Assembly: GCA_963924565.1 (NCBI GenBank)
Contig: OZ004615.1
Location: 15,438,001-15,502,000 of the forward strand
Length of the DNA stretch: 64,000 bases
Direction of reading: 5' to 3'
From: Ascidiella aspersa
Lineage: Eukaryota
Of this stretch, positions 1 through 64,000 are shown piece by piece. A program made the translations under genes and the position numbers. Within the stretch, counting starts at the first letter, position 1; the number at the start of each line of letters is the position of its first letter. The notes under the pieces are model-generated. The model did no database searches. It worked only from the letters and a program-made list of their open reading frames with translations, and had not been told where the DNA came from.

Positions 1-2532
1 AAGCTTTAAACATTTTGGTCGTTAAAATATAGCACATCACCTTTATAGGTAATGGATTTCAGATGATGTTACGCATATGCACAAACATTCTTCGTAAACT
101 TTAAAATACAGCTCGATTTAATTTTTTTGTTCATTACGATTTGTAATCGCGTGTAGATTTGTCACGTTTGTTTTGATTATGCTACGCCAAAATATAATCC
201 CCTATATAAAACAAATCTAATCATTTTTTATAAAATAGAACCACTAGAGTTTTATACAACTATATTACTGTCTCTTGTGCGAAGTATGCCCTTTTTCCAT
301 TAAAAAAGCTTTTTTATTATTTCACATTAATTTTGTTCAAATAAAGGTCATTTTGAAAGTTTCTTTAGACGCCTTGCTTTATAAGCCCACGAACATTATA
401 ACTGGCTTGAATTATTGATGTAAAATACACCAAAGCCAAGAGGACACGCAGTTCCGTGCATACAGCAGATGATAATGAAAAGTCGCTAGAAGTCCATATT
501 CGGTCTCTTGACATTCAGCCACTGGCTTATCTCGCCACGCTTGGTACAGCCTATTATTAATACATCAGACATATCATACGTCCTAAAAATTTACTGGTAG
601 ACCTAACCAAAATATCCAGATATTTAGCAGCTGCCGCTCCTTTGCCGTGCTTGATTGCGCTGTTATTAAATAGCGAAAATTCTAAGCGGCATTAAAATTT
701 TATGCTGCCATTTTATTTCGTGCATTTCTTGGACCAATTTAATATGTCGCGGGATTTACGATGCTTAGTCTATCCACACACCCCAAAACCGTTTATTTTT
801 ATGAATAAATTATACCAGCAATTCTAAGCTATGCATTTTTTTGCCAACAAAACATATGTGTTATAAAATCCTGATAATTATAATTACAATAATACTGGAC
901 TGATGGTAGTACGAAACTGAATTTTATATCTGAGGTTAACTTAAAAAATCCTAATAAGTCGCTAACCGCGCAAGCTCTTGCAAGTTAACGTGTTGTATGA
1001 CAGTGGAACGAAACCGGTTTCTCAGTCCCCATGTGATTGCTTGATTTATTTTCATTCACATTTCAGCGATCGACCCCTGTCAGCGAACATTACAAACGGG
1101 TTGAGCTCATCACGCTACGTAATCAAAACTCCATTTGAAAGGTCAAATGACCATTAGCGTCCTCTTTGCGTTGCGATTTGATCTATGTCTTGTATATATG
1201 CCACCTTAGATTGCGACTACTTTTACAGTAAATTGCGTTCGAAAAAGATTAAGTTCTTGTGGTACGCCAAATTGTCGCGAATATTTAACACGGTATCTTG
1301 AAACAGCAAAAGCAAAATATGTATAACAAAAAGTCAACGTACAACCAACAAAAAGATTCTGTAAAACACAGGTTTCTCGTGGAAATTAGTGCCAAAAGGC
1401 AAAACGTGGGCACGGTAAAAATACATGTAACTATTTGCAAAAGACGTGTAAATGCCAACGCATGACTGTGCAATAATGTGCATCTAACGCCTATAGTTTC
1501 AAACCTGGTTCGTTTCTTAAATGTATTACAAGAAAACGTTTGACTTTGTTGATGTTTTATGGCTTGTGTGGTTGTAAACTTACACAGGCCACTTTAGCGG
1601 TGACCCGTAATCCGTTGCAACCCGCTTTCGTTTGCGAAAAGTTTTACCTTGTACAATGACATACAGTTCACGCCAAAAAATGACAAATTCTCTACTGAAC
1701 GCATTTGCTAAAGATTACCATGACGTGGAAACCAACGGTGTTTCGGCTCGATCCTTACGAGTATGTATTGCCGAGGAAACATAAACAAACAGCACGAGTG
1801 GGATTTGCTTGTTCCCGCTAACACAAACAACTGAAACCGCCCTCACAAACGAGCAGTTCGCGAAAGTAAACGGGGGACTTAACAGAAGAACTCATTTCAA
1901 CAAAAATCGTGTCTTTTTAAACACATCGTCGGTATTAACACTTTTTCCAAATCAATAACAGTTTATAATAAAAAAATTGGCATTTGCTAAAACGCTTATT
2001 CTACATATGGTTTGCACAGGGGTCGGCATCTCACACGGCCCGCGAAAACAAGGTAAAGGCGTATATAGTTCATGCGTTAGTAGGCCTACAATAGTGTCAT
2101 GCGATAAAACTACTGAGACTATTGGTCAGTGGGTTGGTTTGTCGTCAACTACAACAGTACCAGAGTTATACCAAAGAACCTTGGCCTTTAGTTGAATAAC
2201 AAGTACAAAGTTAACGCTAATGTTTCGTTAACATTGCTTTGCGTCGTCCAGTGTTACAGGATTAGCGGACGATGCACAGCGTTTAGTAGCCAGCGGCAAT
2301 GGCAAGTGTGATCCGCTGTGCTATAGTATTATCCTGATTTAGCTTCGGCTATACAGCTTCGCCCATAACAACACACGGCTTCCGTGACAAGTACCACATC
2401 GTGTTCGCAAAAAGCCAAAAATATCGTCGGCCTTCGTTTTATTAACCTTGTAAAGTTAGAACAATAGGAACTACTCATTGCCACTGGTATAACCCTTCAA
2501 AACATCGCAGCACATTCACGCAGATAGAGACA

Positions 2533-2538
2533 TATAAG
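2533..2538 (+). promoter_or_regulatory. Candidate TATA box (TATAAG) and non-coding first exon (about 2560-2631) of the ZP gene
   Basis: TATAAG at 2533, a consensus donor GTAAGT at 2632, and a strong acceptor ttttgcag ending at 3120, one base before the ATG at 3122. Confidence 0.45.
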
Positions 2539-3121
2539 GGCACCGCTTGAATTTACTCTCTCATAAAAACATTACCAAACTTATGGGAAACATAGTTTTG
2601 TTAATTGTCACACATTTTATAAAACAATTTTGTAAGTTTATATTTTGGTGAAATCTCGAAGCCACGTAATAAACCCCATTTCTGGTAACATAATATCCGG
2701 TTTTAAAAATAATTCGGACTTCCGTGAAGGCACTCCAATTTTATTAAATAAAGCCAAAAACATGAACCTTGACTACATTATTCGTAATAATGTGCCTCAA
2801 GAAGAGAAAATGTCTCTATCAACATTATCAGCAATTAATAATGCATGAGCGCCACCTAACGGTTTCAATATTTTAAGATGCACATCGGGAATGATACGAG
2901 TTTAATGAAGGGTTAATAAAAACAAAGCCAACATTTGCGACGAAACCTGTTTATATCATATAATGACATATAAATAGCAATATTTAATAGTATGCATAGC
3001 GTTGCAAGTAACATAAACTGGAAAAAATTCTTAGTAGCCGTTATCAAAAATCAGTTTTTCTGACTAAATTGTTTCATGTTCATTATATCATATTTATGAT
3101 GCGTTTCTTTTGTTTTGCAGA

Positions 3122-6100
3122 ATGAAGGCAGTTTTTGTGTTCCTGTGTCTCTATGTTTCGTCTACGATAGCGCAAGGTAATTTATTTATGGATACTGCCT
3201 TTATACACAACATTAAAATTTAATACCTGCGCCGGCTTATTCCTTATTTGCGTCGCTGGCAACAGGGGGCATACTTTGAAATTTTAATCAAGTATACATT
3301 AGTTTCTCGGGTATGAGCAAATTTAAAAGTGAAATACCGGAACATACAATAACCGCAGGTGATTTCTCGATAAAGTATTGCTATCGCTCTACAATGCCAT
3401 AGTTCAACATCCATGCGTGTGGTCGTAAAATAGATGTTTCTTCTTAACACTTCTGAAAGTAAATTATAACAATACCGTTTTGGTTCAGCTGCATATATCT
3501 GCTACCAAATTTTCATTGGGTATGATGACCTAACGTCCCAATATATATGTCCAATTAATAAAAACGCATTTGTTTACCCTCATAGAAATGGTTCAGGTGG
3601 TATGCTCCCATGGAAGCATAACGGCCAAGATCAAGAAGCAGGTGGTGGCTAGCGCGGGCTACACCATGGGCCAAGTCCACCTCAACGACAAGAAGTGTGC
3701 CTTCGACCTCGAGGATGACGAGTTCTATATGAAAGTTATCAACCCGCTGTCGAGCTGTCTCACCCACCAGGAGGTCAGTATTTTCTTGTCACAACTGAAA
3801 ATGACATATCTGTTTTTTGCATGGGAAAACCCAACCGTAGCCTTACAAAATATTGTTTTTTTTATTGAAGAAAGCGTGAATTATAGCATTTCAATTTTTA
3901 CTACGTCGCAGCCTAAGCTTTTTGAAATACCCAACCGCCCTATTTGTTTTAAAAAAAATTCTTTAAACTTGCATTAGATCTAAATTAACAACATTTCATT
4001 CTTATGAATTTAAATACTATATACCGAGAAATAAAATTTAAAAATTAAGTATTGTGGAGAAAAGAGTCCTGTCGGTTACTATACTATAGCGCTCTCTAGC
4101 GGTTAAATGAAAACCTTACCTATTTAACCGCTAGATGACTCATTGAAATGAATGGGAAAACGTTTCTTCTTTAACCGCTAGAGAGCGCTGTAGATTCGAA
4201 ACCAACTGGTACGTATGCGACATTAACAAATTCACAACTTATGTTTAATATTTTAATATGTTCTGAAATACCATGCAAGGTATACAAATATCAGGAATAT
4301 ATTAACGATTTTTTTTTTTTTTTTATTTTTATTTTTTTAGTCTTTTACTCCGAATATTTTTTGGATGAACACGAATACAACGATAAATAATGGTAAGTTT
4401 CGAATTAAACCTTTGTGACTTCAGACAAACGAAACCCACGTTTGGTACACCAACTCGATCTCGACAGTCGAAACTGGACCCACTTACCCCTATGGGGTCG
4501 TCGTTGGACCGTCTTCCAACCCAAAAGTGTTGAGTGCCAAGATTACCTGCACCTTTCGCATAGACCTAAACGTCAGCACGATGTTCATTCCCAATATCAC
4601 GATCATGTGAGTCGAAGAAGCTACAAGAATAACATATTCACGCTTGTCAAAGATCAACTAACAACCCGTTGATGAATTATTATGTGTTTTTAAACCGGCG
4701 AGACAATCTTTTTGAAACGTCCTAAATAGTAAACTCTCATAAAAGACAATGTGCTCAGCCATAGTTCTTACAGAATACACTTTAGTTGTATAATTAATGA
4801 CTTAACGATCTAAAACATCGATTAAACTGTCTGAGTTCGGTAACCTCTTCAACATCATAACCGGTGATTTTTTTTATTTTCAGTCCGATTCCAATCCCAG
4901 ATGCCTTCGGAGTAGGGGAATTCCAAGCGTCCATGTCGCTTTACACCGACGCTTCTTACAGCACTCCTTACACAGAACCCCCGACCCTAGAGGCAGACCA
5001 GACGCTTTTTGTTGGTACGAATTAATAAAGCCGCTAGATGACGTTACCGAGCAAAATTAAAATTTCAATTTAATGTTACAGCTGCAAATACAAATAAATC
5101 ATAAGGCTCGCATATAACTTTATTCATTATTCTAACTAATACATAGACGCAAACATATAGTTCTAATTAGAGATTGTATTTACAAACATTTGTATCCTGG
5201 TTAACATTCGAATTAAGGAACTGACGATGCCAGGATAGGCGAATAAATATTACTTTTAAAAAAATGTCTGATCCTGATTTTACTCTGGTTTTTAAACTTT
5301 GAGTTTTATTGTTTATCCTGGTTAATGCAGTTGGCTTTAGTATAGCAGAATTAATTTACAAATAAAGCGGGTTGTGAGCAATTGAGCACCCTGCGACTTG
5401 GTGCTGTTAACAGCATTTTAATTAAATATTTTGTTTTGCAGGAGTTTCGCTGCTTGGTGATGTTAGCGAAGACATATACTTGCTTATCCAAGAGTGCTGG
5501 GGTACCGTCTCCGCCGACCCAGAGGACACTCCCCAATACCCCCTGATTAGCGATGGGTGAGTAAAATAATCAATTACCCCAGGAGTCATTTTTGTTAATT
5601 TTTGCATAAATATATAAGGCGATTATTGTTGAATAATGTTTTAGTCGTTATTTGGTGAAAAAAAAATAACTTAATTTTTAGACAAGTGCAAAATAGACAA
5701 ACAATTATTTTAAAAAAACGACTGAAAAAATTTAACACTCACTTATCCTATAGGGTTAACATAGTTCCTATCGTAAAACCTCCTGTTCAAAATAAAATGA
5801 TTAGTCTTCTAAAGATGTCCCAAATATCACCCTCTTTTCCATTTTTTTTTCATTTTAGCAAAATTATGTATATCGAATGCGTTATCAATGCTTAAAAAAA
5901 TTAGAAAAAAAACACCAAATATAATTGTGAATCTGTCTGTTACTTTTACCCGTTATGCGTAGAATAATCAAAAAAAGAGGTGATAATTTTTTCAAAAGCA
6001 AAACTCCATTTGTATAATCTTTTTGTTCTCTTTTTGGGCGAAATTGTTTTCTTTTTGGGCGATGAAAATAGGTTATGCCTAACTAATCCTTGTTTCGGCT

Positions 6101-9100
6101 GTTCATTTGAGGCCAATCATAAGTCAATCATACACAAAGTTTTGCTCACAGATTGGCCGTGTAGAATATAATCATTGTGGTAGAGTAGAAATCGTTCATT
6201 CGCCAGCTTCTTTCCCACACTTTACAAGTTATAAAGATTACGTGGCAGACTAGTGATTTGGCAAAGGCCTTGGGCGGTGTCAACCGAAATAATCGCCTAT
6301 GTCAGTGACGCGCGCCCTGAACGAGAATGACTTTTGAATTTTCGATTCATGTGAATTCATTTGACATGGTTCAACTTAAGCGGTCATTTGAATACGCTTT
6401 ACTTAATATTAAAACCCATTGTAATTGGAGTTTTATGAAGCATTTAAAAGTTATGATATAAATATTTTGTTCTATATACTCTTTTGTTTCAAACATTCGC
6501 CTTCTTAGCATTTTCATGTCGCGTTTAACATAATGTTTTATTACCACTACTGCCTTTCCACTTAAAACAAAACCTTAGGAAACCTATTTTTTTGCAGAAG
6601 TTTTAAAACGACTAAACGAAAATATCTTTTGAAAAACAAAGTTCGTCCTTTGCAATCGAATTGGGTTATTCATTTTGTAAACGTTAAAATAGAACATTTA
6701 AGTTTAAACGGGTATTCATTCACCGCAAAAGAACGCTTGATATACCGCGCTATGTTATTAATAATGACAAGTCCGAGCAATTTGGCGCTTTTTTAAACGA
6801 CGCACTTGCCGTATACTCCGAGTTGGTCGGTTATTAAAATCTCGTCCGGAGCTCTTATTTCTCGATTGGAAGGCCGAATTTGAAAGATGCAATTTTCGTC
6901 CCGAGCCAATTTCTGTCGCCCGGGGCCCTTCGTGACGCGATCAAAGCGATTTTAGTCCAGTTATTCCTTAGCGCAACCTTTATATCAATTTCCCTTCTAG
7001 TTCACATTTTTCGACCGCTGTTACTTGTAAAAATAGTTTTTGTAAATTGTTCACAAATAACTTTAACAAATATAATTGATTAAGGTAGCACTATGTAGAA
7101 AATTCATAAGTTTATAGTAACTGACAAAGTAGTGAAACCTCCGTTTACCCAATATTGTTATGGATAAATGCACTGACATTTTTTCGCGCAACCTTTGGCA
7201 AATTTTGAATCTTGTTTAATTTGCTATAACAGACGAACAAACTTTTACATCGCGGTGCTTTTATCTAGGCACAGTTTTTGCAGTAGGCCTAACGCCTTAA
7301 GATATTTGAACCGCGACATGTCGCAGTTCAGTGGAGAAAATGTCATAATTCTTCTGTTCTTTTCTCGGAAATTTTGGTTAAGCTTGTGCATTGTTTTCTT
7401 GAAAAGGAAATTTACACTTGCAGTACGCGGCAAACTATTTTCGCTCGCATTTAAGATCAAAACTTGTATACAATTAACTTATGTCAAAACCATAAAAATG
7501 TGTTCAGGAGTACAAAAACTGTCTTGTTTCGCTAAAGTTTGTATCAGCTTATAAAAACTTTGTTTTTTACGCTTACAGATAAATATACGTGATCTTGTTT
7601 AACAATCCTATTTTGGTGTACAAGCGCTTGTTTTGAATTCCAGCTGCAATTTTATTTGCAAATATATGTATTACCACTTGGCTGCATCTTCTATAAAGAC
7701 AATTGTGTATTTTTAGTATTTTTTAGTATTAATTACCAAATTTAAGTGGATTGTTTTCCACGCTGACTCAGATAAGCCGGCTTATTGATTGTTGTGTTCA
7801 AACCCGTTAAGAAAACAAATACTAACGCGAAGGGTTACGAAATATTGTGAAAACATGCTACAAAAGAGAATTAGAAACGTTGTCTGTGTCGACGTGTTAT
7901 TATGGGGCAGACACGCAATAATTAAAACAATCTCTAAGGCGGGTTGTTGTTGACCAGAGTAACTATACAGATCGTCTATAGCGGGCTTCTTGTGGCATTC
8001 GTGTCGCACCCCGCGGCTATCACTTGTGGTCAGGAAAGTGCACGGCTTTGGCCCGCGGCGTTCGAAGACCGAGCAATTTTTCTCCGGGCTTGCGAATTTC
8101 TTTGTTTGCCTAAGCAGTTATAATTACGAGGTGGCGTCACGATAATTGCGAGATTGGTGAATTTTTCGTGATCGCCCTGCGCACCCGGGCCAACGCCTTT
8201 CTTCCTTGCTCTCGCGCGAGCCAAAAAGAGAAAAAGGCGCGCGGAGTGAAAACCCGCGGCGCGAGAGCAGGAGCCACAGCAAGCAACGTGGCAACTCGTT
8301 AGTAGCGTTTGTGCTGGCATAAAGTTGGCAGTTGGTGTATCCTTGCGCTGGAAGAGGTTGCAGGAATAGAATTTTTCGAAGGTATATATACGTATATTTA
8401 CGGTTTGCGGTATTTGCCGACTTTAAATGAAAGAAGTTAAAGATACAATCGCGTTAGTTTTTAAATTTAATTGAAACTAAATGTGGTGTTTATGCCGTAT
8501 TAAAAAAAAAATAACCGGCTCCGTGTTGTTTTGCAGATGTTCTGTCTCTACAGCTGCCGACGGAGCAGTGAAAGTTACCCGTAACGGAAACTCGCACCAG
8601 GGTCTATGGAACAGCCCCGTCTTTAAGTTTGTCGGCGGCGCCGAGGACTTCACAAACGTTTGGCTTCACTGCGACTTGCAAGTGTGCATCAACAAGCAAT
8701 GCGAACCGGTGGGTGCTCATTGTGTTAAGTTAATGCGTGTAAAAGTAATCTGCGACATGCTCGTGTTGAGGCCGAGCCAGCGTGCTGTTAATTCGTGAAA
8801 GTTTCCGGGTAGTGTCATAAGTGCAATACCGGATTTGTTTGCGTAACGATTGCAATTCGTGTTCAGAACGATTGGCTACCGCATTTTTTACTAGAATTCT
8901 CTCGTTCCTTTAAATTTGTTCATCTGTCAAATTTAATGGAATAGTTTAGGGCGTAGTCGTGTGTCGTACACGCCGCCGGCGAATTAACGTTCGTGAGTGT
9001 TAAGCCAACGGCACTCCCTAATAACAATCTGGTTCACTTGGTTCCAGACCTGTGCTGCCAGACGTAAGCGTCGCGATGTTGGGCAAGAGACCAAGAAGGT

Positions 9101-9710
9101 CTACGGACCGGAGGACTTCAACCGAAAGAACGTCATCACCCTAGGACCGGTCAAACGCCTGACCATCGAAACTGTGCCGGACGATCAGATCAAAGTCACA
9201 TATGTCGAAGAAGATGTTGATCTCTACAGGAACGCCAAACACCAAGGTAGGATGCGACTAACTTCAGGTATTCTTTCGTAAAATCGGTTGCTACTAATCC
9301 GCGCCCCACCGCGTTTGCCACCGGCAATGTCTCCAGCATTTTCTATATCCTTTGTTGAAGAATTGCAGGTGGTAGGTGCTGCGGGGTACCTTCGTCAAAC
9401 CGGAAAATGAAAGTTTTTTGTAAATTAGACCCAACTAAATAGTTGTACTAGTCTTAGCTGTATTTACGTGTGCCAAATAGCAAGCATACACATGTTAAAA
9501 GTTTCTAAACTCCCCTTCCATTTTCTAGCCGCCCCGAATGACCGATCGATGTGGAACCCGACCGTGATTGCGGTCGTTGCCGTGATGGGATCACTCGCTT
9601 TCATATGCATCATCATGGCTATCTTTGTAATCGCCTACCGGAGTCGTAGCCATTCCTCCCATAGTGGCGTCTCCCTTTCAGGGATCGGAAACAAGGGCTT
9701 TGTAGCATAA
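3122..9710 (+). CDS. ZP (zona pellucida) module type I membrane protein, 407 aa (uromodulin/tectorin/CUZD1-like ZP-only architecture)
   Basis: Coding exons 3122-3176, 3586-3773, 4425-4606, 4884-5014, 5442-5556, 8537-8708, 9048-9246, 9529-9710. All introns are GT-AG, phases are compatible, and the total is 1224 nt. Signal peptide MKAVFVFLCLYVSSTIAQ. ZP-N has 4 Cys (VCSHG, KKC, SSC, ITC). ZP-C has ECWGT..DP..YPLISDGC, FKFV, WLHCDLQVC..QCEPTC. Then furin site RRKRR, EHP-like ITLGPV, TM VIAVVAVMGSLAFICIIMAIFVIAY and a short tail. Confidence 0.92.
4084..4193. repeat. Inverted repeat / small foldback element in ZP intron 2
   Basis: 24-bp arms CTATAGCGCTCTCTAGCGGTTAAA and TTTAACCGCTAGAGAGCGCTGTAG (1 mismatch), plus an internal partial third arm at 4123-4135. 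Confidence 0.75.
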
Positions 9711-10135
9711 ATCGCCGGGCGTTGTCTTTAACATTGCTTTTTTATTATTCATTTCCACCAGCGCTGTCTGTACTCGTTTGCCGTTTACGGAGACACAATG
9801 TTGTAACTTTTCGTTGCCCTTTTGTTGCATATTATAACAAAACTTTCCAAGCACATTACGTGGCAAAGCAAAGCGACCACGCCCTTAGCGCTCATCCGTT
9901 GTAAATTCCGCACACCTGCCCTACTTCGTCATAGCGTTTCGCCTTTGCGCTCTGTTCTGCAACGTCACTTCGTTAATGTATATGGGAGTCTTTTTAATAT
10001 GCGCAACTATTCATCTAGGCGTAATAGTGTTCTTTCATGAACGTCTGGTAACCTTTTCATGTCACGCACAACTTACACATATTCCCGCTCATATGTTTTC
10101 GCTCTCCCCAACTTTTATGTTGTATCGATGACGAA

Positions 10136-10141
10136 AATAAA
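10136..10141 (+). promoter_or_regulatory. Polyadenylation signal of the ZP gene
   Basis: First AATAAA seen about 425 nt after the stop codon, followed by a T-rich tract near 10170-10195. Confidence 0.55.
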
Positions 10142-12477
10142 GTTTGCAAACCGCTTGCAAAACACCAGTTTATTTTATTTTGCTTCGTATCTTTTAAAAC
10201 CACTACCAGAGACTATAACTTAATACAACATTCGGAACACGTAACTTAAACGAAAACCAGAAGTCTCTTGAATAGAGGAACTTTTAGATTGTAGTGCTAA
10301 CCAAGATCCGTATGCTAATTGGAATTTATAACCTCATTACATGGAATTATGAACTTTGTAAAAGAGTAGAAAAGTCCGTGGTATTAACATATTTGTTAAT
10401 ACATTTTTTTTAAACCATACTTTCAGGGTTAGCCAACATATTTATACATTCGGTAGACTTTAAGCGATCGGTAAAAGTTAATATCCATAAAATGGGCTTA
10501 GACACACGCAAGAGTGCCAACCTAGAGCGGATCGGAATGTGGTATACGCCCGGGGCTACAACAAGCGGCAGTCTTAATCACGGGTTCGCGCCGACGCGTC
10601 CGTACCTAGCTCCTGGCGTTCTGTAATTAACGCTCCTTCGTTGGACGAATCAAGTTCACATCAGCCCTATTGTTTTCTTGTCAACAAGACACACATCGAA
10701 CGCCGCCTTTAAGTTCAAAATTCGTTTTTAGGAAGACAAATTATGGCCTTCTTTTGGAACTAAAATAATGTATTGAAAGTAAATACACCTTTAGTTAGAA
10801 TTGACTTTAAAACCGCCTTGATGAGAATATATTAAAATTTAATTTTGTGTGACTAAAAACATAAGAACAGTGCTTCTTAAAGGGGGAACCACTTGGCATT
10901 TTGAAATTGGGAAGGAAATTTGTTTTGGCGAGGAAAATGGATAAAAAAGTTATTTATTCGGTTATATGCAATAATGTAAAGAGTATATTAGGCCCATTAT
11001 AAGCTAAGTCTATTGTTTTTTCACAGTTACACCCTTGTAAAAAGTATGCATCAATGCAGGAATATATACGTATAAAATGAATACCTACATGTCATACGTT
11101 CAAACAAACTCAAATATAGCAGATGATTAGCGCATCCAAATTCCGTAATAAGTCTTGGCTTTCAGCGCTGCCTATTGCAGTTTTACATATTCATTTTAAT
11201 TTTGTCGACTCTTTATCTGTAGGTTTGATATTCTGTCAGCAGGGTACATCGAATTATCATAAAAAAGGTATAATATTTCGTGGTTTTGCTGGGGAGCAAG
11301 AATCACTGCATTAGAGCAACCTATAACAAAGACCGACAACTAATTGACACTAAATTAGTTTAACCCATTTTTCAATCTTAAAATTATATTGGGTTTACTT
11401 TGACTTTTTATTATTTTACATGGTTTGAGACAAGTTATTTTACGCTACAATATTTTTCACTACCTTTTACGACCATTGTATAACTGTAACTCATATTTTA
11501 TTAACATCGAGAGTGGACACAAGTATCATAAGAGTACGTGCATATAATGTTAGTAATAGCTGGATATTATCAGGTACGACAACCACACAATAGCATACTA
11601 TATTACATTTTGTCTTGATTGTCGCTAAGTGTTGAGACTCTTTATAAACTTCTTTTTCAAATATGGCGCTCCTTAAACATATGGGACAATGAGGCACAAT
11701 AAGCAAAAAACGTTTTGAAATGACTTATTAAGTATTTTGTACAAAATTACTTTTCTTGGCTTAGTCTTTCGGAAACACAACGTGACTTGGTGTTTTGATT
11801 AAATAATTTTTCGTAAAAGTAGCTTAGTTTAATCCCCAATTCTCCTTGTAAAAGAGTTATATATTTAAATTACGTTTTAGTTGTATTTAATAAGTAAAAT
11901 ATCGCTCCGAATTGGATAAGGTGATAAGTTTTTTTCATATTTTGATGCAAATTTCTTGACTTAGACTTGGCTTGCTATGACAATGACTTGGAGTGGGAAT
12001 TGACTTCCATTTTTTTGCTAACGATTTGACTTGTACGTGAGTCAATTTATCAAGGACTTGACCGAACTGAAGTTTTTGGCTTATATTTTAAACATCCTCA
12101 TATTTAAAACATTGTAATAACGCTACAATTCTTCGTTTTTTAAGGTTTTCTCATTGGTTGCTGTATTTTTGACTGATTACTAATATCTTTAAAACGTTTG
12201 TGTTCTTTTATAAAATTTATGCATTCTCTATAAAAGTATCAAGCAAAAGCTAAAAATAGGAACACACTGTGGTATTATTTTTCCCAATCCAACTAGTTTA
12301 TACCCACCTCACTTTCTATAATCTATAGTTTAATTTTGTGTCTTCACGCAACATGTTTTGTTGTGCGTATATGTTTTGTTGTGTGTGGACAGCTAATTTT
12401 AATGTGTGTCAATCGTAAGGCTAGGAATAGTGCAGGTTTTGACATTCAGTTTATTTAAGGATGCTGTATAGAAATAA

Positions 12478-12660
12478 GTGTTGTAAACAAGTCATTTTGA
12501 AAAGTCCCAGTCAAGTCATTTGTGAAATTACTTTAGGTCCAAGTCAAGTTTTTTTCAACAAATAGGCCTAGCAAGTCAAGTCCCAGTCTAAGTCATCAGT
12601 TGCCCACATCAAGTCGCACTCAAGTCATTATTATAGCAAGTCATCTCCAAGTCAAACCAC
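12478..12660. repeat. Fragment of the GACTTG/CAAGTC MITE family
   Basis: Reverse-complement match to the 3' end of 46058-46530, with repeated CAAGTC. Confidence 0.65.
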
Positions 12661-13132
12661 TAACATACCACTAAAAAGATTAACATTAAAAGTAGTAAAC
12701 TCGTCCGATTATATGAGCAGTAATTCAACTAAAAATAACAAAAATAAACGTAGCAATCTAATTGCGTTACGTGCAAAATTTGTGATAAATAGCTCAGTTT
12801 TATAGTAAATGTTAAAGGAAACACTTAATTTCGACCCATGTCATTTGACCCAACGACATAAGTACTTATGTGCTCACCATTTCTAATTTCTAAGTAGGAA
12901 TAGTCGGATTCATTGCCAACAGGCTAAATAGATTACACTTAAAAAGAGTCAACATGAAATAAACTTAAAAACATGAAATAAACTTAGAAACTTAGTTTTA
13001 TGGCGCATTTGTCATAGTTTAAGAAAACATAAAAATATTAGTACATTTACTCGCACAAAGTTTTAAAAGTTAGAGGATTGTGACTACTAACAAAATTGTC
13101 ATTTTGCAAAGATGTTAAAGTTTGCTCTAGTC

Positions 13133-14159
13133 CAGTGATTCCCAAACTTTTTTATTACGTGGCCCAAATTTGGTTCGTAAAACAGTTCGCGGCACACCAT
13201 GTGCCGTAAATCTTTTCTTGTACGATATTTAACCAATTTTATAAATGAGACATATCGCCCTGGATAATATATAAAGCGAACTTTAATCTAACAGTAACTA
13301 AATAATCCTTTTTTCAGTTTTAAATGAAATTGAATATCTTTTTCAACAGACTGAATTTCAAAAGTGCACTGCCGTGTTAATTGCGTAGCGAAAAAAACTT
13401 AAGACTACCCACCAGGGCTGGGGACCCGGAGCCCGGAGCTAAGCATTTTCTCTGGAGCCAGAGCCGGAGCCGGAGCCATTGTTATTTTTTTTTGTGGAGC
13501 TGGAGCCGGAGCCGGAGCCATTTTTATTATTTTTGTGGAGCTGGAGCCGGAGCCGGAGCCATTTTTATTATTTTTGTGGAGCCGGAGCCGGAGCCCTTTT
13601 TATTATTTTTGTGGAGCTGGAGCCATTTTACAATTTGTGGTGCTAAAGCTAAGAAATTATATTTTGTTCCATCTCCAACGTTATTTAGCCAAAAGCAATT
13701 TTTAAAACTTGCCATTGAATAAGTGATTGGTGGCACCGGAGCTGGAACCGGAGTCATTGGGTGTGTGTTTGATGGCTCCGGAGCTGGAGCCGGAGCCAAA
13801 GGATATGAGTTTTACTACTCCGGAGCTGGAGCCGGAGCCAAAGGTTTGAGTTTTACGACTCCGGAGCTGGAGCCGGAGCCATTTAATAATTGCCTGATGA
13901 CTCCGGAGCTGGAGCCAGAGCTAATGCTATTTTACGGTGGCCCCCCAGCCCTGCTACCAACTGATCGAGGCGTCAACTTATTTCGTTAAAAAAATACTTT
14001 TGGGAAACGCGATAATATGAGTTGGCGAAACTTTGATTGGTAGTTGTAAGGTAAGCATCAAATTATATAGTTGCTGTATTGTCACATTAACTCTATGGCC
14101 CACTAAAAATGGTCTCGTGGCCCACTACTGGGCCATGGCCCACAGTTTGGGAACCATTG
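13133..14159. mobile_element. hAT-type MITE (host of a nested insertion)
   Basis: TIRs CAGTGATTCCCAAACT / AGTTTGGGAACCATTG and 8-bp TSD CTCTAGTC / CTATAGTC. GTGGCCCA subterminal motifs are shared with the partial copy at about 41211-41540. Confidence 0.8.
13413..13953. mobile_element. Nested hAT-type MITE with GGAGC(C/T) internal tandem repeats
   Basis: TIRs CAGGGCTGGGG / CCCCAGCCCTG, TSD CTACCCAC / CTACCAAC. Many GGAGCC/GGAGCT hexamers are arranged in units of about 35-40 bp. Confidence 0.85.
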
Positions 14160-15724
14160 CTATAGTCTAATAATCAATGGAACAAACCTTTGCGAGTACG
14201 AAATTATTAAGTTAAAAAAATGTTAATTTAAATATGATCGTTGTACATTCGATGTTATGTTCATATTTAAATAAGCACAGTCATGGTGTGCACAGCCTCT
14301 ACAGCGCCCTCGTGCTGAAAAGTTTGATTAAAACAGACTACGCAAAAATGAAAAAAAAAACGATTTCTAATATAGTTTGGGGAAGGGTTGCATGGCTTGG
14401 TATCAATGGAACCGCCCCTGCTTAAGATATACTGTTTTAAATATATACGGTATTCGTTGACGCTAATGTTAACATAACAAATCTTACAAAGTGTTTAATT
14501 GAGACCTATATCGCCCTCCGACGGTTAAAACGTCAAGTCGTACAGATATAATCAAAATATGTAAGAAAGGTGATTTTAGAATCTTTGTTGTTTTTAACAG
14601 ATATGGAACATACAGATGCATGTTATTTCGCACTAGGCACGGTTGAGACACGCTGGACTATTTTTTATGTGCGGTCAAACTCTGTGTAGTTCAGCATCAC
14701 CCAACATACCGCGATGTCAGGACAACTTTTAAGGAGAACTCACACCATCCAGCAAGAAAACAGAGCTTAAAGGGTAAATGGGAAGAGAAACATTTCCCAA
14801 TTTCAAATAGTTAATAAACACCTTCTTTGGTGTGATATGTTGCTGGTAATTAAGTACTCTTTTTAATGCTTAATCTTTTTTTGGCTCCCTGTAGAGTTTA
14901 AAAATCAAATTTGGCTCAGATGCTAACAAAGGTTAAAAAGGACGATTTTCTACCATAAGGATAAGTTACTTATCAATAATAATGTTTTAAGTTTTAATAT
15001 ATGTAAATGAATAACGTATGTTCACCTCTAATTTTTATAAAATAAAACGCCTTTCATAAACTAAATTTTAGTTTGCAATGAACAGATTTTTATTTGTGTC
15101 ATTGTACGTTTTAAGGAATGCCAAAAAATATAGACAAAAGCATTGTTTTAACTGATGAAATGAAATATGTTCCTTCCTTTAATAAATTAAAATGACAGAC
15201 AATGATGTATTGACTTTAAACTCATGTCAAATAAATGAAATAAGATGCCACCCAATGTTAATCTTTAAATTGGTTTCTCTAGGCACACAATTCTGGTTTT
15301 TCGACAACCAAATACATATAATGTTAATTAGCCTGATAACATATCTAAATATATTGTTTTTGTCACTGAGTTAACAAAGGCTGAATTCTCTAATTGAGCT
15401 TGCCTTTTCTTCAAATTTCGGGTCATAATAAGACTATAAACACAGGTTAAGCTTGTAATAGACGAAAGATTGTAAATAATATAATATACTCGGTGCCCCC
15501 GAGGAAACCCAGCTTACACTTTTAACGCTCGTTGGTTAAGTACATCGAAACCATTTCTCCGCGATGAAATTTCACTGAAGATACATTGATTTGTTCGTAC
15601 AACTTTAAAGTTTTATTTAAATCCCATGGTATACACCGTTGGGCCGTACGAATGAAAAAAAGTTTTTTTTTTTTTTTTTTTTTGAAAAATGAAATATCTG
15701 CACAGGAAAGCAAAATTTATCACT

Positions 15725-17295
15725 TCACATTGAAAAACTACACAAGGGAACAGGATAGCCATGCCCATGGTCTATGTTGAACATTCCTTCGGATTTTCTT
15801 GACAAGCTTGTTGGAATGGATATTCCCATCCAGTGGTGGGCACGAGTCGATCGCGGGTAACCAGGATACCAATTCACATACGAAGGCCGTCCTTTTCTGT
15901 TTAACACCAATCCTGACTGAAGTACAAAATCATTTTTTTGTATACCTGCCATAGTGGTTACTAGGGCAGTGGAATAACAAGCCGTTATTCACCATGTTTT
16001 TGATGTAGTTCGGCATAAGTTTTGCGAAAAATACAGTATGTGTGTGATCACAATGTCCGACTATGATGCTTAAAATTCGTTGTTATTTCTGATAATTACC
16101 TTTTGAATATATTTTGTTAAACAATATCTTGTCCAAAACATTTTTAGAGCATAAGGAAATTATTAAAAAACTTTAAATTGTTGTCTTTTGTATGGTGCTA
16201 TTAACATGTAGGCTTTTGACGTTATTTAAAACCGTTTTTATTTTCTTTCGACTTGAGGATACTTTAGTGTTAATTGAGTCATAGTTTGAAAAAAAATACA
16301 TGCGAAAAAAATATCTAGGTGCCACAGCGCTTGAAACGAAAAAAACATGTACTATACTAAAACTTTTGAGGTGGCATTTTCTCAAAAGGTTAAAAGTAAC
16401 TCTTAAAAACTTACCGTTCGGTTGTAGGATGATGCGAGCCACAATTGAACAAAGTCAAAACTGTACGCGGTGTAACCATTCCAGACCCGCTTAACGTATT
16501 TTAGCGCGAGATCATAAATGACTTTAGTATCGAGATCTGCGAGTCGACCACCACGGTCGCTGCACATTGCTACCGCCTCAGGTCTACGTTTTCCTGGCCC
16601 AGATGTGTAGAGAAGCTGTATACACCGACCTTCGTACGCTATTCCGTTGCAAATTATTCTGTTCTCTAAATATTGAATTACGGTGCTATCGTGACCACAT
16701 ATAATATAGGTTTGAATTTCTTACAAAAAGAAACTCTAGTACAAAGAACACGGGGATGTGATTTGTTTCAAAACAGAAATGTTTATAACAAAATTTGTGT
16801 TTATTTATTGGAACCAAAGGCAAATATGTAACATTAGGTTTGTTTGAACAAGCTGCTGTGCCGTTTTTTCAGTAAAAAAACGAGTGTGCTTGTTTGTAAA
16901 AACGTAAATTGCTACAATTTACAGATAAATTGAAGGCGCCACTTTTATCTCCATAAACTGTTGTACAGTATAACTTATAAACGCTTTAGTGTGGGACAAA
17001 CTTCTACACTTCACCATATCGGCTTACCGTTTAATTTTGAAACGACTCTTTGATCGACGGCGTTCCAATCAATTGTTGCATTTTCGCCTTTGGGTCCTGT
17101 CGGGCCAACAAATCCCCTTGGGCCTGATTTCCCCGGAGGCCCACGTGCACCCAAAACAGGGGTCTGAGAACCTGTCACGAAAACTTCCCGTACTGCCTTG
17201 CAAACGAAATATCCGCTTTGTTGGGATTCTACAGGATCGTTGAAAGCAGTTAAAACAACGAAAATAAAACTAATGAGGCACATCGCCAACTTCAT
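15725..17295 (-). CDS. Collectin-like protein A (collagen plus atypical C-type lectin domain), 236 aa
   Basis: Exons 17295-17028, 16665-16415, 15916-15725 (711 nt, GT-AG). Signal MKLAMCLISFIFVVLTAF. Then GYFVCKAV, collagen GARGPPGKSGPRGFVGPTGPKGEN, neck IDWNAVDQRVVSKLNE, and CTLD CNGIAYEGRCIQL...AVAMCSDRGGRLADL...LWLA...NWYPGYP...PLCSF. Confidence 0.9.
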
Positions 17296-17355
17296 TCTTA
17301 ATTTTGAAACACGTAAGTTTAAAACGACTTTTAATTTCACTGAGGATCGACCGAC

Positions 17356-17365
17356 TATTTATATA
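17356..17365 (-). promoter_or_regulatory. TATA box of collectin-like A
   Basis: TATATAAATA on the - strand about 60 nt upstream of the ATG. The paralogue has a TATA at the same offset. Confidence 0.6.
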
Positions 17366-17850
17366 CTGAGGAACTTAATCGTTCGTCATGCTGATATATT
17401 TTAGTTTTCATGAAACAAAAGACTATAGTATTCTAGAGTGTGGTGTTTTTCGTGTATGCTTGGTTTGTGTTGGTGACGTAATAGAATGGATCAATTCGAA
17501 CAAAGAAAGTCTTTGTCGCCCTGCTTTTAGATTTTTCACTTGTATGAGTTTTAAACCTTTTTTACTTATGTAAGGTTGCTTTGTTCTTCGCTTATAATAA
17601 GTTATGAAATAACAAGCTATTTTGCTTCTCGAAAAGAAATAACTTCGTATGGTTTTATGTTTTGAATTCAATAATTCCATATTATCACAAAACCAATAAA
17701 CGCTTATTGAGAATCTTGTTTATTCAAGGAAAATTGAAATGAAAATGTTGACGCAAATGGTCAAAATACGAGTTTTTAAAAGTCGCTTAGCATGTAGGCG
17801 AAAACTTCTGTTTTTTTTTTAGGCAAAAACTTAGCAATATTTTTTTATAG

Positions 17851-18153
17851 CAGGGCTTTGTATGCTGGGTTAAGCGACCCTGCAGTGTTGTGGTTCGCGA
17901 GTAGACCCACATCATTCGCGAGTAGACCCACATCATCTTGAAACAAATTTATATAATTGCACTTTTTTTAGCTAACTTTGTAAATTTTGAAACTATATTG
18001 CTTTCTATGAATTTTCAATCTAAACAGAGTCTTACTTTGCTTGGCGAATGAGTATTAGTGCCAAAACGATTCTATTTGTCACTCGTGAAGGATCGCTGCA
18101 AGATTCAAATAATTTAAGGGGTCGCATTTAAAAAAAAGATTTTGGAAGCCCTG
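17851..18153. mobile_element. Decayed MITE-like element with an internal 21-bp tandem duplication
   Basis: Ends CAGGGCTT / AAGCCCTG. TTCGCGAGTAGACCCACATCA occurs twice at about 17893-17935. No TSD. Confidence 0.45.
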
Positions 18154-18265
18154 ACACCCAGAACGATATTTTATTTTTTTTCAATATTATATTTGCATAA
18201 ATGTTAGGCTTATACGTGTTTCTTCCTTTTACGCAATTGTGTCTCTTGTCGGCAAGTATATAGGC

Positions 18266-18731
18266 CAGTGGTTCTCGACCTTTGTAAGCATCTGAGCCAA
18301 ATTTGAACAGTCGATTTTAAAAGGAGCCGCAAAGCGATCAAGCAGTTTATTAAAAACAATTTTTTTTAATAGCAACCATTCACACCAAAGAAGACAATGC
18401 GTCTTTTATTCTATTTCATTTTGAAAATGTTTCTCTTCCCATTTACTCTGAAATGTCCTATTTTCTTGCTGAAAAAGGCAAGCTTTCTTCGAGGGTTGTT
18501 TTGGCATCGCGTTATGTTATGTGCAGCGGCAGATCCGATATTTTGGTTTAGGGCTCATGAAAATTTTCCGGGTTGAAATTACAAAAATACGTCATCAAAC
18601 AGTTAGTCTTAATACACCTGCTGTTGTTGAGCGAACTCGTGTGCAAATATGCTTCTAAAAAATCATTTAATTTTTTAACCCTGAAGGGAACCTCTAAAAA
18701 GATGGTTAGGAGCCGCGGTTGAGAACCACTG
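18266..18731. mobile_element. hAT-type MITE
   Basis: TIRs CAGTGGTTCTCGACC / GGTTGAGAACCACTG and a perfect 8-bp TSD ATATAGGC. An inverted fragment of the same family lies at about 14880-14935. Confidence 0.88.
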
Positions 18732-20039
18732 ATATAGGCTAAGCATTTTTTTCCAAGCATGAGGATAAGCATGATAAACAAAACGTTGACCACCAAGCAA
18801 AATAAAAAAGCTGCATCCTCATCTTATCATTGCCGACATAGCGAGCTCCCTAAGATACATCAAGTCAGCTATGCCGATAAGACTTCAGTTAGAGGCTTTT
18901 AATCTAATCTCAATAAATACCATAAACTTTTTTTAGTATTTAGGACAGATGACTTGAATTGGGCTTAAGTCATGGGTTGAAATTAAGTGTTTTCGTTTCA
19001 ACAGTTTTTATTAAAATTAGGGTATTTATCGTAATTTTTTCACGTAAAACAATAACCTTACAACATGTGTGTTTTTTGTTTTTAGTTAAATTAATTCTCA
19101 TAAGCGGACAAGTTTACCGATTGTAATAGTTTATCGTTTTATTAGTATAAAGAATTAGCCTACTAATTTAATTTGCTGTATTATTGGCTTGACTGGGACT
19201 TGACTTGGACTTGTGTTATTTCAAATGACTTATTTACAACACAGTCCTCTACTCTGCGCCTTCTGGTATAAAATAAACTCAACAACCTCAAGGTGCACGC
19301 AGTAGTCGGCAATACATAATGAATAATGATGCCCAACACTTTCATAGCTAATCGAAGCAACAGTACATTCATTGTCATTTTGGCACGTTTAAATATGCTT
19401 GAATAAAGATTTTCTTTTACAAATTTCTTATGGGAAAGATTTTACAGTATTGAACAACGAATATATTCTTTAAATATATTGTATTTAAACAACGAATACT
19501 GGTACTGGTATCATATTATATTTCTTTTTTCATCCCATTTAGTATCCATCTCGTTAGTGCGAAATGAGTGAATAATTTCTATAATTTTTACTAATTATCA
19601 AGACTAATTAGTGAGTTTTATTAGGATCCATATAGTTATTGGCCACATCTTTACCAAACTTAAAACGCAAAATGTTCAACGATATTAGGAGGGCGTTCCA
19701 CTCTACAACAGTAACTATATACATTATACAAGCAAAGCGTGCTAAGGTAGTATAGTTTTCAATTTTTTGTTGCTGAGGACAGTTAGGCTACTTCCGCGGC
19801 AGTATATTAAAAGGGTTTTGCAAGTCTGACAAACTAAACTATATCCTTGTCAAAACTTTTTAAATTTAGGCACTTTGGTGCTGTTGTAAGCCCTAATTAG
19901 TAAAATGTTGTGATGAATTAACCATATTCATATATCATCTATGATACGCAATCGAATATAGGCACATTTGGATTTCGGATGTAAGTTTTAGCATCATACA
20001 ACGAAGGAAGTACATACACGGAGACAAACGTTAATACAC

Positions 20040-22000
20040 CTATATTGGAAAACTGCACAAAGGTACTGGGTAATCGTGGCCTTGATTTACGTTAAACATT
20101 CCTTTAACTTTTCGTGACGAACTCGTTGGAATAGATATCGCCATAAAGGGATGGTTGGGTGTAGGATAACCAGGAAACCAATTCTTATACAGAGGATCTC
20201 CATTGCTGTTAAATACCAACCCTGACTAAAACAACAAAAACAAATTGATTTCAAACTAACCGTGTTGTACACAATAAACGTGTTGAACGCTTTCTCGCCA
20301 TCTATGTGAATATATTTCAATTAAATTCTAGTTGCATATTTGCGCACTAGTTTGACCAGGAATAGGACATTACTTAAGGTCACTTGTATTAGGACGTCAA
20401 GGTATGACGTCATCTCTAAACAACTTCTTTATGCCCCTAAACAAATGTCATAGATGTGTCCCCTATCTGGGGTAGATCCAAGGGGCCGCGTGGCAGTGGC
20501 CACTAAAACTGTATTTTTTACCTATTTTAACTCTTTTTTTAGAACCTATATTTGTTGCTAGAATGTCTTAACCCATTTTTATAAAATTGTTTTAGTCCTA
20601 AATTCGCCGTACGTCCAATCGCAACATCGAAAATAAAATTTTGGGCAACTTAAACAACATAACGGCGTTTATTGCTTTGCGCGAATCGATTACATCGTTA
20701 TATAGCTTTTGTATTGAACGTAAAACTTGTCCAATCTAAAACTTTGAACCTAATGAACGAACTATGTTGTGTTTATAAGGTTACTTTTTATGACGCCGCG
20801 TTTAGATGTAACCTTGTGACGTCGCGTTATGACCTAACTTTGTGACGTCATATTTGAAAAAACTGTCAGGCCCCCTCCCCCAAACAAAATTACCAGATCC
20901 GCGCCTGAGCCCTGCTAATATATTTGTTACGAATAAGGGATTATGCGTATTGTGCTAAACTCCATTGAGACTGCGTTATTTCTGGCAGGGTATTTGTTAA
21001 CCGTTGTAAGCAGATATTGAAAACTTACCGTTCGGTTGTAGGATGATGCTACCCACAGTTCAACGAAGTTAAAATTGTTATCGGTGTAACCATTCCAGAC
21101 TCGCTGGACATACTTAAACACAATATCATAAAGAACTTTAGTATCGAGATCTGCGAGTCGAGCGCCACGGTCGCTGCACATTGCTACCGCCTCAGGTTTA
21201 TTTGTTCCTGGCCCAGATGTGTAGAGAAGCTGGATACACCGACCCTCGTACGCTATTCCGTTGCATATTCTGTTCTCTAAATATAGAATAACAGTGATAT
21301 ATTTTACATTTAATTATTGATCGAACAGATTAAAAAAATGGCGTCGTGGAAGGTTGACTCATATTGCAAATTTTAAATAAGCAACTACACTAGTAATTTT
21401 TAGTCAAAAAAGTGTGTGTTTTATTTTTGAGAATTTCGATTTCGAGTTTGGTTCGGGAGTGTGGGGGGGGCATGATTTTTATTCAGAGATGACGTCATAA
21501 GTTTGCATTATAACGTGACATTGCAAAGTTACGATAAAACGTGATGTCAAAATAAATACCTTTAAAAGGGAGTTTCATACAAAGCTAATTACACAAGTAG
21601 GCCTATATGTCATAAATTCTTGCAATGCGAAGAAACGCCAAGTTACCAACTTATTTTTTGGTGCAATTGGACGCACGGCACCTTTGGTCTAAATCTAAAA
21701 CGATTTTACGTTACTTAATTGGTATGCCAGATTACCGTGTATTTTGGAATTGATTCTTTGATCGACGGCGTTCCAATCAATTGATGCCCTTTCTCCTTTG
21801 GGTCCTGTCGGGCCAACAATGCCCATTGGACCTGATTTTCCTGGAGGCCCACGTGCACCCAAAACAGGGGTATGGGAACTCGACACGAAAACGTCACTTA
21901 CCGCCTTACAAACGAAATATCCGCTTTGTTGAGATTTGGCATGTTTGCTGCAAATGCTTAAAACAACATAAACGCAGCCGATAAAGTAACCTGACTTCAT
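20040..22000 (-). CDS. Collectin-like protein B (tandem paralogue of A), 232 aa
   Basis: Exons 22000-21736, 21276-21029, 20225-20040 (699 nt), with the same intron positions and phases as A. Collagen GARGPPGKSGPMGIVGPTGPKGER. The CTLD ends NWFPGYPTPNHPFMAISIP...YPVPLCSFPI*. Confidence 0.9.
20467..20907. mobile_element. Decayed MITE with GC-rich ends and TGACGTCA motifs; related fragments at about 21450-21700 and 42830-42920
   Basis: Ends resemble GGGGTAGATCC / GATCCGCGCCTG, with a poly-C tract near the end and repeated TGACGTCA. Confidence 0.45.
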
Positions 22001-22061
22001 TCTTGACAAGCGTTAACAAAACTGCATTACAAACGCTAATAACTCGTGAAAATTGTGGGTC

Positions 22062-22069
22062 ATTTATAC
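22062..22069 (-). promoter_or_regulatory. TATA box of collectin-like B
   Basis: GTATAAAT on the - strand about 60 nt upstream of the ATG, at the same position as in paralogue A. Confidence 0.55.
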
Positions 22070-23140
22070 ATTCGAGAAACTTGTCATTTTTCGTGATGAT
22101 ATTTTGGGCGTTTCGATAAGACAAAGAGCTATTATATTTCAAAGAGCGAGACTTGTTGTTTAAAGGATTGAATTTCGACAACATAATAGAACGCATCAGT
22201 TTGAACAATGAAAGCCAGTGTCATTTTCTATTTTTAGACCTTGTGCTAAGCTCGGGCTTATCTTTAAATACAATAACTCGCTATGCAGATTGTACAATGC
22301 ACCAGTATGTGCTTCTCTGATAACCCAAATTATCTGTTATTTATTTTCGTGAAAACTGTTAAAGTAGGCCTTATTGCGATGAATTTAGAAATTCTGATTT
22401 TCGAGCTTAATTGTAGTGGAAATTACTGCTTATTTGTCTGGATTATGTCGTTGATCTTAATACTATGGTACTGTATATACGAAAAACTTGAATTCCACAT
22501 GTTTCCACAACAAGAATAAGTTTGGCCAAGGCCGGCCACTACAATAAGTTTACCCATCACTGCTTTACAGCTTTAAACTCATTATTCTATTTTTGATATT
22601 TTATAAGCATTAGTTTTTTCACAAGCAAATCTGTTTGTAATTTTAAGAATTGTTATAATATCTTGACTATTTACTGGTTCTGATAAATTTCTCCGTATCG
22701 TTTTAAGCCGTGGGTTCGATTAAATTAAACAAACTTCATACTTAAAAATGTTCCTTTTAGCAAGTAATCAGACTTTCATAAAAACCCGTAAGACCTAATT
22801 TATAGTGAAACACTTCATATTTGGCTAAATGGTATATAAATTGATTTATGTTAAAATAGTTAATTTTTTTAAAAGTTTTATGTTAACCTAGCATGTGAAC
22901 TACTTATGTAAGCTCGTGTCCTAAATAATCGACAATAGGCTACATCCTGTTAAAAGAAATCTGTTTTAGATCACTATTTAGCAAAATATTTATTAGGTTT
23001 CTTCTTTTTAGGCTTAATCGAGTAGGGCTATATGTCGCATTACGCCACATAGCAAGCTTTGCTACACCCAGAGCACTTTGAAGCGCAAACCTCCAGTAAT
23101 TACTGTTTGCTTTTTGGCAGTTGCACACGTCTTTGCGAGC

Positions 23141-23298
23141 ACGTGCCTGTGGATCTGTTATACGTCGTCACCTATCTTATCGCCTTTTACTCGCGCTTGT
23201 GGTATTACGTGTTTTTTAATTGTTTTCATTTATACTCCGACCTGATGAAGCACGGTTGTGCGAAAGCTTGTCGATAATTCAATACAATTTGTCTTTAT
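23141..23298 (+). mobile_element. Dispersed hammerhead-bearing repeat, copy 1 (probable Penelope-like pLTR remnant)
   Basis: Collinear with 56812-56958: ACGTGCCTGTGGAT...TCTTAT(C/T)GCCTT(T/C)TACTCGC...TTCATTT...TGATGAAGCACGGTTGTGCG...CAATTTGTCTT. Confidence 0.65.
23238..23273 (+). ncRNA. Minimal type I hammerhead ribozyme motif (Penelope-like-element type)
   Basis: CGAC-CUGAUGA-A-GCAC(GGUU)GUGC-GAAA-GC-UU|GUCG. Helix I is CGAC/GUCG, the core boxes are CUGAUGA and GAAA, helix II has 4 bp, and helix III is reduced to the palindrome AAGCUU. Confidence 0.7.
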
Positions 23299-23709
23299 AC
23301 AGCAGGGGTGGGCAACCTTTTTAACATAAGGGCCAGTTAGGAAATGTAATGCTGACAGGAAGGCCGCACATCAAATGAACACTAATTCATTTTTTCAGTT
23401 TTTACTAGAAAAAATTATGAGCTACTAGGCTGTAACTTCCGCAGTTTTGTCAGTGCTGTCTACTTGTGGATTCGAAAATACCTTTTCCTACCATTCCATG
23501 ACGCCTTTCTCGTACCGATCGGCTCAGTACAATCAAATTAACTGCCTTAATTCAAAACCAGCTGTTAAACATAACATCTTAGTCAAATACGCGTAGCAAA
23601 AATCTGTTACACCTTGACTGTACCAGACAAGTGTAACTGTAGTTATTTTCTAAACGTTGTTTGCCTTCCAAAATTGCTACCAAACAAACTTCATCATCCG
23701 TTGCTTGCC

Positions 23710-23715
23710 TTTATT
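23710..23715 (-). promoter_or_regulatory. Candidate polyadenylation signal of the giant gene
   Basis: AATAAA on the - strand about 215 nt after the inferred TGA. Confidence 0.4.
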
Positions 23716-23930
23716 GTTACACACAAAACAATTTGGTCCATAATGTAAACCACCAATTTGTTTTGACTTGACACGAAAAAGCGAATTATGAAAATGCGTC
23801 GTAAAAGCCTAACGAGATATATCAGTATGTTTAGTGACATATGCAAATGGAATGAACATATAAGGCACAACAATCTTTAGTGACAGCTTATGGCGTGATG
23901 TTATCACAAAAGGCATTTGTTGTTGTTCTT

Positions 23931-26900
23931 TCACGGGGCACTTCCAAGCATCGTTCCATCTGAAAAAATAAGTTTAAATTTGGTTATGTTCAGAACTTTA
24001 GATGGAGCAGGATCAGGCGCCCTTGTATAGGCTGGTTGTTTAAACTATAAAAAATCAAACAATTTTAGGTTAACATTACCAACTTTACATTGTTTTAAGC
24101 TAAACATCCAACTTGGTGTCAGCGCACAAAGAAGCTAAATAGTAAATATTGGGCAACTTTAGCCGACTACTGCACAGTAAAATAATATTGGCATTTTTCT
24201 CCACGAAGCAAGTTTTGAAGTCCCCATTGGTAAATTAAAATTACTTTTGTTTGCGCTTGTAAAAGTCCAAATGTAAACTTTTACAGCAAACGAATGCCTA
24301 AATGCAGAGAACAAATTAACACCTAAAACATTCGGACAGCCTTAATAAACCGAATTTTTGTTGTGGCGCAGATTTCGTCGATTTGGGCAAAACACGAGCA
24401 ATGGCCGACCTATATAGTAATATGGTGTCATGCAAGAAATTTAAAGTATTAAATGACTTTACATATCTAAATTCGCACCTGTTGACAGTATGTTGAAGAG
24501 CTCGTCGCGTACCACTGGCACCTGGCTGTCCAAACCAAAAAAGTTGGTCGCCGTGATTACGCGATTGCTAGTTGCCCCAGCGATGGTCTGCCAAGGAAAG
24601 ACAAAAAATGGAATTGGTTTAAAGATTTCTTAAATTTTGTCACTCCTCCTAGGAGTCAGCGTTTAGTTTGTTGAAAAAACAGGATCGCTTGGTTTCAATC
24701 AGTGGTTTTCAATCTAGGGTCCATGAGAAAGTTTAAAGGGTTATCGCACAACATCGACCAATATTTTACAGGCTAACATTAGGTTATATTAGACAAGAGA
24801 ATAATTTTCGTATTGAATTTTTTTTTTAATTAATCTTTTGGCAGTTTGTGTACACATAGTTTGTTGAAAACCACTGTAAATAAAGATTCATCAACCTAAA
24901 ACGCTAAACAATATGTTAACACAACACTTAAACGGCCAATGTGTAACATGATAACCCAAGAGCCATACAAGGTGTAACCACATACATGGCTTATTAGCTT
25001 GTTGTTAGTTTTTTACAAGTACATATATTCCTTTAGCGTCATTGCCAAATTGGACGCACCACAGAACTATTTTGTTTTATTGCCCTTTAACACAGTCGAG
25101 CCGTGTATTAACAGTTCCCGACAAAAATCCGATGCACTTTCGCAAAATAGTAATTTGCGTTTAACACAAAAGATTACAAGATATGAATTAGAACGCCTTA
25201 AATAAATTTAAAAACGATTTGCACCTGAAGTTCCACAAGACTGAACCCTCGAACTCCGATGGCGATAAAAGTTACTCCGTCACTTTTTGCGGCGTCCACG
25301 CTTGTCTTGAGCAGATTAGAGTCGCTCGATCTAAGTGGGACATCGTAGGGATTAAAATACGCGTAAAGTGTAACTTAGAAGACAGTACACCGAAAAGCCA
25401 TCGCAGACTCGCCGAATCTGTCGATCTATGATGCAAGCAGGGCAGGTCAGAAAAGCAAATCGCCTGCAATCAGGTTCGAACTCACGACCTCCGGTCATAC
25501 CTGGACCGTCGCTCTACCAACTGAGCTACACAGGCTCAGAGAGGAGCGAGTCGAGAAATTACCATACGCCAATGCTTGCTACACTTTGTTAGTACAAGCA
25601 AATTCACAATGAAGGGGATCAACAGTACCGTATCAATCAATGAAAGACACACACACGCATGTGTTTTAATAACAACTGTGATCTAGCCCCCTCGGAAGCT
25701 GCTTTTTGACCAATGATAACGACCTTGATAACGACCTAAGTATCATGGTAGTACACCATCATAGTTACATTTGTCTAACAATGCTAAACTCAGTATGCCG
25801 GCAATTTTTCAATCTCGGCAAAAGTTACAACCAAGCTGACGCAGTTTAAGGTGACTGGTTGAAAGCTTATTAGCTGTCTTAGAGCAGTGTTTCTTAACCC
25901 TTTTTTATCTCATGGCGCACCTGTAATTTTCTAAAATGTTGTACCGCACCTGGTAAGCGAAGCGAACGCGAAATATATTTGGTATATAAGGTACTTCACC
26001 TGATTGCTGGCAAAAGTTTATCACTTATATGCCTATAACAGTCGCATATTTTTAAAGCACTGTGGAATTATTGACCTTAGTCGAATGAGAAGGTGAATTT
26101 ATAAAATTCATGTTTTATGAAACTTTATTTTATGAAAAATGTATATTTTTTTATTTTCCTCACGTACAATAATTCTACATTTTTTGTATTTATTTGAAGG
26201 ATAACTTTTAAAAGAATTTCCAAATCTATAGATCCTAGGACTGCGTATATGATTTTGGGTAGCGCAATTTTTAAAGGTAGTCAAAAAACAAACAAGCAAA
26301 AATGATTTAAACAAAATATTCTGCAGGACAAACAAAAAACTTGCACAAGTGCAAAACAAACAAACAAAAAAAAACACTTACCTTCCATCGGTTATAACGA
26401 TGATGACCTTGCGCGTGCAAGGATTGGTGTATCGGGATGACGAGGGTAGATCGACTTGAATCGCCTTCTGAATGGCACGCGCTGTATAAGTTGTGAACCC
26501 TTGGTGTGCGATGCTGTCGGCCGCGGCCTGAGTGAAAAACGGTGACGGGTGGTTGACATATGGAATGAAATCGACCTACCAATGCCTTCTGGTGTTTATT
26601 ACGCTAACTCGTACTGGTGAATAAAGTAGGCCCTAGTAGGGGATAATATATAACTAGATGTGATTGAGCTTTGTGCTTAAAAGTATATCAAAATACAGTA
26701 CATAGTAAAATATTTAACTATAATAGATAAGCAGAGAAAAGTCTGGTCCCATGTATCACACATCGACTGAACAAACTAAAATTAGACTACTTTTTCGCAC
26801 ACCGGCCCACATTAATACCCTTTAAATATAGTGTTACGTATGTTGGTTTTACACAATATGTTTTTTTACAGTTTTAAAACAACATTTTATGCAGCCTTTA

Positions 26901-29900
26901 AATATCTTGTTTAGTGTTTTTGTTGGAAGCAGAACAAATTTATTTATTCATTTCAGCTCATAAGAAATATCTTTTGACAACTCGCTATTGACTTACGTTA
27001 AACTGTTGTTGAGTCTTGTATTGTCCGAGTACAATTTCAGTTCTCAGGTACTTTTGATCCGTGATAGCCCTTCAAGCGATTTGTTTAAATAAATGTCAAT
27101 TAGGATTTTGTACAGCTTATGATATAAGAAAGTAGCCTAAACCAAAAGTTTGTTTTTAAGAAGCAACGTTTAATATACGAGTTAATATTTTCCCAAAGAC
27201 ATTAATGGAAGTATAAAACAATCTCCTTTCATTTAAAGTCTGCTTGGTAATCGTTATATTCTCTTACTTTGTTTTAGAGTAATGCGAGTATTGGATCACT
27301 CCCACTTGGTTTTTGTTTAGGTCAATGTTATTCACGACCTTCTTCACAAAATCTAACATCTTTCGGAAGTCCGTGTGTCTAATCGATCCTGACCCATCCA
27401 GAAGGAACAAGAGATCCATGTTGTAGGTAAAACATCCTGAGAGAGTGAAAAATAGTGAAAATCTTAAAAGTAATTTTTAATGTTTTACTGTTTATCGAAT
27501 TTGAAACTAACGTAATTAAAAACCCCTGTTGAAAGAGCTATTTAAATCTAATTTTACGCCAAGTATATATTGTAGCTTAGGTATATAGTCATGTTTCACT
27601 CTTCAGAAGTCATGCCAACGTAAATATTTCGGCAGCATTCATAATAAAACAACTCACCATTGGCATCAGTTGTGGAAGAAGGCAGTGTTGATGTCATAGC
27701 TGAAATAAAAGAGTATATTAAGTTTAACACACATAGTTATGACCTACTGTAATTATTATTTATGTAACGTTTCATCTCGATTAGCATAAAGACTCACGTG
27801 GTTTCGTAGGCATTCTTTCAATGGACGCCAGTGCTGCAAAACATATTTAGGTTTCTTACAATACTTTATCGAGAATTTAATTGATGACATTTTAGTTTAG
27901 GATGATTCATATTTTACAGTAATAATAAAAGCTTGGACACTTGTTTGGGCCATCAAAATTTAATCTGCTAGTAAAAATATACGTGGTGAAGCCAAATACA
28001 AGACAACGCAAACAAGAAATTGACACACGTTATCTACTCTACAGTATATACCGTACGAAATAGACCTATACAAAGATAACAGTGCAAGATCGACTACCAC
28101 AAAAGAGTTTCCAGAAATTTAAACGGCAACAACGTTTCCAAAGTGCAGCAGCAAGCCGGCATCGACAATGAAGCCAGACGGGCTAAATATCATTACTAAC
28201 CAAGGCATTTTGGAAGATCAGAATACCGTCGGAGGAGCTTTGGGATTGAGTCCATCATTCTTTGGAGTTGGTCGTAGATACCCGACAACATCGGCAGATT
28301 CTGCCCGAGCTTGGTAAAGTCACATACTCCGGTGTACATACGAATCATCACACTGATAAGGGAGTCGTACGAACTATCACACGGAAAAACGAGAGAATGT
28401 CATGTAAGGTATATAACATAGACCTATACCAAGAAAAGAAGAGAGAATTTCATGTAAGGCATACAACATACATTAATACAACTTTCAAATCCGCATTTTT
28501 TACAATGGTCTATAAATCCGCAAACAAGCATTCGTTCACATCCTCTCGTTACCCGCTCACACTTTTTATTTATTTTTCGAATAGCTAGAGTGCTTTATTG
28601 AAAAAGAAATCCCGTTGGTTATGCTTTACTCGTATTTTACATACCCACAAAACTGCTCAGCGCTGTTGGCGGTCAACATTGTTCTCATAAAGGTGACGGC
28701 CTCTTGCATTCCACCATTTAACTTGCGGATGTTGCAAATCGGATTCTCCTGGCCGGTCATTGCGCCAAGTCCTTGGGTTGCGTTGTCCAGCAGCTCGTCG
28801 ATGAAGCTACTGTTGCTTCCCACACAGAAGGTTTCGAAGGTCGGGTTTGTGAGGCTGGTCATGTTCAAGATGGAATCCGACATCAACTGCACAAAACACA
28901 GCGTTAGAAATGGGCCAAGTGTTGCAATCCTCTAAAATAGGGCTAGCAAACTAAATATACATTATTCTATATCAGCGGTTTCCCAACTTTCTAAAATTTT
29001 TGCCCGGTGGACCCTTTGCAATTATTTTTATGTTTTGCGGCCGTCTATATATTAAAGTGCCAATTGACCCATGTTTCTTGTAGTACACTAGTGTAGTCAC
29101 GAATTTTTCTAATGTAACAAGTTTGTAACTAATGCGGACGATTTTCTGATAGCAGGTAGTACAGCATAATAGATGCTTTTTGGTGTCACAAGGGGCATCA
29201 TAAAACACGCTATATGATCGAATAATAAAGCATAACCAAATACAATAACAATGTTGAAATATAGACTCATGTTTAAAACATTTGCTAGAGCCTAATGTTG
29301 AAAATCTTAAAGACAAATTCTCATTGCGGACGCTCTGAAACTGCTGTATGGACCCCAGTTGGTCAGCGGACCCCAGTTTGGGAACCGCTGTTCTATATTG
29401 TACTCCAGCTTAGCCTAGGTACATACTTGAACATGTTTGATATTACGTTGACGCCTGCTACAAAATATACCTGTTCCACGATTGGAAGTTAGTATTGGAA
29501 TTAGCTGGTTTCCAAGGGAGGGTGTGCCTAATTTAGGGGTTAGTAAACTGGGGGGTGTGAAGGGTTGAGAAGGGGGGCACGAAGAAGTCAATGAAAAATA
29601 ATGTTTTCATTTAATTTATACAAAGTTTTGCTGACACGAATATTTTTTTAAGTATTTTTTAATTTGTGACTGACATACGTGATTTTAATTATATCACTTA
29701 ATCTATTCATCTCAGTGATATTAATCTTGTTTTGCCGTTTCTTATGCTCAGTTACAGTCACCTGAATAGTGAATATGGCAGAATACTTACTATACACACT
29801 GTAGTACAGTGTTGTCAATGACATTACACCGGACCATCCTCACAAACTACATTTTTTCTACTTTCAGTGGATAAATGCACTTTCGTTCGCGTTTCGCTTA

Positions 29901-32900
29901 ACTTTTTTCACATTTGGGTACGGTTTTCCTCGTTTAAAAGAAATTATTTTTAGCTTTAAGGGCCGAGCACACCTGGCATATAGGGATGTACGATAAATTG
30001 GGAAAAAGTTTCGTAATCCTATACGATACAAAATTATTAAAGTAAAGCAGCGTTACGAAGTTTGTAGTTACCTCCCGTTGTTAACTAATTATCTTTATTA
30101 AATGTACCTTTCAAGGTGGGAGCGCTACATTGGATCACAAAACATGGCTAAAGTTCTTATGTTATTTCAGTTTTGGATTAGCAGCGATACCACCCTGGTA
30201 GCGGACAGGTACAGATAGTATTACTTGGAATTATTTATGGACTTAGATCCGATATCATCGAATATCGCAAGTATAGGTGTTATAGATCATAATTTCATAA
30301 TTACATTGTCAAACTAACGTTTTGTTAAATAAAACAATAGGGTGTTTTGACAGTTTTTTTATTTAAGCGCTTAGCACTGTCTATAGTGTCTATGCAAATA
30401 TTTCCATTTATCTAAAACACTGATCATTATGGCTACCATACATATTTAATAGGAGGGCGCGAGCTTTGATAAATTGTGTCAAGGTGGACGCGGCCCAAAA
30501 TATTTAGGAATCCCTGATCTACTGCGTCACGCACATTTTTAAATTGACCGTTTTTCCAATTTAAACCAAATAAACGCATTTCTTTCGATTAGTCTGGATT
30601 TAACATGCATATTGTTGGACGAGAACAATAGTTGTTTTTAATCTTAATGAAGTAACTCACTGCTGAGAAGAAAGTAACTCACGGCTGGTTACACAGTGTA
30701 AAAAGTTACTAACCTTTCCAACGCTTTCAAATCCTGGCGTACCCTCACCAATAGTAGGTTTATTGCCGGTCGAACAGCGATGGACAACCTCGCGTATACA
30801 ATGTTGATAGTAATCCATGTTGGTTCTGCAAGGGCATTGTACACTAACAGGTTAAAACGTAAAACTTAAAATTCCGCTATCATAAACCGGCAGAAAAATA
30901 GATTTAAATTTGCTAATATTTACTAAGGTATGTCATCTGATATTTATAAACTAAAAATAAGATTTAATTAAATGACAGATGTACTCGTTAAGTACAAGCA
31001 CTTAACACTTTGGTCGCCACGAATACCAATAGAAGCCGGTTAGTAAATAAGAGCTTTTACTATATTTTTTGTCTCACGTTAAATACTAATACCAAAACTG
31101 TTACTCTTTTGTCAAAGCAAGTTCATTGAACTGCGTCTTGTGTAAAGTAAAAACACGCAGCACACATACAACAAGATAAGAAATTAGGCCCGCTTAATAG
31201 AATGTTATCTCACCTGCATTCGCCGACATCGCTGTAGGGATAGTCGTTGAAGAAAAGTGTTGAACAAATCCAGCTCTTCTCGTAATACTCCCGGAAAGAA
31301 CATCCGGGAAATAGAGGTACATCGTCCCTTGAAGTCTTATGTTTCGCTGCAACAAAATACTGGCAGTGTTTTTATGGACCCCATAATATTAAACATCGCC
31401 CTAAGATCTTTAAACTGTTTAATGTTACATGATTTTTTTACTTAAATGTTTACTGAAATAGAAAACAAATCAGATGGATTGATATGATTTTCGTGGCTAC
31501 GGACAAGCAACTGCAACTTAACAATTAAATTACAACATCATACTTTATTTGGCTCCATGGCTTTATTCAACCATATAGACCTAATAAAAACTGGAGTGCA
31601 TAACCTAAAATGGCGCAAGAGCCGCAATATGGAAGTACCTTTTTCGTGGGCCCAATACTAACGTAACCCAACAGCCTAAAAATTTAACTTCCAAAGAAGG
31701 TTCTACCACAATCTTATCTTATGATCATGCACAACAGAAAGTTTTTATTTATTTTACATCCTGGTAATAAACCGAATATGTTATTAGTCTACATGGTGGG
31801 CCAGAGCAGTTACAACCACCGGTTACAACACCAGACATTGACAAAAAGCGCTATGAAATGCTGACTGCCCTTGTCAGTAAAGATTTTTTAGGAAAGTCAT
31901 ACAGGCGGTTGTATATAGAAACTAGCCACCTAGTCAAGTAAAATACTTGTAAGTTAATAGTGTGTGACTTTCTGGTTGATTCTCACGACATTTTAATTCT
32001 TATTGTGCTAAAGTCGCAAAACCACTTTTGTCTACATTTTGCTGAAACGTTGTCAATAACAAAAACATTATACTTTTAGTGGTGAAAAAAATAATTATTT
32101 GAAAAACTGGTGTGCTCATAGTGGGGTTCACACCAGGTCCCTAATTTACGAAGTTGCGGTTCTGCATGGGGCGCATTACAAATGGCATGTTGTGCAGACC
32201 TGATCTATTTCTTGGAGAACGGAACGAAACTGAAATGTGATTAAAACGGTTAATTCAAACAATTTGTGTCATATGTACAAAATTGCACTAAACAATGTTT
32301 CGGGTGTATTAAATAAAAATGGTATTCTAAAAATGCTTTAACAGATAGACAAATTTAAAAAGAAGTTTACCAAAAAAACACACAAAAACGTCGAAAAAAA
32401 TTTGCTTACATGTAAGAGTGGTCGTTAGGGTGGTTGCTGGGGTGGCTATTGGAGCACCTTCTCCTTCTGAACTCACTGGACGTTAAAATAAAAAATTAAC
32501 TGGTTCTCAATTAATATTATTAAAAGTATAAGATATAATTATCAAAACTAAGATACATAGATATTTTAGATTTTTGAATCCCAAAACTAGGACGCAGCAC
32601 AAAGTTTACAAAGAAAGTTATATTGTTTGTTCCAGGATGCAGCGAAGGACCGCAAGGTAGCCTACATCCAGTCAACTGCACCCTGCACTAAATAAATGAA
32701 ATCTCGCGGTAAAAACACAATTTTAATAATTTAACTAAAATATCACCGACAGAAATTTTAAATGTGAATTTCTATTTCTATGTGACAATTACCATGTATA
32801 CTGTCTACGATACGACATGTTACAGTATTCCAAATACATGAGATGATTCCGAATGCACAACAATTGGGAATAAATGCAGACAAAACAGAAAAAAGATCAC

Positions 32901-35900
32901 AGCTGATTATCGTTTAGGCCTTACCGACATTGGAGTACTGGTTGTTGCAATAATTTCCCTGGCAACATCGCACTTTGCAATTGTCGAAATTCAGCGGAAC
33001 CCCGATTTGAGAGCTGTCGAAAGTGTTTTGTAGCATTTCACATGTCATGATATAACACACTGAGGTGGGAACACAGAGACCAGTCCACGCACCACCTGTG
33101 AAGAAAGTTATTGACCTATAGATAACTGGCTTCAAGTTCATTTCAGGTGGGGATCAAGGATTTTAAAGGAAGGGCGTGGCAACTTTTTTGTTTGCGTTTA
33201 TTTGGTTTAAATTTTAAATTAACAAAACGAAGGAGGATTTGTTGACGGTTGAAAAAAAAAAGATGTTTGTGCATTTCGCGATAAATTATGGACTTTGCCA
33301 AGATAATATTGACAAACAGATTGTAAGAATCAAAGACTCTACAGCTATATGGTTAACAAGAAATCAGGTGAAAGTTCATACAAAGCGTAAAAAAAATAAC
33401 AAAGCGTTTACTTTGTTTAACTTTCAAAAACTTTTAAACTTTCGTTTACCTTGGTAAAATGTATTCAGTTAATATTCAAGATGTAATGGCCATATTTCCA
33501 AAGATGTTATAGATTCGCGCAAAAGACATTAATAGGCTGGCCGGAATAGCATTTCGGAAAGAGTCGATTCAGCTAGTTGATCTTAATGTTTAAGGCTTCC
33601 AAAGTACACACGATGATTTTAGGTTAACAAGTTCGTCACAAACCAGGAGTTGCCAGCCTGGAGTTAACTATACCAATTGACTAACCGGCCTTGGTGCGAA
33701 ATGATGCCTCGAAGCATGCGTTGCCATCGGAACAGGGAGGTCCTCTAATAGGTGACCCAAATATGGCACTCTCCTCCAAAACAATAGAGTACCCAGTATA
33801 ACAGCTCCTTTCTGAAATGCACATCAATCAACTTTTATCTCTATGTAGTTGTAGGTGCATAACGGTATAAGTAATGCTATTTTTAACTTTTTGCGTTTTC
33901 CTAGAAACCTCAAGCACGCTAATGTAAAGCTTGCATATTTTACAGTATCGCACATACGGGAATAAATATTGCAGTTCCCCTTTAATAAGCACTTTTGGAG
34001 GATACCGAAATTTAAAACCCCAATACAGTCATGATATATATTCTGAGTGTGACTATCATAACAATCCAATCAATGTATCGGATTATACCGATTACACCTC
34101 GATTGTCAGTTTAAAATACGTGTCGTAATAAGGGAGTGTAAATTAGAAAAAACGTTAAAATGATTAAGGATAGCTTAAAAAAGAAGTAACAACCTGTTGC
34201 TTATTTATAGAACTTGAGCGACACTAAGAATTTACAACAGTATAACCATTATTAAGATATACAAACCAATAATTTGTAACAAAATCGGCGTAATAAAAAA
34301 TTAGACTGAAAAGCATTGAAATACTTTTGTAAAACTCCAAACAACGTACTTTAATATAATTCTAGCGCAAATAAAAATTTCAAAATTTTTATCTTAATTT
34401 ATACAACGTAGTCTAAATTGATGGGTCGATTTTATAACTATTTATAATTATTTCGCTGTTTAAGACAAAATCATATGTAAATCTTTGGCTTATATTAAAA
34501 ATTTCCTACCTGATGTAGGGTTGCCACCTACTCCAGGGGATTCCACTCCCACCTCTGTTGGACTCACCGCATCTGCAAAACAACAACAAACCGGTTTCCA
34601 TACAGATTCAAATAAACCCTTGGTTTTCATAAACTGACCAGTGCTTTTTAAGAGTTCATTTGTCACTATATTCGATTTGAGCGGGAGTGTAACAAATGTG
34701 AATATAAAACATGTAACAAAAACGGATATCGCTTACGGTGGGCTCTGCAAAGTAGCAGAAATTAAACGAATTATACAATTTTGAAAAGTACTAATGTTGG
34801 GAACCTAAATCCCTTGTTTTTCCTAACCACAAATACAAGTTGCCATTCTAAATGGCTGGGAACAAATTTCACTGATCAAAACCAGCGATTCGTAAAATAA
34901 CTTATATTTTCACAACAAATGTAAAAGTGTATAGAGTTTAAAAAAGGGCAATCATAAATATCAAACATATCTTAACGAACAATGAAAAACAACGTGTTCC
35001 ATGCGTTACTGATGATTCTTCATGGGACAAGTGGTAGGAGCGGTTCTAATCTAACAAACAGCACACTTACCTAAATCCTCATAGCGATTGTTGCACATAT
35101 CCTCATCGCAGCAGCGCACTTTGCAGCCTGTGAAGTTGAGGGGGGCCGAGGTCGGGGGTGTACTGAAGATGCTCGGCAGCGTATTACATGTCATTATCGA
35201 GCACGTCTCCTTTGGCATGCACTGCGCTGTCCAAGCGGGACCTGTGACGCAAATGGGAAACGGGACAGTAGTTTATAAACTTTAATTTTTTCGTTTTGCT
35301 TTACGGAAGTGCTGCCAATCTATCGTGTCACAATGAGAATAGACGCCGCAGAGAACGGACACCTGCTAAAGGCCTACGGGTATTAACTAACAGGGTTTCA
35401 AGCTATGTTCGTTAACAATATTTTACATACAAAATTTCCGATTAATTTTTCTAATGGTAACACTATATCTGAATGAGAAAACATGTGATATTTCCTGGTA
35501 ATATGGACGGTATGACATGATTCAGAGACTTACATTATACCCTAATATTTAAACAGACTAACGTATTCTCATACAATCAATCACGAAACAATTTCTTTTA
35601 AACACTAAAACAGATCAACACATTTACAAAGCGTTTAGATCAGTGCTTTTCAACCTTCACAATTTCCATCCGCACTTTTTTATTTCGGAAAATTTCCATC
35701 CGCACGAAACAAGCTCAGTAAGTTTGCAACCTTTAGTTTTATTTGTTAAATAACAATGAAGGGGTTTGTGTATTAAAACCGTGAGTCTTAACCGATATAA
35801 AATAGAAAGCTTAAGCTGCAATGAACCACTGAGAGACTATATTACTGTACCTGTAACGCATAAGTGGGCGCACCAGCTTATTTGATAACTGTATTACACA

Positions 35901-38900
35901 TAATAAAAAATAATAATATGCACCATTTTCATCCGCACGACGTTTGTTATTCGCATTACAATTGTTTTCATCCGCACAAGTGTGTACCATCCCACGGGTT
36001 GGAAAGCAATGGTTTAGATCATTCATACTTTCTTACATTAATTGATACAGGACGACGCTTTTCTGATTTAGCCAATACGTAACGAAATTTCGTACTAGGT
36101 TAAGAGTCAATTATGTTTTCCACGTAGTTCCAAATAACACAAACTTTTGTTATTATAAACTTTTGTTGACACAAGTTTTCATATATTTACCTGCATTTGT
36201 TGCAAATGAAGCTTCGAAGCAGCGTTCACCAACATTGCAAGGACCACCTGCGCTTCGAGAACCTTCTCTAAGGCCATCAGACCCGACGATGGCTTCAAAA
36301 CCATTGTGGCAATACCTGGGTTCTTCCAGCGTAGTATTCATGGGTACTGCAAAATTTAAAAACATGTAATATTATGTTATGCATCTTTAAGGATGCATCA
36401 TACTTTTCGACGAACTTAATAGGGTTTATAACGAAGATTTTGATATCAATTGTGTTGAGCGTGTTGTTCAAACATAGATGCAGGAGATGAATAAGCCGTC
36501 CAAAACTATACGCAGTTGTAAAACTTACCGATATTTTGAAACTGGTTGTTGCAGTAGTTGTCCTGGCAACATCGAAGCTTACAATTATCAAAGTTGAGCT
36601 CTACGTTGAACTGGGAACTGTCGAGCGTGCTTTGCAGAAGATCACAGGTCATAAAATTGCATATCGAGGCGGGAATGCAACTACCGACCCACGCATCACC
36701 TGAAGTACAAAATGCACCGGTATTTTAACGTGCTGTTAAATTTTAACGTGCTCACTCGCTAACTTCTTTCAATAATGTTAACAAGCTATTTTTTTAAACG
36801 ATGTAACACCTGTGTCAAAATTGGTGTCAAATGCACGCCGCAAATGACGGCAATGATCCGGCAACTAAAACAGTCAAGCGTAACCTTATAGACGAACTTT
36901 TTGGAATATTCCACTTAGAACATAGTCCGCGGGTTTATTTATTGCATAACGCTGGGCTCAGGTAACAAGCAAAGTTAGTTGGATTTTTTCGCAAAATTAA
37001 TTTTATTCGTTTAAAAATGTTTTTCCTTGAACAACCGACCTGCAGTGGTGGAAAATGAAGCCTCGAAGCATCGTTCGCCAGTGGAACAGGGTGGACTCCT
37101 ATTAAAACCTCCTTCTATGGCGTTTTGTCCAACTGTGACGATTGTACCATTGTAGCACCGCAGACCCGAACCCGAACTTGAAATCGAACCACCTCCGTCA
37201 ATGTAAGTCGCATTGGTCGGAATGGAATAATCTAAAACAGTGAGGCAACTTACTATGCTAAATGGGTTTCACAAATAAATGTCGTGCCGTTTGGTTAAAC
37301 ATTATTCCCAACAAACAAACTTGAAATGGTTTATTTTTTTAAAGTTCAGTATACTTTTCGGAAATGTGTTCATCAAAGGATAATAATGTTAACCTCTATA
37401 GACTTACTGTTTGCACTTTCGACCGACGACTGAGTTGATATCAACGTAGAATTTGAGGCTAAAGAATTTAACAACAATTTTGTTAAAAATGCAATGGTTG
37501 GTTAAGATCAATTGATAAGGATGGGTTCTGAAATTGTTTTGGAATGATTGAAATTCGTAAAATTTATTGAATGAATTAAGTATGGTTGTGACAAGCAGTC
37601 GGCAAAGTAAATGGTAAATCCTCGGTGAAATGTAGCTAAAATGTGTGTTCTAGCTATATTGCAAATTTTAAGATTTTGCATTTTCCTAATTTACAAATTT
37701 ACCGGCTTTCTGCACCTAGGCCAGTATTATAATGTTGGTTTTAAAAAACGACGCTAGACAAGTAGGCGCCCAATTAAACAGAAGGCAAACTTACCGAGTT
37801 TCTTATAGCGGTCGTTGCACATGTCCGTATCGCAGCAGCGCACCTTGCAGTCGGCGAAGTTAAAGGGCGCTTGGCTGTAGACTCTCGACAACATATCGCA
37901 TGTCATTATCGAACACGTGGACATTGGCATGCAGCTTGCAAACCAACCTGATCCAAGGAAAACGTATAGCAATGTTAATTAAAGTACAAAGCTTAGTAAA
38001 CCCAAATTCGGTTTGTTTAGATGTTATAATGAGATAAATATATTTCACTTATAAAAGCATAATCAGTATCTAAAATATAACACAATATAAGTCCTAATAA
38101 AAACTTTAACCAGCTGTTCTAGGCAAGTGGTACTCTACGCAAGCCGCAACTGCTGCAACTAAATTACGACGCAGTCAGTAAAATGACGTAACAACTGATA
38201 ACACAGCATTTTTTATCTGTGTTATCAGTTGAATTAGTTTAAAATTTGCCTAAATAAAAAAGTCATAAAAGGTTAAAAAATGCCTCACTATAACGTGTTT
38301 ACGTAATAGATAGAAATCTTAAGTAAAATCTCCAGGTTACCTGGATTGTTGTTAAGCGATACTTCAAAACACTGTTCACCCAGGTTGCAAACTGTGGTGC
38401 CTTGAGAAGCTACACTGAGGCTGTCGACTCCGGGAATCACTGGAATATTCATGTGACAGGATCTTGGCTTCTCCACCGTGGTTTCGTTAATCGGCGTCGA
38501 CAGTTCTAAGCAAGTAAACATTTCTGAATGGATTGTTTAACGCAGAATTTCAGAACGATTAGCCCAACTTTGGGCTTCCACATTTGTTATGGTCACCTAA
38601 AATTATACTTTATTCTATGTGACTTAATGAAAGTGGTTCATTTGTTTAACACAGTGGTTCCTAACCTTTTGTTGTCGCGACCCCTTTGCCATTTTGTAAA
38701 AACTTACGCGACCTCCATTTCGTTTTCCATTGATAGCAAACAAGAGTGAACGTGAATAAAAAACACGACTGGTTCACTAAAGCAAGACGGACACAGACTT
38801 TTACTCCTTACAATGCTATTTATTGTTTTTTTTTTGTTTCTTGTAAATTTTTTGTTCGACAAACAGTACACGGCGACACTCTGACAATCTGTTGCGACCC

Positions 38901-41900
38901 CCCTGTGGGTCGCTGCCTGGGCTGGGAACCACTGGTTTAACACTTGCATAAGCTTACAAAGTTTAAAGATCGCAAAGCGTTTATAATTGCAATAATTGTG
39001 AATAGTTGAGTGACAAAACATGTACTTCTTATACAGCCATACATAGCATTCTAAGATGTGAAATTCTGTTCGCTTTATTGTAGTGCCTTGGTATATCAAA
39101 ATGTGACCCACAATTCCATGTATAGCGATGCATATCAAGCAGGCTGCCCAAGCAAACATGTACCTTGCTTGAATCGCAATGCAAACCCGCGCTTCGTAAG
39201 AGTAGAGTCGGAGGTGAACCTAAGATAGAGCGAATCTCCAGTCGAAACAATCATTCCAGTTGATTTCACCTCCTTAATAAACGTTCCGTCGTCTGGACTT
39301 GCGCCGTCGTAAGCCTACAATACACAGAACCGCCGCTAAATTGAGTAATGTTACTTTTTCGAAACGACAAAAGTAAATCAGAGTGAAAGAGACTCTAACT
39401 GCGAAGGTATATATATAAATACAGCTGTAAAACAAAAACATATTTCCTGTGCCGCTTGTAATATCAGCATAGTGCGCTGTTATGAGCAAGTCGTTTTTAA
39501 AAAGAATTAAAGTTCAGGTTATCAACTTAAAATTTAAATTATCAAAATTGGTGATCTTTTTCGATCCTGTGTCACATTTCGATTAACACACAATAAAAAA
39601 TGCCACATTTTAAATAAAAAATTCAATAAAAATTTTTCCGTGTAAAAGTGGATGGAAAACTGAAATTACCAAAACAAATTTAAAATAACATGCAAATCTG
39701 ACTCTTGCCAATTGCCTAAGTCAAAGTCAAGTTATTATTTTTTACCCAAAAGAAGAGGTAAATTGACGTCATATAAAAAACAATTAAGTGCATTTAGTGC
39801 AGTCTTTGCCCTTTTTAGTTGTTACAAGACCGGCGTTATGTTACGTTACGCAAACAGATATTATACGCTTTTTAAAAGGTTTACATTGTGTTAGAAGTAG
39901 GAAGGTATCGGATCGGAACCTGTATCGGATTCAAAGTGGTCGGTACTTAAACTCTTCTGGTATCGGTGCAAGCCTGCTATAATTATTGTAGGAATTTTGG
40001 CCATTATTTGTTAACAAACGCAGCGGTTCTACCATGAAATATAAATTCATCAAAAATTGAAGGTTAATAACTGGAGGTAACGGAGCTTGTAACGTAAAAA
40101 GGCAACCTAACGCTAAGGCTGATTTTGGTCCAATAATTAATCTTACCTATGAAAATGTTTTAATTTATGTAGTTGTCTTGTTTGTGCACAGCAATGACGT
40201 CATTTAATATCGGAACGCATCGCGATATTTTTATCCAAAATATCAGGTATCGCTATAGGCTTTAAATGCTAAGTCTGACATCTCTATTTTCTTATAAGGG
40301 GTATGCAGAACTTTTCCATCGCGAAACGCGACCGAACGCCTACGTAACCAAGGAGGCACCAACCGTGAGTTTGTCGCAGCATAATTCGAGATCGAGGCTA
40401 TCGACCAAAATCTTGATGGTACCGATCGGGTAACGAGCCTTGATGAGCCAATCGCACTGAGCTTTGGTCGGGTAGTTCAAAGGATAGTTGGGACTGGTAA
40501 GATTCTGCCATTCGTCGATGGCAGTTGTTGTGAAGCCGCAACTATCCACCGGAACTTCGTATTCTATAGGCGACAATTATATTAGGTACACACGTTAAAC
40601 GCATTAGGTGTAAAATAACGTCCAAATGCATACTGTTAGGATGAAAATAGCTTAACATCTAAACAAAAGGTATCTTGTGCATATACACTACAGGCATTTT
40701 TGCAAATCTTTGTAGGCCAATTTTGTTATAATTATTTTACATTTTAATAGGCTGCAAATTAAACCTTGGTGTAGCTAATTATTTTTGCAAAGGTGTTTAT
40801 TAGTGATTACAGACTTGTAACAGAATTAACGTTAAATTATTTTTCGCGATGAAAAAACATGCACAAACCTGTGATAGCCTGCACGAATCCCGTGAAACCC
40901 TTTTTCTCAACACCCGAATCCGAAATGAAGTTTATAGTCAACTGCCCGTCGGTCGACCGATAAATCGTCTCCGTGTCATCCGACATAGTTTTTACGGTGG
41001 CGATCATTCGTTGGTCTACCCCGTCGTAAATCTAGATAACATGATACGGAGTTAAGTTGTTTTTTTTTCAATCAAACAATATCTCACATTTTGGTTTAGC
41101 ACTTTGTTACGTAAGTAAGTGTGAATAAATCTACTTTCGCATACTTTTTTCGAACTGCAAAACGTGGGAAATAAATTACAGTAAACAAACATGGATGATA
41201 GGCCGTAGTCCAGTAGTTCTTAACCCTTTTTCTTTCGTGGCCCATTTACGTTGCAAAAAAATTCTGTGGCCCAATATATTTTTATGAAAGAAGAAACTGT
41301 AAAATAGGTTTTGAACAAAACACAGCAGAACTAATTTCAAAACAGATTATTTATTCGACCGTGCATTAATGAGACACTTGCGGCTGAACAATAACTTTAC
41401 ATTCCTTTTTAATTCCTCCTCAAGCCATTATTGTTGTAGAATTAAATACAGTGACACAAATGAAACTCAATCTAGTTTTTTTAAAGTAGTCTGTGGCCCT
41501 CCGCAAATGTTCTTATGGCCAACCAGTGAGCCGTGGCCTATACAACTAGATGGCGTATACATTAGGTGAAACGTGATTTAACTTGAAAATTTACCTTGAG
41601 GTAATCGCAGCACAATTCCAGGTCGATGCTGGTGAGGTTGAAAATGACTTGTTGGGGGTAGGGAGCGATCAAAGTCCAGCTACAGTTACTATCGGAGGGA
41701 TAATTCGCGGGATACAATGGGGAGGACAGCACGACTGGATCACTTCCGATCTGATTATTGTAGCCGCAGGGAAGCGGTCCTGAACCTGGACGAAATATCA
41801 ACAAGCTAATGCAGCACAGCTTCCTACGAACGTTTTGTTGGTGTGCCAAGCGGTTCACCTAACATTCTTTTTAATTCCTTTAAAATGCTCGAGGTATGGA

Positions 41901-44900
41901 AATATCCAAAGTCACCCCTTTGGTTGTATAGCAAATTATAGTTTTCACTTTATACCATTATTTGTATTCATTTATAGCTATATTTTTGCATTTTTTGAGA
42001 CGGTTTGAGCCCTCGCAAGTATATTGTCAAATTCCTTTTCAAATGATTCATTTTAGATTATGCTAAACAGTTTAACAGGAAATATAAAATTCAATTCTGT
42101 ATGAAAATTTACCAGGTGTTTCAGGTTTTGGAGAGAGAGTTGTAGTTGTGGTGGTAGAACTACTCGGTGGTGGGATAGGTTCTGAAAAAAGTTGTGATAG
42201 TCAACAGACGAAGTACTTTTTGTTTAAACGTTTAATTTGATTGTCGCTGGTCGGTAATATATTGTAGGATTAGGTAAAAATATGATTTGCCTTTTCCAAA
42301 CGGTAATGAAGTTCTTGTATAACTTAACAACTATGGTCGTTTTTTACATATTTAAATCAAATGACTGCGGACTCTTAATTTTTTTTACTGGTCACCAAAG
42401 CTTTTTAGTACTCTTTAGAATGGATCCACGCAATTAAAAACAATTACCGAGATAAAAAGAGCCGTAGAAACCGCCATATTGTATTCCCAGGTCAGACTTA
42501 AATGTAAGTTCGACCATTATCTCTGGTATGTCGACTTGGGTTGGCCCAATGTCACCTTTAAGCCTTCGCAGTTCGTTGCCGTTGCTTGTAAACTAAAAAA
42601 CAAAAAATAAATATTGATAAAATATATTGGCGTGATATCGCTGCTATACGGTAAAAGTCAATCAAAAGCTAAACACAATTTTTTTTTCTATGTTAAATTG
42701 AACTATAAATGCCAATATTTCGAAGAATATTCGATTTTTTTAGTGCTCCATGCGTCACGGATCTTTTTAATTTAAGTTTAACAATAAAATAAATTTATTT
42801 GCACTATGTTTGATTGAACTTCATTGTTTTATGACGTAAATTAGTGACGTCATTATAAAGGTTTTCATGTCCCCCCCCCCCCCCCAAAAAAAAAACAAAT
42901 ATCCTGCAGTCGCCCTTGTTGTTTTAGTGACCTTTAATAGCTCTTAACGTATTTGGGCCAAGACAAAAAAACGTTTGTCGGTGATGTCAGTCTTAAACAA
43001 ACATAGGCAATTTTTTTAGAAACAAGGAAGACACGGCATCCCTGTTAAAACTTGGCCTTTTTTTATACTAAGTGTGCAGAAAAGTGCGGCAAACTAAATG
43101 ACAAACGAGCTAATAAAGAATGTGTGCTGCGAGTGTAAACGAAACATAGGTAACCATGTGTTTAAAAATCAAAAATACAACGCACGGCCAAGTAGTCGCA
43201 GCACCGTTCCGTGTTGAACCTCGTGAAATTGAATCTTAGATTGAAGCCGGGGCGTCCCAATATCGTCCAAGCGCACTGAAACATTGACGGGTAATTTCCT
43301 GGGTAACCCGGCGATGTGATGGGGCGGGGAATAACCTCAGCCTGCGCGGTTTCCCCGCAAGACAACGGCGCTGAGAAACAATCATTACATTTTTAAATAA
43401 ATGAGTAAGAACAGATATACCCATAAAAATGCCTCTGTTATACGGGGCTGTAAGGAAAAGAAACTATAACCAAAGGTGTTGAATCGGGTTAGGATTTACA
43501 TTATTTCCAAATTTTATATTTTAAAAAAAAGTTTAAACCAAACACTAAACAAATTTATTTTTACCTCTAGGTGATGATGCTGTAGTTGTAGCAGCTGAAA
43601 ACAAGCAAATCATTTTAACACATTCATTATAGCTTAAATACTAATAATTCCAATAGCAAATTTTTAGCGTAAGTTTTATTTGGTTAATATATCGCCTCTA
43701 ACGATAGCTATTTGGTGGGGTTAAGATTTAACATTTTCACAAAAATTTAGAAATGTTTTCAAAACACGTTTAAAACCGAAAGTAAAAAAATAAAATTACC
43801 TCGAGGTGATGATGCTGTAGTAGCTAAAAACAAGAAAATGAGGTAAGCACGCCTAATTTTGCCAATTATGTCGCATAAAAATATCAAGTTACTATAAGTT
43901 TTATTTCAGTAATTTAAAAAAAATACAATGTACGAGAAAGACTAGTTAATGTTATTGCAAGAAACCCCCATTGATAATGGGGTAACACAAGTACAAGTAC
44001 CACAGCGAACATGATGGGATTATTGGTGAATAATGAATCAAATCGGGTTTATGCCAATTGCCCTTTCAGAATAATAACTGGACGGCAAATAATATCCATA
44101 AATTAAAAAAGTTTGCCCTTATATTAACGGACCGCTTTTAAATAAATTACACATAAAGGCCTAGCCTCAAATCATCAAATAAACATTTAAGTAGTAAATA
44201 TCGTATAAGCGAGAGGTTGCATATACAAAAATAAAGCAAAATGACAACTTATTTAGAAAATCACGGCTGTTATATCTCTATAGTCTTAAACCCTTGGTGG
44301 CAATCAAGTTTGCTACAATAGTATAACTGTGATCTTATCAGGCTTACCTTGTGATTTGGAGATGGAAGGATCTCTTTCTGCAAAATTAAGTGTTTATTGA
44401 AATTGTGCATATAACGAAATTCTTATCACAAGCTCTGTATGTCCAATACTTAAAAATCGTGATATTTTAGGTAAACATGTAAAACACGCATCGCGCTCAT
44501 AAAAATGTATAAACATAATTAATTAATTATATAGTTTAGTTCAGTTAAAGTCTATATTAGGCAAACTTACCCAACTTAAAACTTCCAAAGAAACCTTTCT
44601 TCTGCAAACTTCCATCAGACTTAAAGTGCAATCGGATTTTAGTTAAGTTGGTTTGGAAAGTAGCTGGTGAGTGATCTCCCATAAAGCGCCTTACTTCTAT
44701 TCCGTTTTGGTTTGTGAACTGTAATATATATTATTTTGTTAAATAAAACTTTCAACGATTACAAAAAAACAATAGTAGTATTACTGAAACAAAACTGATG
44801 ACAGCAAAATGGCTTACGGATAAACGTAATTTACATCAATGAAATAAGTAGTTGAATAACAAAAAACGACCGTACCCTTAAATAATCACAGCACGCCTCT

Positions 44901-47900
44901 GTTTCAAATGTAGTAAAGTTGAAAACAATGGTGAAACCCTCTCTGCCCATTATTATCCACCGACAGTCCAAGGAGTTGGCGTATCTCTCCGGCCAATCGG
45001 GCGAGGAAAGTAATGTTGGCGTAAACGCGGCTTGTACAACGCTGTCACAAGCTGGCACTGATACATAGAAGAAAGGTAACTTAACATTGCCTTATTATTG
45101 ATAACATCGCCTTATTAAGTTTGTTTTACTATTAATTTTTAACTAAGAGTGCTTAAAGAGTGGACAATGTTATAACTCGACAAAAACGGTCCAGGGATGT
45201 CCGATACTTTGAATGTCAGTCCGCAATTCATATACTACGTTTTTTGGAAAATAGTCAAATAATATTTTTTGATGACGTCATGACTGAGGCAAATTCTAAA
45301 AAATAAACCATGAGAAATTAATCTTTTTAGGTCCGATAATATAACGACATTCCCAGTTCAGCCTAATACTTCATTTAATTAACCATTGTTGAATACCTGT
45401 TGGTCCTACAGTGGTCGTCCTTGGAGCATCAGCTGAAAAACACGCAAATGAAAAAGGTGTTACCTAGAGTCGGTTGGATGTATCCAAAGACAGCATATTA
45501 AACTGTACAAAGTAATTCTAAAAATTTGCCGTGACACGTTTTTAAAAACAAACTTCGTGGCAGCAAATGAAAGTCGCCAAAGCTAAGATTACTTTATTGA
45601 CAGTTGGACACCTTAAAGTTCTACCAACCTTTTGATTTCTATTTTTGATGTACACATAAGCAGCAATATTGCAAATGAAAAACATACTTTTATCGTGACA
45701 CTTTTAGATAGCAAAACAGTTTTAAAGCAAGAAAAAAATTTCACAACATAAATAATATAATATTATAAGATGTATGTCTTCAGCACAAATCTGTACTACT
45801 TACAAATTGAGTAAGCAATTCGAAATCCACTTCTTTCCTCTGAACCGTCACTGACAAAGTTAAGCCGAACGTTAGACGATAAAGAGATATAGACTTTGTT
45901 TGTCACGCTATTTCCAGAAATCGCTCTTTGTTGTAGCCCATTATCGTAGATCTATACCGTAAAAAAGAGAATGATGACAGAGCGGCGTTCAGTGGTTTGC
46001 TACAAAAGGTAATGAATTTATTTCACGGTAATAAAAAATCGGAAAAACAGTTCTACCCAGTGTTGTAATAACTGAAGTAGTACTTAGTCACTCTTAAGTG
46101 TACTATAGTCACTGTTTTTAAATTTAGTCACTGTTTTTTTTAATTTGTTTAGTTTTGACTTGGACTTAAGTCATTGAGTCAAATTACTTTGGATAAGTGA
46201 TTTATATTTTCATTTTACATTTCATGATAAAATTGATCTATTTATCTCAATTTTTGCACGTAAAATTATTGAGTGCAACATTTTAGTTGATTTATTGCTC
46301 ATATCGAACAAGTTTAAACAATTTTAATGTTTTCTAGTTTTATTTTTTATATCAGTGATTTGACTTAGAGTTGACTTTCTCCAAGTATGACTTTACTGGG
46401 ACGACTTGATTTGACAACTAACGACTTGGATTAGGACTTGACTTGTTTTTTAAAGACTTGTACTTAAGTTGATTCACAATAGACTTGACTGGGACTTAGG
46501 TCATTTCAAAATGACTCGTTTACAACACTGGTTTTAACACTAAAAAAAATGCCAAGGCTATTTTATTCGTTCTTCCACTCCTGAATCGCTTAATACCAAA
46601 ACTGTATTAAAATCTGTGAAACAGAGCAGTATTTGATGAACGAAGCTTACATTTAAAAAGTCGCAGCAAGATTCTGTGTCGAAGGCGAGGATTTCGATTC
46701 TAATAGAGAGAACGTCTGAGGGCGCTCTTATGTCATAAGTGCAATCGGATCTTGGGTTGTAAAAGTGAGGATAATTGGGCGATTGAAGGTACTTCACAAC
46801 ATTTGCAGCCAGCAAAACTTTATTGCAGTCGTCGCCTGTAAAACGCAAAGCAAGTTTAATTGTGTCCTTATATTAGTCAATCGTCATAAGGTACACACCT
46901 TGGTTCACAAGTATTTACGACAATTAAGCCTTAAAAATACGAACTTCAATCATGCATATTAAACTTTGACATAAGAAACATATATTTAAATTATTTTGTA
47001 TACTTGTCGTGGCACTTACTGGCAATTGGAGGCTCAGCGTTTGTAGTTACGTCGATATCTGCATCAGTTGAGAAAAAATGTTATGGGTAAGTCCAAAAAA
47101 ACAAGATCAGCAAATAACAACCAAAAATTATTTTAAACAATGTTTAAATAGATTAATACTATAAGTATAATACCATACAATTTATACTTTGTTTTGACCC
47201 TGAATGTTTTAGTTATTTTATTTCGCCTATTTACAGTGGAATATTGTGGCATATGGACGAAGATACACTATTTGCTACAATATGTTAAATTATATATATA
47301 TATATATATATGTTAAATTATATATATATATATATATGTTAAATAATTTCGCTTGCAAACAAAACAAGTAAATTGTACGCCGAATCCTTATTGGCACTGC
47401 TTACCAGCGGTGGTTGTGGGTTGTGGACTCATAGTGACATTGCCTTCTACGGCCTCGTTACTGACTGCAAAAAATGTATCTCCAATTAGTCGCTATAAAA
47501 GATAAACATGATAAGCCTATATCCCTGTAGAGTCGAACTTAATAATAAACCTGCTAAGCCTATACTTTTGGCTTAAAGTTTAAACATTGGATTTATTGGC
47601 GCTGCATTATAATCACCGCCTAACAACGGTCGTTGGAATTTGTGCACGACTATAGCAAACATTTTTTACATTTTCTTTTCAGCCTATGCCAACTTTCACC
47701 AAGTAGCTCAAAAACATATAATTTTTATATACATATAATAATTTGCTATATTTTATCTCCCTGTTGCGCACTTCTTGTTCGGAATCCAGTGATTAACCCT
47801 TTGGCTATTTTTGGCTGCAAAAAGAAACTTTTAGTGTCACGAACAATCCCTACAATATTGCTCAATCTTATTTAGTTTATCAACAATCCACTGAAATGGA

Positions 47901-50900
47901 TCAATACATTTAGGCGATGATTTGTCGAAAATCTAGTTTAGAAGTGTTTGTTTTGTTTTAAGGTATGATGATTCTACTAACGTTATGTTAAACAGTCAAG
48001 ACATAAAACGATTGGTACTATAGGCTGTGATATAGAGCACTGCTTAAGACTCTTGACAGCCACATCGACACATGGGCACAATACAATATGGTCGTACCTA
48101 AAGAAACATTATTTTGATGTAATATCTGATATTTTTGGATATCACATGGCGCCAGGATTAAACGGCAAAAACAAACATATTGTCATTTACTTCGTTTGAC
48201 ATTAAAATTATTGCTTAAGATGTCAGTTGGATAGGATAATACCTCGTATACATATACATATATAAATATTGGATCTTGCAAACAAAGTACAAAGTTCAAA
48301 CCAGAATAAAACTTCATAGATTTCTTACTTAGGACAAAATACGCTGCAAAGCCACGGCCAGTTATAAACGTGTCCGTGGTGAAAGTTATGGTAAGATGAC
48401 GATCCGTCGATATGAAAGTTAAATTGGAGGTTATTACGCCAGAGATTGTCGCCAAAAGCGGAAAGTTAGTACTGTGACCGTCGAATATCTGCAATAAAGA
48501 ATATAATATGAAAGTTTAAAGATAAATTTTAGGAATATTTTGCAAATTGACATTAAAGTTTTCCATTATATGACAAAAAAATTGGTTTGTTATCGTGCTG
48601 GAACACTAAACAGAAAAACAAGTTTACAAATGTGTTTATTACGTTCTTTTGCGACTGATGCTTCTAATATTACTAATTTTAGTGTTGTATGTCATTACTC
48701 GCCTTTCTTTGTTTAATTGAAGTATGTTAAACAATTTAATACACAAAAATCTGAACTTCAGAAGTGATATGCTTTTGTGTTCGATCTCGAATACTTTTGT
48801 TACAGATAATAATTCATAAACTGAAAGAATACCCAAGACGGCGGAAGTGTGAAAGGCCTTCATAGGTAAGGGCCCACAAAGTCTTATTTAAAATCTAAGC
48901 TCCGACGGGCAAATATAACAAGCTGACTGTAAAATCGCCATTAGGTCACTTTACTACTAGTTATCTTCAAAAAAACATCCCCCAAATAAGACTTACTCGC
49001 AGCCGGTCGCAACAACTTTCCGAAGAACCGCTGTAAACTGTTAATTGAACTTGGTAGCCTCGCATGGAGCGAACTGTCCAACTACATCTGCGGTTCGAAG
49101 GGTAATTTAATGGGTAGCCTGGAGTAGTTAGACGACGAAGGTTGAACGATGCGTCGCTATTAAAGCCACAATCTGAAAAGCATATATAAATATTAAGTAG
49201 GAATAATTGATACCATATATGCAGATGGCAGATAGTGAAGATTAGTAGTGAATGTATGATTGTATGTGCTTGTACATTCGGTTTTACAAAAGCATTTTCC
49301 GAAAAAAAAAATTATTATAACTTTAAAACAACATTATTGTATATTTTAAATGACATAAAATTAGTCTTACCTGCAACCGCCGGGGTTTCAGTAGTGCTAG
49401 TAACATTTTCTGTTAAAAAAATCAAAAATGTTATTGTAAGATCAAGTGCTTTGAGGCACATTGTTTTAAAAACTTTTAAGGCCTCCCAAACATAATTAGG
49501 GAAACATAAACAACGGTCAGTTGCATCGTCAAACGGAGAATCTGACCATTGCAAAAGCTGTCTTTGTAACAGCAAGCAGTTTTTTATTGTTTTAAATTTC
49601 TGATTTAAATTACTATTTTTTTTTAAATAACTTACGTGTCGTCGCTGAGTTTACAACTTCCATTGAGGGTACTAAAAAAGAGAATAATAATAAAAAGAAT
49701 AGCAAATGAAAGCCGTTGTATTTATTAAAATAATTTTTTAATCCATTTAATAATGCACGTTTAAAAGTTAATTATCTTTAGTAGTTATTTTCCTGTGTGT
49801 AGATTAAGGTACATTACGTGAAACTTTTTATATTTTAGGGTCTAGACTCTAGACTGTGACCGTATTTAACCTAACAACAGACACGCAATCACTTAAGTAG
49901 CACCGATCTTATTAAAATGAGACGGCACTAGTTTAGGACAGTAAACTCAATCTCTATGTCAGGCTAACAAAGCCGCATGAAACAAACGTTGCACCGAAGG
50001 CTTAACATATTAGTAGGCGAAAAAGACCAGTTTCATCATGTCATGCTCGGGTAATTATTATTTAACAAATTGGCAAACCGTGTTACCAGGGTTTTTTTAA
50101 GGTTTGGTTTGGGTGACAGCTAAGTAATTTTAAGAGACCACAAGTGTTTCATTTAAATACCAAAAAGTTGCAAGTCCAAAATTTGGGAAACCGCTGGAGA
50201 AATTTGGAAAATTTCCAAAAACACCTTAAAAAAACACTGCGTGTTACCCATATCGCCCCTGAATATAACATATAATGGTTGGAGCAACCTTATTTAAAGT
50301 AATACAGCGTCGTATTTTAAAAACGACATTGCGTCCAGATTTATAAATATCTTATCCTAAAATGGCAATAAACAAAACAGACTGTTTTCAAAGTTTTGTT
50401 TATGTGTATATCCCTATGCGTATTGCTTAAAAGCAGATATGGGATTCAACACCTCATTTAAAAGTAATATTTTGCTCACAAAGTCAAAAATTAGGCTTAG
50501 AATATAAAAAAGTTGAAAGTTGTCTTACTTAGGACGAAATACGCTGCAAACCCGGGGCCAGAGACAAATGTGTCCGTGGTGAAAGTTATTGTAAGATGAC
50601 GATCCGTCGAAATAAATGTTCGATTGGAGTTTATTTCGCCAGATAGGGTTGCCAAAAGCGGAAAGTTAGTACTGTGACCGTCGAAGATCTGCGAAGAAGA
50701 AATAACCAGAACGATTTAAATGTCTTGCAGAAATCGAATAAGAATTTTTTTAAATAAGAGCGTAAAGCTCTGGTATTTAAGGTGGGATGTAGTTTAACAA
50801 TAGTTTGAAACCATTTCCCTATATCAGACATTTTGCCGGTGTTAGGTTAATAAACTAGTTATCTTAAGGGAGAACTAAAATAAAACATCAAGGTTTAACA

Positions 50901-53900
50901 ATATCGATACTTTTATTACTATTTTAAAGTAGGGTTGAGCATTTGACCAGTCAAATAATCGTCAAATAGGTCAAATATTGGTCAAATACTATACAGTATA
51001 CATACTATCAAAATGCAATTGAAGTTGAAAATCAAACCTGATTTTAGCTTTAAATAAATATATGAACGTTTTGGCTCAAGTACAATGGTTTGTAAAACAA
51101 AACAATCATTTTTTGACTATCAATAATAACTTTTGCAAAACCATGCTCATTTTGCAAGCAATACTATAGCAGTATTGTAGCAATTTTACCATTACTATAA
51201 CCACCAAGTTAAGCCAACACGCTGATTAACGAAATTTAACAACAAGTTAATGCATAAGTTAAAAATATTTTTACTCCTCGTCACAACTTTTTTCACTATC
51301 GGAATTTTCTAAATCATCCCCAGGGTCCTCTGGAGACAAGGGATTTGGTTCTTTTAAATTTTAAGTAGCGCAAGATTGTGGTATACCCTAACTAGTGTTT
51401 CCTTTTATGACAAACTCGATTTATCATATACATGCATTTATTCTAAACAAAATAAATCTACTTTGCTATTACATAAACTTTGTTATTACCACAGAACATG
51501 TGTTTGCATCAGGTAAACCCTACCATTTTATATTTGAATTCTTTAAAACAGTTACAATTAAGATTATTAAAAACGCAAATTACAAAACAACCCTTAAAAT
51601 ATTTACAACATTTGAATCCAATATGAGTATTTGACCGGTTAAATAAAGTGCGGTCAATTGACAGGCTTGCCAACCCTATTTTAAAGTGCTGTATTTTATT
51701 ACTTGCTTTAACAAGTTGTTTAATTGTGTTAGCTTTGGAAATTGAGGCACATTTACGACATTAAATAAAAACCTGAAATTAATAATTTGGTACGTGCCAA
51801 TACGATCCTATTTAAAACGAAAGCCTTAACAAGTCAATGTGGTAAGGTGGCTGTAGTGTATAGCCACTCAGTCACACCAAACTGGTTCTCAAAAAACACA
51901 ATAATAGTTTTCAGACTTACTCGTAGCCGGTCGCAACAACTTTCCGAAGAACCATTGTAAACCGTTAATTGAACTTGGTAGCCTCGCATGGAGCGAACTG
52001 TCCAACTACATCTGCGGTTCGAGGGGTAATTTAATGGGTAGCCTGGAGTAGTTAGAAGACGAGGGTTGAACGATGCGTCCGTATTAAAGCCACAATGATC
52101 TACAAAAGGAGTAGTTGTATAATAGTTTGAAAATAAAATATTATTTTTGGGGAATAATAGTTTGAAAATAAAATTATATATAGATGCTGCGTATAGTAAA
52201 GTCTAGTTGTGCTGTTTTGTATATTTACGACATACTAATAACATTTTGTATTATAAAAAAAGTAGAAATAATTGAAAAAATGCAGTGTTCAGAAAACAAA
52301 CCTATTTATTTTAATACAACATTCTTAATGTTTGTAATATTGGGAAGCTCGTCTTACCTAGAGCAGCCACTGGGGTTTCAGCAGTGTTAGTCACGCTATC
52401 TGTTGAATAAATGAAAAATGTTATTGTCAGATTAAGTTGTTTTTCATTTTGGGCGTGCACTTGTCTTTATAAAGTAATTTTCATGGCTGCCCCAAAATAA
52501 ATAGCGAAACATAAACAAAGGTCAATTGATCTGACCACTGAAGCAGCTTTCTTTGTAAGGGCAAGCATAACTTTTATTAATCTGCTTATAATTAATATTA
52601 AAAAAAAAAAAACTTACCTGTGGACGTTGAGGTTACAACTTCACTCGGGCGTACTAAAAAAGAGGTAGTAAATTAAAGGATAGCAGTATGTTAACGGTCT
52701 TGTGTTTATAGAATTAAAGTTGTTTAGACAATTTTTTGTGCATTTTTTAACGCCACGAGGTTAGGTTAAAATATTTCGACCAGCCCCAAAAGCATGCATA
52801 TTAGGATGTTTGCTGTTAAATTTCATTGGTATTATCCGTAACGACTAACCGTGTCCAGGCACAGTTCTCACTTATCGAGAAAGTTACATATAGTTGAGGT
52901 GCCGTATGTAGTAAAATGTAGATTAGCTAGAATTTTATATTTTTATGATATTTGTTTGAGTTTTGGCTTTAATTGTCGTACCAGCAGATATAATCGCATT
53001 GAATCCTTTTCGCTGTACCGATGTGTCAGTGAAAAAGATCATAGCTAGATTGTTAGAGGAAGAATAAAGAATGACCGGAGGCTTTTTATTGTCGGTTAAT
53101 TCTCCCTTCAGTTGGGAGATTCGTCGGTGGCTTTCCTCACGGCGCTCTGGCGAGTTGTAAAGCTGTTGCAACAACACCGAGATTAATACATTAAAACCAT
53201 TTTTTTCGTAACTAGCAGTAAGAAGTAAAGAAAAATTATTTTTTAAGAATCCAGTATAACAAAAGAAACAAATTGTTTGTAGACGTATCGTTTCCCAATT
53301 TTATTCATCAAAAATAGCTCATTTACGCAAATTTGTGGTACGTAGGTAAAGCTTAAGGCAGAAGAAACATGCGGAAATCGTATAAAATCTATTTGGGAAC
53401 CACTGGTATAGATTATTATCAATGGCGTAACACAACGTATTCGTAAGTTTTTATCGTGATGAAAGCATGACGTAAAAGCGCTGTGTTGAAGTCAATAGTG
53501 TCTTTATCGTTTTTTAAACCAAATCTTACCCTCATCCCATCACAGCAGGCCTCAGTCTCAAAGGTTTGAAACTCGATCTTGATAGCGTAACCAGGTGAGG
53601 TGGTTGCAACAAGCCAACAGTCCAAGCTGTTGTCATAATTCGACGGAAAGTTGTTCGACGTCACGGTAACATCTATCCCAGGAGTGACAACCAAGTCGTC
53701 GTCGACGCAAACTGCATGACGAAAGTTATCAGTAAAGATCAGTAGTTCGTACACCCGAAAAAGGTAATTTAATAATTTATTGTGATAATATTAGCAAGGA
53801 CACGAGATAGGTTGTCAAAACTTTTACCTGCCACGTCAATGCCAATTGTATCGTCAACGTAGCCCTATATGACAGTTAAAATAACTTAACTGATTTTTAT

Positions 53901-56900
53901 CAGGTATAAAATATATTGAATACTTACATGTCGCTACAGTTTGCGGTTTGGTGCCGTTCGAGTGTAAATCTGTGAGAATGAAGATAAGGAACAAATAATC
54001 AAAGCCTGTCTGAAACAGTTGTTCGGACAACTTTAAAAATCTCGACATATTAGTCTCAATAGTTATAATTCTTTTAGTTCGTTGTTTATGCAATATCGGT
54101 TCGGTGACATAAAACACTAAACTTGAGAATTAATTTGAATAAATAATATAAAATACCAAGCCCAGATCAAGAAATTCATTGTTCGAGTTCTCAATTATTT
54201 TGTTTCACTTTAACAAAACTAACTTAAACAGTTTTGTGCAATATTCCGTGTGTAAATCAAATTAAATTAACATCAATAAAAGTAGTAAACGTTTACAGTA
54301 AAAATTAAAAGGCACCAAGGTAAAAAGCCATTTTAACGGTTTCCAGTCCACTCATTGCGTACAATTAACAAAGTTTAAAAATTTGTGCAAACTCGCGACT
54401 CTTTACAACACTCAAAGATGGATATAAGCTTTATTTGGCAAGGATCCTGCCCCGGCTATAACACTATATCGAATCAACCAACCGACTGCTGTGTAGCGAA
54501 GCGAGAAGCCGGCGTATTGCACTGAGGAATCGGAAGTAAATTCAAGTTTCAGGAGATTGCTCTCGATGTTATCATACCGGGGACGAGGTCCCGAAGTCGG
54601 TATCAAGAGAACGTTCGGATCACTGGAGCCATTAGCTGGTTTGTAAATCTGAACGTATACATAAACGGCATAAACACTGAGCAGTGATAAGATTTTCGGG
54701 AAGTGAATTGTCTGTGCCATTTAAAAATACCACGCGCTTATTATCGAATTTCAACTTTCAAAACGATAGCTTATCGACCTCCATTACTTTAAAGTCTAAA
54801 GGTTTACAACAAAGGGAAAAAGTGATTTTGTAGATCAATAATTTAAGAAAAGCAATCTACATAGTAAGACAAAATACCACCAGTAAATATTCAAAATAAT
54901 ATTTGTGCCTTCAAGAAGAAAAACAGTCATTTTCCGACGATATTGCTCGTTCACTTAAATAATGTAAGAAAATCACTTTGTGCAAATATCGATAGCGTGA
55001 AAGCTCCGTTATTTAACACATTTTTGCGTACGAACGAACCTTTAGTTTGTCGCAGCAACCTTCGAACGCGAAAGTGGTAAACACGATGTCAATCTGGTAC
55101 CCGGATGGCGCCCGAATCCACCAGGTGCACTTGGCGTTGTTCGGGTATTGTCCCTCGGAAAACCCGGGTGACGTCAGCGTATTAGACGTTCCAGCAATGG
55201 CGGTAAGGTTGACAATTCCACAGACACCTGTTGTGACTAAAAAAATGTTATGCTTTTAATGAGTTTAGAACGTAATTTACGGTACTCTACAGTAGCACGG
55301 AGATTCCTCATATAGGAATTTGCATTGTGCTCCGAGTATTGTTCCAATTTCGTTCCGCGGAAACATAGTTTGTTTCAAAACTGCTAATTTTGTTCCGGGT
55401 TTAATATTCTGAACAAAATTGTTCCAAAATTTTGTGAGACGGAACGATATTTTTGTTAATGTTTGAAGCTATAAATAAACATATCACGGTTACCTGTCAA
55501 GACAAGAACTTCAAAACTTTTAAAATATCGTTTCTAAAAACATCGATATATATCTTTTATCTTTTGCTTAAGGAGTAATAATTAATTATCATGAAACCCT
55601 ATTTAATCATCCTCAATTACCTGCATAAAAACGTTGCATATTTAGGAATTTAATTAAAATGCTGACATTAACCATTATCACAATGGAGGAAAACAATGTA
55701 AAATACGACCGTTCGTTGGCACTTACCCGACTCCACTGTTGTTACGTCGGGTGTTGTTACGTCGGGCGTTTTTGAATCCGTAGCGGACGTAACAGTGCTG
55801 TACGTCACAGCGTTTGTTGACGTCATCGAATTGCTCGCTCTGGCGTCGTTGCACAGGTTCGTTTGGCAACAGGACATGTCGCAGGTCAATAAAACTATAC
55901 CTGGAATCGTGTTCACTAAGCTGCTGCAGTTTTGCTGCTCACAGGCTTGGCTGGGAACGCACATTCCAACTGCCATGTTCACGTCCAAATTATCTGCACG
56001 TAATAAATTGACGTGTGTAATAACTAACAAGCAACTGCTTACAAACAGTTTGTGCTCTAACAGCTGTATGAGCGGTTTAAGAAGTTGCGCTTACTAAATA
56101 ACCATGGAATTACTATTACGTTTAGAGAAATATTATGCTCGTCATTTCATAATTCATTACACAACATATTAGTTTTACCTTGAAAATTTTGTGTAGATCC
56201 GAAATATTTTTATCTGCATTCTTAAACATTGGTCCTTCAGGAAAAACTCTTATTCAGTTGGAAAAAAATATCCTAGCTTTACTTCAAACATGCCACTTGG
56301 TGATTAATAAGTAAACGGGCAGATATAACTTACTGCTTTCTCCCATAGGAATCATTGCTGTTGCGGTCAGTAGCAAACAGCTTTGTCCCGTACAGTCCAC
56401 TCTTGATGTTGTGTTTTGTATAGGTGTACCACTTTTGTCAGAGACTACCTGCATGCTCCAGCAACTCAAGCCACCTGAAAGCAATATATATTGAATTTAG
56501 AAAAACGATGGAAGGAATGACACACATAATTGATTTTTTAAAGAGGAAATATTATGCAATGTAAAAGTTACAAATTAAAGTAAATCTTGCGACATTTTCA
56601 AGTTCTCTTTTAAACGTGGATTTTTTACAAATTTTATCGTGATTAAAAAAAAACAAAAACACAATTGATGGAAAGACAAACAAATCATTTTATTTTTTCA
56701 GTGTTTTTTCTAGGGTCATTACATCAAAAAGCGCTGGCTTATTAAAAATCTTTGTAAATGGCCGTACTTTGTCTAATTCTAAATAGGATAATCAGGTGGC
56801 AATATATAAAGACGTGCCTGTGGATTTATTTGACTTTATTATTCTTATTGCCTTCTACTCGCCCTTGTGTTCTACATCTTGTGCATTTTACTTGCCTTCA

Positions 56901-59900
56901 TTTCTACTTTGACGTGATGAAGCACGGTTGTGCGTAAGAATCAATCAATTTGTCTTATATGGCCACCTGATTACCAGGTTTATTAAAAGGAAATGGCTCT
57001 ATACACTGTTGTTTTTTTAAGTTCATAGGCTCTATCTATACACCATAAACGTGTCCTCTGGTCAAAAAGTCGATACGGTAAATGTGATCCACTGTGCCTG
57101 TTCACATAGCCTTTGGAGGGTTAAACTTACCACCAGCTGTTGTGGCACTTTCAGGATTTGTTGAAGTTGCGTCTATTGGAGTAGTTTGCACAAATTCTTA
57201 AACAGTAAACAAACATAATATTCACTGTTACTATGAAAAAAATATATATGTAGCACATTGTTATTCGGAAAAAGTTGTTTACAAGTTTAGGCCTACCGAA
57301 TTTCTCAAAGCTCATAAAGAGGACAAAAGTACAATACAAATGAAGTAGATTTTATAATCTTGTTTTGGATAATTATGCGCATATACAGCGAAATTTACAG
57401 ACAAAAATAAATACAAAGCAGGCAATTTTATTTGGCAAATTCACACCCTAAATAGTTCGTGTTTTCTTTATTTTTTGAATTGGAAAAATGACTATATCTC
57501 ATGCTGTTGCTGGAAGGTGGTTTGAATTCAATTTGGCGCCATGCCAAATAGTGACATAAAGACACGATTCTGTTAAAACAAGTAAGCAAGCGCAAAAAAT
57601 ATAAATTAGTTTAATTTCCAGTGTTGAAGGACTATTCGTTATTATATGATAAAAAAGGTAGTCGACGTATGCCATGGTAGCCCTGCTTAAATTAGGACAA
57701 GCATAATATACCTTTAAGATAATACAATTGCACATCTACGTGGCCTTTACGGGTTTGAACTTACCATCAACTCTTGTTGTAGTTTCAGGATTTGTTGCAC
57801 TTTGGGGTATTGGAGTTGTATTTTGTGGCATTTCTGCAAAAGTGAACCAACGTATTACACCGTAACAATATCTATAATAATTTATCAATGCTATGTTGTG
57901 AAGTTTAGCAATTTTTCTGACCGAACAAATGTTACCTAAAAAATAAGATAATAATTTATTAGCAAGTGAGAAGAGGGGTTATGCACTATTGGCAATTCTC
58001 ATTTTTTATATCGTTTGTCAACGCGAGTGTTTCTTATACTGAGGCCCGTGATGAAGTTATAAGGTGTAATAAAGTTTTTTTTTTTTTGAACTTTCCTTGG
58101 TATAAAATATATGAGGTATTTCCTAGTTATTCCAACATGTGACAAAGTTTCAGAACTATTTTAGCCTCAGGCGTACTAAAAACAAATTACTGATATAATA
58201 AAACTGGTATATAGTCTATTTAAGATTTGACAATATACATAACATCCCACAGGGTTATTCATACTAAAATAAGCCAAAAAAATATCAGTAGAAAGGTGTT
58301 GATACATTTGGCTCTTGAAGGGTTACACACGATATTTTTTTTATTATAAGTTTACATTTTTACATATACTTTCGAAACTATTCATCACCAAATATATTAA
58401 AATAAAATTATGAAAATAAATAAAATATTTGTTGATCACGTTAATCTTAATAATACTTAAACATTACCAGCTGATACAATTCCTGTGAAACCAGCTCTGG
58501 ATACAGAAGAGTCGGAGGTGAATCGGATCGACAAGTAGTTGCGAATGGACCTCTTCACGAGACCGCCCTGTGCACTTCTAGAATTTTGGAGATCACCGCG
58601 CATCCTTTCGATTTGTTTATCACTATCTATTAGTGTAGCATTGGTGTCATAGAGCTGGAAAACAAAGTATGTTTTAACGGTAAGTTTTACAGCTAACAAA
58701 GCTTGTATGACGTAGTAACTCCTAAATAATCGATTAGAATTGATACCAATGCTGGAATTAGCAATCATGGTATGGTTTGGGTTTTGGGTATAGGCAAAAG
58801 GTAGTTTTTGGCCAATTCAGGTCTTACACCAGCGGGTTTTGGTCTTATACCGATTTAGACCTTATTCCCCTATGTTGATCTTATTCTAAACTGTGTTTTA
58901 TTCCGATGGGGATGTTATGATAATTCCGGTCTTATTACTGGAGTTCAAGTTTTACATAGCCAAACAACAAAAACGCACCAAAGAGCAAGAAAGCTATTCT
59001 TAGTTGCAATAATTGGCGTAATAAATCAATTCTCCGAAGTTGCAAACCAAGCCCGACTCCGATAACTTAAGTCAAGTTTGACCACCGAGTTCAGAGTCCG
59101 GCTGCCACTATACCACCGGTAGTCCTAATAGATAAACTAAAATATGGTGGATTTACAGCACTTCGCTCACAGGGGTGTCATATCACTTGTCCATCCACAA
59201 TATACTCACGTAAATTCCGTCGCAGCAACTCTCCGTGTTGAAAGAGCTGAAGTTAAGTTGAATCTGGTAACCAGTTGGTGCAGTAAAGATAATCCAACAA
59301 TGCGAGTTGGATGCGTAATTCGAGGGATAGTTTTGAGATCTCAATACGACATCTTGGCTAGGAGTGATGTGCACTGTTTGTTGATCGCTTTCGCAAACTG
59401 AACGAATCGTGTATTATATTATGTAATTTAGTACATAAATACACAAAGTGGACAATAAAACATTACCGTAAACAGACATGTTATTATCGACCATGCTAGG
59501 TAAAATAGTCAGTACAAAAAATCAGTGTATTTTTAACCCTTCATTTTTTAAGGTATATGAGTTTTCTTCTTTATTTAAAGACAATTGCAGATACATTTCT
59601 GAAATAATAGAGTATTTAATATATTTTACGATTAAACTCAAATGTTTGGATTAGTAAAACTACATTTTTTTTCGAAATACAGATTACTGCAAAATCAAAA
59701 CTTGTGGCCGTCGTGGTTACTGCAAATAAAAACAAAATAAAAGAATATTGTTATGCATGTTTAATTCAACTCGTTCTGTAATTTTGTTTTTTGTTTCAAT
59801 AAGCGCACGTTTATCATTAGGAAACGTTTTTGTAATCTCATAAACCTACAAGACGAATAACAATGAGCCAAACTAAAAAGCGTTTCAAAAATATAGGTTT

Positions 59901-62900
59901 CATTAAAGCAGGGGTTCCCAACCTGTGAGCCATGGGCCCCTAGGGGTAAACCAGCAATTAAGACATTGTCAGGGTAAAAACAAGCTCAACCATCACATTA
60001 ACTAAATATGTAATAACTAATTAATGTACTATGATGTTTATATCCTTTTATCATTATAACTGTCCGCTACTGTACATTCAAAATTTTGGAAAAATCAGGG
60101 GGCCATTGATTTGTCAAATTTTTCAAAGGGGGGCCATGGTGTAAAAAACGCTGGGAACCCCTGCATTAAATAAAGCGTCATAATGTAGCAAAGCTTAAAG
60201 CAAAAATAGTCTAGCCGTTATACTACGTGTAGTAGATAAGGGAAATTGGTCCTACTAGTCGGTTTCTATAGCGTTTGCTGGTTAAACTTACCATCAACTG
60301 TTGGTGTTGGTGTAGTGTCAGGATTCGGCAAAGTTGTGGTTATCGGAGTTTTTTCTACAAAAGTAAAGTATAATTTTCCACCTTAACTATGTACAGTAAT
60401 CGAATCATGTATATAAGTAGATTATTTATATTTAGGAAAAAAATATGTAACCTTAAGCTATGCCTACCATATTTCCAAATAGCTCAAATGGACAAAAACT
60501 ACAAAACAAATGGAGTTTTACTTTTAAAGAATTTTTTTTTATCTTTTTCGATAAGTAGACGCAATACGCATATACAGCAAAAAGACATGTAAACTAGTAA
60601 AATTTATTAGGCAGATTCACATCCTGAATACTTATGATTCGTTCAACCTTTTAATAGGGAGATAAATAGGCATAATGATACGATCTCAAGAAAAAATAAA
60701 AAATGATTAGAATCGATGCAACTCAACTTTGTCTCATGCCGAAGAGTCACATAAAAACATAACTCTGTTAAAACAAGAAACCCCAATTTAAAAAACAGGA
60801 CATTACCACATTTTCCAGTATTCTGGGAGGACCATTACATTTTTAGAAAAAACGAACAAGTTCTGTGAAAAGAGGATGAATTGTATGAGTATATTAGACA
60901 TTTTTGTCTCAATGTGCCCGTTTTTTCATAGTAATTAAAACCATGGGGTAAAAACGTTATACTACTGTGGTATTCGATCAGCACTGTCACACCCTCGTAT
61001 CCGACATTTTCTGATTATAAGGGAACAAAGATTAATTATTGTTTGGGATGGGATATTTAGATTTACTGTTACGTCATAACGTGACGTGAGAGAACAAATA
61101 ATCGTAAAAAAATTATTCGGTGAGTGAACTAGTGAACAACTATGCAGCCGAAATCTAAATTAATCACATAAAACGCCCTCTGGTGCCTTATATTTGCTTT
61201 AGCAAATCCGTCGCAATAAAATAAGCCTTGAAAGTAAACCAGAGTCTAATTAAATTTTTCTTGTAACAAAAAATCTATGAGGTTCTTTTAATTATCTAAT
61301 TTTTGGCAAAATTACTACACTATGTAAAAATGCTTCAGAACCATTCGCCGCACCCTTATTTAAACTGCTATAGCAAAACAGGTACATTGTCTACCCGTGA
61401 ATTTAGCGTGTAAGTAACAACCCAAGAGGTTATTCATACACTAAAAAAAAAAAATATTACAACTGCTCTTGTAAAGTTGTTTTGTTATGTTTTTGTTCAA
61501 TATATTTTTAGGTATTGTCTTGTATTATGAAAAAATATAAATATATAAAACAACTTCTCTTGTAAAGATACACACCAAAGTTTTGAAAATAAATATCGAG
61601 TTTTTTAATGTATATAAATATTGACGTATGATTTCGAAACACCATTCACCACTGTATAGCTTTAAAAATAAAAATATCAATAAATATAAAGAAATATTGT
61701 AAATAATGTCAGCCCAAACAACACTTAAAATATTACCTGCCGATGCAATTCCTGTAAAACCACGTCTGGATACAGAAGAATCAGAGGTGAATCGGACCGC
61801 TAAATAGTTGTGAGGGGACCTTCTTATGAGACCATTCTCTGCACTTCCAGCGTTTTGGAGATCACCGCGCATCCTTTCGATTTGGTAATTGCTATCTATT
61901 AGTGTGGTATTGGTGTCATAGAGCTGAAAAACAAAGTATGTTTTTAAGGGTAAGTTTAACAGTTAACCAAGGTTGGTCGACGGGTTACATCAGGGGTTCT
62001 TAAACTGGGGTACATGGACCCCTTGGGGGTCCGTGAACTAATCTTAAGGGGTCCATAAAGGCCAAATTGAAATATTAGTGTATATTTTAGGAAGCAATCA
62101 ATTTTTAAGAAAATAGATTAATTAAAAATAGGGTCCGCGGTAAAAAAAGTTTATGAACCCCTGGGTTAGATATTTAGTATGGGTTAAAATTATTATATAG
62201 ATAGGGGTGGGTTAGGGGCAGTGGTGGGATTCAGCCGGTTCGCACCGGTTCTATAGAACCGTCTCACGAAATTTATGAGATCAGCAAACCGGTTAGCACT
62301 ACTGGTTACTGTCAATGGATTTTTGCAACTTATTTCATATTGTTTTTTTGAGATCCAAGCGGCTTACTAGTTTTTTTTAAAATGTGCAATGGTCAAGGTT
62401 GCACATAACAGTCATACATTTTGTTAATTTTTATAATTGTAGTAATTTTCCTTTTGTGATAGGTTGTCTGAAAATTTAATTGTTGCCTCATAAGTACAAG
62501 TCATGAGACGACTGCTGTTGTTATGTGTGGCTGTTAGCAGTGATTTGATTCAGCCTGTTCGCAGTTTGCTACATTCGCTGGAAGCTAGTTGCATCTTGTT
62601 CTTGCAACTACTTTAATTATTTCCCGGAAAATATGACTTTTTGTAACGGAAGCGGCTTAAATATATAACTTTTGTGATGGAACCGGCTGACAAAAAATTT
62701 GAATCCCATCAGTGGTTAGGGGGTAGGCAAAATATTGTTCATTTGTTTTACTGACAATTAAGGTCCTATCCTGACGGGTTTAGGTTTTATTAGGTGTAAG
62801 AGCTGTTTTGATTTTATTTCGAAGGGTGTTTTTTTTTATTCCGACAATTGTGTTATTCGGCTAAATTTTCCGATTACATCGTGTCCAGAGTCAGGCTCCG

Positions 62901-63385
62901 ACCCTGCATCCTTTAGTCCTACGTTCACTAAAACATGGTGGATATGCAGTAATTCACTCAAGTGACTTATCTACCAACAATATACGTGGTTGGAAAATAT
63001 TCCACCTTATGCTATTCCACCTTTACAGTTTCGAGTCCCGAGTACGATTTCGATTTCCTAATCATGGTTTGAGCATGACGATTCCTTTTACTCAAAAAGA
63101 ATTAAATTACTGTTCTTAGGTGACCTAAATAAACCTAAGTGACAAAGTCATTGGCCTAAAACATTGCAACACTGTACAGTGCCCTTAAAATACTCACGTA
63201 AATTCCGTCGCAGCAACTCTCCGTGTTATAATAGCTGAAGTTGAGTTGAATCTGGTAACCAGTTGGTGCAATAAAGATAACCCAACAAATCGAGTACGGT
63301 TTGTAATTCGAGGGGTAGTTTTGAGATGTAAAAGTGACGTCACGGCCAGGTGTGATGTGCACTGTTTTCTCGTCGCCTCCGCAAA
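23931..63385 (-). CDS. Giant mosaic extracellular protein, 5' end outside the window: CUB x11, LU (Ly6/uPAR three-finger) x5, unnamed Cys-rich module, C-terminal VWA (cubilin-like by CUB content, but not cubilin)
   Basis: 63 GT-AG exons join in frame (7823 nt, about 2,600 aa): 63385-63198, 61923-61737, 60354-60292, 59719-59681, 59397-59210, 58654-58468, 57833-57765, 57196-57131, 56474-56334, 55993-55727, 55227-55040, 54648-54483, 53969-53928, 53711-53530, 53162-52982, 52653-52618, 52399-52358, 52099-51921, 50688-50529, 49671-49636, 49409-49371, 49172-48997, 48488-48329, 47464-47405, 47058-47020, 46835-46651, 45951-45804, 45432-45397, 45057-44876, 44718-44571, 44377-44348, 43823-43800, 43594-43565, 43370-43186, 42592-42448, 42181-42113, 41785-41595, 41031-40869, 40563-40364, 39314-39164, 38505-38341, 37947-37795, 37458-37408, 37231-37040, 36699-36529, 36346-36191, 35241-35071, 34572-34510, 33811-33686, 33095-32925, 32475-32410, 31346-31214, 30825-30714, 28886-28645, 28373-28201, 27833-27798, 27699-27658, 27436-27268, 27069-26997, 26527-26382, 25330-25225, 24587-24479, 23959-23931. 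A few micro-exon boundaries (e.g. 59681, 41785) and the last exon are less certain. Confidence 0.85.
24479..27436 (-). CDS. Giant gene: von Willebrand factor A domain with intact MIDAS
   Basis: CFTYNMDLLFLLDGSGSI (DxSxS), VGVIQYS, GFTTYTARAI (T), KVIIVITDGRS (D), GVTFIAIGV, ELQTIAG. Confidence 0.9.
24700..24876. mobile_element. Decayed MITE-like element
   Basis: TIRs CAGTGGTTTTCAA / TTGAAAACCACTG, with no clear TSD. Confidence 0.55.
25461..25535 (-). pseudogene. tRNA-like element (tRNA pseudogene or tRNA-derived SINE head) in a VWA intron
   Basis: Acceptor stem GCCTGTG/TGCAGGC, A box TAGCTCAGTTGG with D stem GCTC/GAGC, B box GAGTTCGAACC, and TTTT just downstream. The anticodon arm is out of register (CGGTC-CAGGTAT-GACCG, no U33) and the T stem has a G:G mismatch. 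Confidence 0.7.
28201..31346 (-). CDS. Giant gene: unnamed Cys-rich, probably helical module (about 220 aa)
   Basis: Exons 31346-31214, 30825-30714, 28886-28645, 28373-28201 join in frame (phases 1-2-0-2-1). Sequence: GCSFREYYEKSWICSTLFFNDYPYSDVGECRTNMDYYQHCIREVVHRC...TFC...PICN...QFCGSYD...GVCDF...PKCL. Confidence 0.7.
28973..29390. mobile_element. hAT-type MITE
   Basis: TIRs CAGCGGTTTCCCAA / TTGGGAACCGCTG and a perfect TSD TTCTATAT. Confidence 0.88.
32925..38505 (-). CDS. Giant gene: four tandem LU/three-finger domains (LU2-LU5)
   Basis: Each domain is two phase-1 exons, C..C..CFE(V/A)S | W...C.P...C..MTC...LNF..CK(V/L)RCC....CN, with 10 Cys. Confidence 0.85.
35641..36011. mobile_element. 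hAT-type MITE
   Basis: TIRs CAGTGCTTTTCAACC / GGTTGGAAAGCAATG, a perfect TSD GTTTAGAT, and four subterminal CATCCGCAC motifs. Confidence 0.85.
38192..38231. repeat. Perfect 15-bp inverted repeat with a 10-nt loop
   Basis: CAACTGATAACACAG / CTGTGTTATCAGTTG. Confidence 0.8.
38652..38934. mobile_element. hAT-type MITE
   Basis: TIRs CAGTGGTTCC / GGAACCACTG, a perfect TSD GTTTAACA, and GCGACCCC subterminal motifs. Confidence 0.88.
39164..55227 (-). CDS. Giant gene: CUB domains 3-11 with mucin-like linker micro-exons
   Basis: Nine two-exon CUB units. Each matches C..SP(N/G)YPxxYxxxxxCxWxI...E(S/A/G/R/L)CCD | ...F(T/K/V/I)(S/T)D......GF. Confidence 0.9.
46058..46530. mobile_element. hAT-type MITE rich in GACTTG motifs; family also at about 11630-12080, 12478-12660 and 18940-19243
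   Basis: TIRs CAGTGTTGTAA / TTACAACACTG and a decayed TSD GTTCTACC / GTTTTAAC. The end sequence recurs inverted at 12478 (AGTGTTGTAAACAAGTCATTTTGAAA) and direct at about 19220-19243. Confidence 0.75.
47281..47344. repeat. Compound (TA)n microsatellite with TGTTAAAT spacers
   Basis: Read directly: TATGTTAAAT(TA)n, repeated. Confidence 0.85.
50930..51678. mobile_element. hAT-type MITE with TAGGGTTG termini, in the CUB5 intron
   Basis: TIRs TAGGGTTG / CAACCCTA, a perfect TSD TTTTAAAG, and TTGACC/GGTCAA subterminal repeats. Confidence 0.85.
55727..56474 (-). CDS. Giant gene: LU/three-finger domain 1
   Basis: LSCW...DCTGQSCLL / GMCVPSQACEQQNC...TCDMSCCQTNLCN has 10 Cys and the terminal CCxxxxCN signature. 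Confidence 0.8.
56789..56973 (+). mobile_element. Dispersed hammerhead-bearing repeat, copy 2 (degenerate core), flanked by a short inverted repeat
   Basis: The core is mutated (GTGATGA, GTAAG). The flanks AATCAGGTGGCAATATATAAAGAC and GTCTTATATGGCCACCTGATT are imperfect inverted copies. Confidence 0.55.
58468..63385 (-). CDS. Giant gene: CUB domains 1-2 (recent tandem duplicate pair)
   Basis: SQNYPSNY..C W.IF.APTGYQIQLNFS..NTESCCDGIY / LYDTN..RMRGDLQN...RFTSDSSVSR.GFTG occurs in both copies. Exon sizes are 188+187 nt in both. Confidence 0.9.
59909..60163. mobile_element. hAT-type MITE
   Basis: TIRs CAGGGGTTCCCA / TGGGAACCCCTG, TSD CATTAAAG / CATTAAAT. Confidence 0.85.
61991..62163. mobile_element. 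Short hAT-type MITE
   Basis: TIRs CAGGGGTTCTTAAACT / AGTTTATGAACCCCTG, TSD GGTTACAT / GGTTAGAT. Confidence 0.82.
62219..62714. mobile_element. hAT-type MITE
   Basis: TIRs CAGTGGTGGGATTCA / TGAATCCCATCAGTG and a perfect TSD GTTAGGGG. Confidence 0.82.
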
Positions 63386-63426
63386 CTGAACGAATTGGGA
63401 TTTATGAAAATTTCGATACACTAATT

Positions 63427-63797
63427 CAGTGGTCTCCAACCTATGGGCCGCGACCCAATGTAAGGTCGCCTAAACCTATTTTTGGATCTTCATCACTCAC
63501 TAATTTCTTCAGTTTTAGTGATCCCTTTGCGCTTGTGGTTCAAACGAGCGTGATAAGTATAATGGAAATGTTCAAAAAAATTAAAAAGTCGTGTTTCGTG
63601 TGTTAATTTAAAACTTTTTATTCCGGTTCACATGTGTAGCCAAAACTATATATGTTGAGCGTAACATTTAATCATAGGTTTAAAAATAATACAGTTTAAA
63701 AATTACTTATCGGAAAACAAACTATGGTTCCATGTAAATGATGATTTCATTTTATATGACATATGGGGTCAGTTAGTAAAGAGGTAGGAGACCTCTG
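63427..63797. mobile_element. hAT-type MITE
   Basis: TIRs CAGTGGTCTCCAACC / GGTAGGAGACCTCTG, TSD CACTAATT / CACTAAGT. The empty site is visible in the paralogous intron at about 59440 (CACAAAGTGGACAATAAAACATT). Confidence 0.85.
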
Positions 63798-64000
63798 CAC
63801 TAAGTGGACATTAAAACATTATCTCAAACAATTAGGTGTTATTATTGGTCATGCAAAATGGTCAAAATAAGGCAATTTAATTTTAAGGAATTTCGAGTTA
63901 CAGACTTCGTACAAAGTCAATTACCAAAACATTTCTAAATTAATTAAGAAGTATATCATACTGTTTATGCTTGAGCACAAACGTTTGGATGTGTTAAACA

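Follow-up and report, generated by a model that had tools for sequence, protein, structure and literature searches.

The window, a 64,000-nucleotide stretch of Ascidiella aspersa DNA, carries only the 3' half of a giant gene that joins CUB, three-finger-like (LU) and VWA modules. The gene is transcribed, in the predicted strand. On balance, its 129 exons are predicted to be spliced into one secreted, anchorless chain of 5,391 residues, likely a multivalent, metal-dependent extracellular binding scaffold. Its parts and growth mechanism (phase-1 exon shuffling) are ordinary. It is a named candidate, open to testing, for one of the proteins that make up the mucus net or the tunic of ascidians, and it contains a 220-aa, predicted helical domain for which no family is defined.

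The gene model, built from the window and 120 kb of upstream genome (pieces L001-L006, past the window end), lies on the minus strand and comprises 129 exons encoding 5,391 aa, with 128 of 128 introns GT-AG and no in-frame internal stop. The order is signal peptide-LU-CUB21-LU-CUB9-LU4-X-VWA-stop, for a tally of 30 CUB, 6 LU and one VWA in addition to X, a helical cysteine-bearing domain. About 51 kb of the gene lies past the window end and contributes 19 CUBs, one LU and the signal peptide. The window part (23,931-64,000, its exon chain continued in L001-L006) holds 62 phase-compatible minus-strand exons and 2,600 codons in the order CUB2-LU-CUB9-LU4-X-VWA-stop, from a most 5' acceptor at 63,385 to the stop at 23,931. 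The original prediction had this order and both ends right, with a count of at least 63 exons rather than 62; its reading of about 2,600 aa, eleven CUBs and five LUs as the whole protein gives way to a full model of ~5,390 aa, 30 CUB and 6 LU.

The signal-peptide exon (L006:605-668) is the best among four signal-like ATG exons found; an ATG exon at L006:2,414 was rejected for its weaker signal peptide compared with the exon at L006:668. Downstream lie LU0 (L005:8,601-9,959, upstream of CUB1), CUB1-CUB19 with linker exons (L005:8,251 down to L001:43), CUB20 and CUB21 with three linker exons (57,131-63,385) and, beyond LU1, CUB22-CUB30 with linker exons (39,164-55,236). The last coding exon with the stop occupies 23,931-23,959 and has an RNA variant row at 23,951; an AATAAA lies near 23,715, beyond the stop. 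A SEA-like domain was considered for the ORF at 30,436-30,588 and discarded, as this ORF does not fit into the chain of exon phases and its sole match in the 204-kb region is weak and on the opposite strand. Two collagen-bearing collectin-like genes adjoin the giant gene.

Transcription was assessed with a stranded, same-species raw RNA run, for which the tested window region reaches up to 43,490. Six of the 30 bins, being repeats, were excluded; among the others, RNA in one orientation covers 21 of 21 exon-bearing bins, and depth in the three exon-free bins is 0.15-0.32. The stranded RNA spans CUB, LU, X and VWA exons. Among 40 of 480 variant rows, the 18 of single orientation all fall inside model exons; none creates a stop, and nine are synonymous where 23% would be expected (p=0.01, unweighted). 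Implied exon depth is 8-20x over LU5-X-VWA and falls to 3-10x upstream, which is compatible with 3' bias and also with shorter or skipped isoforms. The RNA joints listed (15 of 102 rows) all come from repeats, with no model splice joint among them.

The single 5,391-aa chain from one transcript is thus a prediction, and the model could instead have merged two adjacent genes (signal peptide-LU-CUB21 and LU-CUB9-LU4-X-VWA), or mainly short isoforms. LU0 and LU1 each stand ahead of a similar CUB context, and both the lack of a model joint among the RNA joints listed and the drop in depth 5' of LU5 would suit such a split. It is nevertheless very unlikely: a scan for a signal-like first exon between CUB21 and LU1 found none (the sole candidate inside the gene coincides in part with a linker exon at 49,409), phase-1 linker exons reach to within 657 bp of LU1, and a Phallusia homologue, CAB3234598, joins CUB upstream of its LU1-like unit.

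Pfam CUB is matched by eight of eight half-exons tested (E 2.9e-9 to 0.18). A Tyr-Glu-Asp-Asp calcium signature is kept in 27 of 30 CUBs by alignment column, with equivalence to the canonical positions inferred from our own alignment, in which the Glu-Asp spacing spans an adjacent Cys-Cys pair. As described in the available text of PMC10850435, these residues in CUBs form a Ca2+ site for multipoint, high-avidity binding. In a CUB tree three starred subtypes recur in order, and CUB22-CUB30 are collinear with the CUB array of Phallusia CAB3234598. An RGD occurs in the extended loop of both CUB20 and CUB21 and in seven related CUBs of the model overall; homologues have 0-1. CUB19 and CUB20 are identical in sequence owing to a 4,987-bp tandem duplicate, in which 59,691 to L001:677 (window part 59,691-64,000) equals L001:678-5,664 at 100% identity, introns included. 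This may be a very recent duplication or an assembly artefact, and the true CUB count is 29-30.

The original prediction described the chain as mucin-spaced; the spacers are instead short Ser/Thr/Pro linker exons (46 exons, 679 aa, 36% S+T, 13% P), not long mucin domains. The model contains 58 phase 1-1 exons and 30 CUB exon pairs, all phase-symmetric and skippable. Phase-1 introns flank the modules, and the array therefore appears to have grown by tandem exon duplication, with bead number differing between species.

Each of the six LU units contains 10 cysteines that align with those of the others and ends in CCxxxxCN. LU1 (exons 56,474-56,334 and 55,993-55,727, with a Ser/Thr tail) was assigned by cysteine alignment and a UPAR_LY6 match of E 0.006, under cut-off; LU2-LU5, of two phase-1 exons each with linkers (32,925-38,505), by exon model, cysteine alignment and RNA. 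Pfam LU families give sub-cut-off matches in three of 12 half-exons, the best being UPAR_LY6 (E 0.006) and Activin_recp (E 0.014), and the best score is 17.4 bits against a cut-off of 24.8, the units of the model being scanned as half-exons only. Whole LU units of ascidian homologues are also under cut-off (best Activin_recp, 19 against 20.9). For a predicted model of a Clavelina homologue LU unit (pLDDT 81), VIA ranks 1-11 are all LU proteins over the whole length (Z 4.5-5.9, rmsd 2.4-5.5), including CD177, TEX101 and LYPD6B. Foldseek with the same unit gave nothing significant (best LYPD6, E 0.64), nor did PDB sequence searches with LU. Together these results lend modest support to a three-finger fold.

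Such neighbours raise the idea of a growth-factor or protease regulator in development or fertilisation, its LUs acting like those of activin receptors, LYPD6, uPAR or TEX101 and its CUBs like those of PCPE or SCUBE. The weak Activin_recp and UPAR_LY6 matches and the fold neighbours fit, as does the same LU type making up Ciona 'Not1', which may be the notochord gene Ci-Noto1. The available portions of PMC3034685 and PMC3812116 held no confirmation of that identity. A regulator of this kind is nonetheless rather improbable, with every match under cut-off or at Z <6, no protease domain, and a 590-kDa chain that is large for a diffusible modulator.

The VWA spans five exons (24,479-27,436), two of which match Pfam VWA (first exon E 1.9e-12). 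Its MIDAS residues, DxSxS, Thr and Asp, are all present, near residues 5,195, 5,275 and 5,309. No hydrophobic C-terminal tail follows, the highest hydropathy of any 19-residue stretch within the final 40 aa being 0.64, and such a tail is likewise absent from four of four CUB+LU+VWA homologues. The earlier expectations of no transmembrane or GPI-type tail and of secretion are thereby borne out, the latter with the predicted signal peptide upstream. In Styela the MIDAS of the VWA is degenerate, which means that not all family members would anchor in a metal-dependent way.

Domain X is encoded by four exons (31,346-31,214; 30,825-30,714; 28,886-28,645; 28,373-28,201). An alternative acceptor for the second exon, at 30,843, was replaced by 30,825, which is in register with the Phallusia alignment. 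The domain comprises 220 aa with 10 Cys, is predicted to be all-helical and matched no Pfam family. Language-model features put it nearest the DUF19, CPG4 and DUF1397 clusters, helical cysteine domains, at scores of 0.77-0.83, which below 0.9 count as a lead only. Its structure model (pLDDT 51) retrieved generic helical bundles in the fold search (best Z 6.8), with no specific fold. Word-seeded protein searches returned 0 of 18 candidates with the third exon, only the query itself among 384 with the Phallusia X region, and 0 of 1,121 with an X alignment; these blanks say little, as the Phallusia search missed a known Clavelina relative. PDB sequence searches with X gave nothing significant and an atlas search with the third exon gave no usable match.

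Calcium signatures in 27 of 30 CUBs together with a VWA that retains its metal site point to a secreted multivalent scaffold, and the residues conserved at both sites are consistent with the scaffold role first proposed. After export, short glycosylated Ser/Thr linkers would space the 29-30 CUBs like beads. With Ca2+ bound, a single CUB would hold its protein ligand weakly, but the CUBs acting together would do so with high avidity, while three-finger units would supply extra protein-binding faces. Through its metal site, the C-terminal VWA would attach the chain to a partner in matrix or mucus. Such a chain would form a tethered strand for capture or cross-linking within an extracellular layer, with pharyngeal or gut mucus, tunic and basement matrix as candidates.

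Of 31 proteins found with an LU profile, four combine CUB, LU and VWA in a single chain, each of them from an ascidian (Styela, Clavelina twice, and Phallusia); the records are auto-named 'cubilin-like' or 'uncharacterized'. The relatives are Phallusia mammillata CAB3234598 ('cubilin-like'), Clavelina lepadiformis XP_076821351, XP_076822403 and XP_076821352, and Styela clava LOC120343914, all uncharacterised automatic annotations. Like the protein described here, they display a CUB array, the 10-Cys LU type, a related C-terminal VWA and no anchor, although XP_076821352 has no VWA; X is common to this protein, CAB3234598, XP_076821351 and XP_076821352. CAB3234598 follows a matching order, CUB-LU-CUB7-X-VWA, without an LU block before X. 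Over X-VWA, 228 of 471 positions are identical with 8 gap columns, and 12 modelled exon junctions align in register. A paralogue on the same chromosome (signal peptide-CUB~16-LU-VWA) has the closest VWA in the genome and agrees with this gene in intron phase wherever VWA junctions were checked. The present chain is the longest found (5,391 aa against 751-4,812 aa in ascidian relatives), with LU at three positions and 30 CUBs and 6 LUs, in contrast to 5 CUBs and 22 LUs with kringles in Styela and 7-9 CUBs and one LU in Clavelina. The Styela record is named isoform X26.

The architecture, then, is not unique as first supposed, being shared with the paralogue and with Styela, Clavelina and Phallusia proteins; that no characterised protein is known to combine CUB and LU arrays with a VWA still stands, and the orthologues found are automatic annotations rather than well-described proteins. 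Literature searches, with most subscription journals outside their scope, found no paper describing a CUB-LU-VWA family, and a search for six accessions gave 0 papers. The supplements of PMC6109156 and PMC9953650 contained no cubilin or CUB entries, the large Styela file being one that may name genes otherwise or be incomplete. By sequence, CUB-LU-VWA proteins form a real ascidian family of known parts, in three genera and apparently undescribed; LU units under Pfam cut-offs are likely why it stays hidden under 'cubilin-like'.

Alternatively, the protein could be a soluble component of blood or pharynx that serves recognition or agglutination in innate immunity, diversified by repeat expansion and exon skipping. 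Skippable modules, the Styela isoform number, recent duplications, the collectin-like genes next door and RGD in seven related CUBs would agree with this, but no lectin or other microbe-binding domain is present, this genome yielded just two copies that end in a VWA, homologues are nearly or wholly devoid of RGD, and a neighbourhood is weak evidence; the proposal is doubtful. Similarly tentative is a broader scheme, in which an ascidian-wide family of giant secreted 'bead-string' recognition proteins would carry three-finger repeat units (up to 22) in a matrix-anchored lattice, with an unclassified mobile helical X, and exon skipping and rapid tandem duplication would vary the binding surfaces, allowing self to be told from non-self, or food particles to be sorted, at the mucus net.

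Among known systems, cubilin is like the present protein in its very long anchorless CUB array (27 against 29-30), calcium signatures and lack of a membrane helix. In the available text of PMC6283879, cubilin has 27 CUBs, no membrane helix, anchoring by amnionless, an N-terminal coiled-coil/trimer region and 8 EGF repeats. A cubilin-type scavenger, brought to a membrane partner at an absorptive epithelium through VWA or X and capturing proteins for endocytosis, would make use of an array of similar size. That role is unlikely, since the model shows no EGF-type pattern, every exon being assigned to another module (nor did Pfam scans of four CUB+LU+VWA homologues show EGF), and bead number varies widely across ascidians. 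Nor would the N-terminal trimer region fit, for LU0 follows the signal peptide at once, from residue 22. In place of that region and the EGF repeats, the present protein has LU, X, VWA and Ser/Thr linkers, and its CUB array is split 21+9 by an LU.

Gel-forming mucins and VWF feature VWD assemblies, a long PTS domain and a cystine knot (available text of PMC6109156), modules not found in the exon inventory of the model, where linkers are short. In Oikopleura, CUB and VWA occur in separate oikosins (available text of PMC3390340), and CUB, LU and VWA in one chain are absent from the descriptions available for DMBT1/hensin, oikosins and Ciona GFM1. The present protein resembles these and other mosaic mucosal scaffolds as a predicted secreted modular protein with putatively glycosylated spacers, but its model shows no SRCR, ZP, VWD or cystine-knot domain. 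DMBT1 is itself a secreted modular protein with glycosylated spacers. With the Ly6/uPAR superfamily (CD177, uPAR, TEX101, LYPD6, GPIHBP1; Ciona Not1) its LUs share the CCxxxxCN end, 10 Cys and a two-exon phase-1 module. The canonical Ly6/uPAR pattern has a second N-terminal Cys pair and no extra pair in the C-terminal half, whereas the present LUs lack the former, possess the latter and, scanned as half-exons, fall under every Pfam LU cut-off. Most known LU domains belong to receptor ectodomains or to small proteins that are secreted or GPI-linked; in the present family they serve as repeat modules of 0.5-MDa secreted chains, and the giant member described here carries no GPI signal.

The gene on the minus strand is real and larger than first reported. 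In the window, C9:15,438,001-15,502,000 of a 309-Mb genome, six-frame reading and translated searches confirm CUB half-exons, three-finger (LU) half-exons and VWA exons on this strand at the originally predicted positions. By splice-site scanning and manual reading, the in-window part has 62 exons, whose 2,600 codons run up to a stop at 23,931, and the proposed order CUB2-LU-CUB9-LU4-X-VWA is correct. The predicted length of about 2,600 aa holds for this part but not for the whole gene, which is twice as large. Upstream CUB matches prompted the fetching of 120 kb past the window end, which added 19 CUB exon pairs and, at the N-terminus, an LU and the exon for the signal peptide, the first of the model (605-668 of upstream piece L006); the next 70 kb gave no more CUB, LU or VWA matches. 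The full predicted model joins 129 exons into a chain of 5,391 aa (about 591 kDa) in the order SP-LU-CUB21-LU-CUB9-LU4-X-VWA, with GT-AG borders at 128 of 128 introns and zero internal stops. Linker and LU exons are of phase 1-1, and each CUB takes two exons, of phases 1-0 and 0-1. The most hydrophobic window of the 5,391-aa model is its N-terminus, and a membrane anchor is absent.

Broken Penelope-type reverse transcriptase/GIY-YIG-like copies, seen by eye, lie some 3 kb 5' of the first exon (L006, about 3,700-8,000, minus strand); the ORF tested had no Pfam match. Further upstream, LDLa-repeat and seven-helix receptor-like ORFs were seen by eye (L007, about 5,900-7,400, and L008, about 700-1,200, minus strand). 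Within the window are a ZP-domain gene (about 3,500-9,710, plus strand; Zona_pellucida E 1.3e-6) that encodes a basic cleavage site and a membrane helix near its end, low-complexity ORFs from short tandem repeats (13,380-13,990), and two tandem collectin-like genes (15,700-17,360 and 20,040-22,010, minus strand). In each of these two, a short run of collagen sequence (Pfam E 0.002 and 0.0006, both under cut-off) is followed, by eye, by C-type lectin-like exons, which as single exons have no Pfam match.

The 3' 20 kb of the gene is transcribed. About 6% of a same-species RNA run was compared with window positions 23,500-43,490; with 6 of 30 bins excluded as repeat-dominated, single-orientation reads cover all 21 exon-bearing bins, and depth in three exon-free bins is 0.15-0.32. 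The orientation is consistent with a minus-strand transcript, if the library is stranded in the usual way. Among the 40 variant rows listed of 480, 18 have reads of that orientation only; all 18 lie inside model exons, none is a stop, and nine are synonymous where 23% would be expected (p=0.01, with no weighting for transitions). Joining of all 129 exons into one transcript is predicted from splice sites and frame. Implied exon depth is 8-20x across LU5-X-VWA versus 3-10x upstream, which counts against the simple picture; the drop could reflect 3' bias, or else shorter isoforms or exon skipping. Split genes are judged very improbable. High-copy interspersed repeats, with very high DNA depth and RNA from both strands, occupy introns at window 25,384-25,720, about 29,090-29,390, 35,640-35,990 and 41,230-41,490.

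For the gene's own exons, Pfam support is clear for CUB and VWA and weak for LU. All 30 CUBs have four Cys, two of them adjacent. Metal-site residues are kept: the VWA MIDAS is complete, and 27 of 30 aligned CUBs retain Tyr-Glu-Asp-Asp, a Ca2+ motif described, in the part of PMC10850435 available, as underlying multipoint, high-avidity binding. The CUB tree has three starred subtypes, A (CUB5, 10, 13, 16), B (CUB6, 8, 11, 14, 17, 19-21) and C (CUB7, 9, 12, 15, 18), whose recurrence in order indicates that CUB5-21 expanded by tandem duplication. CUB19 and CUB20 lie within a tandem 4,987-bp duplicate with zero mismatches that spans the window end (window 59,691-64,000 and 1-5,664 of adjoining piece L001), which would be either a very recent event or an assembly artefact. 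An extended loop contains RGD in seven CUBs of subtype B; this may be incidental, because homologues carry 0-1.

All six LU units align at 10 Cys and end in CCxxxxCN. When the predicted structure of a Clavelina LU unit (pLDDT 81) was searched against 48,161 chains, the top 11 ranks (Z 4.5-5.9) all went to LU proteins, including GPIHBP1, SLURP-2, Prod1, PSCA, CD177, TEX101 and CD59; Foldseek gave zero significant matches with this model. Ascidian LU units fall below Pfam cut-offs even when whole proteins are scanned, the likely reason for 'cubilin-like' labels. Domain X (220 aa, 10 Cys) has conserved counterparts in three relatives (small search, E 2e-68 to 2e-20); its predicted structure, of low confidence (pLDDT 51), is helical. 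Pfam and fold searches gave it no assignment; a relationship to DUF19/CPG4-like domains is a lead. Exons resembling its first exon occur at C2:24,799,990 and C6:951,250 of the same genome, with no CUB, LU or VWA matches in 50 kb of surrounding sequence at either site, and X may be a mobile module.

The nearest named relatives are ascidian, Phallusia being closest. A paralogue at C9:25,846,022-25,880,700 (plus strand) reads signal peptide-CUB~16-LU-VWA-stop; its VWA is the closest to the window VWA among 14 matches listed, and groups with Phallusia CAB3257342 ('integrin alpha-X-like'; support 100/99). The same LU type occurs in a CUB-LU-LU gene (C6:25,955,000-25,964,000) and an LU-only gene (C1:23,003,000-23,008,500). 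A search of 1.84 billion proteins with a profile built from the C-terminal halves of the six LUs gave 31 matches, one of them an LRR protein and a false hit. Among the 20 looked up, four combine CUB, LU and VWA in one chain: Styela LOC120343914 (CUB5-LU22-kringles-VWA, 4,811 aa), Clavelina XP_076822403 (CUB9-LU-VWA) and XP_076821351 (CUB7-LU-X-VWA), and Phallusia CAB3234598 (CUB-LU-CUB7-X-VWA, partial). Others are CUB-LU, CUB-LU-X and LU-VWA proteins, Ciona Not1 (LU3), two cnidarian LU-only proteins and unnamed fragments. CAB3234598, presumably an mRNA-derived record, has CUBs matching Ascidiella CUB9, then 23, 24, 26, 27, 28, 29 and 30, in order, and an LU matching LU1; its X-VWA is identical at 228 of 471 positions, with modelled exon junctions in register. 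Unlike the Ascidiella gene, it lacks the LU2-5 block. This ascidian family, apparently undescribed, is built from known domains and one unclassified module, X, and the present gene is its longest member found. A literature search, including supplements of two papers, gave no description of the family; subscription journals and bioRxiv supplements were outside its scope. Nor was one found in the available parts of PMC3390340, PMC3034685, PMC3812116, PMC13409769, PMC7401272, PMC10850435, PMC11595613, PMC12212465, PMC10980280, PMC9953650, PMC13635237, PMC6283879 and PMC6109156.

The chain would be secreted, its CUBs serving Ca2+-dependent multivalent capture and its VWA tethering it, and would act in an extracellular layer. 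A secreted matrix or mucus scaffold is, by some way short of certainty, the favoured reading. Oikopleura house proteins contain CUB and VWA domains in separate proteins, according to the part of PMC3390340 available, which by analogy makes a structural role plausible. Other readings are a soluble immune agglutinin, which is unlikely, and a signalling or protease modulator, which is more doubtful still. A cubilin-type scavenger is as unlikely as the agglutinin. The product does not qualify as a cubilin, since it lacks both the EGF repeats and the N-terminal trimer region that PMC6283879 gives for cubilin. Multi-LU chains are already known (PMC11595613), and none combined with CUB and VWA was found in the literature portions available. 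The product would resemble cubilin and DMBT1 in working as a long avidity array.
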